In this document: positions 1 to 64,000 of the stretch, piece after piece
How positions within the stretch are numbered: the first letter of the stretch is position 1
Layout: each line of letters begins with the position of its first letter
Assembly: GCA_963739915.1 (NCBI GenBank)
Contig: CAVUCF010000027.1
Location: 6,017 to 70,016, forward strand
Origin: an uncultured Ignavibacteriaceae bacterium
GTDB taxonomy: Bacteria > Bacteroidota > Ignavibacteria > Ignavibacteriales > Ignavibacteriaceae
Reading direction: 5' to 3'
Length of the DNA: 64,000 bases
The notes under the pieces: generated by a model
What the model saw: the letters and a program-made list of their open reading frames with translations, nothing else
Told to the model about the DNA's origin: nothing
Database searches by the model: none
Position numbers and translations under genes: made by a program

Positions 1-947
1 TAGACGACGAGATTCTCAAATACACTCTCAGTTTCATGGATAAAGCAAAGAAAGATGGCAAGCCGTTCTTTGTTTGGCTGAACCCAACACGTATGCATAT
101 TGTTACTCATCTATCGGATAAATACGAAAGCCTGCGTAATTCTGAGAATGGCTGGTCCATACAGGAAGCAGGTATGGCACAGCTTGATGATATTGTTGGT
201 TCCGTTATGAAATACCTTAAAGATAACGGTTTCGATGACAACACCATCGTGGTGTTCACCACAGACAATGGCACTGAACTCTTTACCTGGCCTGATGGCG
301 GAACAACACCTTTCGCACAGTGTAAAGGTACCGCCATGGAAGGTGGTTTCCGTGCACCGGCTATGATTCGCTGGCCGGGACATGTTCCAGCCGGCAAAGT
401 TGAGAATGGAATTATCTCCGGAATGGATTGGTTTCCAACTTTTGTAACCGCAGCCGGAAATCCAAACATTACTACTGAACTTTTGAAGGGGAAGGAAATT
501 AATGGAACCACTTACAAAGTTCATCTTGACGGTTATGACCAAACACCAATGATTACAGGTAAGGGCCCATCCAATCGTCACGAAATATTTTATTTTGGTG
601 AAAGCTCTCTTGGTGCCGTTCGTGTTGATGATTACAAATATCAATTCATCCAACAACCGGATGGTTGGCTTGGGGCTAAAGTTCATGTTGATGTACCAAC
701 TCTTACCAACCTTCGTCTTGATCCATTTGAGCGTATGCGTTGGCCACAAAATGGTACCGCTGAAGGCTCTCAGAATTATTTTAGCTGGTTCCAGTATGAG
801 TTCTGGCGATTTGTATTCGTCCAGCAGGTTGTTGCAAAACTGGCAATGACAGGCATCGATTATCCACCAATGCAGAAAGGTGCAAGCTTTAACCTCGATG
901 CTGTAAAAGCAGAGATAGAGAAAGCAATGGAGAAACAGGGACAGTAA
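1..947 (+). CDS. sulfatase (arylsulfatase family), C-terminal part; 5' end lies left of the window
   Basis: Frame 3 is open from base 3 (DDEILKYTLSF precedes the tracked Met at 36). Sulfatase-type motifs are present: VVFTTDNG, GGFRAPAMIRWPGHVPAG, SGMDWFPT. A hairpin terminator follows. Confidence 0.8.
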   Translation, partial: DDEILKYTLSFMDKAKKDGKPFFVWLNPTRMHIVTHLSDKYESLRNSENGWSIQEAGMAQLDDIVGSVMKYLKDNGFDDNTIVVFTTDNGTELFTWPDGGTTPFAQCKGTAMEGGFRAPAMIRWPGHVPAGKVENGIISGMDWFPTFVTAAGNPNITTELLKGKEINGTTYKVHLDGYDQTPMITGKGPSNRHEIFYFGESSLGAVRVDDYKYQFIQQPDGWLGAKVHVDVPTLTNLRLDPFERMRWPQNGTAEGSQNYFSWFQYEFWRFVFVQQVVAKLAMTGIDYPPMQKGASFNLDAVKAEIEKAMEKQGQ

Positions 948-1047
948 TCGAATTGAAGTGCGTAAATAAAAAATCACTCATAAAGTTATAGACTAAGAAA
1001 TACTGTAAATATATCAGGAGAACGTTAGCAGTTAAGATTAAATAAAG

Positions 1048-1076
1048 GGCGTTGATAATAATCAGCGCCTTTTTTT
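1048..1076 (+). terminator. rho-independent terminator after the sulfatase gene
   Basis: GGCGTTGAT-AATA-ATCAGCGCC forms a 9-bp stem with one G.U pair. A T7 run follows. Confidence 0.7.
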
Positions 1077-1113
1077 ATTAATATTTGTATTCATACAAAA
1101 AAAGGATGATATA

Positions 1114-2104
1114 ATGAAAACGATATCTATTTTATTTCTCTTTCTTTTATCAATGCTGAATTGCGGGATTCAGGCAAGAGGAAATTCAGATCCTCTTCCA
1201 TCCTGGAATGAAGGACCAACTAAAGAAGCAATAATAAATTTTGTAAACGAAGTTACCACTGAGGGCAGTCCCAACTTTGTTCCAGAATATCTACGGATTG
1301 CAACTTTTGATAATGACGGTACTCTCTGGTCTGAAATGCCGTATTATTTCCAGCTTCAATTTGCTCTTGATAGAATTAAAGCAATGGCACCCGGATCACC
1401 CGGAATGGAAGACTACTCAGCCATTCAAAGCTGTTCTTGAAAATGATTTGAAGACTGTGATGGAATCCGGTATGAAAGGACTGATGGAAATAATAATGAC
1501 TACGCATGCAGGAATGACAACTCTTGAATTTGAACAGATTGTTACAGATTGGATAAATACTGCAAAGCATCCGAAAACAGGAAAACTCTACAAAGACATG
1601 GTTTTTCAGCCAATGCTTGAGCTTCTTGATTACCTTAGAGCAAATGGTTTCAAGACTTACATTGTTTCAGGAGGCGGAATTGAATTTATGAGACCATGGA
1701 CTGAACAAGTTTATGGTGTACCAGCAGAACAGGTAATCGGAAGCAGCATCAAAGTTAAATACGAGATGACAGATGCTGGTCCCGTTTTAATGAGATTGCC
1801 CGAAATTAATTTTATTGATGATAAAGATGGTAAGCCAGTTGCTATAAATCAGTATATCGGAAAAAGACCACTAGCTGCATTCGGAAATTCTGATGGCGAT
1901 CTTGAGATGCTGCAATGGACTGCTGCAGGAGATGGTAAAAGATTAATGTTGATTATTCACCACACTGACGCTGAAAGAGAATGGGCTTACGACAGAAAAT
2001 CACAAATCGGACAGCTCGACAAAGCTCTTGATGCAGCAATTCAAAATGGCTGGATTGTAGTAGATATGAAAAATGATTGGAAAGTAATTTATCCGGAGAA
2101 ATAA
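1114..2104 (+). pseudogene. secreted HAD-superfamily hydrolase/phosphatase, split by one frameshift near 1390-1393
   Basis: Signal peptide plus the HAD motif I FDNDGTLW are in ORF 1114-1440. The rest (SGGGIEFMRPW, GNSDGDLEML) is in ORF 1277-2104. Deleting one C of gcaCCCgga gives the continuous reading ...DRIKAMAPDHPEWKTTQPFKAVL. Confidence 0.8.
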
Positions 2105-2293
2105 AATTTAAAGCAATCCTTTTAACTAAAAGCCTTAAATAAAGATAGAAATTTTTTTACCAATATGGATTTTGTCAGATAATATTTCTGAACGATAATT
2201 AAGCTCTCTAACCTTGTTTTTATTTCAGAAGTTATTCTATAAGTTTAATTAAGTTATTAATTTACTTGCATATAAATAATCAAAGGAGCAAAA

Positions 2294-2836
2294 ATGAAAA
2301 AGGCTATATTGACAAAAGCATTTATAATTATTGCATTAATTACATCAAGTGCATTTGCACAGGGCTTTTACCTGGGTGCTGGCATTGGGAATACTTTTTA
2401 TAGTTCAGAAGTAGAAGATGCCGTTAACCAGGCACAAGAAATAAGCGAGAACTCAACAGCCTGGAAAGTTTTTGCAGGATATCATTTTAACAAATTTCTT
2501 GGTGTTGAAGGCGGATACAGAAGTTTCGGCAACATCAGTACTGATATCAGCACTGTTACATATGAAAGTAAAACAGCAGGCTGGGATGTTGAAGCACTTG
2601 GATTGTATCAGATTTCAATTATAGATCTTTTTGGTAAAGCCGGAGTTATGTTTTCATCTACGGATGAGTCGACTGGCGGCGAAAGCACAGATGACACCAG
2701 CACTAATTTCTTGTGGGGTCTTGGTGTCGGCGCTCACTTTGGTCCAGTCGGTGCCAGATTGGAATGGGAGTCAATCGTAGTAGATGGTCCAACTAATTTA
2801 TCAATGGTTAGCTTAAGCGGAACATTCGGATTTTAA
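2294..2836 (+). CDS. outer-membrane beta-barrel protein (OmpA-like barrel / porin family)
   Basis: Signal peptide ending AFA-QG, alternating amphipathic beta-strands rich in G/Y/F, and a C-terminal ...LSGTFGF ending in Phe. An AGGAG RBS lies upstream. Confidence 0.75.
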   Translation: MKKAILTKAFIIIALITSSAFAQGFYLGAGIGNTFYSSEVEDAVNQAQEISENSTAWKVFAGYHFNKFLGVEGGYRSFGNISTDISTVTYESKTAGWDVEALGLYQISIIDLFGKAGVMFSSTDESTGGESTDDTSTNFLWGLGVGAHFGPVGARLEWESIVVDGPTNLSMVSLSGTFGF

Positions 2837-2919
2837 TTATCACCGGTTATCGTATTGATTGCATTACATCGGGTGTCACGATCCGACCGCGAAACAAAAG
2901 TTTAGAAATTTATTAGAAA

Positions 2920-2950
2920 GGCGTTGAAGTAATTCAGCGCCTATTTGTTT
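2920..2950 (+). terminator. rho-independent terminator after the OMP gene
   Basis: GGCGTTGAA-GTAA-TTCAGCGCC hairpin followed by TATTTGTTTT. The stem sequence is nearly identical to the terminator at 1048-1076. Confidence 0.6.
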
Positions 2951-3207
2951 TAAAAGAATTTGTAATTATTGCTTTATTTTTGTTCTAAGCAATTTCAGGA
3001 TTAAATAAACACTCTCTACCTTTGCGAATGCTTAGTTGTTTTGTTATGTGACGACTCGTCCAAAGCTGCACAGTTAAAAGGAAAGCAGAAGAAAAACCAG
3101 ATGAATTTAGGTGTTTGAGAAATTATTGAATGAGTGATTTACCCGTAATTAAATTCAGAATAAAATTCTATATTTGAAAAAAAATCATAATAAATTAGGA
3201 ATACTCA

Positions 3208-3999
3208 ATGTTTGAATACTTTTTTGATCTTCCTTTAATAATTACAGGACCGGCGATTATAGGAATATTGTGTTTGTTTGCAATTGGTGGATTGTGGTTC
3301 GTCCGCCGTCACGTGCATTCTCAAATGAACATTGAAACACATGATTCTCATTTCTCCGGTGCTATGGTTCATTCGGTCATGATATTTTATGGTCTCGCTG
3401 CAGCGCTGATGGCTGTGAACGTATCAGAGACTTACACCGATGTTTCAAAAATTGTTGAGGATGAGGCTACTGCCCTGACAGTACTATATAGAGATGTAAA
3501 TGGTTATCCCGAACCAATCCGATCTGAACTACAAAAAGTACTTCATGATTACACCCAATACGTCATCAATGAAGCCTGGCCATCTCAAAGCAAAGGACAA
3601 TTGGCATTTGGTGGTGTGCAACGTATGAACCGCTTCCAGTCTATACTGTTCGTGTTCGAACCGGTGACTGAGGGACAGAAACTTCTGCATGGTGAAACCA
3701 TAAACGCCTATAACCAATTGATCAAAGCCCGTCGATTACGAATTGATGCGGTGGATACCGGTTTGCCGGCAGTAATGTGGGCAGTACTTATTTTAGGTGC
3801 CTTCATTGCCCTAACCGCTTCCTTCTTTTTCAAAGTGGAAGATGTGCGTTTGCATGGAATTCAGGTTCTGCTTTTAGCGGTATTTATCGGACTAAACATT
3901 TTTGTGATCTTAGCGCTGGATCGACCGTTTCGTGGCGACCTCGGGCTATCACCCAAACCTTATCAATTAGTTTACGATCAATTGATGAAAGTTAAATAA
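3208..3999 (+). CDS. membrane protein of unknown function (possibly DUF4239-like)
   Basis: 263 aa. One N-terminal TM helix, a second after about 50 aa, and two C-terminal TM helices flank a soluble middle region. The family assignment is from memory only. Confidence 0.6.
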   Translation: MFEYFFDLPLIITGPAIIGILCLFAIGGLWFVRRHVHSQMNIETHDSHFSGAMVHSVMIFYGLAAALMAVNVSETYTDVSKIVEDEATALTVLYRDVNGYPEPIRSELQKVLHDYTQYVINEAWPSQSKGQLAFGGVQRMNRFQSILFVFEPVTEGQKLLHGETINAYNQLIKARRLRIDAVDTGLPAVMWAVLILGAFIALTASFFFKVEDVRLHGIQVLLLAVFIGLNIFVILALDRPFRGDLGLSPKPYQLVYDQLMKVK

Positions 4000-4257
4000 A
4001 GTAACGATTGAAACATTTCCCAAAAAGAAATAATAGGTAACCTAGAAGCAACGATCTTCAATTTAACTGCCGGGATCACTTCCAGTCAGACAGGGTGACC
4101 GTCGTTTTTTTATGATAAATTCGGGCAGCTTGTTGATTTTCATACAGTTATGATATTAGAAAATATTTTTGTATCGTTAGCTAACGATAGTGCTTTATTT
4201 TATTAATTTTATCTTTTTGAGTTAATTCTTAATACATAAACAAAAAACAATATTATT

Positions 4258-4749
4258 ATGAAAACCAAAATTCTAATAGGCGCATCATTATTATGTTTAA
4301 TATCATTGCTATCCTCCTGTAATACAAATAAAACGGAATCCGTTCCAGTAGTAATTGATAAAGAACAAATAAAAAAAGAAATTCAAGCCAGGGAAAATGA
4401 ATTTGCTGAGATATACAATTCCGGAATAGCAAAATCTATTGGCTATTATGCTGATGATGCAATAACCTTTACTCAAAACAGGAAACCATTAGTAGGCAAA
4501 GCAGCAATTGTAAAATATTTGTTTGATGACTTAAGCTCATCTACTGAGTCCAATAAAATTTCGTTTACAACTAACGAAGTTTTTGTATCAAATGATGGAA
4601 ACCAGGTGGTTGAGATTGGCTATTATAAAGTAGTTGACTCTACTAATACTGCCGTTAATACAGGAAATTATATGGTTCTGTTTGAAAAACGAAACGGCAA
4701 ATATGTCAGCGTTAGGGATATGAGTGCTTCTGACATGCCACTTGAATAA
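4258..4749 (+). CDS. lipoprotein with SnoaL-like / DUF4440 (NTF2-fold) domain
   Basis: Lipobox LLSSC at residues 17-21. The pattern ...ENEFAEIYNSG...YYADDAITF...GNYMVLFEKRNGKYVSVRDM is typical of DUF4440/SnoaL-like proteins. Confidence 0.7.
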   Translation: MKTKILIGASLLCLISLLSSCNTNKTESVPVVIDKEQIKKEIQARENEFAEIYNSGIAKSIGYYADDAITFTQNRKPLVGKAAIVKYLFDDLSSSTESNKISFTTNEVFVSNDGNQVVEIGYYKVVDSTNTAVNTGNYMVLFEKRNGKYVSVRDMSASDMPLE

Positions 4750-4772
4750 AAAGACAAATAAAATGTTTTTAA

Positions 4773-4806
4773 AAGAGGTTGTCCTTTTTTAGGGTAGCCT
4801 CTTTTT
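4773..4806. terminator. bidirectional hairpin terminator between convergent genes
   Basis: AAGAGGTTGTCC-TTTTTTA-GGGTAGCCTCTT. An A-run lies on the left and a T-run on the right, so it can terminate both 4258-4749(+) and 4838-5893(-). Confidence 0.65.
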
Positions 4807-4837
4807 ATTGTATAATTTTAGAATAAAATACCGTTAA

Positions 4838-5893
4838 TTATCTTCTTCTACCACCACTTCTGGAACCGCCGCTGCCATAATTTCCACCACCCCTTGAACG
4901 GGATGATCCCATTGACTGATTAGTTGTTGGCTTCTTCGTTGTTGTCGAGGGTGCTTTTGACTTATTGTTTGAAACGTTATTCTTATTATTTGAAACGTTG
5001 TTCTTATTGTTTGAAACGTTGCTCTTGTTATTTGAAACGTTGTTCTTATTATTTGAAACGTTGTTCTTGTTATTTGAAACGTTGTTCTTGTTATTTGAAA
5101 CGTTATTCCTATTATAATTACCGTTAGCCTTATTATGGTTTACAGTATTAGAACTATTCCTGGAATTATTGTAATTATTAAAATTATTTGTATTATGAAC
5201 CACAACTGTACCGCCATATCCACCACCATGATATCCGCCATGATGATAATAATTGTTATGACGATAAACGCCAATCGCCACTACAGCAAATGCTCTGAAA
5301 TAAGGCGGAGGATATGAGTAAGTATATGGAGGATAATAGGGCACATACACAGGTGAATACACATATTGAACGATTGGAGCTGATTCGACTACTACAACAG
5401 TTGTTGACGCCGTACTATTTCCAGCCACTGGCTCGGTACCTGTATACCCGGGATTAGGAGTAACTGGGGGCTTAGGTTCAATAACATAATCTTTGCCATA
5501 CAAATCTACATCTCCCACAATTTGCATAGTAACTTTGTCATTTTTATCCTTCGATAGTAATATGACCGCAACGTCCTGTGTCTCTGTTTCCGTTACGTCA
5601 TCCTGGAGTATAAATGTAAAATCATTTTCATTTTGCTTTGTAATAACCTTAATGAAATCAACTTTTCCATCCAGATTTAAATCCAGGTTATTGATTCCAG
5701 TTTTTTCATCATTTAACGATTTTTCAAAATCTTCTATGGTCTTAGACTTTTGAAAAAGATCTAATACGGCATAAAGATCCAGGTTATCGCCTGGCAATCC
5801 TAATGATGTTGTGTCATTCTCTGTTTGAGAGAAAACAGGAGAACTTAACAAGCTCATCGATAGTACTAAAGATGCTAAAAAACTATTTTTCAT
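4838..5893 (-). CDS. secreted low-complexity protein with heptad (NNVSNNK)x7 repeat and Gly/Arg-rich tail
   Basis: Signal peptide, then a globular N-domain (DLNLDGKVDFIKV...). This is followed by a Tyr/Pro-rich stretch, an Asn-rich tandem heptad repeat and a C-terminal GGGNYGSGGSRSGGRRR tail. Confidence 0.7.
   Translation of the reverse strand: MKNSFLASLVLSMSLLSSPVFSQTENDTTSLGLPGDNLDLYAVLDLFQKSKTIEDFEKSLNDEKTGINNLDLNLDGKVDFIKVITKQNENDFTFILQDDVTETETQDVAVILLSKDKNDKVTMQIVGDVDLYGKDYVIEPKPPVTPNPGYTGTEPVAGNSTASTTVVVVESAPIVQYVYSPVYVPYYPPYTYSYPPPYFRAFAVVAIGVYRHNNYYHHGGYHGGGYGGTVVVHNTNNFNNYNNSRNSSNTVNHNKANGNYNRNNVSNNKNNVSNNKNNVSNNKNNVSNNKSNVSNNKNNVSNNKNNVSNNKSKAPSTTTKKPTTNQSMGSSRSRGGGNYGSGGSRSGGRRR
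4960..5116 (-). repeat. in-frame 21-bp tandem repeat, about 7.5 copies
   Basis: TTTGAAACGTT recurs at 4968, 4989, 5010, 5031, 5052, 5073 and 5094, an exact 21-nt period. Copies differ by 1-3 substitutions. Confidence 0.95.
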
Positions 5894-6236
5894 GGCGCTA
5901 TTGTCTTATGAATTGGTTGTCAAAGTTTACACAAAATATCATCATTAATCAACAAAATATTTTTGTCAACACATCGGTCATTCAGTATTTTTACTGTGTA
6001 ATCAGCCAATAATTATTGCTATGCCGGAACGTACTACGAAAAAGCTGATAGTGGATACACTGTTGTGGAAAAGCTTTCCGAAGGAGGAGGAGAAGTAAAG
6101 ATCGGCGATGTTAGTTATGTAAAATATGGAGAAACATATTACCAGCCAATCGTACAGGATGGTAAAAATATGTATGAAGTTGTAAATGTTGAACCTGCTA
6201 AAGATTAAATAACAAATAATTATAAAAAGTATATCT

Positions 6237-6767
6237 ATGAATAAAACTCTGATGTTTTTGAAGAAAGAAATTTTAGAACTTCTTCCTCCTACTATTTTTT
6301 TCTTTGTGGTTTTTCAGATCATTACTTTTGTAAGAGGCTTACTCGCTAAGGAATATGGAATGACTTTTTCTTCTACTACATCTGCTATTATTGGTGCACT
6401 TATAGTAGGGAAATCAATTTTATTAGTTGATGCCTTACCAATGTTAAAATGGTTTCATCAGTCAAGACTAATTTATACTATTTTATGGCGAATATTTTTT
6501 TATCTATTGATCGTAGTGCTTTTTCAATTTATAGAAGATCTAATCCCGTTGATCTCAAAATTCGAATCACTTCCACTTGCATTTGAAAATTACTTCGAAA
6601 AAATGAATTGGGATCATTATTGGGCAATTCACATAATTCTATCGTTGTTTATAATTATCTATACTTTAATTACTGCCGTCGTTGAAGCAGTTGGTCGAAA
6701 TGAATTCTTCAATATATTTTTTGGCAAGAATAATAAAACCAAAAATAAGACTATTACTAAAGATTAA
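6237..6767 (+). CDS. integral membrane protein, unknown function
   Basis: 176 aa with 4 predicted TM helices. A strong terminator follows immediately. Confidence 0.6.
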   Translation: MNKTLMFLKKEILELLPPTIFFFVVFQIITFVRGLLAKEYGMTFSSTTSAIIGALIVGKSILLVDALPMLKWFHQSRLIYTILWRIFFYLLIVVLFQFIEDLIPLISKFESLPLAFENYFEKMNWDHYWAIHIILSLFIIIYTLITAVVEAVGRNEFFNIFFGKNNKTKNKTITKD

Positions 6768-6777
6768 GTTAGTTCCC

Positions 6778-6813
6778 GGGTGTCACGGTCGGACCGTGAC
6801 ACCCTTTATTTTT
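6778..6813 (+). terminator. rho-independent terminator (perfect 13-bp palindrome arms)
   Basis: GGGTGTCACGGTC-G-GACCGTGACACCC followed by TTTATTTTT. Confidence 0.8.
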
Positions 6814-6862
6814 AATGTCAGTTCAATTGAGTTTGTAAGTAAATTTCTCTAACTCATTTCTC

Positions 6863-7354
6863 TTAGTCAAAATCAAAATTAAAGAATGGGAAAACTGGCA
6901 GGAAACCACCGCTACCAATAATATTTATTAATCCCAGCTGAAGACCTTTAAGAGTCGCTGCGTAATTTACAATGGAAAATTGAAGACCGTTGAAATGCCC
7001 GCTATGATAGTTAACCCAGGAAGTTTGTAAACCCTCAAAATTTCCTCCGGAAATATTTATGAATGCTGACTGCCAACCTGTAAAGCCGCCATCGGTCACA
7101 TTAACGCCGCCCCACTGAACACCGACTTCTTTCCCAGTTGTTACATTTACCAGGCCTAAATCAAATCCTGTAACATTTGCATTTTTTGAATAGATAAGAT
7201 TTAATCTCACACCACTAATCGATTCATTATTTGGTACAATCTGAATGGGGTCGAAAAGTGCTAGCTGGAATGGGCTGCCTTGCGAAAGTATTGTTGAGTT
7301 GAAGCTTAAAAAGAGTGCTAAGAACAGAAAAGTGGATTTAAGAGCTCGTTGCAT
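6863..7354 (-). CDS. secreted repeat protein, unknown function (G-x-Q/N-x-G-x-x-N type repeats)
   Basis: Signal peptide, then repeated units GFDLGLVNV / GVQWGGVNV / GLQTSWVNY / GLQFSIVNY / GLQLGLINI. Confidence 0.6.
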   Translation of the reverse strand: MQRALKSTFLFLALFLSFNSTILSQGSPFQLALFDPIQIVPNNESISGVRLNLIYSKNANVTGFDLGLVNVTTGKEVGVQWGGVNVTDGGFTGWQSAFINISGGNFEGLQTSWVNYHSGHFNGLQFSIVNYAATLKGLQLGLINIIGSGGFLPVFPFFNFDFD

Positions 7355-7418
7355 TTTTGTATCCTTTCTGAAAAAAAGAGTTTGTGTTTACGACGTAAAA
7401 TTAATATTTTTTTATTAA

Positions 7419-7892
7419 TTATAAATCATTCAGCAATTTAAATCTTACTCTTAGCACCCCTTCATTAAAATCAGTGGAAATAATTTTAAAAGTTCCTATC
7501 TCATTTGTATTCGAAACATGCAATCCGCTGCATGGACAGGCATCATATTCGCCAATCTTAATTACCCTTATTTTAGTACCGGCATCTTCCGGCAATTTTG
7601 AAAGATTAAATTTCACTTCTGCATCTTCTATGGAATAGAATTCTTCACTTACAGCTAAATCTTGTCCAATAACCTTGTTTACTTTTAATTCTATTTCTTC
7701 AATCTCTGCCTGTGTTAAATCCCTGCTAAGGTGATAATCGCATTTAGATTTTTTCTTTTCAATATGATTTGTAAATGATCTTCCGCAGTTAAACATTCGT
7801 ACCATTGTCTGGTTCAATATATGTTCTGCCGAATGCATCTGTGGATGGTATTGTTTGTTTGATTTAATTTCCTGATTATTTTCTATTTCCAT
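7419..7892 (-). CDS. alanyl-tRNA editing protein, AlaX-S type (tRNA_SAD domain)
   Basis: 157 aa. It carries the zinc motifs HxxxH (HSAEHIL) and CxxxH (CSGLHV) of the Ala/Thr-tRNA synthetase second additional domain. Confidence 0.8.
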   Translation of the reverse strand: MEIENNQEIKSNKQYHPQMHSAEHILNQTMVRMFNCGRSFTNHIEKKKSKCDYHLSRDLTQAEIEEIELKVNKVIGQDLAVSEEFYSIEDAEVKFNLSKLPEDAGTKIRVIKIGEYDACPCSGLHVSNTNEIGTFKIISTDFNEGVLRVRFKLLNDL

Positions 7893-7999
7893 AACAGTCC
7901 ATAATACGACTTTGAATAGTTTTTCCTTTTAGGTTAAAAATTGATATACTAGTAACTCAAATCGGGCGTAAAAATACAAAAATAGAATGGAATAAATTT

Positions 8000-8956
8000 A
8001 TGAAGAGCAAGAGGTCTGGCATTTACTTTTTTATACTTGGTGCGTTAGCGATAGTAACCATAATTATTCTTGTTATCACACTTCAACTAAACGGCAAAAT
8101 AACCACGGCAGGCGAAACTGCTGATGAAGATTTTCCTCAAGGATATAAAATAACTTCACCTGAAATTCCCAATTATCTTGAATTTGCGGGTGAAAAAATT
8201 CCAACTGAAAACTTTGAAGTTTTCGAGAGAATGGAAAGAGAATTTCTTTCGAACACTTACTGGCACTCGGCTACTGTCCTTGCCATCAAAAGAGCTAACA
8301 GGTGGTTTCCTGTTATTGAACCTATACTTAAAAAGAATAACATCCCTGATGATTTTAAATATCTGGCTGTCGCTGAAAGTAATCTGGATAATGTCGTCTC
8401 CCCTGCTGGTGCAACAGGATTCTGGCAATTTATGGAAGGAACTGGAATAAAATATGGATTAGAAATAAACAACCAGATAGATGAAAGATACCAAGTAGAA
8501 AAATCAACCGAAGCTGCTTGCAAATATTTGAAAGATTCATATGAAATGTTTGGGAACTGGACTCTATCTGCGGCATCATACAATATGGGTCAGGATGGAA
8601 TAAAGTTGCAGATGGAAAGACAAAAAGTAAAAAATTATTTCAATCTTGTAATTAATTCGGAGACCTCAAGATTCGTTGCCAGGATTGTTTCTCTTAAATA
8701 CATTCTTCAATATCCTGAGAGATATGGGTTTGATATTAAAGAAGAACAAAAATATAAGCCACTTGAGTATTATGAAGTAAACCTGGATAGCTCAGTTGCA
8801 GATTTTGCTGACTATGCAAAAAGCCTGGGTGTAAATTATTTCATCTTGAAGATGTACAATCCGTGGCTTCGTGAAAACTACCTAAGCAACAAAACCAAAC
8901 AAGTTTATACAATTAAACTTCCGAAAGAAGGAAGTATAGAAATTCTAAAGGACTAA
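8000..8956 (+). CDS. membrane-anchored lytic transglycosylase (SLT domain)
   Basis: N-terminal TM anchor and the family-1 SLT motifs AVAESNLD...SPAGATGFWQFM...AASYNMG. Confidence 0.8.
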   Translation: MKSKRSGIYFFILGALAIVTIIILVITLQLNGKITTAGETADEDFPQGYKITSPEIPNYLEFAGEKIPTENFEVFERMEREFLSNTYWHSATVLAIKRANRWFPVIEPILKKNNIPDDFKYLAVAESNLDNVVSPAGATGFWQFMEGTGIKYGLEINNQIDERYQVEKSTEAACKYLKDSYEMFGNWTLSAASYNMGQDGIKLQMERQKVKNYFNLVINSETSRFVARIVSLKYILQYPERYGFDIKEEQKYKPLEYYEVNLDSSVADFADYAKSLGVNYFILKMYNPWLRENYLSNKTKQVYTIKLPKEGSIEILKD

Positions 8957-8997
8957 TGGAGAATTGCTGATTCTAATTAGTGAAATTAAAAAACAGT

Positions 8998-9306
8998 TTA
9001 TTTAGGTTCCCAGTCAACTCCATCGCAAGGAACATAATTTTCTGTTGGGTGTTTATCATATTTGATACAAAGAACTGCAGACCGATCAAAACTTTTGCAG
9101 CTTGTGCAAAGAGAAGATTCTATAACTTTTTTATTGCGTTCCTCAAACCATCTGTAACTTACCATCGCAGGATGAATAATAAGCACATAAACAGCAGCAA
9201 TACTTATTATCCACCAAAGCTGTTCATCAACCTGAGATTTTATTACCCATAAACCAGTGATGGTAACCGCAGCACGCATTATTGTCCAGAAAACCACTTC
9301 GCCCAT
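8998..9306 (-). CDS. small membrane protein with Cys-rich C-terminus, unknown function
   Basis: 102 aa with two TM helices followed by CTSC...C...C. Preferred over the overlapping + strand ORF 8980-9252, which looks like low-complexity noise. Confidence 0.45.
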   Translation of the reverse strand: MGEVVFWTIMRAAVTITGLWVIKSQVDEQLWWIISIAAVYVLIIHPAMVSYRWFEERNKKVIESSLCTSCKSFDRSAVLCIKYDKHPTENYVPCDGVDWEPK

Positions 9307-9520
9307 TACAAACTCAACATTTTGACTAAATTTTAATTAAAGACTAAAATAGTGCCAACAGAAAAATGCCTTTTAATATAACTAAAATAATAACTCTGAA
9401 AGTATTCCAACGGGGAGTCAACTTGTAAATTTTACATTAATGTATTAATATTGATGGGAGAGAAACTAAAGTTATGGAACGATTGCTCTTTGTAACTATT
9501 TATAAGAAAAGAAGATAGAG

Positions 9521-9592
9521 TGAGCGCGGGTGGCTTCGAACCACCGACCCTCTGCTTAAAAGGCAGATGCTCTACCCCTGAGCTACGCGCCC
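9521..9592 (-). tRNA. tRNA-Lys (anticodon UUU)
   Basis: The reverse complement is GGGCGCGTAGCTCAGGGGTAGAGCATCTGCCTTTTAAGCAGAGGGTCGGTGGTTCGAAGCCACCCGCGCTCA. It folds into a cloverleaf with a 7-bp acceptor stem (one G.U), anticodon loop CTTTTAA and T-loop TTCGAAG. CCA is not encoded. Confidence 0.95.
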
Positions 9593-9678
9593 TTTCAAAA
9601 AAGGAATGCAAATATAGTAAGTTGAGGATTCTAATACAAAATAAAGATTTTAACACATAAAATCGATTGGCGGTAAAA

Positions 9679-11046
9679 ATGGCTTCCCTTAAAAATTCCA
9701 AAATTCTTGTCTGTGATGATGACGAAACTCTATGCTATCTGCTGAAGGAGCAGTTATTAGAGGAAGGATTTGAAGTTGATGCAGTTTATGATGGTAAGTA
9801 TGCGATAGAAGCAATCAAAAGGTCAAATTACGATGTCCTTTTGCTTGATTTAAATATGAAAGAGGTATCAGGCGAGGACGTACTCAAATTTGTAAAAGAC
9901 TACAGTGCATCTTTGCAGGTAATTGTTCTTTCGGGACAAGGAGAAATGAGGAAAGCTATAGATTGTATAAAAGCAGGTGCCTACGATTTTATTCCAAAGC
10001 CATATGAATTTGAGCAGTTACTTGTAACATTAAGCAGAGCTCTTGAACACAAAGATCTTCTGGTAAAAACTGAAATTTTAACTAAAGAGATAAGTAAAAA
10101 GGGTTCTGAAAATATTATTGGAAATAGTGCTGAATTAAAAAGAGTACTTAACCTGGCAAATAAAGCAGCTATCTCCGATTCAAATATTCTCATCGAGGGA
10201 GAAACCGGAACCGGTAAAGAACTTTTAGCCGAATTCATACATAAACACTCCGCCCGGAAAGACAAACCTTTTGTAGTCATTAATTGTGCTTCGTTGCCCG
10301 ATCAATTAATTGAGAGCGAGCTCTTCGGTCACGAAAGGGGTGCTTTCACAGATGCAAAAAACTCTAAACAGGGATTAGTTGAAATAGCTCATGGCGGGTC
10401 TCTTTTTCTGGATGAAATTGGGGAACTCAGTCTTACGCTTCAGCCAAAACTTTTAAGATTTCTGGAGAATGGAGAATACAGACGTATCGGTGGTATAACT
10501 TCATTAACTTCCAATGTTAGAGTAATAGGAGCCACAAACAGAAACTTACTCGAAGAGGCAGATAATAAAAATTTCCGAAAGGATTTGTTATTCAGGCTAA
10601 ATGTTATCACACTTACGATTCCTCCTTTGCGAGACAGAAGGGAAGATATTTTGCTGCTTGCAAACCATTTTATAAAAGAAAAATCTCCGATACGTTCACC
10701 TAAACATCTTTCTAACGAAGCTGAAGAATTACTTTTAGGTTATTCATTCAACGGTAACATCCGGGAGCTTGATCATATTATTGAAAGAGCAATAATTTTT
10801 GCTGAGGGAGAAATAATTTATCCGGAAGATTTGAACCTGCCTCAGTCATATCAAGTACAAACCAGGAAGCACTCTGAGATTGAACACTCCGAAGAAATTT
10901 TAAGTATGGAAGAACTTGAACGATGGCATATTAAGAAAGTACTCGATAGAAACCGATGGGATAGAACGCAGACTGCTAATCAACTTGGTATAAGCCCAAA
11001 AACTCTATATACCAAAATTAAAAAATATGAATTAAAGCCCGTTTAA
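9679..11046 (+). CDS. sigma54-dependent response regulator (NtrC/PilR-type: REC + AAA+ + Fis-type HTH)
   Basis: REC domain (LLLDLNM), Walker A GETGTGKE, the GAFTDA sigma54-contact loop, and a C-terminal HTH QTANQLGISPKTLYTKIKK. An alternative TTG start lies at 9667. Confidence 0.9.
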   Translation: MASLKNSKILVCDDDETLCYLLKEQLLEEGFEVDAVYDGKYAIEAIKRSNYDVLLLDLNMKEVSGEDVLKFVKDYSASLQVIVLSGQGEMRKAIDCIKAGAYDFIPKPYEFEQLLVTLSRALEHKDLLVKTEILTKEISKKGSENIIGNSAELKRVLNLANKAAISDSNILIEGETGTGKELLAEFIHKHSARKDKPFVVINCASLPDQLIESELFGHERGAFTDAKNSKQGLVEIAHGGSLFLDEIGELSLTLQPKLLRFLENGEYRRIGGITSLTSNVRVIGATNRNLLEEADNKNFRKDLLFRLNVITLTIPPLRDRREDILLLANHFIKEKSPIRSPKHLSNEAEELLLGYSFNGNIRELDHIIERAIIFAEGEIIYPEDLNLPQSYQVQTRKHSEIEHSEEILSMEELERWHIKKVLDRNRWDRTQTANQLGISPKTLYTKIKKYELKPV

Positions 11047-11052
11047 TTTTAA

Positions 11053-13038
11053 ATGCCTTCGAGCATAATTGCCAAATATTCACCCGAAATAATTTTCGGT
11101 GAAAATACCCCGGTTGCAATTACCGATAGTCATCTAAAAATAATTTGGTTCAGCAAAAGCTTTAAAGAATATTTTGCCGGGAACAAATTAAAAGGGAAAA
11201 CACTCGCCAGCCTATTAAATTCAGCCGGAATAGATAAGGACACTGAAGAGGTTTATAAAAAACCGACAATTCGTCAGTTACCCGAAATAAATAAAGAGCT
11301 GCACATAACTCCACTTTTTGCGCAAAACAAAAAAGATAAACCTGACAACTATAAATTAGAACTTCTTGACTCAGCAATAGTATCCCAACCCAAAGCAATA
11401 AATGACAAGTCGAGCAAAGATAATATAAACTTTCGAAATGTGTTTCAGGATATCTTGACATTACTAGTAAAAGAAAATTCGATTGATAAGCTTTCTACTG
11501 AAATATTATCGAAGTCAGTTAACCTAACCAAAAGCGATCTTGGAATAATTACATTCTTAATTGAAAATTCAGAAACAGAATTTAAATATCTTGACCCGCA
11601 GAATATTGTTTCAAATAAATCAGATATTGAAAAAACCGTTAAATCTGATTTCAAGTTTATAAGCAAGTGGTTGATGTTAAATAAATCATCCCTGGTGGCA
11701 GCAAACCAGAAAAATAACCTGGGCAGAAATCTTGCATCTTCTATAGGCTGTGATAATATTCTAGTTGCACCTTGTATCTTTGATGAAAAACTTATTGCAA
11801 CTTTGATTGTAGGAAAATTAAAAGATGAATTTACAATCGATGAAATAAAACTTTTAGAGGAATTCTCGACCCTCCTTACATTCATCATAAGCAACATTAG
11901 AACACGCGATTTAAATACAGCGCTTGAAAGCAGGTTATTACAAGCACAGAAGCTTGAAACGATCGGGAAATTATCAAGCGGAATGGCGCACGATTTTGGC
12001 AACCTTCTTTCCAGCATCTTCGGAAGTTTAAACTTATTAAGAAAGCGAGTCGATCAAACAGATAACGTTCAAAAACTGATTGACAATATTGAAAACTGTT
12101 CGGTAAGAGCCCGGGATTTAACAAAAGGATTGCTCTCATTCGGAAAGCCAACTCCCAAGAGAAAGGAACTTGTAAAACCACACCAGCTATTGAGTGAGAT
12201 TATTAAAATTGTAAACCAAACCTTCCCCAAAGCAATAACACTTACTGAAAAAATTGATACTTCTCTTTATGATATTGTTGGCAATGGGACGGAAATCAAT
12301 CAAGTAATTCTCAATTTGTGTGTTAATGCAAAAGAAGCCATCAAAGAAAGAGGAAATATTAATATTATTGCGAAGAACATAACGATAGACGAGAATAACA
12401 TTTCTTTTCTGCCGCTTTTACAAATCGGGAATTATGTAAGGTTTTCTGTAACAGATGATGGTGTTGGTATAGATGAAAAACACCTGACTAAAATATTTGA
12501 TCCATATTTTTCAACGAAGGTGAAAGATACCGGCTCTGGTTTAGGTTTATATGTTTCCTATGGAATAATAAAAGCACACAATGGATTTATAGATGTGACA
12601 AGTAAGCCCGGAGCGGGAACTACTTTTGATGTTTACATTCCTGCCTTCGAACCTCCTAAAGAAAAGAAAACTGATCCGTCCGAGAAAATTATTTTACTTG
12701 CAGATGACGAACCAATGCTGGGAGATCTTCTCGCTGAACTTCTTGAAACAAGTGGATATTCAGTAATAAAAGTAGCATCCGGAAAGGAAGCACTTAAAGT
12801 TCTTACTGAAGAAATTAAAGTCGATCTTGCTATTATTGATTATAATATGCCGGGGTTATCAGGTCTTGAAACAATTGCAGAGATAAGAAAACTAAATCTG
12901 GATATCCCGATTATTTTATCATCAGGAAGTTTGTGGACAAATCAGGAATCAGAATTTTTAAAATACCAAATCAACGGCCAGCTGAACAAGCCTTATGAAT
13001 TTGAAGCGATGCTGGCTACTATCAGGAAATTCGTTTAA
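11053..13038 (+). CDS. hybrid sensor histidine kinase (N-terminal sensory/GAF-like region + HisKA + HATPase + REC)
   Basis: H-box SSGMAHDFGNLL, N-box LNLCVNAKEA, G-boxes DDGVGI and GSGLGL, and a C-terminal receiver ILLADDE...DLAIIDYNMPG...KP. Confidence 0.9.
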   Translation: MPSSIIAKYSPEIIFGENTPVAITDSHLKIIWFSKSFKEYFAGNKLKGKTLASLLNSAGIDKDTEEVYKKPTIRQLPEINKELHITPLFAQNKKDKPDNYKLELLDSAIVSQPKAINDKSSKDNINFRNVFQDILTLLVKENSIDKLSTEILSKSVNLTKSDLGIITFLIENSETEFKYLDPQNIVSNKSDIEKTVKSDFKFISKWLMLNKSSLVAANQKNNLGRNLASSIGCDNILVAPCIFDEKLIATLIVGKLKDEFTIDEIKLLEEFSTLLTFIISNIRTRDLNTALESRLLQAQKLETIGKLSSGMAHDFGNLLSSIFGSLNLLRKRVDQTDNVQKLIDNIENCSVRARDLTKGLLSFGKPTPKRKELVKPHQLLSEIIKIVNQTFPKAITLTEKIDTSLYDIVGNGTEINQVILNLCVNAKEAIKERGNINIIAKNITIDENNISFLPLLQIGNYVRFSVTDDGVGIDEKHLTKIFDPYFSTKVKDTGSGLGLYVSYGIIKAHNGFIDVTSKPGAGTTFDVYIPAFEPPKEKKTDPSEKIILLADDEPMLGDLLAELLETSGYSVIKVASGKEALKVLTEEIKVDLAIIDYNMPGLSGLETIAEIRKLNLDIPIILSSGSLWTNQESEFLKYQINGQLNKPYEFEAMLATIRKFV

Positions 13039-13709
13039 CCTTCCATTTCACTACTATCCACCTTAATCATCTTAACATCTTTAGCGTAATCAGATAGTTC
13101 CGGTTTGGTTATAGAATTTAATTTGTTCAGAACATCGCTGATATCTTTTATTGCAGCATCAATGTATTTAACACGACTTAAAATTGATTCCCTGGTGAAT
13201 CCTTCTTTTTCAAGTTCTTTCTTAATTGCCGCAGATGAAAGACTGAGCAACGTGAGGGGTTGTTTAATTTTATGATTTGCTGTTACTATCGTGGCAATGA
13301 ACGTTGTTCGTTTTTCTACTTCCAGAAGCTGTTGATTAGCTTCAGAAAGTTTAAGAGCCGATTTTACTCTTGCAATCAACTCAATACGATTAAAAGGTTT
13401 CTTTATATAATCGAAGGCGCCAGATTCAAGGCCTTCTTTAGTATCCTCTGCACCAGCTTTTGCAGTTACAAGAATGATTGGAATGTGCTTTGTCTTTTCA
13501 TCGTTAACAAGAGTTTTACAGACATCAAGCCCGCTCATATCCGGCATCATCACATCCAACAAAATAAGATCGGGTAAAGTAGAATACGCCTTTTCCATTC
13601 CATCGTTGCCGCCGTAAGCTGTAATTACTTCATACCCTTCCTGAGCCAGCCGGTCCTGCAGGATAAATATATTTTCGGGAAGATCATCAATGACCAGAAT
13701 TTTTTTCAT
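13035..13709 (-). CDS. response regulator: REC domain fused to a stand-alone HisKA/DHp-like helix pair (no ATPase domain)
   Basis: REC (ILVIDD...LILLDVMMPDMSG...KP) followed by TIVTANHKIKQPLTLLS, which resembles an H-box (compare SHELRTPL). The protein ends 90 aa later with no N/G boxes. Confidence 0.8.
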   Translation of the reverse strand: MKKILVIDDLPENIFILQDRLAQEGYEVITAYGGNDGMEKAYSTLPDLILLDVMMPDMSGLDVCKTLVNDEKTKHIPIILVTAKAGAEDTKEGLESGAFDYIKKPFNRIELIARVKSALKLSEANQQLLEVEKRTTFIATIVTANHKIKQPLTLLSLSSAAIKKELEKEGFTRESILSRVKYIDAAIKDISDVLNKLNSITKPELSDYAKDVKMIKVDSSEMEG

Positions 13710-13710
13710 T

Positions 13711-16700
13711 TCACGTTGTCTTTAGTTGATTTATTAACTGTTGAATCTTGTGTACAACAAAAGCAGGGTTAACAGGCTTGGGAATGTAGCCGGTGAATCC
13801 ATGTTTTAAAATGATTTCGTTATCTTCTTTCATAGCTTTTGCAGTAACAGCAAAAACAGGAATATCTGACCACTTATTATTTCCCTTAATCTGCTTGATT
13901 GTTTTGAAACCATCCATCTCCGGCATAATGATATCTAAAAGTATTAAGTCGGGAATTTTTGTTTCCAACAATTCCAGGCATTCTTTACCATTATGAGCAA
14001 TTATTGGATTGCAATTAGCCTCTTGAACTATTTCAGCTAAAGTAAAAAGAGTGTTGGGATCATCATCAACAATCATAATATCTAATTCGGAATTTTCATC
14101 ACTGATATGTTGAGGTTCCGGCAGAATACTTTTATCTATTTCTGATTTAGAGATAGAATTTAATCCCGAAGATTGAGAATATTTTACAGACTCCTGATTT
14201 TCAAGCCAGCTCTGTACAAGCCTGAATGCATCAGCAATCTGCCGGTTAGAGTTTAATGTAATTGCTTCGAGAATATCGGAAAGAGATTTCTTGTCTTCGT
14301 TGCTTATTTCACTTTCACAAGAAATAATTATGGGGATAGACTTCGTCTCAGAATTTGATTTCAGCATATAAGTAAGTGTTATACCATCGATACCAGACAT
14401 TGTTAAATCTAATATTATCAGGTCCGGATTCGTATCTTCAATTTTGCTTAATGCTTCTTCACTTTCATTTATTAGTTCAACCTTTGCCTCATCAGAATTC
14501 AAAAGTTGATTAAATTTTTTTAATTCCTGATCATCGTCATCGATAACTGCAATTTTTTGAATATTCTTATTAAAGCTGTTTCCTAATTTGAAAAAGACTT
14601 CAGACAGATATTCAGAGGACAACGGCTTTATTAAATAATCAAATGCTTCAAGCACATAAGCACGATTTTCTTCTTCATTAATTGAAACAAGAATTACAGG
14701 AATATTTTGTGTGTTAACATTTTGCTTTAATTCTTTAATAATATCCCAGCAATTTGTTCTTTTTAGATTTACATTTAGGACGATCGCAATCGGTTGACGA
14801 TCAGTTATGCTTTGAAAATCTAGATTACTGTCTTCTATAAAAATTGATTCATAACCCAGGGAAGAAAGATATTTGCTGGTGGCTGACTTTAATTCATTTC
14901 CCCGATCAATTACAATTATCGGTTTTTTTCCGTTTTTAATAATCGGGAGAATTTCCACCGGTATTCTGTTCTGTTCTCTACTAAATACCTTCACTTGATT
15001 AAATGGAATTGAAAAAGTAAAGGTAGAGCCTTGCTTAAGTTCACTTATAACAGAAAGATTTCCATTCAGAATATCAGACAGCTTCTTGCTTATAGCAAGA
15101 CCCAATCCGGTTCCTCCTCTTCTTCGAGACTTAGAACTATTTGATTGCCGGAACTCCTCAAAAATCACATCAATCTCTTCTTGAGAAATACCAATGCCTG
15201 TATCAACTACTTCAAAGTTTAGCATCTCATTTCCAACCGAAATTTTTAGAACTACTCTTCCTTCATCAGTGTACTTAACAGCGTTTCCTAAAAGATTTAT
15301 AAGAACCTGAACAACTTTTCCACGATCAGTACTAATGACAGTGTGGGGATCAATTTTTCTTACCACTTCGTAACTAATCTTCTTTTCATTTGCCAGCATT
15401 AAAATTCCAGCAGAAACTTCGGCAATAATTTCTTCGAGGATAACATCTTCATGCATCACTTCAACTTTGCCAGCTTCAATTTTCGATAAATCAAGGATGT
15501 CATTTATAAGTGTCATCAATCTTTTACCACTGTTCAGAACCACTTCAAGCCTTTCCTTATTTCGTGGCTCAAGATCAACTTTTTCCAGCATAAGCTCAGT
15601 TAGTCCAAGAATTGAATTCATTGGAGTGCGAAGTTCATGAGACATACTTGCAAGGAATTTAGACTTTGCATCTGTTAATTCAATTGCTCTTTGTCTCTGT
15701 CTTTCCAGTTCCTCAGCCTGAACTTTTAACTCGTTATGAAGTTGTAGTAACGTTTCATTTTGTTCTTTGATCTGAACATTTTGTTTTTGATATTCTTCAT
15801 TCAGTTGTTGAAGCTCAACGACTAATTTTTCAAGCTGCAATAAGGCTCCGGCGTTAGTAATTCCGATTGCCAACTGATCTTTTATTTTTTCCAGATAATC
15901 TCGAACTTCTTCCCGCGGTCTGGTCAACGAACCTAATTCTAAAACAGCGATTGACTTATTATTATAAACTATCGGCAGGAAAAGCATGTATTTAATTTTA
16001 ATATCAAGCAAACCTGTTGAAACAACCGGAAGATCTTCTTCGTTGTAAAGTTCAAGACTCTGTTTTGTTTCAAGAACTTTTTTAAAGAAATCCGCAATTC
16101 CCGGACGTACTGAATAGTTAGTATTTAAACCATACGAAGAGATAAGCGTAATGTTGTCGTCAACACTATAAAGCCCACCAATTAAAAAATCTCCCGTGTC
16201 AAGAATTTTCTTCAAAGCAACGTCTGATATTTCTTTAAGTGACGGATTTTGATTAATAAGAGTAATGAATTCAGCATATTCATTTTTTGCAACTTCCTTC
16301 TTCTTAAGTTCTTCCAGCATTTTGTTAAATGCTGCCCCTAATTTTCCGATTTCATCCTTACTCTTAACCTCAATTTTATAATCGAATTTTCCTGCATAAG
16401 TTTGTTCAGTTGCTTTACTTAATTCAGTTACCTGATTTCTAAATTTATGAGTGAAGACAAGTGTAAAAATCAAAGAGAGAGCGATACCGACAAACCCGAT
16501 AATGATAAAAATACTTTGTAGAGTGCTTCTTAATTCACCAGCTTCTGCAAACGTACCAAATATTAAATAATAAACTTCGTCCTGACCAGCCGCCGTTGTG
16601 GGCTTATATATCGTTGCCAAAATATCTTTGGACTCAGTGCCTTGAATATAAAGTTCAAAATTGTTTTTATTTTTTAGGTTATCAACAGCCTGGCTTAATA

Positions 16701-17256
16701 CGTATAAATATTTCTGATTATCCATCTGGTTAGAAAAATCAGCAGGATAACTATTCCAGATTAGTGCGATGTCCGAATTAATCCTCTTTGAGATTTCATT
16801 AAGCATGTCATTATTGATAGCTCTTCCATATACATATTTTTTTCCATCAGGAGCAGAAAAATTCATTATCATCAAATACGGATTATAACTTTTGAATTCT
16901 CTGATGTTGAATTCTTTTTCAGGAAGGATAATATAGTTTTTAGTCAAATGCTTTGAGATCATCTCTTCCTTTTCATTTCCTAATTCCAGAATAAAATCAA
17001 TGTTCTTTAATTGAAGAGTTTGTTCATCCCAAAACTTTTCTATACCCCGATTATATATTGAAAAAAAATCATCCTCTGTATCTGATTGAAGTGTCCTGTA
17101 AACGTATATAAAATTATTTGCAGATTGTCTTAAATTGCGGGTTTGAGATGATGTAAGAACATCATAAACAATGCTGTAAAATACAAAAAAAGAACTGCCT
17201 AGTATTAGTACTACAATCAGAAAATTGATTAACAATATTCTCAGGCTGATCTTCAT
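13711..17256 (-). CDS. large transmembrane hybrid histidine kinase (sensor domain-TM-HAMP-GAF-coiled coil-HisKA-HATPase-REC*-REC-REC)
   Basis: Two TM helices bracket a sensor domain of about 215 aa. Also present: an HAMP region, the H-box MSHELRTPMN, and the boxes NLLGNAVKYT / DTGIGI / GTGLGL. There are three receiver-like domains. The first has Asn in place of the phospho-Asp (IAIVLNVNL). Confidence 0.9.
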   Translation of the reverse strand: MKISLRILLINFLIVVLILGSSFFVFYSIVYDVLTSSQTRNLRQSANNFIYVYRTLQSDTEDDFFSIYNRGIEKFWDEQTLQLKNIDFILELGNEKEEMISKHLTKNYIILPEKEFNIREFKSYNPYLMIMNFSAPDGKKYVYGRAINNDMLNEISKRINSDIALIWNSYPADFSNQMDNQKYLYVLSQAVDNLKNKNNFELYIQGTESKDILATIYKPTTAAGQDEVYYLIFGTFAEAGELRSTLQSIFIIIGFVGIALSLIFTLVFTHKFRNQVTELSKATEQTYAGKFDYKIEVKSKDEIGKLGAAFNKMLEELKKKEVAKNEYAEFITLINQNPSLKEISDVALKKILDTGDFLIGGLYSVDDNITLISSYGLNTNYSVRPGIADFFKKVLETKQSLELYNEEDLPVVSTGLLDIKIKYMLFLPIVYNNKSIAVLELGSLTRPREEVRDYLEKIKDQLAIGITNAGALLQLEKLVVELQQLNEEYQKQNVQIKEQNETLLQLHNELKVQAEELERQRQRAIELTDAKSKFLASMSHELRTPMNSILGLTELMLEKVDLEPRNKERLEVVLNSGKRLMTLINDILDLSKIEAGKVEVMHEDVILEEIIAEVSAGILMLANEKKISYEVVRKIDPHTVISTDRGKVVQVLINLLGNAVKYTDEGRVVLKISVGNEMLNFEVVDTGIGISQEEIDVIFEEFRQSNSSKSRRRGGTGLGLAISKKLSDILNGNLSVISELKQGSTFTFSIPFNQVKVFSREQNRIPVEILPIIKNGKKPIIVIDRGNELKSATSKYLSSLGYESIFIEDSNLDFQSITDRQPIAIVLNVNLKRTNCWDIIKELKQNVNTQNIPVILVSINEEENRAYVLEAFDYLIKPLSSEYLSEVFFKLGNSFNKNIQKIAVIDDDDQELKKFNQLLNSDEAKVELINESEEALSKIEDTNPDLIILDLTMSGIDGITLTYMLKSNSETKSIPIIISCESEISNEDKKSLSDILEAITLNSNRQIADAFRLVQSWLENQESVKYSQSSGLNSISKSEIDKSILPEPQHISDENSELDIMIVDDDPNTLFTLAEIVQEANCNPIIAHNGKECLELLETKIPDLILLDIIMPEMDGFKTIKQIKGNNKWSDIPVFAVTAKAMKEDNEIILKHGFTGYIPKPVNPAFVVHKIQQLINQLKTT

Positions 17257-17279
17257 TTATTTTGCTTTGAAGGAATTAA

Positions 17280-17645
17280 TTATTTTTTTTGAATTACTCT
17301 TCTAATAGAAGCAAGAAGTTTGCCAAAATCATAGGGCTTAATTATAAAATCTGAAGCACCTAACCTTGCAGATTCTATGGCACTTTTTACGTCTGAGTGG
17401 GCAGTTAAAATGATTATTTTAGGTTTGATGCCCGGATAAGAATTGATTTCTTGCTGAATTTGAAATCCATCTTTCCCGGGCATATTAAGGTCAAGAAGAA
17501 TGAGATCGGTTTCTTTATCTTTTAAGAATTCTGTTACATTTTCACTGTTTGTTAAACAAGATGTTGTGTAACCAGCTGCATTTAATTCTTCCGAAAGAAA
17601 ATTGCACAGATTAATGTCATCATCAACAATAAGAATTGATTCCAT
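17280..17645 (-). CDS. single-domain response regulator (CheY-like)
   Basis: 121 aa: ILIVDDD...DLILLDLNMPGKDG...TAHSD...KP. Confidence 0.9.
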   Translation of the reverse strand: MESILIVDDDINLCNFLSEELNAAGYTTSCLTNSENVTEFLKDKETDLILLDLNMPGKDGFQIQQEINSYPGIKPKIIILTAHSDVKSAIESARLGASDFIIKPYDFGKLLASIRRVIQKK

Positions 17646-17647
17646 TA

Positions 17648-18900
17648 TTACGGTGTCTTGGCATCGTCGCCTTCATTAAATTCATAGTACTTCATTTGGT
17701 TTTTACCAGCTTCTAATTCTTTACTGAGAACATTTTGCCACTGTGGATTATCAAATCTTTCCTGAAGTGTAGGAATGAGTTCCATCTTTAACAATATAAC
17801 AAGTTCTTTTTTCCGAATTATAGTTTGATCGTAGCCAGTTAAATACCTAATACCAAATACCCACCACGGAAGATCCATCAAGAATGGAATACCAACACGT
17901 GTTATCTGCCTCTTCATTAAGAAACAAACCTCCGATAGCAGTTTCTTCTCCATTAAGCATTAGAACCTGTGTGGCGGCAGTTGTCTTTCTAATTTCTGTC
18001 TGTAATTCGTTGGTTGAGAATGAACTTCGTTCAACACCTATATCCAATAGTGCATACTCTAAACCACCTTCTTTTTGAATATAAGGAGTAACTATTATTA
18101 TTGTTCCAGTTGGGAAGAATTGTTCAGTAGTATTTCCAGCAAAATCTCTTGTCTTAACTGAAAAATCTACACCAACCTGAATCTTTCCCTCTGTTCTATC
18201 TCGTACAGTTATACTTGGATTTGAAATAATATTTCCAATACCGGTTTCATCAAAGAACTTAAAGATAGCAGTTGCCTGTCCAAAAAGATCGCCCATTTGA
18301 AAGGCAGAATTAATTCCCATTTTAAATTCCGGCTGAAGACCTTGCTGCTGCTGTTGTCCTCCACCTTCTTGACTTTGATCTCTCTCAGTTTCAGTTCTTA
18401 AGTTTCCGGCAATGTTTGTTTGTTCTCCTGATAATAAAAATCTCCAATCAAAGCCTATTTTTCTGGCTTCGACAACGTCTATTTCACAAAACAGAGCCGA
18501 TATTTTTACCTCACGTTGAGTTAGTGGGGCATATGTATTTGGGATCCTTATTAGCATCTTCGTCATCTTTAGACCGAACTATAATGACATCCTCTTTTAC
18601 TTCGTATTCGAAGCCGGCAAAATTTACGATCATAAGAAGCGCCTTATCGAAAGGCATATTGATTACTTCAATACCGATTGGATCCTTCTTTTGAACTGTA
18701 GAAACAATCCTTCTTCCAGAAACACTTTCGCTTACTTTGCTGAGCAATTCTATTGCCTGATCAAAGGGAAGTGTTTCGGACATTGTTACAAGCTCGTCAG
18801 GATTCTGATAAGTTTTGAACCGTCTTTCCCAATAATCCTGGGCTGTTACCTGAAGAACTATGAGAAGAGATAAAACGAAATAAGTTATTATGTTTTTCAT
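17648..18900 (-). pseudogene. compact secretin (PilQ/GspD family, about 417 aa), split by two frameshifts
   Basis: Three overlapping ORFs (18900-18511, 18566-17847, 17953-17648) read through as signal peptide, N-domain and secretin core. Core motifs are SNPSITVRDRTEGKIQVG and ...TAIGGLFLNEE[shift]ITRVGIPFLMDLPWWVFGIRYL. The shifts lie near 18515-18545 and 17905-17915. Confidence 0.8.
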
Positions 18901-18913
18901 GCTTATACTCTAT

Positions 18914-19792
18914 TTATTTACTTAAATTTCTGTCTAATTGCAGTGTTACTTGTTCAATAATACCACCCTTGTTAAGGATGAAGCTGACCGTATTATTGTC
19001 ATAATCAATTTTGGTAAGGTATCCTAAGTAAACCTGTTCACCTTCCCAAACTAAATAAGTATTACCCTTGTTATCCGCAACGAATGCACCTTCAGGAATT
19101 AACGCAAGTAATCTGCCTCCCTGAACGTCAAGTAAGTTATCGACATTTGGAGGAATCTCATTTCTTATGAGAGGATAGAAGGCGTCATAAATCGGACCGG
19201 TAGCAAGATTATTTTCAACAAACTCAGCCGGTGCAAATCTGGTATCTGACGAAAAATAAACCTGTGCTATAAGCTCAAAGTTTACAAGGAAGAGCGGTAC
19301 TTCATCATCCGTCTTAACCAGATTGGAAAAAGTAAGTTTTCCGATCTTTTTTAGCTCCTTGCTTTGTTCGATAGCATAGATCATTTTATAAACGTCGTTA
19401 TAATTTCCACCGCCAGCAAGCTTGTATTCGTGAAAGAAAAACTCCTTGTCAGGTGCCTGTCTCAGGTACTCTATATTAACAGTTGTTTCCTTCGGGAATT
19501 CAGCAACAATGCTGTTAATGAAGTTATAGAACTTAATTGAGGAAACGTTCTGAGGAATATTGAACTTCCTGTTGGCAAGGATTGAATCTAACTCGGCTGA
19601 TCTTTTTTCGAGTTCAAGATACCGGTTGTTCAATTCTTCCGGATCATAAACATTCTTATTAAGTTCAGCCAGTTTTTCTTGTCTTTCTGATAAATCCCCT
19701 CGCTGAGCAACGAAGATATAAATACCACCGGCAACGAGGATAATTATCAGTAGTGCAAGCACACTGAGAGTGCTAATCAATTTCTTATTCAT
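18914..19792 (-). CDS. PilO-like pilus assembly protein with PilP-like C-terminal extension
   Basis: N-terminal TM helix, a coiled coil and a PilO-type alpha/beta domain to about residue 180, then about 110 further residues of beta-rich sequence. The call rests on operon position and architecture. Confidence 0.6.
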   Translation of the reverse strand: MNKKLISTLSVLALLIIILVAGGIYIFVAQRGDLSERQEKLAELNKNVYDPEELNNRYLELEKRSAELDSILANRKFNIPQNVSSIKFYNFINSIVAEFPKETTVNIEYLRQAPDKEFFFHEYKLAGGGNYNDVYKMIYAIEQSKELKKIGKLTFSNLVKTDDEVPLFLVNFELIAQVYFSSDTRFAPAEFVENNLATGPIYDAFYPLIRNEIPPNVDNLLDVQGGRLLALIPEGAFVADNKGNTYLVWEGEQVYLGYLTKIDYDNNTVSFILNKGGIIEQVTLQLDRNLSK

Positions 19793-21329
19793 TTTGATTC
19801 TTCTGATTTGAAATTTTAAAATTTAAATTGAACCTGTATGCACTCCTTTCCCTTAACTCTTCGTATAGCATACTTTGAAGCACTGCGTTATTGATTGAGT
19901 ATGCAAAATCTGTAAGGGAACTTCGTGTAAGAGAGTATCCTTCGGTTGTAACCTGGTCACCCTCATTACTCATTTTCGATATCCACATATTATTATTGTT
20001 TTGACAAAAACCTGATATCTTCTTTAATAAGCTCTGCCAAACTTCCGTGCCTGCAGCGGCTGAGTCTAAAATAGCCTGCGTTTGACCGAAACTGCTAATT
20101 TTTCCATCCAGGCTGGCAATCCTAACCAATACCTCCTGGTTCTGTCTCATAAGAATTGTTTTTGCTTCTATCTCTTTATCAAGCTCAGCAAGTGCTTTGT
20201 TATTATTTAGTACTTGTTGTGTGATAAAGAATGCAGCTACGAATAAAAGCGGTAAAAGTGCGTATCCATGCCAGGAAAACTGAAAGATTTTTTGTTCTTC
20301 TTTTATGTACTTTGGAAGTATGTGTAATCCGTGATGCTCTTTATTCAGTTCATCAAAATAATCAACTGCTATTGCTACAGGAATACTGAACGTAGAAAAT
20401 TTTTCTTTTGTTTCGTCATCAAGAGCTGATAAATCAAGATCATCAAATTCAAGCCGGCTTACATTTGCTTCGGGGAATGTTCCGTAAAATGATAATATGA
20501 TATTTTCAGAATCATCTTCTCCACAGACAATAATATTATCGAGAGAAGATATGCCTCCATTTTCCATCTCAAGTAATATTTTAGAAAAATAAACATCGTA
20601 GGTGTGAAGATTCTGAGTTCCAATATCAAGCGTGGTTCCAATGTGCTTTATTCTTCTTCCCTGTAAGAATATTAGTTTGCTATATTCCTTACCGATATAT
20701 ACAATCAAAGAATGATCATCCGGGAAGAATTTTTTCCTTTTAGCAACGTAATAAGCAAGCGAAAGATCTGAGCTTTTAATAGTGGGAATATTGAAACCTC
20801 GTTTACCCTTTTGCCTTGCAAGCGAATTGATCATGCTTGCACAAGGAATGTTTTCTGTTACGAAAACGGCAAGCAAGGCTTTATCAGAAAGTTCAACGAA
20901 ATCAATACTGCTTTTATCAACTAAGATATTTTTTGACTCTAAAATATCGTTGATTATAGCCTGTCTGAGCTTGGCAGGATTTTGATGTCTCTCACCTTCA
21001 TAAAGATGATAGTAAATATTTGGCTCAGTTAAAGCAGGTAGAAAAAGGTGCTTGCTTAAATTAAATCCACTAAGCGTTGCACTAAGCTCGGTCATTCCCG
21101 AGAAATCCAGGTCTCCTTTAGAAGATATAGAGTCATCTAATCCTTCTAATTGAAGAGATTCTTCTTCCACCTTAAAACCACCACCGGGTTTATCCAGACT
21201 GGCGGCAGATTTTGAATGACTTATTGAAGCTGTTTTAAGAACTGCCGGTTTGCCGGTTGCTGAGTCCTTACTAATAACAGCCAGTTTAATGTCACTGCTT
21301 TCACAATATATTGAAATTAATGGTTTCAT
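19785..21329 (-). CDS. PilM-PilN fusion (actin-like ATPase fold + TM + PilN-like periplasmic domain)
   Basis: About 345 aa are PilM-like (IVYIGKEYSKL, LDIGTQN). Then come ILPKYIKEEQK, a TM helix, a coiled coil and a C-terminal domain typical of PilN. There is a 4-bp overlap with pilT and an 8-bp overlap with the next gene. Confidence 0.6.
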   Translation of the reverse strand: MKPLISIYCESSDIKLAVISKDSATGKPAVLKTASISHSKSAASLDKPGGGFKVEEESLQLEGLDDSISSKGDLDFSGMTELSATLSGFNLSKHLFLPALTEPNIYYHLYEGERHQNPAKLRQAIINDILESKNILVDKSSIDFVELSDKALLAVFVTENIPCASMINSLARQKGKRGFNIPTIKSSDLSLAYYVAKRKKFFPDDHSLIVYIGKEYSKLIFLQGRRIKHIGTTLDIGTQNLHTYDVYFSKILLEMENGGISSLDNIIVCGEDDSENIILSFYGTFPEANVSRLEFDDLDLSALDDETKEKFSTFSIPVAIAVDYFDELNKEHHGLHILPKYIKEEQKIFQFSWHGYALLPLLFVAAFFITQQVLNNNKALAELDKEIEAKTILMRQNQEVLVRIASLDGKISSFGQTQAILDSAAAGTEVWQSLLKKISGFCQNNNNMWISKMSNEGDQVTTEGYSLTRSSLTDFAYSINNAVLQSMLYEELRERSAYRFNLNFKISNQKNQNE

Positions 21330-22555
21330 TTTGCTGACAACAATTGGTTGATTCTTGTTTTATTATTTGAATAAGTGATCGCTGTTTCAAGCGATATCCT
21401 TTTCTGATCATATAAACGCTTTAAATCCTGCTCCATAGTAAGCATGCCCAGCGGGCCGCCCTGGTTTATCATCATATAAATTTCACTGAGATTATTATTC
21501 TTTATAGCAGCTTTAACACTCGGTGTTATTATCAATACTTCTTTAGCTAACATAACTTTTCCATCAAGACTAGGTACCAGTTTCTGGGAAACAACAGATA
21601 CTAAAACATCTGCTAATCTGTTTCTAACCCTTTCCTGTTCAACTGCATCTACTTCTGCTATAATTCTTTCGATTGATTCAGTGGCTGATGATGTGTGCAA
21701 TGTGGAGAACACTTTATGACCGGTATCGGTAACTTCAAGAGCTGCCATTATAGTATCAGGATCTCTCATTTCACCTATTATTATAATATCCGGATCCTGT
21801 CTTAATGATTGTATAACACCTTCTTTAAATGAAAGAACATCTCTTCCAACTTCTCTGTGCTTAATAAGGCAAAAATTTGAACTATGCACATACTCAATTG
21901 GTGCTGCTATTATAATAAGGTGAGCGGGATCAAACTTATTATGAAAATCTACGATCGAGTCTAGTGTCGTTGATTTACCTGAACCGGTGATTCCTGTAAC
22001 AAGTGTTAATCCGAATTTAATGTAACTATGACTTAAGTATTTAAGTGCAGTGGGATGAAAATCAAGTGATGCAAGTGGACGAATATTAGTATTGATTGCT
22101 CTCATACTGCATCCAAGAGTGTCAAGATCAAAGTAAGCATCAGCTCTGAACCTTACATTAATTTTTCTTCTTTCATAGAAGAACGTGTAGCTAAAGTCAA
22201 GGTTTCTGGTTGCTGCAATATATTTCTTCTGATTTGAATTAAACATATTAGCAATAAGCAGAGCAGATTCATCTTCGGATAGTTGTGGCAGGTCTTTTAC
22301 TCTCTCCAGTTTCCCATAAATCCTCATCCAAAAATAACCTTCATTACCATGTCCACCAATTTCAATATCGGATGCATCCCGTTCAATCATCGAGGTGAGA
22401 ACTCTGTTAATAAATTTTCTCAAAAGAACTATTTCATCTTCTTTGAGCTTACCACTATTTTCAAGAATGTAAGCAACACGGTCCGGTCCGTAAACAGACT
22501 CAGGAATTCTTGCGCAAAAATCTGATAAAATCTTTTTTTCTTCTTTGACTATCAA
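21326..22555 (-). CDS. pilT: PilT-family type IV pilus retraction ATPase
   Basis: Walker A GITGSGKST, the Asp box/Walker B IIIIGEMRD, the His box TGHKVFSTLHT, and no N-terminal GspE-N domain. Confidence 0.85.
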   Translation of the reverse strand: MIVKEEKKILSDFCARIPESVYGPDRVAYILENSGKLKEDEIVLLRKFINRVLTSMIERDASDIEIGGHGNEGYFWMRIYGKLERVKDLPQLSEDESALLIANMFNSNQKKYIAATRNLDFSYTFFYERRKINVRFRADAYFDLDTLGCSMRAINTNIRPLASLDFHPTALKYLSHSYIKFGLTLVTGITGSGKSTTLDSIVDFHNKFDPAHLIIIAAPIEYVHSSNFCLIKHREVGRDVLSFKEGVIQSLRQDPDIIIIGEMRDPDTIMAALEVTDTGHKVFSTLHTSSATESIERIIAEVDAVEQERVRNRLADVLVSVVSQKLVPSLDGKVMLAKEVLIITPSVKAAIKNNNLSEIYMMINQGGPLGMLTMEQDLKRLYDQKRISLETAITYSNNKTRINQLLSAK

Positions 22556-22765
22556 CTTACAACCTTCTATTTGACTATTTACTAACCACTAAGACTTAGT
22601 TACTAACATGTTTTATTCCAACAGAAAACATAATAATAGGTCATAAAATCTTCCCCAAAACAAAAAAAATGCTGATTATTGACAAATTTATAACCACTTG
22701 TAAAAAATTTTAACGACCAAAACCACCCAACCTATTAAGTAAAACTTACTGAAAAATTGAAAATA

Positions 22766-24557
22766 TTAATCTTCAGTTGTTGATGAAAGAACTTCTTCAA
22801 GAGAAGTCATCCCAAGCTTAACCTTCTCAAATCCTGACTCTCTTAAGTTCAATGTTCCATCCTTCTTAGCCTGAACTTTAAGCAATTCTTCATCTACATC
22901 TTCTCCGGATTTTACAACCTGATGTCTTAACTCTTTAGTAAAATACAATGCTTCGTGTATTGCCATACGACCTTTGTAACCTGTTCCACCACACTCATCG
23001 CAACCAACAGCACGATAAGTTTCGTACTGCTTCCACTCTTCAATATTTAATCCTGCAACTTCCATAGTAACTTCATCGTGTTCAGTAACTCTCTTCTTAC
23101 ATTTCGAGCAAAGTTTTCGAATTAATCTTTGAGCAACTATAAGATTAATTGCATAAGCTATCAGGAAGGGTTCAATGCCCATTTTAAATAATCTTGATAC
23201 TGCACTTGTTGCATCATTAGTATGTAAAGTTGAAAATGTTAAGTGACCTGTGTTCGCTAATTTAATAGCTGTTTCAGCGGTCTCTTTATCTCTCATCTCA
23301 CCAACAAGCACTATATCCGGGTCGTGTCTTAAGATAGATCTGATAGCTTGTTCAAAATTCATCTTGTAGCCAATCTTTAGTTGACGAGCACCTTCAATAA
23401 CGTACTCAACAGGATCTTCTACCGTAAGAACATTCACTTCAGGATTGACAACCTGGTAAAGTGCAGCAACGAGCGTTGTACTTTTACCGCTTCCTGTGGG
23501 ACCGGTAAGTATTACCATTCCCTGTGGCTGATTAATTGCTTTAATAAATTTTTCTTTTGCTACACCCGTTAGCCCAAGCTTTTCAAGATCCCTAATAACT
23601 TTTCGGTCATCAAGAATTCTTATTACAACACTTTCAAATTTATTCTTCAATTCCGTTCCAACCATTGGCAGAACAGAAACTCTGAACCTGATAATGTATC
23701 CGTCTATTGCTCTCTGAATAAAACCATCTTGTGCAGTCTCACGCTCAAACCTATCCATGCCTTTTCCACGATCTTTAACAACTGCGATAACAGCTTCGGG
23801 CAAAGTATTTTCCTGCACATGCCACAAACGCAATGTTCCATCAATTCTCATATATATTTCAGGACCGATGACCACTGCATGGTATGAAGTGAACATCACT
23901 CGCACCCTTACGAACAGCTTCGAGCAATGCACCTTCAACAAGGTTTATCAGTGCACTCTTATTAATTTCCGCATCGAGTTCATCTTCATCAAGATCTTCC
24001 CGGTCTTCACTCGGAGCGAGGTTTTCCATTTCATCTGAAATGTTCTTCAGAAACACATTTTCCGGCGGGATGATTTTTTCTATCAGCCGATCGTAGTCTT
24101 TTTTCTTAATGAAGATTACTTCATACTTTTTAGCATTTAGACCAAAAGCAACTTTCGGAACATTTCTGTTAGTAGGATCTGTTGCGGCGATAATTAATTT
24201 ATCTTTTGTCTGTTCGTCATAAATAAATGGTATGATCTTGTCCCTGAGCATAAGTTCTTTAAGCTCTTCCCCACCACCTTCAATCATATTACGTATAGTT
24301 TCAAGGTAATCAGGCTGTATAGTCGCCAAATCAATATCGAGCTCGCGGAAGGCATAAAGAATTGCTACTTCTCTGAAAATAATATCGTGGTCATAATTAA
24401 AGTCATCAACAAGTATCTGGGCAAGGTTTCTTCTTAGCTTGTTACGATCATTGAACTTTGCATTAAGAGCTTTGTCCAATGTTGCGGCATCAATAATTCC
24501 CTTTTTAAAGAGCAGATAGCCTATTTTATCGTTAACTTCCAATTTTGTCTCAATCAT
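22766..24557 (-). pseudogene. pilB: PilB/GspE-family assembly ATPase, split by one frameshift near 23868-23885
   Basis: ORF 24557-23859 holds the GspE-N domain plus ...GASDVHFIP. ORF 23941-22766 continues with ...VVIGPEIYMRIDG, Walker A GPTGSGKSTT, VGEMRD, TGHLTFSTLHTN and the tetracysteine CSKC...CDEC. Confidence 0.85.
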
Positions 24558-24576
24558 TTATCAGCCTTGGACTTTC

Positions 24577-25920
24577 CTAATTCACGCCAGGTGTTTTGGG
24601 TCTTACTGTAGCAGTCTCAGCAGAAACAAGAGTCAATGCTATCATTATTACCATTATTACCATCGCAATAGTTACCTGAATAATTTCAATAAGGTTCTTT
24701 AAGCGGAACACCGTTTCACTCTCATAATAGTTTGCTAATTGCAACGCTGTATTTTTAATTGTACCTGACTCTTCACCAGAGTGAATTCTTGAGATAGCCG
24801 TTTCTGTAAAAACACCCGAAGCTTCAAAAGCGTCGGTAACTCCCACACCCTTTTTAAGCATAAGAGGGATGGCAATATTTTTAATCCGATTTTCAAAGTA
24901 CGTGTTACCAGTAGCTTCCGCAGCAATTCTTATAGGCTCGATACTTTCAGCAGAGCCATGATAAAGTGTATAAAACACGCGGCAAAAAACTTCAATACAA
25001 GTTTTGTGAATTAAGCTTCCTATTACAGGCAACTTTAAAATATATTCATCAAAAAGCAGTCTGCCTTTTTTAGTACGCACAAATTGAAATAATGCAATTG
25101 GAGGAATGAAAAGCACTCCTGCAATCAGCCAGGGGTTTCCCACTAAGAAATCACTCAGCTTAAGTGTGAATGCAGTCATCGGAGGTAATTCAATTCCAAA
25201 ACGAACGAACAGTTTTGCGGTCTCTGGAAAGATATAACCAACGTAAAAAATTACAGCCAGAAATAAAACAAAGAGCGTAACCATCGGAGTTATGAGGGCA
25301 CTTCTTAAGCTCTTTCTGAATTCCTGTTGTCTTTCAAGGAACTTTGCGGTTGCAATATAAATCTCTGCCATGTTACCACTCTTGGATGCAAGTCCAAGCA
25401 TATAAGCAGTAAACTTTCCAAATATATTTTGATACTTTAAGAAAGTTGCTTCAGAGTCGGCACCTTTCTTAAGATCATTGCTTATTTCTTTTAATGTGTT
25501 TCTTAATGCTGCGTTTTGTGTGTCGTTAGTAAGCAGTGTTAAAATTTCACCGTAGCCAAGTTTCTGGTTTAATAATTCTGCACTTATTTTTACAAAAGTC
25601 ACTATCTCATTATTTGGTGGTTTACGCTGAAAATCTAATAGTTTTCTATTAACAGATAATATGCTATATCCCAACCTGGTTAAAGCCTCTTCAACCTCTT
25701 TTTTAGTGTACGCTTTCTGCTCGCCACGAATTGGTTTGTCTTTTCCTTTGCGAACACGATATAGATAAGTAGATTTCCTTTGAACATCATTAAGTTTTAA
25801 CTTATTCTTTTCTACAAGTTTCTGAATCTTTTTCTTCCCCTCAATGGATGAACCGGCCGTAACCGTTCCCGTAATTGCCTGACCATTAGGTTTAAGCGCT
25901 GTGAATTTTAACTCAACCAT
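24577..25920 (-). CDS. pilC: PilC/GspF-family platform protein
   Basis: 447 aa with a duplicated T2SS-F domain and three TM segments. Confidence 0.85.
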   Translation of the reverse strand: MVELKFTALKPNGQAITGTVTAGSSIEGKKKIQKLVEKNKLKLNDVQRKSTYLYRVRKGKDKPIRGEQKAYTKKEVEEALTRLGYSILSVNRKLLDFQRKPPNNEIVTFVKISAELLNQKLGYGEILTLLTNDTQNAALRNTLKEISNDLKKGADSEATFLKYQNIFGKFTAYMLGLASKSGNMAEIYIATAKFLERQQEFRKSLRSALITPMVTLFVLFLAVIFYVGYIFPETAKLFVRFGIELPPMTAFTLKLSDFLVGNPWLIAGVLFIPPIALFQFVRTKKGRLLFDEYILKLPVIGSLIHKTCIEVFCRVFYTLYHGSAESIEPIRIAAEATGNTYFENRIKNIAIPLMLKKGVGVTDAFEASGVFTETAISRIHSGEESGTIKNTALQLANYYESETVFRLKNLIEIIQVTIAMVIMVIMIALTLVSAETATVRPKTPGVN

Positions 25921-26041
25921 CTTCCACTCTTTATTGATGAATTTATTGTTTTGATTTCAACGTCAAATTTGGTTCCGAAATTTTCATTGATTTTTTGCAC
26001 AATTCATACAGTTTAATATTTGAAGAGAAGTAAAAAGTTGT

Positions 26042-26081
26042 TTAAAAAGAAAAAGGCTGCAATATTTTCTATTGCAGCCTT
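26042..26081 (-). terminator. rho-independent terminator after the pilin-like gene pair
   Basis: AAGGCTGCAAT-ATTTTCT-ATTGCAGCCTT. On the minus strand it is followed by TTTTTCTTTTT. Confidence 0.75.
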
Positions 26082-26184
26082 AAACTTTAATGAATGCTAT
26101 CTAAGATAGCAAAGATATGTTTACGGGATTTATTACCGTTTAATACTAGTCGGTGTAACTGTTGTCTCAACAGTCCAAGTATAA

Positions 26185-26514
26185 CTAGCTTCTAACGGGT
26201 GTTCCGGTAAGCACTACTTGCTGTGCTTCTATAGCAGCACTATAACTACCATTAGCAGTATTTACTAAGTTTAACGGAATTGCCCAGGTTACACCATTTA
26301 CTCCAGTTCCATCAAATGTATTTCCGCCACCGCCCATTGATCCAGGCTTTTTGTAATGCTGCTGTGCCATAGCACCTAAGTTAGTATTATCGGATACGAC
26401 TCCGTCTTTTGCTGCTTCTTCAGCATTTGCGTTGAAAAGATTAATACCAACAACTACAGCGATACCAACTATGATAACGCCAAGAACGATTAAGAGAAGC
26501 TGTTGCTGACCCAT
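26185..26514 (-). CDS. non-canonical pilin-like protein, paralog 2 (MGQQQLL N-terminus)
   Basis: 109 aa. MG, then QQQ, then a hydrophobic helix of about 22 aa (LLLIVLGVIIVGIAVVVGINLF), then a small soluble domain. GGAG RBS 9 nt upstream. An in-frame stop lies 33 nt upstream with no alternative start. Confidence 0.6.
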   Translation of the reverse strand: MGQQQLLLIVLGVIIVGIAVVVGINLFNANAEEAAKDGVVSDNTNLGAMAQQHYKKPGSMGGGGNTFDGTGVNGVTWAIPLNLVNTANGSYSAAIEAQQVVLTGTPVRS

Positions 26515-26572
26515 TTTTTTACTCCTGTTTTTGTTTGAGTTAAGTTAATTATGTGTTATTGTTAATTATGAG

Positions 26573-26956
26573 TTAATGAATTACTTCCGTGTACAATTCA
26601 TCTGCGGTTACTACTGTCTCGACTTTTATCGAGTCTCCGCCTGTCACTACTTCACTTCCCGTGCCAGTTATCCTAATTTCATCTGCTTGAATATTTGCAG
26701 TCATAAAATTCCCATTGGCAGTTGTTACCATTTGGTATGGAATTGTCAAACCAAGAAATGACTTTCCGCCGCCGCCTAATTCTGTTGGTTTTTTAAAATA
26801 TTGTAAGGCCATTACACCTAAGCTTGTTGTTTCTTCAATTAAGATATCACGCTTTCCTTCAATTGCATTTGATCTAAACAACGAGATAGAGATAGCTATT
26901 GCTATTGCTACTATTATCAGCGCTAGTACTATCATTAAAAGTTGTTGTTGACCCAT
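26573..26956 (-). CDS. non-canonical pilin-like protein, paralog 1 (MGQQQLL N-terminus)
   Basis: 127 aa with the same N-terminus as paralog 2 and shared blocks LF..NA.E, T.LG.MA.Q..KKP, GGGG..F, TANG and TGT. AGGA RBS upstream. An in-frame TAA lies 18 nt upstream of the ATG. Confidence 0.6.
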   Translation of the reverse strand: MGQQQLLMIVLALIIVAIAIAISISLFRSNAIEGKRDILIEETTSLGVMALQYFKKPTELGGGGKSFLGLTIPYQMVTTANGNFMTANIQADEIRITGTGSEVVTGGDSIKVETVVTADELYTEVIH

Positions 26957-26993
26957 TATCTGATCCTGTGTTTAATAATTTTTGTTTTATGTT

Positions 26994-27010
26994 GAGTAAA
27001 AAGTATGCCA
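26994..27010 (-). promoter_or_regulatory. candidate sigma54 (-24/-12) promoter for the pilin-like genes
   Basis: The minus strand reads cTGGCATacttTTTACt. The GG sits at the correct spacing, but the -12 element is TTAC rather than TTGC. It lies about 40 nt upstream of the ATG at 26956. Confidence 0.35.
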
Positions 27011-27460
27011 GTGGAAATAAGAACAAAAATTTTGTCAAATTATTAAGAATTTAAAACGTCATAAATGACAAGGAAATATTTACCAGTAATATCTTCCATA
27101 ATTTCTTAAAGACTACTCGCTGGAAAGCAGAATTTTATTACTTGAGCTAACGTTATATCTGGTTAATTGATGTAAATGGGTATGAATACTAAGCTCAACG
27201 ACATGCTTGTCAAGAGCTGATTTATCTATTCAAAGGATGACCTATTATTACCGATTACTTATTGAGAGTGATTATTGGTGGGTAATATTTGCTTTTTTAC
27301 TTCTGTAAAAGTTACGGAGTATGCTAATATGGAAAATATAAACAGGGTATATTTTGAAGAAATGTCGGCGACGGTCACATCAGACGTTTAAGCAGGTATT
27401 TACAGGTAAATAAATTTTTAGTTAAAAAAATAAATAGCTTCATCAGCTAAAATTTACATC

Positions 27461-29228
27461 CTAAAGTAATTTTATATGCAATTCTTTCAACTGTTCTTCA
27501 CTTACAGAGGATGGACATTCATCCATTAAAGACATTGCACTTGCTGTTTTAGGAAAGGCAATGGTATCTCTAATCGATTCAACTCCAGCAAATAACATTA
27601 TCATTCTATCAAAACCAAACGCAATTCCGCCATGAGGTGGAGCACCATATTTGAAAGCGTTCATCAGAAAATCCGAATTTTTGTTGGGCTTCTTCTTCAT
27701 TAATTCCAAGCGCTTTGAACATTCTTGCCTGAAGTTCAGAATTGTGAATTCGTATACTGCCTCCTGCTATTTCACTGCCGTTTAGCACAAGATCATATGC
27801 CTGTGCTTTAATTTTACCGGGATCTTTTTCAAGCAAGTCGACATCTTCCATCTTTGGTGAGGTGAAAGGATGATGCATAGCATAAAATCTATTTGTTTCT
27901 TTATCATATTCAAACAAAGGAAAATCTGTTACCCATAATAGTGACGGAGGTGTTTCAGATTTTATTAGTTCTAACCTTTTTGCTAACTCCAATCTCAATG
28001 AACCCATCTGATTAAGTGTTGAATTTCTCTCGCCGGCAAGAATGAGAATTAAATCATTTGGTTTAGCTTTAAGTTCCGATACAAGGTTTTCCTTTTCATC
28101 ATCACTTAAAAATTTTGCAGTCGGTGAGTCAATTCCCTTTTCCAGGACTTTAAACCACACCATTCCTTTAGCGCCGAGTTTTTTCACTAAATCAGTCAGC
28201 CCATCAATTTGGTTTCTGCTGAAAGAAGCACAGTTTGGTGCAACCAAACCGGTAACAATACCAGAAGAATCTACAACATCTCTGAACACTTTAAACTCTG
28301 ATTTGCTGAAAATTTCATTTAATGTGTGAAGCTTCATCCCAAACCTTAAGTCTGGTTTATCGCTTCCATATTCAGTTATAGCTTCTTCGTAAGAGAGTCG
28401 TTTTAACGGTAGTATTAAATCAATATTCCAAATTTCTTTAAAAAGGGTTTTCATCAATCCCTCAACAATTGAAAAAACTTCTTCTTTGGTGATGAAAGAC
28501 ATTTCAACATCGATTTGAGTAAACTCGGGTTGGCGATCCGCTCGTAAATCTTCATCCCGAAAACATTTTACAATCTGGAAATAACGATCGAATCCCGATA
28601 CCATTAGCAGTTGTTTATATTGTTGCGGTGATTGTGGAAGTGCGTAGAACTTTCCTTTGTGAACTCTACTTGGCACAAGATAATCACGCGCACCTTCGGG
28701 GGTGCTTTTCATCAACACTGGAGTTTCTATTTCAACAAAATTATTTTCATCAAAATATTTTCGAACCATCTGATACATCTTATGTCGCAACAGTAAAACT
28801 TTTTGTAATGCTGGTCTTCGTAAATCCAGATATCGGTATTTTAATCTCAAATCTTCAAAAGCATCAGTTTCATCTTTGATAGCAAAAGGAGGCGTTTCAG
28901 CTTCATTAAGAATAATCAACTGATCAGCAAGAACATCAATCTTCCCTGTTTCCAAATCCTTATTGATCGCATCTTCTGGTCTCTTCCTTACTATTCCTTG
29001 AATTGATACTACGAATTCGCTTCTTAATTTCTTTGAAAGCTCATATGCATCTTTATTTATATCCGGTTCAAATACTACCTGGGAAATTCCATATCGATCC
29101 CTCAACCAGATAAATATTAGTCCGCCAAGGTCTCTTCTTCTATCAACCCAACCGTTGAGAACTACTCTTTTGCCAACATATTTTTCTCTTAATTCACCGC
29201 AGGTATGTGTGCGAATGCTAAAGCTCAT
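27461..29228 (-). pseudogene. aspS: aspartyl-tRNA synthetase, split by one homopolymer frameshift at 27668-27671
   Basis: Class II motifs FQIVKCFRDEDLRADRQPEFTQID and [13 protein letters not shown]. The T4 run on the coding strand (A4 on the plus strand) should be T3, which restores ...[20 protein letters not shown]. Confidence 0.9.
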
Positions 29229-29388
29229 AATTACTTTTTCTCCAATAACCGATTGTTAAGAGCGAAAATTAATCATTCCGTTTGGGGCAAGCAAATAGCA
29301 ATTTCGAACATTACCCAGTTTAATAAATTACCAGGTTAAGATTTCCTTTTGACTTCACTAAAAATTCATTTCTTTGTAAGTTTCATTA

Positions 29389-30695
29389 ATGAACACTGTA
29401 GAATTGATAAAAAAGAAGCGGGATGGAAAATCTTTTAGTACTGATGAAATAAAATTTTTAATCAATCATTTTACCAGGGGAGATATTCCCGACTACCAGT
29501 TCTCTGCCCTTCTGATGGCGATCTTTCTGAAAGGAATGAACGATTCTGAAACTGCTGCATTAACCAATTCAATGCTTAACAGCGGGAAGATTATCAATCT
29601 TTCTTCATTAGTGGGTCATAAAGTTGATAAACATTCTACTGGTGGTGTTGGAGATAAAACATCATTAATTATTGCGCCAATAGTTGCTTCTGCCGGAATT
29701 TATGTGCCGATGATTTCTGGAAGAGGGCTTGGACATACTGGAGGAACACTTGATAAACTTGAATCAATTCCGGGCTTTAGAACAGATCTGAGTTTATCTG
29801 AATCAATGAAAGTCTTGAAAAAATGTGGGGCAGTATTAATCGGACAGACAAAAGAAATTGCACCGGCGGATAAACTTATTTACTCACTCAGAGATGTAAC
29901 GGCAACTGTGGAATCAATTCCGCTTATCACAGCCAGCATAATGAGCAAAAAGCTTGCAGAGGGAATTGGGGGGCTTGTGCTTGATATTAAAACCGGCAGC
30001 GGCGCCTTTATGAAAAGCCAGAGGGATTCAATCAGTCTTGCCAACTCATTGATTAAAACCACCAAATCATTTGACAAAGAAGTAATTGCATTTATCACAG
30101 ATATGAATCAGCCATTAGGAAATTATATTGGTAACTGGCTGGAAGTTTATGAATCGATCCGGGTTCTCAACGGAGAGGTTCAAAATGATTTATATACTTT
30201 ATCTATAAAACTTTCGGGGGCAATGATTTATCTTGGTAAGAAAGCAAAATCTATTCAAGAGGGTGAGCATATTGCCAAACTTAAAATTGAAAATGGTGAG
30301 GCTTTCAAAAAATTTTTAGAGATTGTGGAACTCCAGGGTGGAGATGTGAACTTCATTATTAACCCTGAAAGATATCCAAAGTCTAAATATTCAAGGAAAG
30401 TTCGCTCAGATAAATCCGGTTTTGTTAAAGAAATGAACACTTATCAAATTGGAATTGCCTCACTGGAATTAGGTGCGGGTCGAAGAATCAAAGAAGACCG
30501 AATAGACCACAAATCAGGAATTGTTCTTTACAAAAAGATCGGTGATTATTTGAGTAAGAATGAAATCATTTGTGAGCTATCATTCGGATTCCAGAAGCTA
30601 AAATAAAATTAGCTGAGCAAATGATAATCGATTCAATATCGCTTTCTAAGATAAAACCATCAATACCAAAACTTATTAAAAAAGTTATTTGTTGA
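29389..30695 (+). pseudogene. thymidine / pyrimidine-nucleoside phosphorylase, C-terminal frameshift near 30575-30590
   Basis: DKHSTGGVGDK, SGRGLGHTGGTLDKLE. The tracked ORF stops at 30606. Another frame continues as ...PEAKIKLAEQMIIDSISLSKIKPSIPKLIKKVIC* to 30695, matching the usual length of about 435 aa. Confidence 0.8.
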
Positions 30696-30750
30696 TTAAT
30701 GATTGATAAAACTTAATTTTTAAAACAATTAAATATAGGAGAGGATTAAT

Positions 30751-31632
30751 ATGTTGTTCATTATAGCCGTTCTTGCTGCAATAGTTGCTTTCTTCATCTA
30801 TCGAAATGCTAAAAAAAGATTTCTAAAAAATGAAGCCACATTTTCGATGATAGGTTTTTTTGTTGCATTGTTCATTGCACTCCTACAATGCTTCACTATT
30901 ATTCCGGCAGGGTTTGCCGGCGTTATTGATATGTTTGGATCAGTAAGCGATAATACGCTAAAACCTGGAGTGAATTTTGTAAATCCAATTGCTAACGTGG
31001 TTAAGTTTGATACCAGGAAGCAGGAGTTAAAAGAAAGTATGAATGTACCTTCAAAGGAAGGATTAAGTATTGATCTGGAATTGAGTTTAATCTTCCGTTT
31101 AAGTATGGATAAGGTAAATGAGATTTATAAAACGGCTGGAGACTATGAAGAATATCTTCAAAAAATCGTAACGCCAAACTTTAGATCTGTTGTTCGCGGA
31201 GTTACAACCAAGTATGAGGCTAAAGCTCTTTATACTGCAGAACGTGAAAAACTTGAGAGTGAAATAAAGTCTAAACTTTCTGAAGTGCCTGAAATGAAAG
31301 AGGCGATTGTTCTTTCAACTCCATTAAGGCAAATTACTCTTCCTCTGGGATTAAAAAATGCAATTGAGGATAAGTTAAAATCCGAGCAGGAAAGTCAGAG
31401 AATGCAATTTATTCTTGAAAAAGAAATGCAGGAAGCCGAGCGTAAACGCATTGAAGCAAAAGGTATTGCTGATTTTCAGGATATTGTTTCAAGAGGAATA
31501 AGTGAACAGCTTCTTAAGTGGAAAGGAATTGAAGCAACCGAAAAACTTGCAAATTCGCCAAATACAAAGGTTGTTATAATCGGTTCACCAAAAGATGGGC
31601 TTCCAATAATACTTGGATCTGATAAGCAATAA
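30751..31632 (+). CDS. SPFH/band-7 (prohibitin-family) membrane protein
   Basis: Two N-terminal TM helices, an SPFH core and a coiled-coil tail (EQESQRMQFILEKEMQEAERKRIEAKGIA). Confidence 0.85.
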   Translation: MLFIIAVLAAIVAFFIYRNAKKRFLKNEATFSMIGFFVALFIALLQCFTIIPAGFAGVIDMFGSVSDNTLKPGVNFVNPIANVVKFDTRKQELKESMNVPSKEGLSIDLELSLIFRLSMDKVNEIYKTAGDYEEYLQKIVTPNFRSVVRGVTTKYEAKALYTAEREKLESEIKSKLSEVPEMKEAIVLSTPLRQITLPLGLKNAIEDKLKSEQESQRMQFILEKEMQEAERKRIEAKGIADFQDIVSRGISEQLLKWKGIEATEKLANSPNTKVVIIGSPKDGLPIILGSDKQ

Positions 31633-31717
31633 TGTTGACTGACAATTCTTACTTTGTTCAGATTGATATACTATTCGTATTTTTGAACTCACAAGTCAGA
31701 AAAACGAATAGATCAAA

Positions 31718-32543
31718 ATGATACCAAGCATACATACTATTAATATCATTATTACCAATCCTCTATTTTGCGACACTGGTAGTATATTTCTACGACTTCT
31801 TGAAGGGTGAAAAGAAATTTGTAAATATCAAAAGAGTTTTTTTATTTATCACCCTTTTCCTCCATTTAATTTATATCGTACTTCGCACTATCGCTTTTGA
31901 TCATCCTCCGATAACTAACGTTTTTGAAATTTTTACAATTCTCGCAATAACAATCAGCTTTTCCTATTTTCTTGTTGAATTAGTTTCTGATATAAGAGGA
32001 ACGGGACCTTTTATTATTATTCTCTCCTTAATCTTCCAATTAATCTCTTCACTTTTTATCCAGGATCTAACTGAGGTTAAAGAAGTCCTTAGAAGTAACC
32101 TTCTCGGTTCTCATGTTATAAGCGCGCTGCTTGGTTATTCTGGCTTCACAATTTCGGCAGTATATGGATTTCTTTATTTGGTGTTATATAAAGATATCAA
32201 ACTCAACAAGTTTGGATTGATTTTCAATCGTCTCCCAAATCTTGAAGTGCTTGAGAGACTAAGTCTTTACTCAGCAATCATTGGTTTTATTGCTCTTACC
32301 ATCGCAATAATAATTGGTATTATTTGGTTGCCCGTAGCGTTTCCCCGTTTCTCTTACCTGGATCCGAAATTAATCGGCTCAACTTTGGTATGGCTGCTTT
32401 ATGCCATTGGTATAACGAGTAAAGTGCTCGGTAATTGGAGAGGGAAAAGGTTGGTTATATTATCAATAACCGGTTTTGTGGTCGCAATCATTTCAACTAT
32501 TCTTTCAAACTTTTTAGCCCAGAGCTTTCATTCTTTCTATTAA
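31718..32543 (+). pseudogene. cytochrome c assembly family membrane protein (CcsA/HemX-like), probable N-terminal frameshift near 31745-31755
   Basis: Polytopic membrane protein directly upstream of hemA. ATG 31718 (MIPSIHTINII...) is in frame 2 and runs into frame 3 (...LLPILYFATLVVYFYDFLKGEKK...), which otherwise has only a TTG at 31800. Confidence 0.55.
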
Positions 32544-32549
32544 GATTTT

Positions 32550-33833
32550 ATGAATTTAATTGCGATATCAATAAATCACAGAACTGCCCCAGTTGAAGTA
32601 AGAGAAGCAGTTTATCTTAAAGAGGATGAGATTCGTCCGTTCATTATTCTTGCAAAAGAAAACCAAATTAAGGAAGGATTGATTTTATCGACGTGTAACC
32701 GAACCGAAATATTTGGTATTCCAACCACAAGTGAATCATCTCACGAGAACTTTCAAAACCTTTTGCTAAACTTCAAACAATCAAAAAACATTACTGAGAA
32801 GCATTTTCAAAAATTTGTTTCGAGAGATGCAATTAAACATTTGTTCAGCGTTGCCACAGGAATTGATTCTCTTCTCGTAGGCGATAACCAGGTTTTCAAA
32901 CAGGTAAAAGATTCTTTTCAAATTGCAGAGGAGTCAAATTTTACCGGTTATATTATGCACAGAATTTTTGACGCAGCAATTAGAACCGGCAAAAGAGCAA
33001 TTTCAGAAACTTCAATAAGTGAAGGCGCTGTAACTGTCAGTTACGCCGCAGTTCAGTTAACTGAAAAAATATTTTCAAACCTGAGTAAAAAATCAGCACT
33101 TGTAATCGGAACTGGAGAAACTGGCGAAATTGCTGCAAAACATCTTTCTGAAAAAGGAATTGGCAGCCTTGCTGTTACAAACAGAACTCAGGAAAAGGCT
33201 GATAAGCTTGCTCAAAAACTGAATGCGAAAGTAATTCCGTTCTCAGAATTCAGAGATTCGATTTACAAGTTTGATATAATAATAAGTGCAACTGCTTCGC
33301 CGGAAATTCTTGTTAGAAAAGATGATATTAAAAATGCGCTGAAGAAGCGAAGTAACAACCCGATGATACTGATGGATATTGCCGTTCCGCGCGACATTGA
33401 TCCTGAGACAAAAAAAATTGATTATGTGTTTTATCACGATCTCGATTCACTAAATATTATAGTTGAACAGAACCTTTCCAAAAGAAAATCAGAAATTCCA
33501 AAAGTAGAAAAAATAATTGAAGAAGAGCTCGAGAACTTGTGGGAATGGTACAATTCGCTTCAGGCAGCTCCGGCAATAAAAGATTTAAGAGATTTTTTCG
33601 AAGAGATTAGAAACGAAGAAGTAGAAAAGAACAAAAATAAATTTTCATCTGAAGACCAAGAGAAGCTTGATATTGTTACTAAGCGTATCATCAACAAAAT
33701 CCTCCACCATCCAACAATAGAATTACGAAAAGCAGATGAAGCTTCAACTGGTGCAGTTGATTCTTCAACAAAAATTGGAATCATACGAGATCTTTTTGGA
33801 ATCAACTCCGGAAATAAATCAGAGAAAGATTAG
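32550..33833 (+). CDS. hemA: glutamyl-tRNA reductase
   Basis: Catalytic motif LSTCNRTEIFG, the NADPH-binding site VIGTGETGE and a C-terminal dimerisation helix. Confidence 0.95.
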   Translation: MNLIAISINHRTAPVEVREAVYLKEDEIRPFIILAKENQIKEGLILSTCNRTEIFGIPTTSESSHENFQNLLLNFKQSKNITEKHFQKFVSRDAIKHLFSVATGIDSLLVGDNQVFKQVKDSFQIAEESNFTGYIMHRIFDAAIRTGKRAISETSISEGAVTVSYAAVQLTEKIFSNLSKKSALVIGTGETGEIAAKHLSEKGIGSLAVTNRTQEKADKLAQKLNAKVIPFSEFRDSIYKFDIIISATASPEILVRKDDIKNALKKRSNNPMILMDIAVPRDIDPETKKIDYVFYHDLDSLNIIVEQNLSKRKSEIPKVEKIIEEELENLWEWYNSLQAAPAIKDLRDFFEEIRNEEVEKNKNKFSSEDQEKLDIVTKRIINKILHHPTIELRKADEASTGAVDSSTKIGIIRDLFGINSGNKSEKD

Positions 33834-33842
33834 GGCAAGATT

Positions 33843-34797
33843 TTGAAACAAAAAGTAATTATAGGCTCAAGAGGAAGTGAACTTGCACTCTGGCAGGCAA
33901 ACTTCGTGAAGAGGGAACTTGAAAAGAAAAACAAAAGTATTTCTGTGGAAATAAAGATCATCAAAACCAAGGGAGATAAAATACTTGATGTTGCTCTTTC
34001 CAAAATTGGTGATAAAAGTTTGTTCACCAAGGAATTGGAAATCGAACTTCTCAACAAAAAAATTGATCTTGCAGTACACAGTCTGAAAGATCTGCAAACA
34101 GAAATTCCCAAGGGCTTAAAACTCGCTGCAGTAACAAAAAGGCACAATGTTCATGACGTGCTTATTGCGAGGAAAAAAGGAACAACAATTTTAAATTTGC
34201 CTGATGGTGCAACGGTTGCAACAGGATCGTTAAGAAGGATCATTAAGAAGAAATGCCAGCTATTGCATATTAGACCAGATTTAAATCTTGTCGAACTCAG
34301 AGGAAATGTTCCATCAAGGATAAAAAAGTTTTTAGAATCTGATTGGGATGCAATAATTCTTGCAAGAGCCGGCGTTGAAAGATTAAAACTGAACAAGCAC
34401 ATCTCATCAATAATAAAAACAGATGTAATGCTTCCTGCAGTTGGGCAAGGTGCACTTAGGAATTGAAACAAGAGCCGATAATAAACTTGTAAATGATATT
34501 GTTAAATCAATTCATCACGAAGAAACATACAAAGAAGTATTGGCTGAACGCGCTTTATTAAAAACACTTGAGGGCGGCTGCCAGGTTCCTATTGGTGCAT
34601 TCGCAGAAATAAAGCCGAACGGACTATTCATCGATGCATTAGTTGGTTCGCTTGACGGGGGTTTAACTTTCCGTAAAAAAAATCGTGGAAGTAAAAAGAA
34701 TCCCGAGGAAGTCGGCAGAAAACTGGCAAATGATTTATTGAAAGCTGGAGCCAAAATTATTCTGGACGAAATTTACAGAACAGCGAGGGCTAAATGA
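33843..34797 (+). pseudogene. hemC: hydroxymethylbilane synthase (porphobilinogen deaminase), one frameshift near 34455-34459
   Basis: IGSRGSELALWQA, KTKGDKILD, and the cofactor Cys in LEGGCQVPIG. Removing one base restores ...MLPAVGQGALGIETRADN. The start codon is TTG. Confidence 0.9.
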
Positions 34798-35418
34798 CGA
34801 ACAAATCAATCTTTAAAATTTCAATGTTTCTTTCTGCATTAATAATTTTAATAAGCATTACTATTTTAACCTCCTGTAAGTGCAGAGCTTGTGAGGATAA
34901 GGAAGAAGGTTCGGTTCCGCTTGAAGTTTTAACAAAAGCAGATTCTTTTATTACCGCTTCAACGGGAAAAGAATTTTTTCAACAGTATATCACACCAGAT
35001 TTCTACAGAACGAAGCACACACCCCCATACTACGAAATGGCTTACAAATTTTTTATGCCTGAAAAACCTTACGTAAATGCAACAATAAAATTTACTGTCG
35101 ATTCTTTGGGAAATGTTGTAAAGAACCGTGATATCGTTGGAATTCCAAGATGCGTAAATTTTCCGGAAGAATGTGATTTCAATATTGATGAACAAACTGC
35201 AAAACAAATTGCAAGCTGATATGGGACTCAAAGAAGGGATAAGAGAATGGGAAGTTGGTTTCCTTTGGGATTTTAAGCTCCAACGGTATGTATGGCGAAT
35301 ACTATCAACATTAACTGAATACAGCAGCGGCGATAACTACAAAGCCACTGGTCAGGAAATGGTAATTGACCCGAACACTGGAGAAGTGCTTGCCTTGAAT
35401 GATTGGAGAGTTAATTAA
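34794..35418 (+). pseudogene. lipoprotein of unknown function (PepSY-like C-terminus), one frameshift near 35175-35215
   Basis: Signal/lipobox ILTSC. ORFs 34794-35219 and 35173-35418 join as ...NIDEQTAKQIA..MGLKEGIREWEVGF...MVIDPNTGEVLALNDW. ATGA overlap with the hemC stop. Confidence 0.6.
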
Positions 35419-35427
35419 TTAACTGCA

Positions 35428-36834
35428 ATGTTAAAAGAAAAGCGTGAAATAAAACGAGAAAGGAAAAGAGAAAAAATTCTCGAAGCTGCAGCTGAACTTT
35501 TTTCCACCAAACATTACCACGAAGTGATGATGGATGACGTTGCGAAATTAATTTCTGTTGCCAAAGGAACCGTCTATAATTATTTCACTTCCAAGGAAGA
35601 GCTTTACTTTACGATAATGCATACGCGGATGGAGAATCTTCTTTCACTTCTAAAGCAAAAAATAGAATCCGAACATAGCAGTATTGATTCGCTTCGTGCT
35701 TTTGTGATCCATCTCTATATGTTTATGATGAAGCACCGGAAATTTTTTCTTATTTATCAGAGGGAAACTCTCAACAAACAAAATTCATTTTGTGAAGATA
35801 TGCTCTCACTCGAAAAACAGATGAAACAGATGATCATGCAAATTATTTCCAGAGGCGAAAAAGAGGATGTTTTCAGAAAAGTTGATGAGGAATTTGCAAT
35901 CAGTTTAATATTCGGAAGCATTTATGGTGCGGTACAAAGAGGAATAAACGAAGATATTCCTGATGAAACCGCTGCAAAAGAAAAAGAGGAAATATTTGAT
36001 TTCGTTTTACACGGGCTTTATTCCGGCTTCAACAATATTAAAGAGCTTCCGTTGAAAGGCAAAACAATTGTAATCACCAGAACGATTGAACAATCCCGTG
36101 AGTCGGCGGCTGCTTTAACCAATCTTGGTGCAAATGTAATTATAGTCCCTACACTTGAGATTGTTCCTCCGGCTGACTGGAGTAAGTTTGATTCTGTTGT
36201 CGCTCATCCTGACAGAATTGATTTTATAATTTTTACTTCTGTTCATTCGGTGCAAATGTTCGCTAAGAGAATTCAAGAAGTTGGAGCACTAATCAATTAC
36301 AATCAAACAAAAGTAGTCGCTGTTGGAAATAAGACTTCGGCATATTGTCATAAAAATAATATCAGTGTTAACATAGTACCGGAAAAGTTTAGTGCTGAAG
36401 GTGTGATTGAAGCATTATCAAAATATAATATTAAAAATAAAGTTGTTTTTATTCCCCGTTCAGCAATTGGAAGAGAAGAATTACCAATGGGATTGAAAGA
36501 GTTGGGGGCAATCATTAAATCGGTACCGGTTTACAACGTTGCAATTCCTTCCGGTGAGAATTTAAAACCAAGTCTTCAACTATTGGATTCTTCGCACATT
36601 GATCTTTTTATTTTCACAAGCCCTTCAACTTTTGAGAATTTTTTGCAGATTGCCAACATTAAAAATCCATTCCAATACTTCAACCGGTTTGATATTGCTG
36701 CCATTGGTCCTACTACAAAAGAAGCCATTGAATCCAGGAAAGTAAAAGTGAAGATATTACCAGATGAATTCACAATAAACGGTTTAACAAAAAAAATTGT
36801 TGAATACTACAGTAACCACAAGGAGAGAGTTTGA
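35428..36834 (+). CDS. hemD: TetR/AcrR-family regulator fused to uroporphyrinogen-III synthase
   Basis: Residues 1-205 are a complete TetR (HTH VMMDDVAKLISVAKGTVYNYFTSKEELY plus a helical ligand domain). Residues 206-468 are a HemD fold (KTIVITR..., IIFTSVHSV, LFIFTSPST, AAIGPTTKEA). Confidence 0.8.
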   Translation: MLKEKREIKRERKREKILEAAAELFSTKHYHEVMMDDVAKLISVAKGTVYNYFTSKEELYFTIMHTRMENLLSLLKQKIESEHSSIDSLRAFVIHLYMFMMKHRKFFLIYQRETLNKQNSFCEDMLSLEKQMKQMIMQIISRGEKEDVFRKVDEEFAISLIFGSIYGAVQRGINEDIPDETAAKEKEEIFDFVLHGLYSGFNNIKELPLKGKTIVITRTIEQSRESAAALTNLGANVIIVPTLEIVPPADWSKFDSVVAHPDRIDFIIFTSVHSVQMFAKRIQEVGALINYNQTKVVAVGNKTSAYCHKNNISVNIVPEKFSAEGVIEALSKYNIKNKVVFIPRSAIGREELPMGLKELGAIIKSVPVYNVAIPSGENLKPSLQLLDSSHIDLFIFTSPSTFENFLQIANIKNPFQYFNRFDIAAIGPTTKEAIESRKVKVKILPDEFTINGLTKKIVEYYSNHKERV

Positions 36835-37883
36835 AATTACAAAATGATTTAATTATCAGAGCCTGCAAACGTTTACCAACTGAACGTACACCAATATGGA
36901 TAATGCGTCAAGCTGGAAGATATTTGCCGGAATACAGAGCTATTCGTTCAAAGCATGATTTTTTAACAATGTGTAAAACTCCTGAGCTGGCTGCAGAGGT
37001 TACAATTCAGCCAGTAGATATAATTGGAGTTGATGCTGCAATAATTTTTTCTGACATACTCGTCATTCCGGAAGCGATGGGAATGCATCTGGAAATAAAT
37101 GAAGGTAAGGGACCTGTTTTTACCAGCCCAATAAAATCAAAAGATGATGTTGCTAAATTGAAAGATCCGGATCCATCAAAAGATTTGAAGTTTGTTCTGG
37201 ATGCAATTTCATTAACTAAAAAAGAATTGAGTGGAAGAGTTCCGGTAATCGGATTTGCCGGTGCACCGTGGACAATTCTCACTTATATGGTTGAAGGTCA
37301 GGGATCAAAATCTTTTTCGAAAGTTAAAAAGTTAGTTTACGGTAATCCTGAACTTGCACATACTCTACTTGATAAAATTACGAAAGCAACCGCTGCTTAT
37401 TTATCTGCTCAGATTGAATCCGGTGCAAATCTCGTTCAGATATTTGATACTTGGGCTGGAATTCTATCTCCAAGAGATTACCAGATCTTTGCAATGAGAT
37501 ATGTTCATCAACTCATCACCGAAATAAAAAGAAAAGATGAACCGGTAATTTATTTTCCAAAAGGTGTTCATTACCTGATGCACGAACTTAAAGAGATTGG
37601 TGCAGATGCAATCAGTGTTGACTGGACACTTGAGCTTGAAAAAGTCAGAAGAAAAATGGGAGATAAAGTTGCAATCCAGGGAAATCTTGATCCAACTGTT
37701 CTATATGCTGATCCATCATTCATCAAAAGAGAAGCAAGAAAAGTTCTGGAATCATTTGGGAAAGGACACGGTCACATTTTTAATCTTGGGCATGGTATTC
37801 TGCCGGATATTGATCCTGAGAATTTAAAAGTGCTAGTTAATTATGTAAAAGAAGAAAGCGGTCAGTTTCACACTGCCAATTAA
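36831..37883 (+). CDS. hemE: uroporphyrinogen decarboxylase
   Basis: PIWIMRQAGRYLPEYR, IIFSDILVIPEAMG, GFAGAPWT, QIFDTWAG. TTG start overlapping the hemD stop. Confidence 0.95.
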   Translation: MKLQNDLIIRACKRLPTERTPIWIMRQAGRYLPEYRAIRSKHDFLTMCKTPELAAEVTIQPVDIIGVDAAIIFSDILVIPEAMGMHLEINEGKGPVFTSPIKSKDDVAKLKDPDPSKDLKFVLDAISLTKKELSGRVPVIGFAGAPWTILTYMVEGQGSKSFSKVKKLVYGNPELAHTLLDKITKATAAYLSAQIESGANLVQIFDTWAGILSPRDYQIFAMRYVHQLITEIKRKDEPVIYFPKGVHYLMHELKEIGADAISVDWTLELEKVRRKMGDKVAIQGNLDPTVLYADPSFIKREARKVLESFGKGHGHIFNLGHGILPDIDPENLKVLVNYVKEESGQFHTAN

Positions 37884-37919
37884 CAATGAACAATTTATAA
37901 TTAACAATTAGGATGATCG

Positions 37920-38282
37920 ATGAGAAGTGCTGAAAATCCAGTAGTTAAAAAGAGTTTTTCCTTTGCTGTTCGAATTGTTAAATGCTATAAATATTTAGTC
38001 AAAAAAGATAAATACCTCCTCTCTTTATATAATCAATTACTTGATTCGGGGACATCAATAGGTGCAAATATTTCAGAATCACAAGCTGCAGCAAGCAAAG
38101 CAGATTTCAGAAATAAATTAAGGATAAGTTTAAAGGAAGCATACGAAACTGAATTCTGGTTGAAATTATTTTACGAATCAGAAATTCTGGACAAAAAAGA
38201 ATTTGAGAGCCTTTTAAAAGATTGTTTAGAATTAATAAGGCTGTTAACCTCCATTATTAAAAACGTTAAATTGAAGACATAA
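37920..38282 (+). CDS. four-helix-bundle protein ('23S rRNA intervening sequence protein' family)
   Basis: 120 aa, all-helical. The motifs LLDSGTSIGANISESQAA.SKADF..KL.ISLKEA.ET.FWL are typical of this family. Confidence 0.8.
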   Translation: MRSAENPVVKKSFSFAVRIVKCYKYLVKKDKYLLSLYNQLLDSGTSIGANISESQAAASKADFRNKLRISLKEAYETEFWLKLFYESEILDKKEFESLLKDCLELIRLLTSIIKNVKLKT

Positions 38283-38324
38283 TTATTCATTGTTAATTTT
38301 TAATTGTTAATTTCTGGAACAGAC

Positions 38325-39703
38325 ATGTTTGAAGTAGATTTAAATAAATTCAAAAAATACGATAAGCCGGGACCGCGGTACACAAGCTACCCGACCGCAC
38401 CGCAGTTCAATGAGCAATTCACTCACGCAGATTTTGTTGATGAAATTGTAAAAACAAATTACGGAAAAAATCTTCCTGATCTTTCACTTTACTTTCATAT
38501 TCCCTACTGCGATACTCTTTGTTTTTTCTGCGGATGTAATATGCTCGTTACACGAAACAGAGAAAGAATAGATGAATATATAAAATATGTTCAAAAAGAA
38601 ATTGATCTGATGAGAACTTATTTGCTTCCTGATAGAAAAGTTGCACAACATCATTGGGGTGGCGGAACTCCAACTCATCTGAAGCCGGAAGAAATTCACA
38701 AGCTTGCTTCATACATCAACCAGTCATTTGAGTTTACGAGAATCCTGAAAATAGCTGCGAAATAGATCCGCGCGAATTAACAAAAGAACATCTTGAAGCC
38801 TTGAGAAACAATGGCTTTAACAGAATAAGTATGGGTGTGCAGGATTTTAATGAACAGGTGCAGAAAGCAGTTAACAGAATTCAGCCGGAAGATTTAACAC
38901 GCAAAGTTGTTAACTGGGTGAGAGAACTAAAATTCCAGAGCATCAATCTTGATCTTATTTACGGACTCCCCTTCCAGACCGTGAAATCATTTTCAGATAC
39001 AGTTGAAAAAATTATTGAGATCTCTCCTGACAGAATTGCTTTGTTTAATTATGCTCACGTTCCGTGGATGAAAAAACATATGGCACTCATTCACGAAGAA
39101 GATTTACCAAAGCCGGAAGAGAAACTGGAAATACTTGAAGATGAGCATTGAAAAACTTACAAGTGCCGGATATGAATTTATAGGAATGGATCACTTTGCA
39201 AAACCTGATGATGAACTATCAGTTGCAATGAAGAGAGAAAAAACTTTACAGAAACTTCCAGGGATACAGCACAAATGCCGGTGCTGATCTTTATGCGTTT
39301 GGAATTACATCAATCAGTCAGCTAAAAAATATTTACGCACAGAATTACAAAACAGAAAAAGAATATTACACTGCGCTGGATAACGAAACTATCCCGACAG
39401 CAAAAGGCTACAAGCTGAACGAAGACGACCATATCCGGCACGAAGTGATAATGAGAATTATGTGCGACTTCGAACTGAACTTCAAATCAATTGAAGAAAA
39501 GTTTAAGATTAAGTTTAAGGATTACTTCAAATGGGGACTTGAGCAACTTAAAAGAATTTGAAGCCGATGAATTAATTGTAATGAACGAAGACGGCTTTAA
39601 AGTAAAAGATATGGGCAGACTTCTCATCCGCAACATTGCAATGAATTTTGACGGATATATTGAACGGAAAGAAGATAAAGCCAAGTATTCGAGGACAGTT
39701 TAA
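38325..39703 (+). pseudogene. hemN: oxygen-independent coproporphyrinogen-III oxidase (radical SAM), four frameshifts
   Basis: PRYTSYPTA, the radical-SAM motif YCDTLCFFCGC, ISMGVQDFN, RNFQGYS. The frame changes near 38738, 39134, the A6 run at 39238-39243 and the A4 run at 39550-39553. Each segment continues the HemN sequence. Confidence 0.85.
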
Positions 39704-39708
39704 AAACT

Positions 39709-40800
39709 ATTTTAATCAGCAGCAACTTTTTTGTATCAACAAAATCATTAACCCGAAGACTATAAAAATAAATTCCGCTTGAAAGTTTTGATGCATCAAA
39801 TTGAATTGAATAATTACCGGCTAGTTCTTTCTTTCATCAACAAGCTTTTCAACTACTTTACCAAGCACATCATAAATTATTAACTCTACATTGCCTTCTT
39901 CTTTAATTGAATACTCTATTATAGTAATTGGATTAAACGGGTTGGGATAATTTTGCATCAATTCATAGTCGATAATTTTATTTTCAATTATCTCCACCGA
40001 AACATTAGGATCATAAACTAGTTCATAATATCCGGTATCTGGTTTAGTTGAATATTCTGGTACAATTCCTTTATCAACAGCATAAATTTTATAATAGAAA
40101 CTATAATCATTTTTCATAAGTGTTGAATCCAGCAAATACGAAATTGAATAATTGATTGTATTGGGAGTATTTTCAGCTAAGAACAGGATTCATTTAGTAA
40201 AAGTTGAATCTTCATTTGAGTAGTAACTGTACATAATAACTGAATCCACAAAATTTTCATTGCTATTATTCTCAAAGTGATGTATATTCGTGATCTACAG
40301 TAAAATCCCAATCTAAGTTCAAATTCATTTGTTACTAATATAGGTTGGAAATTTATTATCAGGTTTAACATGATCAGAATAATATTTAACTCCAGATGAA
40401 TCATACAAAATTGCTCGAATCATTTTAGTTAAGCAATAATTCCAAGTAACCTCCTGGTCCATCTGTAGGACGATGCATTTTTTGTTTCACCAAGAGTTTC
40501 AGAATAATAATTTTAATAGGACACTGCAGAATATACCGCACATCAATAACCAACCACTTACCTTTTGAGTGATAAGATGAATCGAAAATACTTATAAAGG
40601 TTGGATGATGTTATAGAACCGTTTCTAAATTCGTAGGTATTGAAAAGTATAAATGAAAGTGGCGATCCTTAATTTAATGTATAATCCATAACAACATAAT
40701 CACTGTCATTCCATCTCAGGAATAGTTTATCTTCATCGTTATCGTATCTTACCCAATCATTGATTGAATACCGTGAAAGTAAGTTTTGTCACGATCTCAA
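39709..40800 (-). pseudogene. decayed T9SS-sorted secreted protein (C-terminal sorting domain recognisable, body riddled with stops/frameshifts, N-terminus missing)
   Basis: ...MQNYPNPFNPITIIEYSIKEEGNVELIIYDVLGKVVEKLVDERK[shift]AGNYSIQFDASKLSSGIYFYSLRVNDFVDTKKLLLIK. Upstream segments are readable only in alternating frames. Confidence 0.65.
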
Positions 40801-40804
40801 AGTG

Positions 40805-40976
40805 TATATGATGTTTCTAAGTAAATGAAATATGAAACTCTTGTTGAACGAAGAAAAAATAGCATGGTATTTACGAAATTGAGTTTAATAGTTATGGATT
40901 AGCTAGTGGGATTTATTATTATAGAATTACAGCAGGAAATTTTTCTCAAACTAAAAAAATGATTCTATTAAAGTAA
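40805..40976 (+). pseudogene. orphan T9SS C-terminal sorting-domain fragment
   Basis: ...LLNEEKIA[shift]GIYEIEFNSYGLASGIYYYRITAGNFSQTKKMILLK*. There is no gene body upstream, because the minus-strand pseudogene lies there. Confidence 0.55.
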
Positions 40977-41118
40977 ATTCACCCAACAATATTGTCATTT
41001 CCACATCAGCATCATCTAGAGCTAATTTTTCTTCTCTTATTCTTTCCGGCCTTAACTAATATTTCCTTAAAATTATCTATCTTTGTTTATCATTTTAAAC
41101 TGAAAGCAAACCCTCATT

Positions 41119-42303
41119 ATGACTAAAACAATCTCTGATCTTATTGAAGTAAAGAACCCAAGAGTAGCCGGGCGATATCTAAAGAAAAAAGTAGCTATGG
41201 GTCATTTTATAGAAGATTACATTTCTGAAAAAGTTGATATTAAAGTCAGCTTTATGGAATTACTGAAATATAAGAACGACATTTTCACTTTTAATTTCGC
41301 CGCGACGCATTATTATTTCTTCATTTCAAGGATGATTCCGGAAGTGATTATTCATTCCCAGAAACAGGATAAGAGAATAATAAAAAGTCACTATGATAAT
41401 AAGAATGATTTATTTAGCTGGTTCTTAGGAACAAAGATGATTTATACAAGCTGCTATTTTAATAATATAGATGAGTCGCTGGAAGATGCACAGGAAAATA
41501 AAATGAACCTGATTGCTCAAAAAATGCAGCTCAAGGAAGGGGATGAACTGTTAGATATTGGATGTGGCTGGGGAACTCTTGTGGCTCACCTGGCTAAACA
41601 TTATCGAGTTAATACGACCGGAGTAACAATTGCTCAGGCTGGAGCGGAATGGGCGAGACGACAAATTAAGGAATATGGTGTGGAAGATCGTGCGAAAATT
41701 TGGACAATGGATTACAGAGATATACCTAAAAATAAAAAGTATAATAAAATTACGTGTCTTGAAATGGCAGAGCATGTTGGTATTAAGTATTTTAAAAGAT
41801 TCATGAAACAGTGTTATGATCTGCTGGAAGATGACGGACTTTTTTATTTACAAATTGCCGGGTTACGTGAACGTAATAGCTTGTTTCAGAAGGAGAACCG
41901 GGAAGACCTCGTGTGGGGACTTTTTATGAATAAATATATTTTCTCAGGAGCTGATGCAAGTATGCCGTTAAATTGGGATTTACAACGAATAGAAAAAGTT
42001 GGCTTTGAAGTACATTCGGTTGAAAATATTGGGAACCACTATTCAACTACTATTAACAGGTGGTATGACAACTGGCTTTCAAATAAAGAGAAGGTACTTG
42101 AAAAATACGGGCAACGCATTTTTAGAATTTATGAAATTTTTCTCGCCTGGTCAGTGATGATAGGAAAACACGGTGGCTCGACTGCATATCAAATTGTTTG
42201 TCACAAAAACATAGATAAATTCAACAGAACTACATTTATCGGCGCCACGAATTTAGGAGAACATGATGTATTCAAGAAAACTGCTGAACTAGGGCACGTC
42301 TAG
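41119..42303 (+). CDS. cyclopropane-fatty-acyl-phospholipid synthase family SAM-dependent methyltransferase
   Basis: HYDNKNDLFSWFLG, the SAM motif LLDIGCGWGTL, and CLEMAEHVG. Confidence 0.85.
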   Translation: MTKTISDLIEVKNPRVAGRYLKKKVAMGHFIEDYISEKVDIKVSFMELLKYKNDIFTFNFAATHYYFFISRMIPEVIIHSQKQDKRIIKSHYDNKNDLFSWFLGTKMIYTSCYFNNIDESLEDAQENKMNLIAQKMQLKEGDELLDIGCGWGTLVAHLAKHYRVNTTGVTIAQAGAEWARRQIKEYGVEDRAKIWTMDYRDIPKNKKYNKITCLEMAEHVGIKYFKRFMKQCYDLLEDDGLFYLQIAGLRERNSLFQKENREDLVWGLFMNKYIFSGADASMPLNWDLQRIEKVGFEVHSVENIGNHYSTTINRWYDNWLSNKEKVLEKYGQRIFRIYEIFLAWSVMIGKHGGSTAYQIVCHKNIDKFNRTTFIGATNLGEHDVFKKTAELGHV

Positions 42304-42342
42304 TTTCGTTTATAAATTCTTTTTCAGTTTTTTCTGAGGGTG

Positions 42343-43284
42343 TTAAGTTGCCAGCATTTCTGACTGGGGATTACCTGCCATCAGTTTCTCATTCTTGCGA
42401 ACATCTTTCTCTTTTCTTATTCTTTCCAGTCTCATAGAGTTCGTTCTGAATTTAGGAATGATGATAGACAGGATGTAGCTTCTTACAATATACCACCAGA
42501 AACTTCGTTCAAGCAGAATTGGATCTATATTATTTTCAATTTCTTTGTGAGCTTGGGCAGCCTTATTCCAGTGAAGTCCTGCTTTTTGATGGTGAATGGT
42601 ATGATAACCATTATTGAAAAGTAGAAAATTAAGGAAGCCGGTAAAATTTCTGGAATGATTCCACTCGGATTCTTCGTCGGCGTGTACGTGCTGGACATAA
42701 TTGAAAATTAAAACGCTGAATAACGAAACCTGCTGAGGTATAATTACAAAAAGCAATGCCTTTTCCCAATCTATTAATAAAGCTGCGCCTATCCACAGAA
42801 CAAGCACAACATACTGTGAGATACTTATCCAGAATTTCTCTTTGTTGTTTGCTTTCATCTCTTTTAAGTAAACGAATATTGCCTTTTGCTGGTAATAACC
42901 GCTTATGGTTGGGTATGAAACGAGCGTCAGAAAATTATTTTTTTCGCTTACCCTGTATGTGATTGAGTCGTCACCTTCTCGGTTATTAAAGCGATGATGA
43001 TTTTTGTTATGAGTCGGTATCCAGGCAAATATCGGGAAACCGTAAAACACGGTCAGCCACCAATCAGTAAGTACGTTCAGGACTTTAGAACGCCACATCG
43101 GCAGGTGATTATGATTATGAGTCATTACAGCAACTGCAACGGACATAAATAAAAACCACGTATAGATAAATGGATTAACGCCTAGCCACATCCATTGGGC
43201 TATAAACATAGCCGAAGTAATAATTACATAAATAATGCTTTTAACATCCGCATTATCTTTTAATTTGAGATTCATTTTGATCAA
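42343..43284 (-). CDS. membrane fatty-acid desaturase family protein
   Basis: Three His boxes (HNHNH, HNKNHHRF, HTIHHQ) with 4 TM helices. Confidence 0.85.
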   Translation of the reverse strand: MIKMNLKLKDNADVKSIIYVIITSAMFIAQWMWLGVNPFIYTWFLFMSVAVAVMTHNHNHLPMWRSKVLNVLTDWWLTVFYGFPIFAWIPTHNKNHHRFNNREGDDSITYRVSEKNNFLTLVSYPTISGYYQQKAIFVYLKEMKANNKEKFWISISQYVVLVLWIGAALLIDWEKALLFVIIPQQVSLFSVLIFNYVQHVHADEESEWNHSRNFTGFLNFLLFNNGYHTIHHQKAGLHWNKAAQAHKEIENNIDPILLERSFWWYIVRSYILSIIIPKFRTNSMRLERIRKEKDVRKNEKLMAGNPQSEMLAT

Positions 43285-43449
43285 TCTTTCATTTTATAAA
43301 AAAATTAACAGGAACAACTGACTAGGGAAATGTAATATAGTCTGAAGTATAAAGCTATAATAGAGATGTAAGTACTCAAATAAAAGCTTAATATTTAAGC
43401 CAGTAAAGGTTTTACAATTATTTTACAATCCGACAAAAAAGAATTTTTA

Positions 43450-44664
43450 CTAATCGCTTGGCCTATCTTTCATCGGTGCGGTGGTGAAGAAATCCTTATA
43501 AAATCTTTCCGTATAATTTTCCAGCATCTCTTCAACAACTTTATAGTGTTTCGAGCGGATTACAAATCCGGCATGGTAAGATTTGTCCAGCCGCCAGACA
43601 ATTTCAGGATCGTTGTAGGAAGAAAGATTCGGCCATTCCTGTTTTGCAAGCGAGGTTATGATCCCAGCATAGTAATCTTCCACTTCGGGATATTTATACT
43701 CCCCTTCCCCTCTGAGAATTTCTATCTTGGCCCATTCACGCCACAAATTAATTCCCGAACCGGCAAGCACAAGTTCGGAAAGATTAGCTCCGCCAACACG
43801 TGCGGATGTTTCAAGAAAATAAAATTTACCATCGCTATCCGATTCAATGAACTCTGTGTGCGAAACACCCCGCAGCATTCCGAGAGCTTTCATCAGTTTT
43901 TCATTCATCTCTAAAAGCTGCTGTTCTTTTTTACTTCCTCTTTCGATTGTCCTGCTGGTAAAAACTCTCCCTTCGTGTGCAACTTCAAATGGTGGTCTAC
44001 CGTACTGGCTGGCAATTGCAAACCTAACTTCGTGTTCATAAATAATTGAATCGACGTGATAGATATTCCCGGGAATAAATCTCTCCATCAAAAAGAATGA
44101 CTGCTCGTCCCCAAGATGATTTATCCTGTCCCACATTTCTTCTTTGCTTTGAACTATTTTTAATCCGTGTGCACCGGCGAGCATTCTCGGCTTCATCATA
44201 TAAGGAAACTGAACTTTATCAGCGAACTCATTTATTTCATTATGATTTAGAACGTGAATGAACTCAGGAACAGGTATATCCATTTCCTGCGCTCTCATTC
44301 TCATCGCAAGCTTATCGCGGAAGTATCGTGCTGTAGTATCTCCCATCCCAGGTACTCGCAAGTGTTCTCTTAATGCTGCAGCCCTTTCAACATCAAAATC
44401 ATCCAGTGCAACTATGCGGTCAATTTTTTCTTTTCTTGCAACAAAACTAACACCATAAATAACTTCCTTCATATTCCATTCTTTATTTTTGTCGGGCATA
44501 TAAAAAGTTTCATCAATTGCTTCCTTCGGCCATTCAGCGTTTTCAAGACTTTTCGAGGTGAGAAGTAAAACTCTGCAGCCCTGCTCTTTACACTCTCGCA
44601 TAAAGTCGAAACCTTTTTCGTAGGAGGAAACACATAGAACGGTTATTGGTTTATTAGTGTTCAT
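43450..44664 (-). CDS. ATP-grasp domain protein, substrate unknown
   Basis: Pre-ATP-grasp Rossmann-like N-domain, FPYMMKPRMLAGAHG, ERFIPGNIYHVDS, FLETSARVGGANL. Confidence 0.75.
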   Translation of the reverse strand: MNTNKPITVLCVSSYEKGFDFMRECKEQGCRVLLLTSKSLENAEWPKEAIDETFYMPDKNKEWNMKEVIYGVSFVARKEKIDRIVALDDFDVERAAALREHLRVPGMGDTTARYFRDKLAMRMRAQEMDIPVPEFIHVLNHNEINEFADKVQFPYMMKPRMLAGAHGLKIVQSKEEMWDRINHLGDEQSFFLMERFIPGNIYHVDSIIYEHEVRFAIASQYGRPPFEVAHEGRVFTSRTIERGSKKEQQLLEMNEKLMKALGMLRGVSHTEFIESDSDGKFYFLETSARVGGANLSELVLAGSGINLWREWAKIEILRGEGEYKYPEVEDYYAGIITSLAKQEWPNLSSYNDPEIVWRLDKSYHAGFVIRSKHYKVVEEMLENYTERFYKDFFTTAPMKDRPSD

Positions 44665-44842
44665 AGCTTTTTTCTTTTGGTTGATTAAGCAAAATAATGT
44701 GAGGTAAGTTTAAGTTTTATAAAAGAAAGAAGCAAATAGATGATAGTTGTAACCTTCTCAACCTAACCAAAGGCCCATTTTTTACTGCTTAAAGTTCTGT
44801 ACAAATTGTTAAATTTGCACTTAATTAAAGCAAAATGAATAA

Positions 44843-46222
44843 ATGCCTTCACAAAAGAAAATCGTAATAATAGGGGCCGGAATATCTGGTTTAACAACAG
44901 CATATCTTCTATTTAAAGAAGGATATGATGTTGTTGTTCTTGAACAGAAGGATCAAGTTGGCGGTTCAATTGAGACTGTTGATGCAAATGGTTTTCTTTT
45001 CGATCGCGGGCCAAACAGCGGACTTGAAACTACTCCGCTCATCCAGCAGCTTGTAAAGGAATTGAATCTCGAAGATCAATTTGTTTATGCAAACCGGGAA
45101 GGAAATAAAAGATACATACTCAGAAACGGACAACTTCACGCACTTCCAATGTCACCCCCTGCATTTTTCAAAACAAAACTGTTTTCAGGTAAAGCAAAGT
45201 TTAGGTTGATGGCAGAGCCTTTCATCGGAAGATCGAAAGATGGTTATTATCAGAGCATAGCTGAGTTTGTTACACGAAGACTTGGTAAAGAATTTTTGGA
45301 TTACGCTATCAATCCATTTGTCGCTGGAGTTTATGCCGGAAAACCGGAAGAGTTGAGCGTTAAATCTGCTTTTCCAAAACTTTATGCTCTTGAAGAAGAA
45401 TATGGTGGTTTGATTATAGGAACAATCAGAAGCATCCGCAAAAGAAAGAAAAGCAAAGAAGTTTCTAAGCAAAGTGCAAAAATGTTTTCATTCAAAGATG
45501 GAATGAAAGTTCTGCCGGAAGCAATTACAGAGATGCTTGGCAATCGTGTAAGCACCGGAGTGGAAGTTACTTCTGTTAGAAGAACCGTCGAAGGAAATTA
45601 TGGAGTTACTTTCAGAGATGGCAAGCAAAATTTAACTCTGCTTGCTGATGTTGTTCTTTCTACTGTCCCGGCGTACAAGGCAGCTGAGCTATTAGGACAT
45701 TTTGATAACGAACTGATTAAACACTTAAATGAAATTTATTATCCGCCGGTATTGGTTCTCTATCTTGTTTATGAAAAAAGTGCCGTTGGCCAGCCGTTAG
45801 ATGGTTTTGGTTTTCTAATTCCAGAAAAGGAAGAAAAATCTTTCCTCGGTGCAATCTGGAGCTCGGTTATTTTTCCAAATCGCTCTGATGAAACTAAAGC
45901 AGCATTTACGCTATTCATCGGCGGTTCGCGTGACGCTGGATTTGTTGACGATGTAGAACAAATAGTTATCGACCGTGCAAGAAGAGAATTTGAATTAATT
46001 ATGAAAATAAGTGCTGAGCCGATATTGATTTCTAAAAGGCTCTGGCCAAAAGCAATACCTCAGTATAATCTTGGTTATGTTGAACACGAAAATTTCTTCG
46101 ATCATTTTGAAAAAGATAATAGAGGGATTATCCTCGGTGGGAATTACCGCGGTGGAATTTCCGTGGGAGATTGTATTAAGAACTCGGAACTAGTTGCACA
46201 AAGAATTAAAAATTTAACTTAG
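44843..46222 (+). CDS. hemY: protoporphyrinogen/coproporphyrinogen oxidase (HemY-type, FAD-dependent)
   Basis: FAD-binding motif VIIGAGISGLTTAY...LEQKDQVGG. The length and its place in the heme cluster also fit. Confidence 0.85.
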   Translation: MPSQKKIVIIGAGISGLTTAYLLFKEGYDVVVLEQKDQVGGSIETVDANGFLFDRGPNSGLETTPLIQQLVKELNLEDQFVYANREGNKRYILRNGQLHALPMSPPAFFKTKLFSGKAKFRLMAEPFIGRSKDGYYQSIAEFVTRRLGKEFLDYAINPFVAGVYAGKPEELSVKSAFPKLYALEEEYGGLIIGTIRSIRKRKKSKEVSKQSAKMFSFKDGMKVLPEAITEMLGNRVSTGVEVTSVRRTVEGNYGVTFRDGKQNLTLLADVVLSTVPAYKAAELLGHFDNELIKHLNEIYYPPVLVLYLVYEKSAVGQPLDGFGFLIPEKEEKSFLGAIWSSVIFPNRSDETKAAFTLFIGGSRDAGFVDDVEQIVIDRARREFELIMKISAEPILISKRLWPKAIPQYNLGYVEHENFFDHFEKDNRGIILGGNYRGGISVGDCIKNSELVAQRIKNLT

Positions 46223-46223
46223 C

Positions 46224-46262
46224 GTCTTTGCGTGAAAATTTCTCACGCCAAGCCGCAAAGAC
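46224..46262. repeat. GC-rich palindromic (REP-like) element
   Basis: GTCTTTGCG...CGCAAAGAC (9-bp arms) encloses a second hairpin, GCGTGAAA-ATT-TCTCACGC. Confidence 0.6.
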
Positions 46263-46280
46263 ATAAAGAAAGGAAAAAAC

Positions 46281-47273
46281 ATGGCAAGTAAGAATTTCAC
46301 ATTTAAAAGATTCAGAAGATTACGATATAATCCTATCGTTCGTGATATGGTTCGCGAAACTGTATTGACAAAAAATGATTTAATATATCCGCTTTTTGTT
46401 GTTCCTGGAAATAACGTTAAAAAACCAGTAAAATCAATGCCGGGAGTTTTTCAGCTTTCGGTTGAGAACTTAGTTAAGGAATGTAAAGAAGTGCGTGACT
46501 TAGGAATTCCAGCCGTTATCCTTTTCGGAATTCCCGAACACAAAGATGAGCAAGGAAGTGATGCTTACAACCCAAATGGAATTATTCAACAAGCAATCAG
46601 GGCAATCAAAAAAGAAATTAATGATTTACTGATCATTACGGATATTTGCTTGTGCGAGTACACTTCTCACGGACACTGCGGAATACTTGCAGGTGAAGAT
46701 ATTCTAAACGATGAAACAATCGCTGTGTTAGCAAAAGAAGCAGTATCGCACGTCGAAGCTGGTGCAGATATGGTCGCTCCTTCCGATATGATGGATGGAA
46801 GAGTTCTTGCGATTCGTAAAGCTCTTGACTACAAAGGTTATGAAAAAATTCCGATAATGAGTTACGCTGCGAAATATTCTTCGGGATATTATGGACCATT
46901 CAGAGACGCTGCTGAATCAACTCCTGCTTTTGGAGACAGAAGATCCCACCAAATGGATATTGGAAATATTAACGAAGCACTTCGTGAAGTTGAAGCTGAT
47001 ATAGAAGAAGGTGCTGACATTGTGATGGTAAAACCAGCGGGACCATATCTTGATGTAATAAGAAAAGTTAAAGAGAAATTTGGAATGCCGACAGCAGCTT
47101 ACCAGGTCAGCGGAGAATTTGCAATGATAAAAGCTGCCGGACAGAATGGCTGGATAGATGAAGAAAGAGTGATGGTTGAATCATTAACAGCAATCAAGCG
47201 TGCGGGCGCTGATATGATTCTAACTTACTTTGCAAAAGATGTTGCAAAGTGGATAGATAAAACTCGTAAATAA
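46281..47273 (+). CDS. hemB: porphobilinogen synthase (delta-aminolevulinate dehydratase), Zn-type
   Basis: Cys-rich Zn site [14 protein letters not shown], the Schiff-base Lys regions [10 protein letters not shown] and AYQVSGEF. Confidence 0.95.
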
Positions 47274-47284
47274 TTTATATCGAC

Positions 47285-47368
47285 TGTCATTGCGATCTGC
47301 GAAGGCGAGAAGCAATCTTACTAATTAATTATGAAGATTGCTTCGTCACTTCGTTCCTCGCAATGACA
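47285..47368. repeat. long imperfect palindromic (REP-like) element
   Basis: TGTCATTGCGA...AGCAATCTT / AAGATTGCT...TCGCAATGACA. Arms of about 35 nt surround a 14-nt AT loop. Confidence 0.7.
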
Positions 47369-47385
47369 AACTAGAAGGAAAAAAA

Positions 47386-48358
47386 ATGAAATACAGAAAA
47401 CTCGGAAAATCAAATATTGAAGTTTCAGAAATTAGTCTCGGCTGCTGGACAATGGGCGGACTTAACTGGGTGAACGGTGAGCCAAACGGCTGGGCAAATG
47501 TTGATGAAGACAGAAGTCGCACGAGCAATCAATTATGCGATTGATCACGGAGTAAATCACTTTGACAACGCTGATGTTTACGGCAACGGAAGAGCAGAAA
47601 GAATGCTTGCAAGAATTCTCGGTAACAGAACCAACAACTTTATCATTGCAACAAAAGTTGGCTGGTTTCCCGGAACTGCTGCTCACGCATTTGAGGCAGC
47701 ACACATTCGTCATCAGTGCGAACAATCATTAATAAATCTTAAAAGAGATTACATCGATCTTTACTACTTCCATCATGGTCATTTTGGTGATAACAATGAA
47801 TATCTCGACGATGCTGTTGAAGTAATGTACAGATTAAAAGAAGAAGGAAAGATAAGATTAGTCGGGCAGTCAGCATATTCTCACGAAGATTTTCAGAAAC
47901 TTATCCCAAGAGTAAAACCGGATGCTCTGCAGAGTTATGCCAACGCAATGGAAAGAATATTTATTGATGAAGGAAATCCAACAAGAAGACTAATGGAAGA
48001 AAACCAGATTTCTTTTGTTGCCTTCAGACCAATCGGGCAAGGATTGCTGCTTGGAAAATACAATAAGGATAATCCTCCAACATTTGAAAACGGAGATCAT
48101 AGAAAGGGACTTTCAAGATTTTCAGGAGAGAGTCTGGAAAAATTAGAACCAAGGCTAAACAGAATTAAACAAAGGTTCGGTTCATCTGAAGAAGAGCTTG
48201 CAAGAGTAGCAATGCAGTTTTTGCTTCATTACAAATTTATGGGCTCAGTAATTCCTGGTTTCCGAAATCTCAGACAGGTGCAAGTAAATTTATCAGCAAT
48301 GGATAAACCACTTACTGATGATGAATTCGAATTTGTAAAGAGCGTATTTACGGATTGA
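47386..48358 (+). pseudogene. aldo/keto reductase, one frameshift near 47512
   Basis: MKYRKLGKSNIEVSEISLGCW... in one frame and ...EVARAINYAIDHGVNHFDNADVYGNG... in the next. Removing one A restores NVDEDEVARAI. Confidence 0.85.
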
Positions 48359-48377
48359 CTTCTGCCTGTGAACTAAA

Positions 48378-49688
48378 TCAGTTCGGCGGCATCTTTAAGT
48401 GAGTAGATGACTGCAATCCTTTGGAAACTTCTGGCAGTATTCCCTTTTTAACATAAATCGGTCTTATATGTTTTCGCAATTCTGGCAGATTCTTATAAAA
48501 AATAAGCCCACCAATAAGACAAATTATTCCGCTTGATAAAACAGTATATGGGGCACCAATTGTGCTGGCTAAAGTTCCTGCCATAAAACTGCCGAAGGGT
48601 GCTGTGCCCATAAAAGCCATCACATAAAGACTCATTATCCTGCCGCGCTTATCATCATCAACTAGAGTTTGAAGCAAAGTGTTTGTAGAAGCCATCTGCA
48701 TCATCATGCCAAAACCAGTAAACAGCATAAGTACAATAGAGAGATAAATATTTCTTGAAAAGGAAAAGAATAATAGTCCAAGTGAAAAAATACTTGTCGC
48801 CATCGCTATCCATTTTCCTAAACCTAAAACTGAATTTCGCGAGGCAAGATAAATAGCGCCGATCAATGCACCGCAACCAACTGCACCGAATAAAAATCCG
48901 AGTGTGTGAGAATTACCATGTAAAATGTCTCGTGCAAATACAGGCATTAAAACCGTGTAAGGCATTCCTGTCAAGCTCACCAATCCGATTAACAAAAGAA
49001 GTGCGCGGATTGGTTTGAAATTGTACGCATACTTAATCCCTTCCTTTAATCCTTCCAGCACTTTCTCTTTACTCTGGTTGTTTAGATGCGGTGAAATACG
49101 CATTAATAATAATGCCGCTATGACGGCTAAATAACTTATAGCATTAATTAAAAAGCACAACCCTTCGCCAATAGTAGAAATCAAAAATCCGGCGACGGTT
49201 GGACCAATTAATCTTGCAGCATTAAACGTCAATGAGTTTAGAGCAATTGCATTGGGCAAATCATTCCTGTCTTCAACCATATCAATTACAAAACTTTGTC
49301 TTGTCGGCATGTCAAAAGCATTTATCAATCCGGAGAATAAACTCAACAAGAGAATATGCCATATCTGAATTGAGCTGGTTAATGTGAGGAATGCAAGAAT
49401 CGACGCCTGAAGCATCGCGAGCATTTGTGTAGTGATTATAATTTTATGTTTATTGTATCTGTCAGCAAGCACTCCTGCAAATGAGGCTAAAATAAAAGTT
49501 GGAACCTGAGAGGAAAATCCTACCAGACCTAAAAGAAACGCAGAGTCAGTCAGGCGGTAAACCAGCCAGCCAAGAGCTACTTGCTGCATCCAGGTACCAA
49601 TCAGCGATAAGCTTTGTCCGCTGAAGAAAAGCCTATAGTTTTTATAACGTAACGCTCTTAGAGTCTGTTTAATAAAATCAGAAGGCAT
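48378..49688 (-). CDS. MFS transporter
   Basis: 436 aa with about 12 TM helices and the loop motif GVLADRYNKHK. Confidence 0.85.
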   Translation of the reverse strand: MPSDFIKQTLRALRYKNYRLFFSGQSLSLIGTWMQQVALGWLVYRLTDSAFLLGLVGFSSQVPTFILASFAGVLADRYNKHKIIITTQMLAMLQASILAFLTLTSSIQIWHILLLSLFSGLINAFDMPTRQSFVIDMVEDRNDLPNAIALNSLTFNAARLIGPTVAGFLISTIGEGLCFLINAISYLAVIAALLLMRISPHLNNQSKEKVLEGLKEGIKYAYNFKPIRALLLLIGLVSLTGMPYTVLMPVFARDILHGNSHTLGFLFGAVGCGALIGAIYLASRNSVLGLGKWIAMATSIFSLGLLFFSFSRNIYLSIVLMLFTGFGMMMQMASTNTLLQTLVDDDKRGRIMSLYVMAFMGTAPFGSFMAGTLASTIGAPYTVLSSGIICLIGGLIFYKNLPELRKHIRPIYVKKGILPEVSKGLQSSTHLKMPPN

Positions 49689-49753
49689 ATAACAAAGATG
49701 TAAAATATTTATGTTAATAATAAGATTATTTTTACTACAGAAAAAAATATTCT

Positions 49754-50501
49754 ATGCACAAAATTCAAATACGGTTTTACGAAGAGCTGAACGACTTCCT
49801 TCCTGAAGAAAAAAAGAAGAAACGATTTACACATCATTTCATTGACCGTACATCAGTTAAAGACTTAATAGAATCGTCTCGGAGTTCCTCATACAGAAAT
49901 TGATTTGATACTTGTTAACGGGAAGTCTGTTGGGTTTAAATATAAAATTAACGATGGAGATGATATTTCTGTTTACCCTGTCTTTGAATCGTTTGATATT
50001 ACAGATGTTCAGCATTTAAGAGCAAAGCCGCTGCGCAAACCAAAGTTTGTTGCCGATGTTCACCTCGGAAGATTAACAAGATATTTAAGAATGATGGGAG
50101 TAGATGTTTTATATAAAAATGATTTCAATGATGATGAGATTGTTGAGACTTCATTAAAAGAGAAAAGAGCAATCCTGACAAAAGACAGAGGAATACTTAA
50201 AAGAAATGAAGTAACTCACGGTTACTGGGTTCGAAGCACAAAAGTAGAAGAGCAGGTTAAAGAAGTGCTGAAAAGATTCGATCTTCAAACAGAAATTAAA
50301 GAATTCACACGCTGCATTGAATGCAATGAATTGTTGAAGCCGATTAAAAAGGAATTAATAATTAACCTGCTTCCTCCAAAAGTTGCAAAAACACAAAATG
50401 AATTTTTCGAATGCCCTGCCTGCAAAAAAATCTACTGGAAAGGAACCCACTATCTGCGAATGCTGACATTTATCCAGTCGATAAAAAACACTGAGTTATA
50501 A
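49754..50501 (+). pseudogene. Mut7-C RNase domain protein (ubiquitin-like N-domain + PIN-like DUF82 + Zn ribbon), one frameshift near 49873
   Basis: MHKIQIRFYEELNDFLP...VKDLIES[shift]LGVPHTEIDLILVNGKSV..., FVADVHLGRLTRYLRMMG, CIECN...CPACKKIYWKG. Confidence 0.75.
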
Positions 50502-50557
50502 ATGACTTATCTTTGCTTGTATATTTTTAGAAATTTCATTAAAACACTATTTACATT

Positions 50558-51772
50558 ATGTGGATTATAATTCGTCTTCTTATTGGTATAGCCGTGCTCG
50601 TTGCAGCAGAGTTTTATTTTATTAAGCGTATAAACTTTGCAACAAAACATTTTTTCCCAAAATTTTATGAAAAGAATTTTTGGCTGGTAAGAAGAGTATA
50701 TCTCATCTGGGTAAATCTCTATCCGATAGTATTATTATTTATCTTCATATACTTTGCTATCACCGGCTCATACTTAACCGCACCAGAAAATAAAATAGTT
50801 GATTACTTCTTGATTTATCCATTCTGGATTTCTTTTATTCTGATGATTCAATGCTTTCTGTTTTTTATACCGATAGATTTAATTAAACTTATAGTGTATC
50901 CACGCAGGCAATACTTAGCCAATGTTCACTCAATACTTATTTTTATAATAACGGGATTTTTTATTTTCTACATTCCTATAAGAGTGATTTACGATTATAA
51001 TACTGTTGATGTAAGAGAAATTAATTATGAAACGAGAAATCTTCCATCCCCTCTTGAAAATTTCCGAATTGCTTTTATTTCAGATATACAAGCAGATCAT
51101 TACACTGATAAAGCAAGATTAGAAAAATTTATAAACACTGTAAATTCCTTAAATCCGGATTTAATTCTAATTGCTGGCGATTTAATAACAACTGGTCCCG
51201 ACTATATTAAAATAAGTGGACAAGAAGTTGGAAAACTTAAATCGAAGTACGGCGTTTACTCCTGTGTCGGTGATCATGATAATTGGGCCTACAGAAATGA
51301 TTATGCTAAAAGCGTTGCAGAAGTTAAGGAATCTCTTTACGCTAATAATGTCCAAATGATTGATAACGGAATTAGAATTATAAAAGTCGATGATGCTGAG
51401 ATAAATGTTACGTTCATAACAAATACTTACGTAAAGACTGTGCCAACTCCGATCCTTGATAGTCTTACTTCAAACGGTTTTGGCAATTTTAAAATATTAC
51501 TTGCTCACCAGCCTCAGCCATTTTTAATTGCTGCGGCAGAAAAGAATAATTACAATCTTTACCTAGCTGGTCACACACATGGTGGACAGATTACTTTTGT
51601 TTTCCCTTTCATTCAACTGACTCCGACAATGTTTGAAACAAAATACACCAAAGGAAATTTCTGGTTTGGAGATATGCTGTTGGTTGTAACCAGAGGACTC
51701 GGAATGTCATTAGCTCCAGTTCGTTATAATTCAACTCCGGAAATAACTTTGATAAATTTGGTTAACAAATAA
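50558..51772 (+). CDS. membrane-anchored metallophosphoesterase
   Basis: About 5 N-terminal TM helices followed by ISDIQAD, AGDLITTG, GDHD and AGHTHGGQ. Confidence 0.85.
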   Translation: MWIIIRLLIGIAVLVAAEFYFIKRINFATKHFFPKFYEKNFWLVRRVYLIWVNLYPIVLLFIFIYFAITGSYLTAPENKIVDYFLIYPFWISFILMIQCFLFFIPIDLIKLIVYPRRQYLANVHSILIFIITGFFIFYIPIRVIYDYNTVDVREINYETRNLPSPLENFRIAFISDIQADHYTDKARLEKFINTVNSLNPDLILIAGDLITTGPDYIKISGQEVGKLKSKYGVYSCVGDHDNWAYRNDYAKSVAEVKESLYANNVQMIDNGIRIIKVDDAEINVTFITNTYVKTVPTPILDSLTSNGFGNFKILLAHQPQPFLIAAAEKNNYNLYLAGHTHGGQITFVFPFIQLTPTMFETKYTKGNFWFGDMLLVVTRGLGMSLAPVRYNSTPEITLINLVNK

Positions 51773-51781
51773 ATCTATTTT

Positions 51782-52574
51782 ATGCTAACCCTTACAGAAA
51801 TTAATATTTACCCCATCAAATCGCTCGGAGGAATAAGTCTTCAATCGTCAGTAGTAGAAGAACGTGGGTTGAAGTATGACAGAAGATGGGTTTTGGTTGA
51901 TGAATCAAAAACTTTCTTTACACAGAGAGATTTTCCTGAAATGGCATTGATAAAAGTTTAGTAGAGAATAATGGATTAAAACTTCAACATAAAACAAAAA
52001 ATGTTGAACCAGTTTTTATTCCGTTTGAATTTGAGCATTCAGTAAAAGACAAAGTTGTTATTTGGGATGATATGGTTACGGTGAGTTTTATAACTCAGAA
52101 ATTGATGGGTGGTTCTCAGATATTATCGTAATTAAATGCCATCTCGTAAAAATGCCTGAATCAACTATGCGGGTAGTTGACAAAACTTATGCGAAGAATA
52201 AAATTGTAAGCTTTGCTGATGGATATCCGTTTTTGATAATCGGACAGTCATCACTTGATGATCTTAATTCAAGAATGAAGTTTCCCTGCCAATGAACCGA
52301 TTTCGTACGAATTTTGTATTTACTGGCGGAAAACCCTTCGAAGAAGATGATTGGAAAAAATTCAAGATTGGTGAAATAAAGTTTCGAACTGTAAAACCAT
52401 GTGCACGATGTGTTATAACAACAACTGACCAGGAAACCGCAGAACGAGTTCACGAACCATTACTAACACTATCAAAGTACAGAAAGATTAGATAATAAAG
52501 TTATGTTCGGGATGAATCTTGTCTGCGAATCGATTGGTCAAGTGAAAGTGGGAGATATGATAAATCTTTTGTAA
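51782..52574 (+). pseudogene. MOSC domain protein, about four frameshifts
   Basis: MLTLTEINIYPIKSLGG..., ...SFADGYPFLIIGQSSLDDLN..., MNRFRTNFVFTGG..FEEDDW..., VKPCARCVITT. The frame changes near 51955, 52085, 52290 and 52488. Confidence 0.75.
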
Positions 52575-52625
52575 GTGAAATTAATTTAAGATAAATATTT
52601 TAAGTTTAAAGAAGAAAGGAAAACA

Positions 52626-52790
52626 ATGAGTAGAAAAGTTGAAGTCGCAGGAATAATGGGCCCGATTTGGTTTATGGGCTGGTTGTTTACAATCGGGTTT
52701 CTTAAGCTTACTTTTTTCCAGGGATTGCTTGCCTTGATCATCTGGCCTTATTATATAGGTGATTTTCTTTCTAAGATCCCTATTCAGTAA
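52626..52790 (+). CDS. small membrane protein (54 aa), unknown function
   Basis: It is below the ORF-track cutoff. AGGAAAACA-ATG RBS, two hydrophobic helices (IMGPIWFMGWLFTIGFL, LLALIIWPYYIG), and intact among decayed neighbours. Confidence 0.4.
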   Translation: MSRKVEVAGIMGPIWFMGWLFTIGFLKLTFFQGLLALIIWPYYIGDFLSKIPIQ

Positions 52791-52826
52791 AGAGTATGCT
52801 TTTTTAAAAACTACCTGGAGGTAAAG

Positions 52827-53520
52827 ATGAAAACAATTGGAATGATCGGTGGAACCGGCTGGCTATCAACACTTGAGTATTACCGTATCATTAACCAGGA
52901 AACCAACAAAAGACTAGGTGGATTTAAATTCAGCAAAGATCATGCTTTCATCATTCAACTACGCAGAAATTGATTTGTTAAACAAAAAAGAAGATCACGC
53001 CGGGGTTTACAAATTAGTACTGGATGCAGCACAAAAATTAAAAAAATGTTCTGTTGATTGTATTATGCTCTGTGCAAATACGCTGCATCAATACGTTGAT
53101 GATCTGGAAAAAGAAACGAATTTGAAAATCGTACACATTGCGGATGCAACAGCAAAAGAAATAAAGAGAAAAGGATTATCAAAGATCGGTCTGCTTGGAA
53201 CTAGAGTTCACAATGGAAATGGATTTTTATACTAAACGAATTGAAGGAGTCAGGAATTAAATCAATCGTTCCGGATAAGCCTGAACGATTATTTATACAT
53301 AATGCAATTATGAATGAACTTCTTAAAGGAAGAATTTAAAGCAGAAACAAAAGCAAAGTTCCTGAAGATTATTTCAGATTTGGAAAAGAATGGTGCGCAA
53401 GGAATAGTTTTGGGCTGCACAGAAATACCTCTTCTAATTAAACAAAAAGATACTCACCTCCCTGTTTTTGACACCCTTGAAATTCATGCTAAAGCTGCTG
53501 TCGACTTCGCCCTGATATAA
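52827..53520 (+). pseudogene. aspartate/glutamate racemase family protein, about four frameshifts
   Basis: MKTIGMIGGTGWLSTLEYYRIINQE..., CIMLCANTLH, GLLGTR[shift]FTMEMDFYTKR..., IVLGCTEIPLLI. The first shift is in the T3 run at 52923-52925. Confidence 0.75.
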
Positions 53521-53580
53521 TATTTTGTTTCCTCAACCGGGTGATTTAAATCAACAGGTCATTTTCTTTAATTGTGTTGA

Positions 53581-53832
53581 TTGATCTCTTGGATTATATT
53601 CCTTCAAGAATTAAAATATGTATTAATTCTTTATACTGATGGTTTAACGGAAGCTTCGGTTAATGAAATTGAGTATGGTGAAGGGAGGCTAAAAAAACAA
53701 CTGTTAAAATCTGGAACTCGTTCTGCCCAGAATATTATAAATGAATTAATCGTTGATCATAAAAGATTCCTAAAGGATTCTCCGCGCTTTGGCGATGCTA
53801 CTATTGCAATATTGAAAAAAATCCAAAACTAA
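53581..53832 (+). pseudogene. C-terminal fragment of a PP2C/SpoIIE-type phosphatase
   Basis: LILYTDGLTEA...EYGEGRLKK...GDATIAILKK is the last 65 aa or so of a SpoIIE domain. No catalytic N-terminal part lies upstream. Confidence 0.55.
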
Positions 53833-53990
53833 AATCGCAGTCAATCTTACACGAAAATCGATGTTAGGGACTTAATAACGACTATTGCCAAGGAGCAAAT
53901 AATGAATTATTTTCATAACAGAGGTTCCGCTAATTCTTAGGTTCTTAAGAATTGCTGTTATATAATTAAATTATTATTAAGGAGGCATAA

Positions 53991-55625
53991 ATGAGATCAT
54001 TTTCATTGATCTTTTTCGTTGCATTTTTATCTTTAGCTTGTAACCAGAAATTGGACAAACAAGCTCCGCTATTTACAAACCTGGGAACACTCCATTTTCC
54101 AATAACAACAACTTCCGAACTCGGTCAAAAATATTTTAACCAGGGAGTAATTCTTGCCTACGGGTTCAATCATGAAGAAGCATTCCGCTCTTTTAAAGAA
54201 GTTGCAAGGCTGGATACAAATTGTGCAATGGCTTATTGGGGTATGGCTTATGTCTTAGGTCCGAACATTAATTTACCAATGGATGCGAGTGTTATACATA
54301 GTGCATATGAAGCAATTCAAAAAGCAATTTCTTTGTTGGATGATGAAACCCCAAGAGAAAAAGATTATGTAATGGCTCTATCAAATAGATATACTAACGA
54401 AGTGCTTGAAGACAGAACTCTACTAGACCAGGCTTACTCTAATGCAATGAGAGAGTTGTCAAATAAATATCCTGACGACCTGGATGCAGCGACAATGTTC
54501 GTTGAATCAATTATGGATTTGCATCCATGGGATTACTGGTTAAAAGATGGCACACCTCAACCATGGACTCCTGAGATTCTCTTTTTGCTTGAAAGTGTTA
54601 TTGAAAGAAAGCAGGACCATATGGGAGCGAACCATCTTTACATTCATTCTATTGAAGCTTCAAAAAATCCTGAACTAGGGTTAGCTTGTGCAGATCGTCT
54701 TAGATTTTTAACCCCGGGGGCAGGACATCTTGTTCACATGCCAGCTCATATTTATATACGAGTCGGTAAATATCACGAGGGTTCTCTTGCAAATATCCGC
54801 GCGGTAAAATCTGATGAGGAATATTTAAGTCAATGCAACCAACAGGGATTTTATCCGTTATCCTACTATCCTCACAACTATCATTTTCTTTGGGCAACTG
54901 CAACACTCGAAGGTGATAGTAAAACTGCAATTGATGCGGCACTGAAAACTTCACAAAAACCACCGGATTCACTCATGGACGTTTGTGGATACCAAACACT
55001 TCAGCATTTTGCTGCTATACCTCTTTACGCTTATGTAACTTTTGGTAAGTGGAATGAGATTTTGGACTATGAAAAACCATCTAATGAGAGACCTTATATT
55101 TTGGCTATCTGGCATTATGCAAGGGCGATGGCATTCATTGCAAAAAATAATCTTGAAGATGCTGAAAAGGAACTTAAACAACTTGAAGAATTACGCTTCA
55201 ACAAAAAGATAGAAGAGCTTTCAATCTGGGGAATAAATTCCGCAGGTAACCTAATAAAAATTGCATACGAGGTAACAAGGGGAGAGTTTGAAGCAAAAAA
55301 GAAAAACTATGCTAATGCAATTGTTCATCTAAAAAAAGCGGTTGAACTCGAGGATCAGTTGAGATATGATGAACCGCCAACATGGTTTTATCCCTGCAGA
55401 CAAAACCTCGGTGCAGTATTAATTGATGCAGGAGAGTATAAGGAGGCTGAAAAAGTATATAAAGAAAACCTAAGTGAGATACCGGATAACGGATGGGGTT
55501 TGTTTGGTTTACACCAGGCATTAGTGATGCAGAGAAAAAAAAAGGAGGCTGAAGAAGTAGAAAAAAGATTTCAGGAGGCGTGGAAAAATTCTGATATTGA
55601 ACTCACCTCATCAAGAATCTTATAA
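53991..55625 (+). CDS. TPR-repeat lipoprotein, unknown function
   Basis: Lipobox LSLAC, with TPR-like helical repeats throughout (AYWGMAY..., YARAMAF...). Confidence 0.7.
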   Translation: MRSFSLIFFVAFLSLACNQKLDKQAPLFTNLGTLHFPITTTSELGQKYFNQGVILAYGFNHEEAFRSFKEVARLDTNCAMAYWGMAYVLGPNINLPMDASVIHSAYEAIQKAISLLDDETPREKDYVMALSNRYTNEVLEDRTLLDQAYSNAMRELSNKYPDDLDAATMFVESIMDLHPWDYWLKDGTPQPWTPEILFLLESVIERKQDHMGANHLYIHSIEASKNPELGLACADRLRFLTPGAGHLVHMPAHIYIRVGKYHEGSLANIRAVKSDEEYLSQCNQQGFYPLSYYPHNYHFLWATATLEGDSKTAIDAALKTSQKPPDSLMDVCGYQTLQHFAAIPLYAYVTFGKWNEILDYEKPSNERPYILAIWHYARAMAFIAKNNLEDAEKELKQLEELRFNKKIEELSIWGINSAGNLIKIAYEVTRGEFEAKKKNYANAIVHLKKAVELEDQLRYDEPPTWFYPCRQNLGAVLIDAGEYKEAEKVYKENLSEIPDNGWGLFGLHQALVMQRKKKEAEEVEKRFQEAWKNSDIELTSSRIL

Positions 55626-55671
55626 AAATTGATTGTCGGGACACAGCATACTGTGTCTCGATATTTTAAAG

Positions 55672-56694
55672 TTATAAATCCACCTGGCCATTTTTCATAA
55701 TAAGCTTTTTTGTGCCTTCAAAATATTTTACCTCTATTGTTGGTCGGTAGAACAAATAATCACGATGAATTTTTGAATTGTTGTTTCCTCCACCGGGAAA
55801 ATCTGCATTGTTACCGAACGCAAGATGTGCAGTACCCAAAGCCTTTTCATCCTCAAGCATATTACCTGTAATAATTGCTTTCGGATTGATCCCGATTCCT
55901 AATTCACCAATTACCATCGAATCTTCATCTACATTTTGAAGCTCGGTTATTTTATTGACCAGATTTTTATCTTCACCATCAAACTTCGTAATTCTACCTT
56001 TTTCCAGATAAACATTTAATGGAGTATTGAGCAAACCGATATCACCGATACTTGCATTAAAAACTACAATACCATTTGCTTCCGTTTCCAGCGGGGCGCA
56101 ATAAATTTCTCCACAGGGAAGATTGCACATTTCTCCAGGCTTGACTCCAACATCACTAACAAAAGCCCGCCCCTTAACCCCTAGCACCAGATCAGTCCCT
56201 TCATCAGTCGTGATATGAATTTGTTCTGCATTTTTGAGCAACTTTAACAATGACTCCGCATTATTTTTCATAAGTGAGTAGTTAACATTCACAGAACCAA
56301 GCATCATCGTTTCAGTTATTCCTGGCATATGCCCCATTTTAATTAACTTATTTTCTTCCACTTTAAAGATCCACTTAATACGAAATGGAATTTCTTCGGG
56401 ATATGCTTTGATAATATTAAGAACAATACTTTTTCCATTTAACATTTTCAAAAGATTATCGGGTAGTTCTTTCAACGGACGGTTTCGCTCATTAATCTCG
56501 AACGACTCTACATCACAACCGGCATTTGCACACGCGTCTCTGAAAGCTTCAGCTACTGCTTTACAATGAATGTCATTTAGAATGAGTACTTTATCATTTG
56601 TAGAAATACCAAACAATTCCTTCATAGCAAGAGATGCGGCAACTGACATCTTATCTTTTTCATTCATTTTAGGTCCCTTAATTGAATTATTCAC
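55672..56694 (-). CDS. aminopeptidase (M29 / PepS-like family)
   Basis: ...GEIYCAPLE..., GTAHLAFGNN...GGNNNSKIHRDYLF. The true start may be the Met 9 codons downstream. Confidence 0.65.
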   Translation of the reverse strand: MNNSIKGPKMNEKDKMSVAASLAMKELFGISTNDKVLILNDIHCKAVAEAFRDACANAGCDVESFEINERNRPLKELPDNLLKMLNGKSIVLNIIKAYPEEIPFRIKWIFKVEENKLIKMGHMPGITETMMLGSVNVNYSLMKNNAESLLKLLKNAEQIHITTDEGTDLVLGVKGRAFVSDVGVKPGEMCNLPCGEIYCAPLETEANGIVVFNASIGDIGLLNTPLNVYLEKGRITKFDGEDKNLVNKITELQNVDEDSMVIGELGIGINPKAIITGNMLEDEKALGTAHLAFGNNADFPGGGNNNSKIHRDYLFYRPTIEVKYFEGTKKLIMKNGQVDL

Positions 56695-56875
56695 TTCCTG
56701 AACATAGTTTGTAATTAAAGAAAAATCAACTTTTTGCTCTAAACTTATTCAAGCTACTTTCCTGTATCATAATTTTGAAGGAAAATTAATAGTTAGGCAA
56801 TAGCAATTATTTTATTTAGTTTTGAAGCCTCCGGTAATAGACCGGTATTTTTTAAACATTTTTTTTGGAGTTCTA

Positions 56876-57127
56876 GTGAGTACTAAGTTATTTGTGGGTT
56901 CTCTCCCATGGTCGATTAACGACGAGAAATTAAAAGAAGCATTTGAAGAACACGGAAACGTTGTTTCTGCTAAAGTAGTTATGGATCGGACTACTGGCAA
57001 ATCAAGAGGATTCGGATTCGTTGAAATGGGAAGTGCCGACGATGCAAAAAAAGCCATCAAGGCTTTGCATGATTCGGAATTAGACGGAAGAAATATCGTA
57101 GTTAATGAAGCTAAATCTCGTGATTAA
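56876..57127 (+). CDS. RRM-type RNA-binding protein
   Basis: RNP-2 LFVGSL and RNP-1 RGFGFVEM. GTG start 5 nt after GGAG. The upstream part of the tracked ORF is not protein-like. Confidence 0.85.
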   Translation: MSTKLFVGSLPWSINDEKLKEAFEEHGNVVSAKVVMDRTTGKSRGFGFVEMGSADDAKKAIKALHDSELDGRNIVVNEAKSRD

Positions 57128-57153
57128 CAAGTTATTTCATAATTAAATTCTGA

Positions 57154-57184
57154 AAGGCGTCCAACGGGCGCCTTTTTTATTTTG
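57154..57184 (+). terminator. rho-independent terminator after the RRM gene
   Basis: AGGCGTCC-AAC-GGGCGCCT followed by TTTTTATTTT. Confidence 0.75.
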
Positions 57185-57435
57185 AATCTGATTTCTTCAA
57201 TCTGCTATAGTTATGATACTGAAAAATCTTTATCTAACTGAAACGGTCAATAACGAATTTCCAATAAATAAAGTAAATCTTAATAAAATTCCTTCTGTAA
57301 TTCAGTAGAACTTTGGGCTGACCTCAAGTGTTGTAGAAAAAACAATCAGTCACTTTAAAGAGCTGAAAGATATTTACGGCTAAATTTCATTAAATTGCTC
57401 AATAAAAACCTCTCAGTTTTACTCAAAAGAACTCA

Positions 57436-59342
57436 ATGAAGAATATCATTATCAACTGTTTCTTGCTCTGTTTCATTTTTGGTTTGAATAAAACCAACGC
57501 CTGGGTTTATCCTGAACATCGGGATATAACCTTAATAGCAATTGAAAAACTCCCATCGACTTACCGAGCACAACTCGATACACTCTGGTCGCAAGCCAGA
57601 ATTGGTTATGAATTTAGGTTATCTCCTGTTGTAATTGATCCGGAACTATTAACAAATCCTCAGTTATATAGATTATGCGGCGTGGCCAGCCATTGCTGGC
57701 GATCATTCCTGCTCTGCTGAAAATATGTTACATAATATTCTTCAAACTGAATGGATAATGCAGGTTGCTGATATTACTGCACAATTAAAGATTGATCTTG
57801 CATTTGCTAAGGAAAGAGATGACCGGATTAATGCTCTAAGAGAATCCGATTTACGTTTACAGGGGGCTGATCCTGACTATGCAACACGGGCTGGATCTAA
57901 TAATGTACATTTCCTTCTGGCACTTCCTGATGTGAATATGACTTCATTAAATTATGTTTTATCATGTTTAATTGAAGGTGCTGAATTGAACGCAATCAGT
58001 GCATATGCATGGTATCACTACAGTGCTTTATCCAAAGCATCGATGCTGGTAAATCAAAACCTAACTCAGGAGGAACGTTCAGCAATTATCCTTTCTGCAC
58101 TTGCTGATGAAGCATTTGCGATACATTTTTTAGAAGATACCTTTGCAGCTGGTCACGTTGCAGGTACCTGGGGAGATGCTTCACAAAGAAAAGGGACACA
58201 CGATTATTACAACGAATTTGGTTTAAGGACCAGCCTCTGGAATGGAGAAAAGGTTGTATTAACAGGTGATGCCTGGATGCGAACCGAAGATGCTGAAAGA
58301 GCTGCTTATACGGTCCGATTAAGCATTGAACAATTAATTGATGCAACTAAAGGTAAATATCCTACCATCATATATAAGGGAGAGGAAAAGACTCCGACCC
58401 CTGGAAATTTTAATGTTTGTAAAAATAACTACGTGCCTGCTCACGAAAAGAATCTGGATTTTGAAGCGCCGTTAAGTGAAGTATTCACCAAAACTCCTGT
58501 TCCTGCTCTTGAAGAAGGATTGGGTGACCTCCCACGTTTTAGAGCAGAAGTTGGTCCATTTGTTGGCTTTTCTCCTGCTCTCCGAGGTTCACTAATCTTT
58601 GGGGCATTCGGTCTTGATCAAACTACTTTGGGTGCCGTTGGTGGACTTGAAATTGCGATACGTGTTGGTGTTGGGTTGGATGGTGTATTAAATGAATCCG
58701 GCGATGGATTAATATTTCTTGGAGTTGGCTGGCGACAGGATGGTTCTTCTTCAACAGGAGTAGTCGATGCAGAAGATCTTGCAAGTTACGGAAATTTATT
58801 GGCTGCTATTCCCGGACGTTCTGCATTTAATTTCAGATTTAGAATTCCATATTATGTAATACCAGGAGATTTATTAATTGCAGGACCCATTTTATTTTTT
58901 CTCGACAAAGAGTTATTAACTGATATGGGTGTGACTGCTGTTAATGGCGGACTTATCGGTTGGGAAGCTGGTATTGAAACTTCCTTTGGACGATTTCAGT
59001 TTGTACTTGGAAGAGAAATTGCAGTATATTTCTTCGGTCGGACTAAAGAAAAGGATGCCTTGTTTAACTTTTCACCAGACCAGAACGGTATGAAAATCGA
59101 TTTACATACTTTCTTACGAATCAACACAATTTGAATTTCCATTTTTAGAATACAGGCCATTCAGATCCTTTTCAACTGATCAGAGCTCTTCTCTGCTTGT
59201 ACAATTTTACGGAGGATTTGACGTGCCGAGTAACGTTCAGGATAGATCCACTCTTGAAGAAAAAACTTCATACGTACCTTCGCTAAAAACTGTTTGGTAT
59301 ATTGGTGCAAGATTAGTTTTTGATTGGAGACATTATTTTTAA
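57436..59342 (+). pseudogene. secreted protein of unknown function (N-terminal Zn-phospholipase-C/P1-nuclease-like motifs; beta-rich C-terminal half ending in Phe), two frameshifts
   Basis: Signal peptide, then W-VYPEH. After a shift near 57665 the sequence reads ...IDYAAWPAIAGDHSCSAENMLHN..., followed by HFLEDTFAAGH. A shift at 59090-59132 extends it to ...VWYIGARLVFDWRHYF*. Confidence 0.6.
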
Positions 59343-59745
59343 GGTGATTTAATTTTTATAAATCCCAGCTGATGAGGCTACTGAGCAAATAAGTAAAGGC
59401 AAAACGTAAAGAGCAGAAGACTCTTAAAGAATTTAATCGGCTTTGCTGGAATCATTTAAGCGTCCTTCCAGTCTTTCTATCTCCATCTTAATACTGCTCG
59501 GAAATTTCAATCTTCCACGATACCAGTAATTATATTCTGTCTGGTCTTTAAACTTGTGAAGTTTTACTTTTTCAAAAAGTTCATTTTCTTTTTTGCTCAA
59601 CGATTTCAAATTGTCAATATATGTTCCTTAGTGTAGTTTACACCTTATATATTCAACCTTTTAACTGATTTCGTTCAAACAAATATTAAAATAAATAATT
59701 AAATCGGAGATTTTTTTTAACTTTAGATTAACTTTACTTAAGAAA

Positions 59746-61548
59746 ATGAAATTTCGGATTAAATATTTTAGGGTAAATTTTAAATTATATTCAAAAAAAG
59801 TGTTGATCTTTCTCCGACAGCGGATTGAGTTCAAGACTTTTATCATTCTCTCAAGTATCGCTGTTGGTATTACTTCTGGCCTAGCTGCCGTTGCACTGAA
59901 AAACATAGTGCATTTTTTTCAGCAGGAACCCACAAAATTATTTCAAGAAGTAGGATTGGATTATTTCATCCCTTTGACCCCTCTCTTCGGAATTCTCTTG
60001 TCTGTAGTTGTAGTAGAACTTTTTTTCGGTGGGAGATTGATTGTAGGATTAAGTAATGTCATCTATAGAATTATTAGAAAATCCTCAGATATACCAAAGC
60101 AGGATTTAATTTCTCATCTTATTACAAGCGGAATTACTATCGGTTTAGGTGGTTCTGCAGGTTTAGAAGCTCCAATTGTGGTTACTGGTGCAGCCATTGG
60201 TTCTAATGTAGCAAAGGAAGTCCGATTCAACTATCAGACCCGAACTTTATTACTAGCTTGTGGATCGGCAGCTGGTATTTCAGCAATATTCAATAGTCCG
60301 ATTGCTGGAGTCATTTTTGCTTTTGAAGTACTTCTACCAGAATTCTCTATTTCCTCTTTTATCCCTTTACTAATTGCTTCAGCATCGTCAGCAGTTTTAT
60401 CTAAGTTTTTATACAGTGGACAATTGTTTTACCTCGTTACAGAAGGATGGGTACTTGAGGCAATACCGTACTATATTGTCTTAGGTATTCTGTGTGGATT
60501 TATTTCATTATATATGATTAAAATCACTTACTTCTCTGAAAATATATTTGGGAAATTCTCTAATAAGATTTTAAAAGCTTTAGTAGGTGGCCTCATTTTG
60601 TGTGCTTTAATATTTCTCATTCCTCCACTATATGGAGAAGGATATAACAGCATAATGAATCTACTATCAGGCAAGTACGAGTTAATAATTAATAATAATT
60701 TATTATTGCGAGCTTTTAACAAGGATTTTGCATTGATTTTATTTGTTATTCTAATTGTGTTTTCAAAAGTCATTGCAACTTCTTTTACTCTAAATTCTGG
60801 TGGGAATGGAGGTATTATTGCTCCATCTTTATTTACTGGTGCATTCACAGGTTTTCTGCTGGCTAACTTGATGAAATATTTTGGCATTATTGAACTTAAT
60901 CATCCAAATTTTATTGCTGTAGGAATGGCAGGAATACTAAGCGGAGTATTGCACTCACCTTTAACAGGTATTTTTCTTATTGCTGAGGTTACGGGTGGTT
61001 ATAGCTTGATTGTGCCATTAATGATTGTAAGTGCATTATCATTTTTTATTTCAAGATATTTTCATCCTTACTCAATTTATACGGCGCCATTAGCTAAGAA
61101 AGGAATTGAGTTCAGGTCTGAAAAAGAAAAGTATTTTATGCAGCAGATTAATATCATGGACTTAGTCGAAACCGATTTTCTGAAGATCCAACCAAATATG
61201 ACCATTGGTAACCTTGTAAAAAAAATTGTGACTAATAAAAGAAATATTTTCCCGGTTATAGATGATACGGGAAAGCTATTAGGTGTAATAACTCTCGATG
61301 ATGTTCGGGAAATGATGTTAAATACAGAGGTGTATGATGTATTACTAGCTTATGAAATTATGAACCCAAATTTTTATTCTGTTGAGTTAAATTCTGACAT
61401 CCATAAAATCCTCAATATCTTTGAAGAAAAACACATCTGGAATATAGCTGTAACACAGCAGGGTAAATATCTTGGTTTCATTTCAAAATCAAATTTGTTC
61501 AACAAGTATATTTCAGTATGGTCGGAACAAGAAAGCGGAAAAATTTAA
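59746..61548 (+). CDS. ClC-family voltage-gated chloride channel with C-terminal CBS pair
   Basis: GLGGSAGLEAP, GIFLIAEVTG, and two CBS motifs in the last 140 aa or so. Confidence 0.9.
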   Translation: MKFRIKYFRVNFKLYSKKVLIFLRQRIEFKTFIILSSIAVGITSGLAAVALKNIVHFFQQEPTKLFQEVGLDYFIPLTPLFGILLSVVVVELFFGGRLIVGLSNVIYRIIRKSSDIPKQDLISHLITSGITIGLGGSAGLEAPIVVTGAAIGSNVAKEVRFNYQTRTLLLACGSAAGISAIFNSPIAGVIFAFEVLLPEFSISSFIPLLIASASSAVLSKFLYSGQLFYLVTEGWVLEAIPYYIVLGILCGFISLYMIKITYFSENIFGKFSNKILKALVGGLILCALIFLIPPLYGEGYNSIMNLLSGKYELIINNNLLLRAFNKDFALILFVILIVFSKVIATSFTLNSGGNGGIIAPSLFTGAFTGFLLANLMKYFGIIELNHPNFIAVGMAGILSGVLHSPLTGIFLIAEVTGGYSLIVPLMIVSALSFFISRYFHPYSIYTAPLAKKGIEFRSEKEKYFMQQINIMDLVETDFLKIQPNMTIGNLVKKIVTNKRNIFPVIDDTGKLLGVITLDDVREMMLNTEVYDVLLAYEIMNPNFYSVELNSDIHKILNIFEEKHIWNIAVTQQGKYLGFISKSNLFNKYISVWSEQESGKI

Positions 61549-61808
61549 TTGTATGAAAGCAGATCTTCTTGAGTTCCATCGGGTCCTCTGATATTCCCTC
61601 TGTCGATTTACAAATAACCTCACACTAAGGCCAGGTAGGGGTCTCATTCTTATATGAAAATCGGATTCTTAAAAATTTTTTTGTAGAAAAATATTCATGC
61701 TATTAGCGGATCTAACAACCTTGTTTTCTATTAGGTGAGACTTCGCTGATTGAGGCAGCCAGAAAACCCAGAACGTCAACTGGAATTATCAAAACCATTT
61801 CAATAATT

Positions 61809-63293
61809 TTATAGAACTAACTGTTCTAACCTTTCAAGTATTCTCACCATACCAAAAGTATCCAGCTTACAATACTCTAATAACTGCTGCTTAATTTCTG
61901 CAATGAACATTAAATCAGTCTGTGTCTGCAAACTTTCATAAGCTATAGAAGCTAATCCGCCCTCATTTATTTCAAGATTATCGTAGCTTAATTCAGGAAC
62001 AAGTGCCGGGAGTACTGCTTTAATTGAGTAGGAACCTTTCATCTCTGGTGCGTAATAATATTTTTTCTGGAATGGAATCATCAAATCCTTAATCCTTAAA
62101 ATGAATTTTTCAATTTCATCAGCATATCTCAGGAAAGTCTCTTGCAATTTCATTTAGCCTTGTTACTTCAAATGTTCTGTTATAAACAAGCACATCGCCT
62201 TTTCCCTTTGTTACTTTCAGCAAGGTCTCAATAAATTTTATACGAGGGTCTTCACCGGGTTCTGCAAGGAATTCAAAGTGTGATGGCTCGCTCTTCTTAT
62301 CTTGCTTAAGGAATGACTGAATATTGAAAAGGAATCTGCTGATATGGTTTTGAATTATTAAATAAAGGAACAGCTGGTTGAAAGGATTCAAAATCCATAA
62401 AGTATAGTGGGTATTTCAAATCAGATAGAAAGTTTATGATTGCTTTTTTGTCAATCACCGGTTTGTTGGTTCTATAAACTTCAAGTTGAAGCTTGTTATT
62501 TTTATTTAGATGGATAGTCTTCCGGCACATCATTTAGGTTTATTATTCCATTATGATAAAGTTCATATTTTTTTGAAAGGTGCATTCCTGAAAAATCAAA
62601 AATCGAATTATCAGGAATATGTTTCCTACAGTAATTGAAAAATCCGCAAGTATACGGGTTGTAGCAGTGTTCACCGATATCTATATGGGGCATCTGCTTC
62701 TTCAGCAAGATCTTTTTAAATCTATTAACGTTTTCTTTAACAGATTTCTGAAATGGCAATATGAACCTTAGCACCGACTCAGTTGTAAACAATTCGTGTA
62801 AATCTACATCTCCCTTCCGTATGTACTGATTATTAATATAAATGATTGAAAAATCTTTTACCCTAATTCCAAGGCTTGAAATAACATAATACTGCAGAGC
62901 TGCATCATTCAGATAAGTCTCCGAGACTGAAGTAGAACTCTTAACTTCAAAAATTCTAGCGCCCCCCTTCTCCATCACAACTACATCTGCAATTGAAAGA
63001 ACTTCGTTGTAAATAAACGCAGCTTCATAAATTACTTTCACACCATTGTCAATTAACTCCCTAGTTTTTCTAATTGCCTTTTCATAATCTGGTGGATCTC
63101 CCTCTGCAGCAATTATTCCACCAGGAAATAGATTGTGCGCAAGTTCACCTACATTTGTTCCTCTTTTGAAAATAGCTTTCTGCATATCCGATAGTTCGTC
63201 CATCTCATTATAATGATACTTATACAGATAGAGATGTTTTTCACATTGGAGTCCTTTAATAAAAGAAGATTTACTCAGAAGATGCGACGCCAT
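61809..63293 (-). pseudogene. DUF2779-type PD-(D/E)xK (Cas4-like) nuclease domain protein, three frameshifts
   Basis: N-terminal Cys (GLQCEKHLY), the nuclease core ...ADVVVMEKGGARIFEVKSS..., and the Cys cluster CYNPYTCGFFNYC. Four overlapping ORFs read through, with shifts near 62510, 62315 and 62130. Confidence 0.7.
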
Positions 63294-63413
63294 TATTTAT
63301 TCTTTCTTAGTTGATTTAACGAGTCATGCTGAATTTATTTCAACATCTATTTAAACATAATAATTAATGTTGTAGATTCTGAAACAAGTTCAGAATAACT
63401 ATTGAATAAATAA

Positions 63414-63857
63414 GTGATGATTATAATAAAATACTTTCTTATAACTTTTCTGTTATTTGCTGTCAATTTATATCCGCAATCCGAACGGTACACCAAGGGT
63501 GCTGAAAATGGTTATGCCTGGATGTCAATGGATGACCCTGCATTAATGTATTCCACATCAAAAGAAAATTATTTGAATTCGATACTTGACAGGCTCCGCT
63601 TAACAAATGAGAAGCATCCCGAAATAGCATCATTAAGCTGCAAAGAAGATATTAACAAGCTTTCTATTGAGGGTAAATCAGATAAAATATCAATTTCAGA
63701 TGTTGTAAGTGAAATGGATAAATTTTATTCACAAAATGATAATCTCGTTATTCCGATAATCTTCGCTTACTGCTACACAATAAAAACATTTGCTGGGGCA
63801 AGCACTAAAGAACTGAATGATTATAGAGATGAGGTTCTTTTATTCTGTTACGAATGA
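63414..63857 (+). CDS. secreted hypothetical protein
   Basis: Signal peptide (FLLFAVNLYPQ). No recognisable domain. Confidence 0.5.
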   Translation: MMIIIKYFLITFLLFAVNLYPQSERYTKGAENGYAWMSMDDPALMYSTSKENYLNSILDRLRLTNEKHPEIASLSCKEDINKLSIEGKSDKISISDVVSEMDKFYSQNDNLVIPIIFAYCYTIKTFAGASTKELNDYRDEVLLFCYE

Positions 63858-63860
63858 GAT

Positions 63861-64000
63861 TTAAAGATCAAGTTTTGTTTGGATATCTTTTGGTTTTTTC
63901 TTCGGTTCGCGGTGTCTTTTTAAAAAATCGCCAAAATCTTCCTTGGAAATAATATATATTTTACCTACCTGTTGAGCCTTAAGCTTTCCGGATCGTACGT
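63861..64000 (-). CDS. excisionase-family (MerR-like) helix-turn-helix protein, 3' part; 5' end lies right of the window
   Basis: The reverse-strand translation is ...VRSGKLKAQQVGKIYIISKEDFGDFLKRHREPKKKPKDIQTKLDL*. This matches the ...GkL.a.kvGr.y.I.kedl..fl pattern of excisionase-type HTH domains. Confidence 0.5.
   Translation of the reverse strand, partial: VRSGKLKAQQVGKIYIISKEDFGDFLKRHREPKKKPKDIQTKLDL

Follow-up and report, generated by a model that had tools for sequence, protein, structure and literature searches.

Frame-changing indels in the window and across the genome

We analyzed a 64-kb stretch (the window) of contig CAVUCF010000027.1 from an uncultured Ignavibacteriaceae bacterium and re-examined 16 genes that a preliminary description had listed as split by frameshifts. 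Shifts were called by tblastn with intact orthologues from G004, G009, G007, G011, and G012 and by multi-genome nucleotide alignments, while the HAD hydrolase and the T9SS cargo gene were aligned pairwise. The genus comparators comprised a complete genome (G004), two short-read metagenome-assembled genomes (MAGs) in 170 to 230 contigs (G006 and G007), and four few-contig MAGs (G001, G009, G011, and G012). Three independent contigs, L049 and L050 (96 to 97% identity) and L051 (96.2%), together cover 24 kb of the window.

All 16 genes do change frame, with shifts that lie no more than a few bases from the positions previously given, and the family names agree with the Pfam domains of the intact orthologues. 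The frame breaks themselves were therefore upheld, but their number had been put too low, at about 30: tblastn and nucleotide alignments gave 36 frame-changing indels (Table 1). Likewise, the shift near 30580 in the nucleoside phosphorylase gene is present but is one of two. hemC additionally contains an in-frame duplication of 12 nt at 34238, which is private.

Table 1. Split genes and the shift-free stretch of the window
Feature	Coordinates	Strand	Frame changes or content	Evidence
HAD-family hydrolase	1114..2104	+	One extra base ~1393, frame 1 to frame 2	tblastn with two G009 paralogues, pairwise alignment, Pfam HAD on G009 orthologue
Shift-free stretch	1394..17905		16.5 kb; signalling genes 11.0-17.6 kb, tRNA-Lys 9520-9592(-)	
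Secretin	17648..18900	-	Extra bases 17906 and 18540-18543	Three tblastn frames; insertions private in six-genome alignment; Pfam Secretin
pilB/T2SSE ATPase	22766..24557	-	Extra base 23865-23866	tblastn, multi-genome alignment, Pfam
aspS	27461..29228	-	Extra base 27667-27672	tblastn, multi-genome alignment, intact relatives
Pyrimidine-nucleoside phosphorylase (PYNP)	29389..30692	+	Two extra C: 30581 and 30597-98	tblastn, alignments
ccsA-like cytochrome c assembly protein	31718..32543	+	Extra base 31747-31750	tblastn, alignments
hemC	33843..34797	+	Extra base 34455-34458	tblastn, alignments, Pfam
Lipoprotein	34794..35418	+	Extra base 35215	tblastn, multi-genome alignment
hemN	38325..39703	+	Base missing 38737; extra bases 39134, 39231, ~39545	tblastn, alignments, Pfam
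T9SS cargo	39709..40800	-	Indels 39716, 39828 (2 nt), 40281, 40317, 40361, 40457 (14 nt), 40609	tblastn, pairwise with G009; Por_Secre_tail on G009 orthologue
Aldo-keto reductase (AKR)	47386..48358	+	Extra base 47507-47510	tblastn, alignments
Mut7-C protein	49754..50501	+	Extra G 49876	tblastn, alignments
MOSC protein	51782..52575	+	Bases missing 51958, 52079, 52276; extra base 52486-52490	Alignments, intact relative L051
Asp/Glu racemase	52827..53520	+	Four extra bases: 52923-26, 53204-06, 53240-50, 53322-25	Alignments; none in L051
Secreted protein	57436..59342	+	Extra bases 57661-64 and 59092	tblastn, alignments
DUF2779 protein	61809..63293	-	Extra bases 62131, 62314, 62510	tblastn, multi-genome alignment, Pfam

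The indels are not uniformly distributed (index of dispersion, 2.9; p = 1e-7), as had been noted, although the clean stretch is wider than the 13.0 to 17.6 kb first described. At the mean rate of the window, the probability of finding no event across it is ~1e-4. Every gene between 7.4 and 17.6 kb gives single-frame tblastn HSPs, while the shift-free call at 2.1 to 7.4 kb comes from ORF sizes only. Near 9650, a small conserved "ORF" seemed to shift frame as well, but this shift was discarded as spurious, since the region is the tRNA-Lys gene.

Frame breaks extend across the genome. The queries were ORFs taken from a 400-kb portion of G004, the complete relative. Over the 59 kb of conserved coding sequence that could be assessed with them, we found 39 frame changes, which split 31 of 152 conserved genes (~20%). 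rpoB is split too, and so is aspS, which encodes the sole AspRS of this genome: a search for a second copy, as had been advised, returned none, two weak paralogue matches scoring under the family cut-off. An extra base accounts for 33 of the 39 sampled shifts (bias, p = 1.4e-5), and the aligned genes of the window show 17 insertions versus 5 deletions. Insertions exceed deletions by about 4 to 5 to 1.

Two-allele sequences at insertion sites

Homopolymers had been suspected as the seat of several shifts. However, while 17 of 50 insertions extend a neighboring base, only 8 give runs of three or more, and the A6 run at 39238 is constant in all relatives. This is therefore not homopolymer error, and we rejected slippage. 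A bias toward inserted G or C, hinted at by a first pairwise alignment with G009, was gone in multi-genome alignments (24 C/G versus 26 A/T), and no methylation-like or shifty motif was found around the 50 insertions.

Instead of following runs, many insertion sites contain two alleles. At 27669, 34455, and 47509, the window 19-mer exactly matches two natural alleles, with a different base deleted for each. The aspS 19-mer thus contains the alleles of both L049 and L050 as an exact supersequence, and the AKR site those of L051 and G012. Near-exact two-allele supersequences were found at 30581, 30597, 31747, 35215, 39231, and 39545. Each extra C in PYNP is the L050 allele set beside the L049 allele; CTT and TTA are merged to CTTA in hemC (34455-34458), ACT and AGT to AGCT in the lipoprotein gene (35215), and CTT and TTG, both found in the genus, to CTTG in hemN (~39545). 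The pattern was present at all four testable sites, compared to 3.4% of simulated random insertions; at this null rate per site, four of four gives p ~1e-6. Among the haplotypes compared, none supplied a second allele at 17906, 23866, or 49876, and doubling offers no direct explanation for the five one-base deletions.

Furthermore, two haplotypes known from other assemblies alternate in the window as a fine-scale mosaic, with 218 L049-like, 146 L050-like, and 45 private sites. Indel density correlates with SNP density to the near relatives (Spearman 0.64, p = 1e-4, and 0.76, p = 6e-4), a relation that would be expected under real divergence as well. Because indel density follows local SNP density, the window has hotspots at 38.7 to 40.6 kb and 51.9 to 53.3 kb and a near-clean first 18 kb. 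Between 53.5 and 57.5 kb, where identity to L051 is 99.6%, there are zero shifts. For the gene at 11 to 13 kb, no database relative of 96 to 99% identity was found (best, 91%), which would fit a merging of strains without proving it.

Judged from these sequences, the indels are very probably errors in the consensus of a long-read-style metagenome assembly in which at least two closely related populations were collapsed. Reads from co-occurring related strains would have been brought together into one sequence. Where the haplotypes differ by adjacent substitutions or overlapping synonymous codons (Leu CTT versus TTA/TTG, or a T/C SNP), the consensus step would align the alleles with offset gaps and retain bases of both, giving an output with one base too many (allele doubling) or, less often, one too few. 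What is inferred here is the sequencing platform and also the software step itself, a consensus of partial-order-alignment type or polishing.

Random long-read consensus error arising from low coverage alone, with no strain mixture, would account for the genome-wide spread, the insertion bias, and the few sites at which no second allele was seen. The raw errors of PacBio CLR reads are reported to be dominated by insertions (doi 10.1101/2021.08.23.457338), and low-coverage bins need polishing (PMC9262707). We nevertheless consider this explanation improbable. By chance, the two-allele pattern would be rare, yet every testable site has it. The indels also show strong clustering in step with SNP density, and at two sites separate assemblies share an identical extra base, namely, in hemN (window and G009) and in AKR (G011 and G012).

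Counterparts of the broken genes in close relatives, and selection

L049, L050, and L051 are free of every window frameshift in the 24 kb that they cover. Intact gene calls were obtained in contigs of 96 to 97% identity for aspS (588 aa), PYNP, AKR, Mut7-C, MOSC, and the secreted protein, the last being 634 to 635 aa long in L051, G012, and G007. The ccsA-like gene is intact in L049, and the hemC shift site is unbroken in the part of hemC that this contig carries. It had been suggested that some loci at 51.8 to 53.5 kb may be genuine pseudogenes. This was not supported: MOSC is unbroken in L051 (264 aa), none of the four racemase insertions is present there, and SNP density is locally high at the hotspot. 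Beside these dense loci lies a SpoIIE stub, which is a real remnant, since L051 also has this 83-aa stub.

Other assemblies of the genus have private frameshifting indels of their own in the same genes, mostly insertions (5 in G009, 13 in G011, and 15 in G012), while G004, G006, and G007 have essentially none. The frameshifting singletons of G004 and G006 were rejected as real breaks, being compensating indels in variable stretches or lying in the tRNA region. aspS is split in G001, G011, and G012 also, at positions other than those of the window. Altogether, four other few-contig MAGs of the genus show frame breaks, three in aspS and three in the multi-gene alignments. Frame breaks thus correlate with assembly type, occurring in few-contig MAGs but not in short-read MAGs or the complete genome.

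In frame-corrected codon alignments, we found no in-frame stop, versus 22 frameshifts. Window-specific N/S in intact genes (0.77) is matched by the values found upstream (0.74) and downstream (0.75) of shifts, and no increase in the substitution rates of broken genes was found. The features of genuine decay, namely, a mix of nonsense and frameshift mutations, relaxed dN/dS, and sparing of essential genes, are therefore not those of this genome. Private indels, genome-wide breaks, and unrelaxed selection strongly support the initial proposal that aspS has not been lost and that the indels stem from errors of sequencing or assembly, and the real aspS, rpoB, hemC, hemN, and other listed genes are almost certainly intact, as far as comparative sequence can tell.

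These results bear on the possibility that the indels are genuine mutations, reflecting massive recent pseudogenization or at least real pseudogenes in MOSC, the racemase, and the T9SS cargo gene. Clustering in accessory-type genes at the two hotspots, the adjoining SpoIIE remnant common to L051, and the divergence of the T9SS cargo gene are in line with such an explanation. However, it would require lesions in single-copy essential genes (aspS and rpoB) that are accompanied by neither nonsense codons nor a change of N/S downstream, and that are missing from relatives of 96 to 97% identity, in which MOSC is intact. Moreover, bacterial mutation has a deletional bias, opposite to the insertion bias seen here, and the allele-doubling pattern also argues against genuine mutation, which we regard as very improbable. 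For the T9SS cargo gene, which is unusually divergent (~70% amino-acid identity to G009) and was compared with this single genome at 82% nucleotide identity, the indels may be artifacts or real decay.

It is harder still to believe that the doubled-allele insertions are real in the DNA, as products of error-prone recombination or repair that took place in vivo between co-resident, diverged alleles; if so, a natural population would carry hundreds of very recent +1 lesions, some in essential genes.

Programmed recoding, in which +1 ribosomal frameshifting or quadruplet decoding would restore the frame, agrees with shifts that are mostly +1, with purifying selection on the downstream frames, and with one hemN site common to two species-level genomes, but it is the least credible reading and is effectively refuted by unconserved sites, the positions lacking conservation even among relatives of 96 to 97% identity. 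Nor do the 50 insertions have a common motif. The hemN extra base at ~39545, although present in G009, was not found in the 14 other genus genomes alignable at the site, and the CTT and TTG merge explains it; we therefore rejected it as a conserved recoding site.

Implications and comparison with known systems

Taking the indels as errors of a strain-collapsed consensus, the frameshifts are almost certainly not a real biological feature and have no biological significance. Since about one gene in five is falsely split, pseudogenes, "decay hotspots," "gene graveyards," and unusually short proteins called in this assembly are suspect, and the same suspicion falls on G001, G009, G011, and G012, the sister MAGs with few contigs. 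Allele doubling leaves a signature that needs no reads to check: the inserted base is the alternative allele of the neighboring base, and indels are denser where SNPs are. This signature may therefore help to flag similar sequences elsewhere.

Programmed +1 frameshifting, of which prfB is an example, resembles the window in that a +1 shift would be required to restore the frame. For a programmed shift, conservation of site and motif among relatives would be expected, whereas the window sites are unconserved, have no shifty motif, and affect dozens of unrelated genes. Reductive genome decay with mass pseudogenization, as in Mycobacterium leprae and recent symbionts, likewise leaves a large share of genes interrupted. 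Unlike such genomes, the one studied here has no nonsense mutations and unrelaxed selection, its essential single-copy genes are hit, and its changes are missing from 96 to 97% identical relatives.

The window also resembles long-read indel splitting (IDEEL-type truncation), in which many genes genome-wide are split by one-base indels and only highly contiguous assemblies are hit, short-read or finished orthologues being intact. Frameshifts from residual indels have been described in long-read MAGs, chiefly in bins below ~40-fold coverage (Sereika et al. 2022, PMC9262707), and also in the proovframe preprint (doi 10.1101/2021.08.23.457338). In contrast to classic Nanopore errors, which fall in homopolymers, few of the insertions here (8 of 50) give runs of three or more, insertions outnumber deletions severalfold, and what is inserted is usually the other allele of a neighboring polymorphic base. 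Finally, collapsed-haplotype consensus chimeras share with the window the two-haplotype mosaic and the concentration of errors where haplotypes differ. Such chimeras are usually presented as SNP mosaics, whereas here the collapse would also make frame-breaking length errors.

Frame changes in the window and across assemblies

We compared the window with syntenic DNA of G004 (complete, one contig, about 76 to 80% nucleotide identity to the window), of the few-contig MAGs G009, G011, and G012, and of the many-contig MAGs G006 and G007, all from the same genus. Frame changes were detected by tblastn using ORFs of relatives as queries, and indels were placed at base level by aligning each gene with MAFFT across as many as six genomes. 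This gave 36 frame-changing indels in 16 genes of the window. All genes listed in the preliminary description change frame where it had said, except that its single shift in the pyrimidine-nucleoside phosphorylase (PYNP) gene proved to be two. Its siting of shifts in homopolymers did not hold, the A6 at 39238, for example, being equally long in all relatives. Pfam searches on intact orthologues confirmed Secretin, T2SSE, porphobilinogen deaminase, HemN, DUF2779, HAD, Por_Secre_tail, PYNP, Cytochrom_C_asm, aldo-keto reductase (AKR), Mut7-C, MOSC, and Asp_Glu_race. An extra shift near 9650 was spurious, as the conserved "ORF" there is tRNA-Lys(UUU) (9520-9592, minus strand); the listed 89-aa minus-strand ORF at 9432-9752, up to 95% conserved in the genus, corresponds to this tRNA and its conserved flanks.

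In shared gene alignments, the window had 22 private frameshifting indels, 17 of them insertions, in 37.9 kb, followed by G012 (15, with 13 insertions, in 36.6 kb), G011 (13, with 10 insertions, in 37.0 kb), and G009 (5, all insertions, in 31.4 kb). Small numbers also arose for G004 and G006, but these are compensating indels in variable segments or fall within the tRNA region. Three few-contig MAGs, G001, G011, and G012, likewise have a split aspS, broken at positions other than that of the window; the gene is uninterrupted in G004, in G009, and in the many-contig MAGs G002, G003, G005, G006, and G010, and ends at a contig edge in G007. The breaks are private to assemblies and track assembly type. 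At the sister loci examined (L013-L015, L036-L037, and L040-L046), G009, G011, and G012 carry private one-base insertions of like kind in aligned genes, splitting, for example, hemN in G009 and AKR in G011 and G012.

The source genome, G000, comprises 3.31 Mb in 38 contigs (36% GC, 96.7% complete, 4.9% contamination), and the window spans 6017-70016 of its contig C27. The names that databases give to near-identical proteins assign it to Ignavibacteria/Ignavibacteriaceae. ORFs of at least 150 aa from twenty 20-kb pieces of G004 were placed on the whole genome, revealing 39 changes of frame over 59 kb of conserved coding sequence (0.22 per kb) and 31 split genes out of 152. An extra base in G000 accounted for 33 of the 39 (binomial p = 1.4e-5). 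rpoB lies in two frames, and rpoC is intact. As for a possible second aspS, G000 has one AspRS only, and that copy is the split gene.

Alleles at the inserted bases

With the fragment of aspS as query, a protein search returned full-length 588-aa proteins, 99% identical, on L049 and L050, two contigs of ENA assembly ERZ25039503 with 96.8% and 96.0% nucleotide identity to the window, respectively, that jointly cover 25985-34649. A third contig, L051 (ERZ25039459), is 96.2% identical and covers 46517-61776. None of the window frameshifts is present in the parts covered by these contigs: aspS, PYNP, AKR, Mut7-C, MOSC (264 aa), and a 634-aa secreted protein are called intact, L049 has an unbroken ccsA-like gene, and all four racemase insertions are missing from L051. 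hemC is only partial in L049, yet unbroken at the hemC shift site. Each contig has a private extra base elsewhere, in hemA (L049), the ccsA-like gene (L050), or the racemase (L051), and therefore has errors of like kind at sites of its own. The small 54-aa ORF that separates MOSC from the racemase in the window (52600-52820) is called in L051 too (6109-6273).

The inserted base was usually the alternative allele of the adjacent polymorphic base, as in the following sites.

Insertion sites with the two natural alleles and the window sequence
Gene	Position	First allele	Second allele	Window
aspS	27669	ATCAAAAATCC (L049)	ATCAGAAAACC (L050)	ATCAGAAAATCC
PYNP	30581	TAT ATT (L049)	TTC ATT (L050)	TATCATT
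PYNP	about 30597-30598	AAG TAAA (L049)	CGC TAAA (L050)	AAGCTAAA
hemC	34455	CTT (L049)	TTA (G012, G009)	CTTA
AKR	47509	GAGACA (L051)	GAAGCA (G012)	GAAGACA

At three sites, deleting different bases turned the window 19-mer into exact copies of two natural alleles, and six more gave the same result with one to three unrelated mismatches. In simulations that inserted single bases at random into L049 or L050, removal of a different base gave a better account of the other haplotype in 3.4% of trials, and an exact one in 0.7%. The pattern was found in four of four coding insertions covered by both contigs (p ~1e-6). Near 39545, a hemN site common to the window and G009 reads GGA-CTTG-AGC; other genus members encode this leucine as either CTT or TTG, and 14 of 14 alignable ones are one base shorter. 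Similarly, G011 and G012 have in common an AKR site, TTT{C}AT, on a TTT/TTC polymorphism. Such recurrence of the same extra base across assemblies fits allele doubling, in which a merged-strain consensus keeps both alleles of a polymorphic site side by side.

Between 26419 and 34184, the window alternates finely between L049 and L050 alleles (218 L049-like, 146 L050-like, and 45 private sites), sometimes switching within a few bases, e.g., at 31747. By its pattern, this mosaic resembles a mixed-read consensus and not natural recombination. The two haplotypes are separately assembled neighbors (contig_52349 and contig_52350 of ERZ25039503), and the sequences indicate co-occurring Ignavibacteriaceae strains at about 95 to 97% identity. 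hemC also harbors a 12-nt tandem duplication, GATCATTAAGAA (34238-34249), that keeps the frame and is private to the window, found neither in L049 nor in five genus relatives; it may reflect a true duplication of four residues or a further consensus artifact.

Distribution of the frame changes

The 36 events were over-dispersed (variance-to-mean ratio of 2.9 in 2-kb bins, p = 1e-7), with eleven at 38.7-40.6 kb. Eight fell within 51.95-53.33 kb, in line with the at least eight previously proposed for 51.8-53.5 kb, and only one in the first 17.9 kb. The shift-poor stretch, given earlier as 13.0-17.6 kb, is longer, extending from 1394 to 17905. Indel density correlated with local SNP density (Spearman 0.64, p = 1e-4, for L051; 0.76 for L049): the hotspot at 51.5-53.5 kb is 6.5% divergent from L051, and 53.5-57.5 kb is 99.6% identical to it with zero shifts. 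Because indel density follows SNP density against near relatives, the hotspots are best read as the places where the merged strains differ most and not as pseudogene clusters. For a clean gene at 11-13 kb, a database search found no relative closer than 91%, which is compatible with, though no proof of, the lack of a second haplotype there. The earlier suggestion that some loci may be genuine pseudogenes is not supported for the hotspot at 51.5-53.5 kb, which is SNP-divergent and includes a MOSC gene intact in L051. The T9SS cargo gene (39.7-40.8 kb), whose sole comparator is G009 at 82% identity, is the exception to this reading of the hotspots and may be either an artifact or real decay.

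Random error from low coverage is not by itself a sufficient explanation, as it leaves the two-allele pattern, the recurrent sites, and the clustering unaccounted for.

Tests for gene decay and origin of the frameshifts

Once private indels were removed, the window codon alignments of real genes were free of in-frame stops, compared with a count of 22 frameshifts. The window-specific non-synonymous/synonymous ratio was 0.77 in intact genes and, in broken ones, 0.74 before the first shift and 0.75 downstream. No excess of private substitutions was found in broken genes, hemN, with four shifts, having the fewest. The footprint of gene death is absent from the broken genes. Real decay is contradicted by this lack of nonsense codons and the unchanged ratio, as well as by the essential genes affected, the bias toward insertions, and the unbroken genes of 96 to 97% identical relatives. 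Against programmed recoding, the insertions have no motif in common, and their sites are not conserved among relatives.

At 53581-53832 lies an 83-aa SpoIIE/PP2C C-terminal fragment. Since L051 carries the same stub (an 83-aa ORF at the same position, with a weak SpoIIE match), this truncation is a genuine gene remnant and no assembly error.

Sequencing or assembly error, the main reading of the preliminary description, is upheld: the breaks are private and genome-wide, without a decay footprint, and show the two-allele pattern. Judging from these comparisons, the frameshifts are almost certainly a technical artifact with a recognizable cause, and they carry no biological novelty. Gene-integrity findings in G001, G009, G011, and G012 warrant equal caution. 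We infer a consensus or polishing step of the partial-order-alignment type, which would align overlapping alleles with offset gaps and keep both. Frameshifts caused by residual indels have been described for long-read MAGs, above all where coverage is less than about 40-fold (PMC9262707), and the raw error of PacBio CLR is dominated by insertions (doi 10.1101/2021.08.23.457338).

What the first reader, a model, noticed from the sequence alone, without database searches (positions are those of the whole stretch)
13035..25920. Pilus machinery operon packed tightly with a CheA-less multi-step phosphorelay
On the minus strand the genes run in this order:
- pilC, then pilB after a 19-bp gap.
- pilT after a 210-bp gap.
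- PilM-N, with a 4-bp ATGA overlap with pilT.
- PilO-P, with an 8-bp overlap.
- Secretin, after a 13-bp gap.
- CheY-like REC, after a 2-bp gap.
- The 1181-aa TM-HAMP-GAF hybrid kinase with three receivers, after a 23-bp gap.
- REC-DHp, after a 1-bp gap.

This packing implies co-transcription of the pilus motor and secretin with five receiver domains, one kinase core and one extra His-containing DHp. No CheA, CheW, MCP, PilG/H-ChpA or FimX-type proteins are present.

The operon ends in a shared TTAA. The stop codons of the convergent HK-REC gene (13036-13038, +) and of REC-DHp (13035-13037, -) overlap, and no terminator lies between them.

Known pilus control systems use a separate PilS/PilR pair and a chemotaxis-like Chp/Pix/Frz module. 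A dedicated His-Asp-His-Asp relay embedded after the secretin gene is not an arrangement I recognise.
Basis: partly seen in the sequence, partly recalled or inferred. Interest (0 to 1): 0.68.

Follow-up and report, generated by a model that had tools for sequence, protein, structure and literature searches.

The report
Ignavibacteria pilus locus with built-in regulators
This is the standard pilus gene cluster of Ignavibacteria, which always carries its own multi-part sensor-regulator module, most likely an expanded version of the known PilS/PilR pilus control, so it is a lineage-specific variant and not a new kind of system.

Summary
In this sequence, however, pilB is split by one single-base insertion and the secretin gene by two. 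Essential genes elsewhere in the window (aspS, hemC, a racemase) are split too. Near-identical strains have intact secretin genes, and more distant relatives have intact pilB, so these are assembly errors.

The order pilin-pilin-pilC-pilB-pilT-PilMN-PilOP-secretin-REC-HK-REC/DHp, convergent with HK-REC and a sigma-54 activator, is kept in all 45 Ignavibacteria genome loci found. It is also kept in six more distant metagenome loci, down to about 32% kinase identity. The functional link is therefore well supported.

The relay was overcounted: one of the kinase's three receivers lacks the phospho-accepting Asp here, a second lacks two conserved residues, and some relatives lack both.

A conserved GTAA-N3-TTAC palindrome about 75 nt upstream of a TGGCAY box lies before the pilin gene, inside the 210-bp pilB-pilT gap, and before a neighbouring small gene.

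Best reading: an expanded PilSR-like circuit, possibly using the CA-less REC-DHp protein as a His transfer step. This is a new variant of a known kind, of moderate interest.

The parts
27073..27083 (-). Upstream palindrome-like site GTAAATATTTC (family GTA[AG]-N3-TT[ATG]C), candidate activator binding site for the pilin promoter.
   Evidence: Lies 74 nt upstream of the TGGCAT box. The motif is found 62-76 nt upstream of the box in 22 of 24 non-redundant pilin upstream regions, at 10.0 per kb against 0.32 per kb background.
26996..27010 (-). TGGCATACTTTTTAC: sigma-54-like -24/-12 box (TGGCAY-N5-TTNY; the -12 GC is absent), 55 nt upstream of the pilin ATG.
   Evidence: Conserved in relatives where the rest of the spacer is not. 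One of only two matches to the pattern in the window.
26573..26956 (-). Pilin-like protein A (127 aa), N-terminus MGQQQLLMIVL...
   Evidence: Conserved position and N-terminus in all loci. No family match.
26133..26514 (-). Pilin-like protein B, frameshifted near 26185-26200 (109-aa ORF here, 123-135 aa in relatives).
26053..26081 (-). Intrinsic-terminator-like hairpin (12 pairs plus a T run) between the pilin genes and pilC.
   Evidence: The hairpin is conserved in L001 and L006, and equivalent hairpins occur in L003 and L005.
25962..25980 (-). Conserved box TTTCGGAACCAAATTTGAC upstream of pilC, a candidate promoter element.
   Evidence: TTTCGGAAC and ATTTGA are invariant in five loci, including distant ones, in an otherwise poorly conserved spacer.
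24577..25920 (-). pilC platform protein (447 aa).
   Evidence: Pfam T2SSF, two stretches. NCBIfam GspF/PilC hits.
22766..24557 (-). pilB extension ATPase, split by a 1-nt insertion at about 23861 (596 aa and intact in relatives).
   Evidence: NCBIfam best hit is type IV-A PilB, TIGR02538, E=5e-126, for the intact L001 ortholog.
22556..22765 (-). 210-bp pilB-pilT spacer. It holds GTAAGTTTTAC (22739-22749) and, 76 nt downstream, AGCATTTTTTTTG (22661-22673). Candidate internal regulated promoter.
   Evidence: 83% column identity among five loci, against 52-56% for the other spacers. The motif lies 16-19 nt after the pilB stop in 21 of 39 non-redundant loci; a 22nd carries it at position 134. No stable RNA fold (z=-1.3).
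21326..22555 (-). pilT-family retraction ATPase (409 aa).
   Evidence: Pfam T2SSE. NCBIfam TIGR01420 scores 314.5 bits against a cut-off of 319.1.
19785..21329 (-). 514-aa fused PilM-PilN-like (GspL-like) protein: cytoplasmic actin-like part, one TM segment (about 351-369), periplasmic alpha/beta domain.
   Evidence: No family match. Low-confidence model (pLDDT 57). Foldseek top hits are FtsA, then PulL/EpsL/XcpY, PilO and PulM domains. Recurrent sub-threshold PilN hits in this protein and in distant family members.
18914..19792 (-). 292-aa membrane-anchored protein in the PilO/PilP position.
   Evidence: Conserved at 47-97% identity in all loci. No family match. The role is inferred from position only.
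17648..18900 (-). Secretin, split by two 1-nt insertions (18537-18540 and 17904). It is 416 aa and intact in strains 97-99% identical.
   Evidence: Pfam Secretin. NCBIfam best hit is PilQ.
17280..17645 (-). Single-domain receiver (121 aa) with all five conserved receiver residues. It is closest to the receiver of the neighbouring sigma-54 activator.
13711..17256 (-). Membrane hybrid kinase HK1 (1181 aa): TM, about 215-aa outside domain, TM, HAMP, GAF, DHp (H540), CA, receiver a (no Asp), receiver b (no Thr/Lys), receiver c (all conserved residues).
   Evidence: More than 700 homologs, with full-length orthologs at 50-85% identity.
13035..13709 (-). REC-DHp protein (224 aa): receiver with all conserved residues, plus a helical hairpin with an H-box-like TANHKIKQPLT (His146). 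No ATP-binding domain.
11053..13038 (+). Convergent soluble hybrid kinase HK2 (GAF, HisKA, HATPase, REC; 661 aa). Its stop codon overlaps that of REC-DHp.
   Evidence: Conserved in synteny.
9667..11046 (+). NtrC/PilR-type response regulator (REC, sigma-54 AAA+ domain, Fis-type HTH). Its sigma-54 contact loop reads GAFTDA.
   Evidence: Pfam Sigma54_activat E=3e-66. NCBIfam. GAFTDA in 40 of 42 hits, and in all 39 ortholog hits from Ignavibacteria loci where the motif could be read.
8998..9306 (-). Conserved 102-aa small membrane protein with a Cys-rich tail. It is preceded by GTAAAATTTAC (9425-9435) and a TGGCAC box (9343-9357), so it may belong to the same regulon.
   Evidence: The motif pair is seen only in the window's own clade: 8 of 28 non-redundant loci, window included.

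Best explanation
This is the type IVa-like pilus locus of the Ignavibacteria lineage. A dedicated five-gene signalling module is permanently attached to it.

Shown:
- The pilus genes are two pilin-like genes, pilC, pilB, pilT, a fused PilM/N-like gene, a PilO/P-position gene and a short secretin.
- On the same strand, at 1-26 nt spacing, follow a CheY-like receiver, a membrane hybrid kinase (HK1) and a receiver-DHp protein that has no ATP-binding domain.
- Convergent with them are a soluble hybrid kinase (HK2) and an NtrC/PilR-type sigma-54 activator.
- The whole block is conserved across the lineage.

Inferred mechanism:
- HK1 senses a signal outside the cell or in the membrane, and HK2 senses one inside the cell.
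- Phosphoryl groups pass from each kinase His to its own C-terminal receiver.
- They then pass, possibly through His146 of the REC-DHp protein acting as a Spo0B/ChpT-like transfer step, to the receiver of the sigma-54 activator.
- The activator binds GTAA-N3-TTAC sites about 75 nt upstream of TGGCAY-type promoters. It switches on the pilin genes and, from the pilB-pilT gap, the pilT-to-REC-DHp transcript. That transcript includes the signalling genes, so the circuit would feed back on itself.
- The single receiver, whose closest paralog is the activator's receiver, acts as a competing phosphate sink or as a direct link to the pilus motor.

In short, it works like an elaborated PilS/PilR system. 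The frameshifts in pilB and the secretin here are sequencing or assembly errors.
For: Synteny:
- The same order is found in L001, L003, L005 and L006.
- All 45 genome-contig loci, including Ignavibacterium album MAGs, keep it at PilOP identity 47-97%.
- L063 to L068 keep it at HK1 identity 32-38%.
- Junctions stay at 1-26 nt, and the HK1/REC-DHp gap is 1 nt in the four closest loci.

Pilus identity:
- Pfam and NCBIfam matches for PilB, PilT, PilC and the secretin.

Signalling parts:
- Residue checks on the receivers.
- The H-box His is invariant in 46 of 46 loci plus six more.
- The REC-DHp model is a receiver plus a helical hairpin.
- REC-DHp and the activator are as conserved as the ATPases.

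Regulatory DNA:
- A conserved TGGCAY box and upstream palindrome lie before the pilin genes, with about 30-fold enrichment and fixed spacing.
- The same pair lies in the pilB-pilT gap and before h102.
- The only DNA-binding protein encoded in the block is the sigma-54 activator.

Distant relatives:
- They still pair this pilus type with a sigma-54 activator. L058 has REC-DHp-like plus activator. L060 has a PAS kinase plus activator.

Precedent:
- A hybrid kinase plus an NtrC-like regulator controls pilus genes in Myxococcus (PMC9109919).

Frameshifts are errors:
- aspS, hemC and a racemase gene are also split.
- L008 and L012, at 97-99% identity, have intact secretins.
- Other long-read MAG loci show random splits.
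Against: - No transcript, phosphotransfer or binding data exist for any member.
- The promoter box lacks the near-universal -12 GC of sigma-54 promoters. In the pilB-pilT gap its -24 reads AG, not GG.
- The activator's sigma-54 contact loop is GAFTDA instead of GAFTGA.
- The H+1 residue of the REC-DHp H-box is Lys, not the usual acidic residue, and the His is Tyr in L058. The hairpin could therefore be a phosphatase or a docking module and not a transfer step.
- No HPt domain is present.
- Which kinase talks to which receiver is unknown.
- The pilin-like proteins lack a prepilin leader, and no prepilin peptidase is in the window, so even the nature of the filament is uncertain.
- The PilM/N fold evidence rests on a low-confidence model.
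Confidence: 0.6

Rival explanations
1. REC-DHp is not a phosphotransfer step. Its hairpin is a receiver-controlled phosphatase, or a docking or dimerisation module, that acts on the activator or the single receiver. The system is then two ordinary branched two-component pathways and not a His-Asp-His-Asp relay.
For: - The H+1 residue is Lys and H+4 is Gln, instead of the E/D..T/N residues of HisKA kinases (the motif roles come from my own knowledge of HisKA biochemistry).
- The His is Tyr in L058, where the protein persists next to the activator without any kinase.
- The HisKA match is only E=0.008.
- Fold search gives no specific DHp or Spo0B hit.
Against: - The His is invariant in all 52 loci that also carry the kinases.
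- The FxAxx...H..K.PLT pattern aligns with canonical H-boxes.
- No other His-transfer protein is encoded for two hybrid kinases that each end in a receiver.
Confidence: 0.3
2. The signalling genes regulate something other than the pilus, and they sit next to the pilus genes only through lineage-specific gene order.
For: - No experimental link exists.
- Two-component genes are often inherited in blocks.
- NCBIfam places the activator nearest AtoC/NtrC-type families, and nothing marks it as PilR.
Against: - Order and tight spacing are kept down to 32% kinase identity, while flanking genes change.
- The motif pair recurs at the pilin promoter and in the pilB-pilT gap.
- Distant pilus loci of this type keep a sigma-54 activator even when the kinases differ.
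Confidence: 0.1
3. The pilus system is decaying in this organism: the frameshifts in pilB, the secretin and pilin B are real pseudogenising mutations.
For: Four of the frameshifts seen fall in pilus genes within about 9 kb. They are mostly not in long homopolymers.
Against: - Essential genes are split the same way: aspS, hemC and a glutamate-racemase-type gene.
- Independent assemblies 97-99% identical have intact secretins.
- The split genes keep high identity to intact orthologs right across the break.
- Other MAG loci of the same kind show random splits in different genes.
Confidence: 0.07
4. The machine is a type II secretion-like or other type IV filament system and not a motility or adhesion pilus. 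The module then controls secretion.
For: - The fused PilM/N-like protein has the GspL layout.
- The secretin is short (414-416 aa).
- PilC scores best against GspF.
- The pilin-like proteins have no prepilin leader.
- The Melioribacter paper found no pilA or pilD.
Against: - A PilT-family retraction ATPase sits in the operon, scoring 314.5 bits against a cut-off of 319.1.
- PilB scores best against type IV-A PilB, and the secretin against PilQ.
- Type II secretion systems lack PilT (established knowledge).
Confidence: 0.12

Closest known systems
PilS-PilR two-component control of type IV pilin genes (Pseudomonas, Myxococcus, Geobacter)
   Same: A sensor kinase and a REC-AAA+-HTH sigma-54 activator are encoded beside pilus genes. 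There is a candidate activator site upstream of a -24/-12-like box before the pilin gene. Control of other pilus genes is also likely.
   Different: - There are two hybrid kinases, one membrane-bound (HAMP-GAF) and one soluble (GAF), instead of the six-TM PilS.
- An extra single receiver and a CA-less REC-DHp protein are present.
- The activator loop reads GAFTDA, and the promoter lacks the -12 GC.
- Three of the signalling genes are fused onto the end of the pilT-to-secretin operon.
Pil-Chp chemosensory system (PilG/PilH, ChpA, PilI, PilJ)
   Same: A single-domain CheY-like receiver is encoded with pilus genes. Several receivers and more than one His site are involved.
   Different: No CheA-type kinase, HPt domain, CheW or MCP is present. 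The kinase is a classical HisKA/HATPase_c enzyme.
HsfB-HsfA of Myxococcus xanthus (PMC9109919)
   Same: A hybrid kinase plus an NtrC-like regulator that directly controls pilus component genes.
   Different: hsfBA is not in the pilus cluster and also controls many non-pilus genes. It has no REC-DHp or extra receiver.
Spo0F-Spo0B-Spo0A and CckA-ChpT-CtrA phosphorelays
   Same: A DHp-like helical bundle with a His shuttles phosphate between receivers. A hybrid kinase ends in a receiver (CckA).
   Different: Spo0B and ChpT keep a degenerate CA-like domain and have no receiver. Here the hairpin is fused to a receiver and has no CA-like part at all. Transfer has not been shown.
GspL of type II secretion (fused PilM-PilN equivalent)
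   Same: The 514-aa protein has a cytoplasmic actin-like part, one TM segment and a periplasmic ferredoxin-like domain.
   Different: It is encoded with PilT and a PilQ-like secretin. There is no detectable sequence match to the GspL or PilM families.

Membership tests
Type IVa pilus machinery | PilB-type extension ATPase | tested here: met
   Pfam T2SSE E=9e-96. The intact ortholog scores best against TIGR02538 PilB (422 bits, below the 676-bit equivalog cut-off). The gene is frameshifted in the window.
Type IVa pilus machinery | PilT-type retraction ATPase | tested here: met
   TIGR01420 scores 314.5 bits against a cut-off of 319.1, and the match is full length. It falls marginally below the curated threshold.
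Type IVa pilus machinery | PilC platform protein and PilQ-type secretin | tested here: met
   T2SSF x2. Pfam Secretin, with PilQ as the best NCBIfam hit, far below cut-off.
Type IVa pilus machinery | PilM/N/O/P alignment proteins | tested here: inconclusive
   No family hits. The model is low-confidence (pLDDT 57). Foldseek finds FtsA, GspL, PilO and PulM at E of 1e-3 to 1e-1. Weak PilN hits recur. The 292-aa protein was not tested beyond position.
Type IVa pilus machinery | Prepilin with a class III leader (G|FTLIE, Glu5) | tested here: not met
   Both pilin-like proteins start MGQQQLLLIVLG in all loci, with no leader and no Glu5.
Type IVa pilus machinery | Prepilin peptidase PilD | not testable with these tools
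   None is found in the 64-kb window. The whole genome is not available. The Melioribacter genome paper reports pilD not found.
PilS-PilR type regulation | REC-AAA+(sigma-54)-HTH activator beside pilus genes | tested here: met
   Sigma54_activat E=3e-66, Response_reg and HTH_8. It is conserved next to the cluster in every locus long enough to show it.
PilS-PilR type regulation | GAFTGA sigma-54 contact loop | tested here: inconclusive
   The loop reads E[KR]GAFTDA in 40 of 42 hits, and in all 39 ortholog hits from Ignavibacteria loci where it could be read. This is a one-residue variant whose effect is unknown.
PilS-PilR type regulation | Sigma-54 promoter (GG-N10-GC) before the pilin gene, with upstream activator sites | tested here: inconclusive
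   A TGGCAY-N5-TT box and an upstream palindrome are conserved, but the -12 GC is absent. A sigma-70-type reading cannot be excluded.
PilS-PilR type regulation | PilS-like multi-TM kinase without a receiver | tested here: not met
   HK2 is soluble, with GAF and a C-terminal REC. HK1 has two TM segments, HAMP-GAF and receivers.
Pil-Chp / chemotaxis-like pilus control | CheA-type kinase (HPt, P2-P5), CheW, MCP | tested here: not met
   No such domains occur in any ORF of the window.
Multi-step His-Asp-His-Asp phosphorelay | Hybrid kinase whose receiver has the acceptor Asp | tested here: met
   Receiver c of HK1 and the HK2 receiver have D, D, D, T/S, K. Receiver c is conserved in all orthologs.
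Multi-step His-Asp-His-Asp phosphorelay | Second His carrier (HPt or Spo0B/ChpT-like) | tested here: inconclusive
   There is no HPt. REC-DHp has a predicted helical hairpin with His146 invariant in 52 loci. The His is Tyr in L058, and the H+1 residue is Lys.
Multi-step His-Asp-His-Asp phosphorelay | Demonstrated ordered phosphotransfer | not testable with these tools
   This requires biochemistry.

The most novel reading that the evidence does not exclude
The receiver-DHp protein is a new type of receiver-gated, CA-less histidine phosphotransferase. It merges the inputs of two hybrid kinases onto a variant (GAFTDA) sigma-54 activator. This circuit controls an unusual pilus whose leaderless pilins (MGQQQLL...) are assembled without a prepilin peptidase.
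Probability: 0.15. Interest if true: 0.6.

Novelty: new variant of a known kind. Interest (0 to 1): 0.35.

Why it matters
Nothing is published on how Ignavibacteria control their pili. These are abundant soil, sediment and bioreactor bacteria that sit between Bacteroidota and Chlorobia.

This analysis shows a fixed, lineage-wide wiring of pilus genes to a five-protein signalling set. It also gives concrete DNA motifs to test, and a compact CA-less REC-DHp protein that could be a simple model for DHp-type phosphotransfer.

It also warns that the pilB and secretin 'pseudogenes' in this assembly are artefacts. The general principle, pilus genes governed by a neighbouring kinase and sigma-54 activator, is already well known.

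Tried and rejected
- Rfam and tRNA scans of the window found only tRNA-Lys.
- The sigma-70 promoter scan was no better than chance (63 sites against 61.6 expected). Apart from the hairpin at 26053-26081, the terminator hits lie inside coding sequence.
- The 210-bp spacer does not fold better than shuffles (z=-1.3), so a structured RNA was dropped.
- Sequence searches of PDB with the DHp half and with the 514-aa protein gave nothing.
- Fold search with the REC-DHp model was swamped by receiver domains. The only longer matches were loose ones to EutV, LvrB and a REC-kinase, so it does not decide between DHp and other helical outputs.
- The homolog search with REC-DHp returned only close orthologs.
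- My first motif regex used the wrong spacer length and found nothing. It was corrected.
- I considered programmed frameshifting in pilB and the secretin. I rejected it because near-identical strains lack the secretin insertions, all relatives have an intact pilB, and unrelated essential genes are split too.
- I considered an ECF-type reading of the GGAAC box upstream of pilC. I rejected it because the spacing is wrong.

Full report
**Observation**

- pilC is at 24577-25920.
- A 19-bp gap leads to pilB.
- A 210-bp gap leads to pilT (21326-22555).
- pilT overlaps a 514-aa gene by 4 bp.
- That gene overlaps a 292-aa gene by 8 bp.
- A 13-bp gap leads to the secretin.
- A 2-bp gap leads to a 121-aa receiver.
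- A 23-bp gap leads to an 1181-aa kinase.
- A 1-bp gap (TGAaATG) leads to a 224-aa REC-DHp protein.
- That protein's stop shares TTAA (13035-13038) with a convergent HK-REC gene.

Pfam and NCBIfam confirm T2SSF, two T2SSE ATPases (best models PilB and PilT), a Secretin domain, HAMP, GAF, HisKA, HATPase_c and receiver domains.

pilB is broken into two frames and the secretin into three. Comparison with orthologous proteins, and with strains 97-99% identical, places single extra bases at about 23861, at 18537-18540 and at 17904.

Three observations point to errors.
- Pilin B, the essential aspS and hemC, and a glutamate-racemase-type gene are split in the same way.
- Independent assemblies L008 and L012 encode an intact 416-aa secretin.
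- Many related loci come from MAGs labelled MFD, and several of these loci show random splits in other genes.

I conclude these are assembly errors and not decay of the pilus genes.

**Conservation**

The kinase has more than 700 homologs, with full-length orthologs at 50-85% identity named as Ignavibacteria.

Four loci at 53-85% kinase identity show the same full order: two small genes, pilC, pilB (596 aa), pilT, 514, 292, secretin (407-416 aa), REC, HK, REC-224, then convergent HK-REC and a sigma-54 response regulator. Their junctions are nearly identical.

A genome-collection scan seeded with the 292-aa protein returned 45 loci. All are Ignavibacteria, including Ignavibacterium album MAGs. 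Every one keeps this order as far as its contig reaches.

More distant loci (L063-L068, kinase identity 32-38%) keep it too.

Two still more distant pilus loci of the same family differ.
- L058 has only the REC-DHp-like gene plus the activator.
- L060 has a PAS kinase plus an activator.

The constant partner of this pilus type is therefore a sigma-54 activator. The Ignavibacteria version is an elaboration of that.

**The signalling parts**

- The single receiver, receiver c of HK1, the REC-DHp receiver, the HK2 receiver and the activator receiver all keep the conserved acidic pocket, Thr/Ser and Lys.
- Receiver a of HK1 has Asn at the acceptor position.
- Receiver b lacks Thr and Lys.
- Orthologs at 53-57% identity still have receivers a and b with the full conserved set.
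- Several relatives have deleted one or both of them, giving kinases of 907-1069 aa.

Only the last receiver is a fixed feature.

The REC-DHp protein is 64-98% identical across Ignavibacteria loci, comparable to the ATPases. Its model is a receiver followed by a helical hairpin (pLDDT 82). Its TANHKIKQPLT segment aligns with canonical H-boxes.

The His is present in 46 of 46 loci and in six more. It is Tyr in L058, the one relative without kinases. That pattern fits a His that matters only when kinases are present, but it rests on a single case. The non-acidic H+1 residue leaves a phosphatase or docking role open.

**Regulatory DNA**

Upstream of the first pilin gene, a TGGCAY-N5-TT box is conserved where the surrounding spacer is not. 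It has the spacing of a sigma-54 -24/-12 element but lacks the -12 GC.

A palindrome-like GTA[AG]-N3-TT[ATG]C lies 62-76 nt upstream of the box in 22 of 24 non-redundant loci, often with extra copies 13-20 nt apart. Its density is 10.0 per kb against 0.32 per kb in all fetched DNA.

In the whole 64-kb window, my scripted scan found this motif pair at only two places.
- Before the pilin gene: 27073-27083 with 26996-27010.
- Inside the pilB-pilT gap: 22739-22749 with 22661-22673.

A third pair precedes the small gene h102.

The palindrome sits 16-19 nt after the pilB stop in 21 of 39 non-redundant loci, and a 22nd locus has it elsewhere in the gap.

A strong terminator-like hairpin follows the pilin genes. 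The locus therefore looks like at least three units:
1. the pilins;
2. pilC-pilB;
3. pilT through REC-DHp.

The signalling genes belong to the third unit.

The activator is the only DNA-binding protein encoded in the block. Its sigma-54 contact loop is uniformly GAFTDA.

**Mechanism and comparison**

The best-supported reading is an expanded PilS/PilR-type circuit. Two kinases with different sensory domains feed a sigma-54 activator that drives the pilin genes and the pilT-to-REC-DHp transcript. REC-DHp is a possible intermediate His carrier. The single receiver scores highest against the activator's receiver and would act as a sink or a motor link.

Myxococcus HsfBA is a precedent for a hybrid kinase plus an NtrC-like regulator acting on pilus genes. 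No Che-type parts are present.

The arrangement is not described in the literature I could search. [quoted passage not shown]

**Verdict**

This is a real, strongly conserved, lineage-specific variant of a known kind of pilus regulation. Other parts do not, namely that it stands apart from PilSR-type control, that it has five working receivers, and that it is a single operon. Interest is moderate.

Noticed in passing
window 26573-26956 and 26133-26514 (-); all related loci: The pilin-like proteins begin M-G-Q-Q-Q-L-L-L-I-V-L-G in every locus, with ATG, GTG or TTG always at the same codon. They therefore have no prepilin leader and no Glu5. No prepilin peptidase gene is in the window, and the Melioribacter genome paper also reports pilA and pilD as not found. 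This may be a pilus that needs no PilD.
   Followed up: partly
window 27461-29228, 33843-34797, 52918-53520, 26133-26514, 22766-24557, 17648-18900: Single-base frameshifts split at least seven genes, including the essential aspS, hemC and a glutamate-racemase-type gene. This is typical of an unpolished long-read assembly, so ORF-based gene calls in this window are unreliable.
   Followed up: yes
window 8998-9306 (-), with upstream sites 9425-9435 and 9343-9357: A conserved 102-aa protein has two predicted TM segments and a Cys-rich tail. It is always encoded next to the sigma-54 activator gene. In the window's clade it is preceded by the same palindrome-plus-TGGCAC pair as the pilin gene, so it may be a co-regulated pilus accessory or signalling protein.
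   Followed up: partly
window 35428-36834 (+): One ORF combines TetR_N and TetR_C domains with a full HemD (uroporphyrinogen-III synthase) domain, inside a heme biosynthesis gene run. It may be a real regulator-enzyme fusion or an artefact of a missed frameshift or stop.
   Followed up: no
window 39151-41119 and 51772-53991: These two roughly 2-kb stretches have no long ORF. They hold fragments matching a Por_Secre_tail (T9SS-sorted) protein, Asp/Glu racemase and a SpoIIE-type phosphatase, so they are probably more genes broken by sequence errors.
   Followed up: partly
window about 8960-9000, compared with L001 18325-18990: A 220-222-aa gene of unknown function lies between h102 and the SLT transglycosylase gene in four relatives. 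It is absent from the window.
   Followed up: no
window 17284-17291 (-): An A8 run at the 3' end of the single-receiver gene is A7 in a 99.5% identical assembly (L007). This changes the protein tail (QKK* versus QKNN*). It is either homopolymer error or strain variation.
   Followed up: partly
profile search hits P0425, P0443, P0470, P0491, P0509: Distant members of the fused PilM/N-like family (577 representatives) carry C-terminal TPR and/or SPOR domains. This suggests a peptidoglycan-anchored version of the protein in other lineages.
   Followed up: no

Follow-up and report, generated by a model that had tools for sequence, protein, structure and literature searches.

Can a type IV pilus be built from subunits that are made without a leader peptide? 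The question is raised by a stretch of 64,000 nucleotides of Ignavibacteriaceae DNA, analyzed here as a whole and called the window, in which two tandem pilin-like genes stand directly upstream of genes for a pilus assembly machine. To our knowledge, a class III signal peptide and a dedicated peptidase are treated as universal for type IV pili, type II secretion, competence pili, and archaella. On balance, and with modest confidence, we favor the reading that the two genes encode the structural subunits, as a conserved tandem pair, of a predicted type IVa-like pilus of the Ignavibacteriota. They are probably pilins made without a leader and independently of a prepilin peptidase, a predicted new variant of the type IV filament.

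Two Pilin-like Proteins Starting at the Helix

Paralog A (26573..26956, minus strand) encodes 127 aa in an ORF starting MGQQQLLMIVLALIIVAIAIAISISLF. Paralog B, as assembled, is a minus-strand ORF of 109 aa (26185-26514). Its missing C-terminus, PLEASYTWTVETTVTPTSIKR, is read in another frame up to a stop at 26133, and tblastn with the ortholog P0122 together with translation of the other frames traced the break to a single inserted nucleotide in a run of CCC near 26196-26199. Of the two lengths taken from the letters alone, the 127 aa of paralog A holds; the 109 aa of paralog B is an artefact of that insertion. With the extra nucleotide removed, paralog B spans 26133..26514 (minus strand) and encodes about 128 aa; its orthologs have about 123-131 aa. 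Frameshifts are also found elsewhere in the assembly, in pilB, pilQ, and aspS.

The two paralogs are 47% identical (E 2e-27). Translation of the two minus-strand ORFs bears out the earlier description that each begins MGQQQLL and then runs on for about 22 hydrophobic residues (residues 6-27). The absence of Cys is true of both window proteins but not a trait of the family, since Cys is present in 20 of 67 A-type orthologs and 32 of 67 of the B type.

Proteins that begin M-G-Q-Q-Q lack a hydrophilic or basic leader of the class III type. A few database entries of the family, for example P0043, P0279, and P0316, carry N-terminal extensions. Together with the numerous frameshifts in this assembly, such entries could suggest that the N-terminus is short only through errors of annotation or assembly and that the real start lies farther upstream, with a normal leader. 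In the window, the nearest upstream stops in frame with the two genes begin at distances of 18 nt and 33 nt, or 5 and 10 codons, with no ATG, GTG, or TTG between, and each gene is preceded by a ribosome-binding site, AGGA/AGGAG. The same holds across 83 related loci from independent assemblies. Of the 173 family gene starts, 170 are preceded by a stop in the same frame and have no other possible start in between, far more than chance would give; the stop is 0-15 codons away, mostly 1-5, and a ribosome-binding site is present in 153. The start codons are ATG (127), TTG (30), and GTG (13), and all 166 full-length copies encode M-G-Q-Q-Q. With stops upstream of 170 of 173 starts, a start-codon artefact is refuted, in agreement with the sequence-only reading, and we give it next to no weight.

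The Pilus Machinery and Its Gene Order

In nearly every related locus with enough flanking sequence, tandem copies lie directly upstream of pilC-pilB-pilT-p514-p292-pilQ, with two copies in 68 loci, three in 10, and four in one. Paralog A leads the pair in about 70 loci. That orthologs of both genes adjoin pilC and pilB holds for essentially all related genomes whose flanks are long enough, the five divergent family members with informative contigs lying elsewhere.

The gene following the pair encodes a PilC/GspF-type inner-membrane platform protein of 447 aa (24577..25920, minus strand; Pfam T2SSF, 3.5e-28). PilC of a related locus, L001, matches the NCBIfam models GspF, HofC, and PilC at 1e-37 to 1e-40, under their equivalog cut-offs. 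The PilB-type assembly ATPase (22766..24557, minus strand; Pfam T2SSE, 9e-96) is divided between two ORFs because of a frameshift close to 23860. PilB of L001 is intact with 596 aa and matches the window in two frames by tblastn; the best NCBIfam model is the type IV-A PilB (428 bits versus a cut-off of 676). A PilT/PilU-family ATPase of 409 aa (21326..22555, minus strand; Pfam T2SSE) is the candidate retraction motor, its L001 counterpart scoring 313.9 bits with pilT_fam against a cut-off of 319.1. The PilQ-like secretin (17648..18900, minus strand; Pfam Secretin) is broken into three ORFs by two frameshifts. The L001 secretin of 415 aa matches the window in three frames by tblastn, a 129-aa ORF being the secretin N-terminus, and the NCBIfam PilQ match (1.4e-23) is under the equivalog cut-off. 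By sequence similarity, the machine matches type IV-A PilB, PilT/PilU, PilC/GspF, and PilQ best.

Between pilT and pilQ are two conserved genes. The 514-aa protein p514 (19785..21329, minus strand) has no Pfam match at 0.01 and a faint one to PilN (E 0.066); a profile of 16 orthologs matched Myxococcus PilN (3jc8) with an E of 0.0055, making its C-terminal part PilN-like. The N-terminal part may be PilM-like, judging from a conserved DxGT motif. The 292-aa protein p292 (18914..19792, minus strand), with an N-terminal hydrophobic segment, is encoded in nearly all loci and had no family match in Pfam or NCBIfam and no match in the PDB. It occupies the gene position expected for PilO/PilP. The locus had been described as a complete PilBCT/MNOPQ machine. 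Homologs of PilB, PilC, PilT, and PilQ are indeed clustered, but the description is overstated: pilB carries one frameshift and pilQ two, PilM/N is represented only by the weak PilN match in p514, and no gene could be assigned to PilO or PilP.

The flanks of the pair were also searched for regulatory signals. A sigma54-type (-24/-12) promoter-like motif, TGGCATACTTTTTACT, lies at 26995..27010 (minus strand), 54 nt upstream of paralog A. Of 80 loci, 60 have the motif, with the consensus TGGCATAATTTTTGCT, at a distance of 43-135 nt ahead of the first pilin gene when the matrix threshold is one that 1% of random segments pass. This enrichment is inflated because the matrix was iteratively refined on the same sequences. 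A strict regular expression matched 14 of the 80 upstream regions. Between paralog B and pilC, a consensus scan found an intrinsic-terminator-like hairpin with a 12-bp stem and a T run (26053..26081, minus strand), and 44 of 63 loci have a comparable hairpin between the last pilin gene and pilC. Many major pilin genes have a sigma54-type promoter and a terminator before pilC, and the motif and hairpin detected here resemble the regulation of a major pilin gene.

A block of signalling genes on both strands (9667..17645) adjoins the pilus cluster. According to Pfam, it encodes a single-domain response regulator (17280-17645, minus strand), a hybrid histidine kinase (13711-17256, minus strand), a receiver protein (13035-13709, minus strand), a histidine kinase (11053-13038, plus strand), and an NtrC-type sigma54 activator (9667-11046, plus strand), the last also with NtrC/AtoC-type matches in NCBIfam. 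L001 likewise has genes for the response regulator and hybrid kinase after pilQ. The products of this block are candidate regulators of the sigma54 pilin promoter.

Conservation and Predicted Structure

In 67 genomes, residues 1-27 of paralog B, MGQQQLLLIVLGVIIVGIAVVVGINLF, are 95.6% identical compared to 49.5% for the remainder of the protein. The corresponding figures for paralog A are 69.6% and 47.5%. An N-terminus that is the most conserved part would fit the pilin-like pattern; in a plain membrane anchor it would be expected to be the least conserved part. The helix is interrupted by Gly12, Gly17, and Gly23.

Among 130 cluster representatives, Gly is at position 2 in 129, and Gln at positions 3, 4, and 5 in 117, 122, and 128, respectively. 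The lone exception at position 2 is Ala. At position 5 the two exceptions are H and E, the Glu being in P0322, which starts MGTKELL. Gly2 is therefore nearly invariant, but QQQ stands between it and the hydrophobic run. Apart from the Glu of P0322, the canonical Glu at +5 is not present in either register. The earlier statement that Leu replaces it is correct only if cleavage follows Gly2; counted from Met1, position 5 is the nearly invariant Gln. The invariance of Gly2 equals that of Gln5, and a model with no cleavage offers no explanation for it.

AF2 modelled paralog A (pLDDT 84.7) as a helix from residue 2 to 55, a GGGG loop, and then four beta-strands. An intact ortholog of paralog B gave the same architecture (pLDDT 95.5). 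In both, the four strands are sequential, and the order of helix and strands fits the pilin fold, in which alpha-1 packs on an antiparallel sheet of 4-5 strands. The predicted 54-residue helix plus four-stranded sheet is the long N-terminal helix and small beta-sheet foreseen from the sequence. Foldseek searches of the PDB with both models returned nothing significant (E at least 0.1). The sole global match of model A was the full-length PAK pilin 1oqw (TM 0.59 and 0.53, E=2), and pilins were not among the top 50 for model B. As anticipated, neither protein matched a prepilin-type model (Pfam N_methyl, Pilin, and T2SSG; NCBIfam TIGR02532) even at E<=10. A family profile searched against PDB sequences had sub-threshold matches only, to a Geobacter pilin (E 0.3) and PilE1 (E 2). 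Synteny, the lack of a prepilin HMM match, and the AF2 helix and sheet together support reading the two proteins as leaderless pilin candidates.

The Family and Its Companions

The family is large and unannotated, with 1878 clusters at 50% identity, and is essentially only in the Ignavibacteriota. Paralog A has 711 close homologs, every one named hypothetical and from Ignavibacteria; paralog B has 5142 homologs. The MGQQQ pair is also encoded in two loci (L028 and L050) of Melioribacter roseus MAGs. We did not find the family in the searched literature on leaderless or Ignavibacteria pilins, the only relevant item being a statement on Melioribacter pilA and pilD. Being both unannotated and missing from that literature, the family agrees with the proposal of an undescribed class.

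In 16-19 loci, three further genes flank the pair, coding for proteins of about 164, 199, and 407 aa (m164, m199, and m407). The window does not contain this module. The m164 proteins start MNTGQMML, and some are named 'MSHA pilin protein MshD' by JGI. The m199 proteins start MGFSSLLD or MxxxLD, those starting MS, MQ, MH, or MN having no Gly, and m407 starts MNGKATLL. All three begin directly at the hydrophobic helix without a leader, and no prepilin-type HMM matched any of them, the sole match being a weak one to DUF4900 in m407. Gln5, counted from Met1, is common to the family of the pair and m164 (108 of 114), and 109 of 114 m164 proteins have G4, residue 4 in distant members being G, S, A, T, or V. 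We also aligned the pilin-like family with eight E. coli class III proteins by hhalign (11.6% probability); with m164, m199, and m407 included the probabilities ranged over 0.2-11.6%, and the register, informative for m164 only (M1 to F1, Q5 to E5), is not trustworthy.

Judged by these N-termini, the whole system looks leaderless. We extend this tentatively, at slightly less than an even chance, to Ignavibacteriota filaments generally, in which all subunits (the pair, the scattered paralogs, and the three-member minor set) would be leaderless, peptidase-free, and carry Gln5 for Glu5.

Another reading is that the two proteins do not form filaments and are instead small bitopic proteins of the inner membrane, each with a periplasmic head, which might serve in an accessory or sensing role and only happen to be encoded beside the pilus genes. 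The genes would then belong to a broader family of periplasmic-domain proteins. The searches above gave no significant structural or sequence link to pilins, as this reading would have it. Divergent members are scattered in the genome; all five with informative contigs are away from any pilB or pilC gene and have no sigma54 motif, and one, P0335, immediately precedes a sigma-factor-like gene. In some homologs the head domain also lies behind Sec or lipoprotein signals (e.g. P0340, ...LIVSC/NSNAVEANRD), after a zinc-ribbon and transmembrane segment, or in tandem repeats. However, scattered paralogs with one common N-terminal motif are normal for canonical type IV pilins, and a passive anchor is not expected at 96% identity over 27 residues when the head is at 50%. 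In about 70 genomes the pair keeps its place right ahead of pilC, and the arrangement of promoter and terminator is the one usual for strongly expressed subunit genes. The machine has no other subunit gene, and the companion leaderless proteins are like a minor-pilin set in size and order. We consider the bitopic reading unlikely and retain the two proteins as putative pilus subunits.

Because the N-terminus has no flanking positive charge, an N-out/C-in topology was considered. It was rejected since homologs place the head domain behind Sec or lipoprotein signals, and for this reason the head domain is taken to be extracytoplasmic.

Prepilin Peptidase and Processing

We searched the window and the 83 related loci, about 1.4 Mb, for an A24 peptidase using E. 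coli GspO, E. coli PppA, and a two-sequence HMM of both, with filters off. No homolog was found, so the claim that the window has no prepilin peptidase gene stands. The best matches were CcsA cytochrome-assembly proteins according to Pfam and were discarded. The canonical G[FM]TLxE motif is in no frame of the window, and a class III motif was likewise not found in the 83 loci.

The subunits could instead have an ultra-short class III leader, with an A24 peptidase encoded elsewhere cutting at MG/QQQ and MNTG/Q. The N-terminal Gln so formed may be converted to pyroglutamate by cyclisation, like that of archaeal EppA substrates. Position 2 is Gly in all but the one representative with Ala, and m164 is mostly G-Q, giving a small residue followed by Gln in both families. 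In other bacteria, pilD is often unlinked to the pilin genes. The MSHA loci are all without pilD (PMC6668835). At least one Ignavibacteriales MAG is reported with a canonical Geobacter-like pilin (PMC7399161) and therefore presumably encodes a peptidase too. Yet one residue plus Gly, with no basic residue, is far under the 6-26 residues of known bacterial class III leaders (PMC4471445). The would-be +1 residue (position 3) is the least conserved of the Gln residues, at 117 of 130 versus 128 for Q5. Distant m164 proteins have S, A, T, or V at the would-be -1 position, and m199 also starts MS, MQ, MH, or MN. Beyond the lack of an A24 homolog in the 1.4 Mb around the 83 clusters, the M. roseus genome paper lists pilA and pilD as "not found", an annotation-based statement from 2013 (PMC3534657). 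An ultra-short leader is thus improbable in our estimate, and pilins independent of a peptidase remain the preferred reading.

The earlier suggestions for forming the N-terminus were Met excision alone and G/Q cleavage. From the conservation pattern, G/Q cleavage appears less likely than Met excision alone, because position 3 is the least conserved Gln and m164 keeps Gln5 while the preceding residue varies (G/S/A/V). Met excision alone does not fit m164, as m164 starts M-N.

A Proposed Route of Assembly

As leaderless pilins, the two proteins would be expressed from the sigma54-type promoter, with transcription ending at the terminator ahead of pilC. They would be made already 'mature', lacking a basic leader and entering the core helix right after Met (M1-G2-Q3-Q4-Q5-L6-L7-L8...), and prepilin peptidase cleavage would not be required. 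Once inserted in the inner membrane, they would have their N-termini on the inner side and their head domains in the periplasm. Extraction and polymerisation would be by PilB/PilC and the PilM/N-like protein, passage through the PilQ secretin, and retraction by the PilT-family ATPase. The nearly invariant Gln5 would stand where Glu5 is canonical; being uncharged, it may pair with an N-terminus other than a free methylated amine.

If true, this breaks two features that define the type IV filament superfamily and are used to detect it; detection by PilFind, N_methyl HMMs, and TXSScan depends on class III hallmarks. Leader cleavage and Glu5 would not be mechanistically required for assembly by a PilB/PilC motor, and these pili would provide a natural test case for the roles of Glu5 and N-terminal methylation. 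Thousands of unannotated 'hypothetical proteins' would then be likely surface-filament subunits. The Ignavibacteriota hosts are abundant in sediments, wastewater, and hot springs, with roles in polysaccharide degradation and iron reduction.

Comparison with Known Systems

Flp/Tad pilins are processed at a G/xxxxEY motif and are about 40-60 aa long when mature. The proteins here have no such motif and about 127 aa. Precursors of the archaeal EppA-dependent pilins have a basic leader ending in G or A, followed by Gln at +1, as well as a QxSxExxxL motif, and require EppA. Shared with them are the Gly-Gln at the putative processing site and the lack of Glu5. Unlike them, the leader here is only 'M', the sequence is QQQLLLIVL with no S/E pattern and no Pfam (DUF361) match, and the machine is a bacterial type IVa one with secretin and PilT.

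The relatives' genes for the proteins of about 164, 199, and 407 aa are like GspI/J/K of the T2SS and PilV/W/X of the T4aP in starting with a hydrophobic helix. The largest, m407, lacks a polar or acidic residue near position 5, like GspK and PilX. They differ from these minor pilins in that all three are leaderless and without a prepilin-type HMM match.

Another T4aP-derived system of the FCB group (Bacteroidetes/Chlorobi) with a very divergent major pilin is the Cytophaga-type 'T2SS' of Bacteroidetes, which branches within the T4aP (Denise et al. 2019, PMC6668835). Neither Ignavibacteria nor leaderless subunits are mentioned in that work, and its supplements do not include Ignavibacterium or Melioribacter.

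The closest comparison is with the major pilins of type IVa pili (PilA/PilE). They differ from the proteins of the window in having 6-26 residues before the Gly rather than 0-1, Glu rather than Gln at position 5, and Phe or Met directly after the Gly at the start of the helix. They also differ in matching the prepilin HMMs, in the disulfide-bonded D-region that the window copies lack, and in the prepilin peptidase, which is not linked here and is reported absent in M. roseus. In common are a length of about 125-130 aa, a helix of about 54 residues with a hydrophobic and highly conserved first half (about 21 hydrophobic residues in class III pilins), a small antiparallel sheet after the helix (here predicted), and paralogs with the same N-terminal motif. 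As with type IVa major pilins, the gene adjoins pilB, pilC, pilT, and pilQ and is accompanied by a putative sigma54-type promoter and a putative terminator.

The tandem pilin-like genes and their start

Beside the pilus genes, two tandem minus-strand ORFs encode proteins that start M-G-Q-Q-Q-L-L and continue into a run of about 22 hydrophobic residues, as the sequence-only reading had described. Paralog A (26573-26956) is 127 aa, paralog B as assembled (26185-26514) is 109 aa, and the two are 47% identical. Upstream in-frame stops begin at 18 nt (A) and 33 nt (B) with no intervening start codon, and AGGA/AGGAG precedes both ORFs at ribosome-binding-site distance, in agreement with the earlier claim that the short leader is no start-codon artefact. 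For paralog B, both coordinates and length had to be corrected. Its orthologs are about 123-131 aa, and its C-terminus carries on in another frame, where the stop is at 26133. The assembled 109-aa ORF does not represent the true paralog B gene: a 1-nt insertion in a CCC run (near 26196-26199) breaks the frame. Further frameshifts are found in aspS (~27700), pilB (~23860) and pilQ (~18530 and ~17915), all intact in the close relative L001. This makes five single-base frameshifts in about 12 kb, the inspected pilin B case being an extra C in the CCC run. Most likely they are long-read assembly indels, not pseudogenes. The deposited proteins P0001 and P0121 are identical to the window ORFs, and the truncated ORFs are also in the deposited set.

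Homologs of paralogs A and B (711 and 5142 matches, respectively) are all from Ignavibacteria, are all named 'hypothetical protein', and carry no precomputed Pfam domain. An exhaustive profile search (E<=1e-3) gave 1878 clusters at 50% identity, with a short MG-type N-terminus in 130 of the best 149 cluster representatives, and at least 564 family copies turned up when one genome per species was scanned. The best 79 loci all belong to Ignavibacteriaceae, Melioribacteraceae or related MAGs, a few oddly labelled. L004, L035 and L060 have the full Ignavibacteria-type cluster under the titles Deltaproteobacteria, Acidobacteriota and Bacillota; such clusters may be mis-binned contigs or may reflect a wider host range. 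Regions upstream at L035 and L080 are GC-rich. Two contigs of Ignavibacteria bacterium RBG_16_34_14 (GCA_001802865.1; L008 and L083) each carry aspS and an A-type pilin gene, which points to mixed strains in the bin, not to a genuine duplication.

Across 83 independent loci, an in-frame stop lies 0-15 codons upstream without an alternative start in 170 of 173 copies, and 153 of the 173 have a ribosome-binding site. Start codons vary (ATG 127, TTG 30, GTG 13), and all 166 full-length copies from the loci begin M-G-Q-Q-Q. The leaderless start is real and the MGQQQ observation is highly non-random; that it arose from miscalled start codons or faulty assembly is so improbable, given the upstream stops, as to be negligible. 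Neither the MGQQQ motif nor the concept of a leaderless pilin was found in the literature searched, and a large comparative study of the type IV filament superfamily is silent on Ignavibacteria and leaderless subunits (PMC6668835).

The adjoining pilus machinery and its regulation

After the pair, on the same strand, come PilC (T2SSF family), PilB (best NCBIfam model, type IV-A PilB), an ATPase of the PilT/PilU family (scoring 313.9 bits, cut-off 319.1), a conserved protein of 514 aa (p514) whose C-terminus weakly resembles PilN (E 0.0055 to Myxococcus PilN 3jc8), another conserved protein, of 292 aa (p292), for which no match was found, and a short PilQ-type secretin. Signalling genes follow: one for a response regulator, others for hybrid histidine kinases, and one for a sigma54 activator of the NtrC type (9667-11046), which adjoins the cluster along with several kinases. 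The machine had been called a complete PilBCT/MNOPQ set; the PilB, PilC, PilT/PilU and PilQ types are present, but PilMNOP are only partly identifiable. Judged by its PilB, PilT, PilC and PilQ-type matches, it is predicted to be type IVa with a retraction ATPase. Wherever the flank suffices, a pair (68 loci), triple (10) or quadruple (1) of family genes lies directly upstream of pilC-pilB-pilT-p514-p292-pilQ, as expected if MGQQQ proteins regularly neighbour pilB and pilC.

A sigma54 -24/-12-like motif, TGGCATACTTTTTACT (27010-26995, minus strand; consensus TGGCA-N6-TTTGC), lies upstream of paralog A. Of 80 loci, 60 carry a motif of this type ahead of the first pilin gene, as scored with a matrix trained on the same data at a threshold passed by 1% of random segments. 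The -12 element in this clade is often TTTT/TTAC rather than TTGC. After the pair is a strong terminator-like hairpin (26081-26053, minus strand), with a comparable one in 44 of 63 loci.

Evidence bearing on a pilin role

Across 67 genomes, paralog B is 95.6% identical over residues 1-27 and 49.5% over the remainder; the values for paralog A are 69.6% and 47.5%. In type IV pilins the filament-core helix is likewise the most conserved part. This pattern is the opposite of that of a passive membrane anchor and so argues against the view that the paralogs are bitopic periplasmic proteins with no place in a filament, a view we consider unlikely. In its favor, none of the five divergent members with informative contigs (P0322, P0343, P0300, P0335 and P0378) is near a pilB or pilC gene, and the sigma54 motif is absent upstream of all five. 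The divergent orphan loci are L089:10001-10390, L094:5779-6195, L096:2500-2883, L097:8001-8384 and L099:2499-3467. One of them has its own tandem pair, and a Sigma70_r4_2 gene begins 2 nt after P0335. For canonical pilins it is normal to find dispersed paralogs with a common N-terminal motif. The scattering fits an N-terminal motif that serves as the recognition and assembly signal of a shared machine, and some of the family may have a role other than in filaments.

The head domain and the C-terminal half of the long helix recur as tandem repeats of 2-5 copies in long Sec-exported proteins (P0241, P0255, P0308, P0371), behind a Sec/lipoprotein signal with a lipobox (P0340, P0248), and after a cytoplasmic zinc-ribbon and transmembrane segment (P0298, P0331, P0351). 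The Sec and lipoprotein signals place the head outside the cytoplasm. AlphaFold2 models of paralog A and an intact paralog B ortholog (mean pLDDT 84.7 and 95.5) both show the anticipated long helix (2-55), then a loop rich in Gly, then four beta-strands in sequence.

A pilin role is therefore supported by five lines: synteny, conservation, predicted architecture, regulation and topology. As had been foreseen, paralogs A and B gave no prepilin-type HMM match. Foldseek E-values were all >=0.1 for both models; full-length PAK pilin was the sole global match of model A (TM 0.59/0.53, not significant), and no pilin was among the top 50 matches of model B. Pilin matches of the family profile to PDB sequences were sub-threshold, and hhalign comparison with E. 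coli class III proteins gave 11.6% probability. Context, conservation and predicted architecture support the putative undescribed pilin class; none of the similarity tests reached significance.

Gln5 and the prepilin peptidase

At 16-19 related loci three further genes flank the pilin pair, encoding proteins of about 164, 199 and 407 aa (m164, m199 and m407; L083 4465-6804, minus strand). The module is also at L043, L047, L034, L025, L037, L059, L031, L046, L048 and others, and is absent from this window. The proteins start MNTGQMML (m164), MGFSSLLD or M-x-x-x-L-D (m199) and MNGKATLL (m407, with a weak DUF4900 match), and in each the hydrophobic helix begins right at the start. Some m164 members are named 'MSHA pilin protein MshD' by JGI. 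The trio resembles the GspI/J/K or PilV/W/X minor-pilin sets in size, order and a largest member without a polar residue 5, and we infer that it may be a leaderless set of minor pilins or tip proteins.

Among 130 major-type proteins, G2 is conserved in 129, Q3 in 117, Q4 in 122 and Q5 in 128; the divergent P0322 (MGTKELL) has Glu5. Counted from Met1, 108 of 114 m164 proteins have Gln at residue 5, with G before it in close relatives and S, A, T or V in more remote members. Methionine aminopeptidase removal of Met would fit MG- starts, not MN- starts. The simplest common rule would keep Met1 as residue 1, with Gln5 at the place of Glu5 in canonical pilins. This shared register argues for no leader removal, and against cleavage of an ultra-short leader at G|Q by a peptidase encoded elsewhere in the genome, a reading to which we give little credence. 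One Ignavibacteriales MAG is reported with a canonical Geobacter-like pilin (PMC7399161), so a peptidase may be present in some members. In the window, where none had been noticed, and in 83 related loci (~1.4 Mb), E. coli GspO and PppA and a two-sequence GspO/PppA HMM found no prepilin peptidase. The best weak matches were CcsA. The canonical G-F/M-T-L-x-E motif is absent from the window and the 83 loci. The Melioribacter roseus genome paper reports pilA and pilD as not found (PMC3534657). MAG loci L028 and L050 of this species contain the MGQQQ pair, and so the pair probably represents its missing pilA. Leaderless pilins assembled without a prepilin peptidase, Gln5 replacing Glu5, are the most likely reading, which we hold with modest confidence.

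Comparison with class III pilins

The class III signal peptide has a hydrophilic leader of 6-26 residues ending in Gly, 21 hydrophobic residues and Glu5 (PMC4471445). Like class III pilins, paralogs A and B have a hydrophobic helix and genetic linkage to the pilus machinery, but they have no leader, no Glu5 and no HMM matches. We therefore do not assign them to the prepilin-type family, and propose instead a mode of action like that of type IV pilins.
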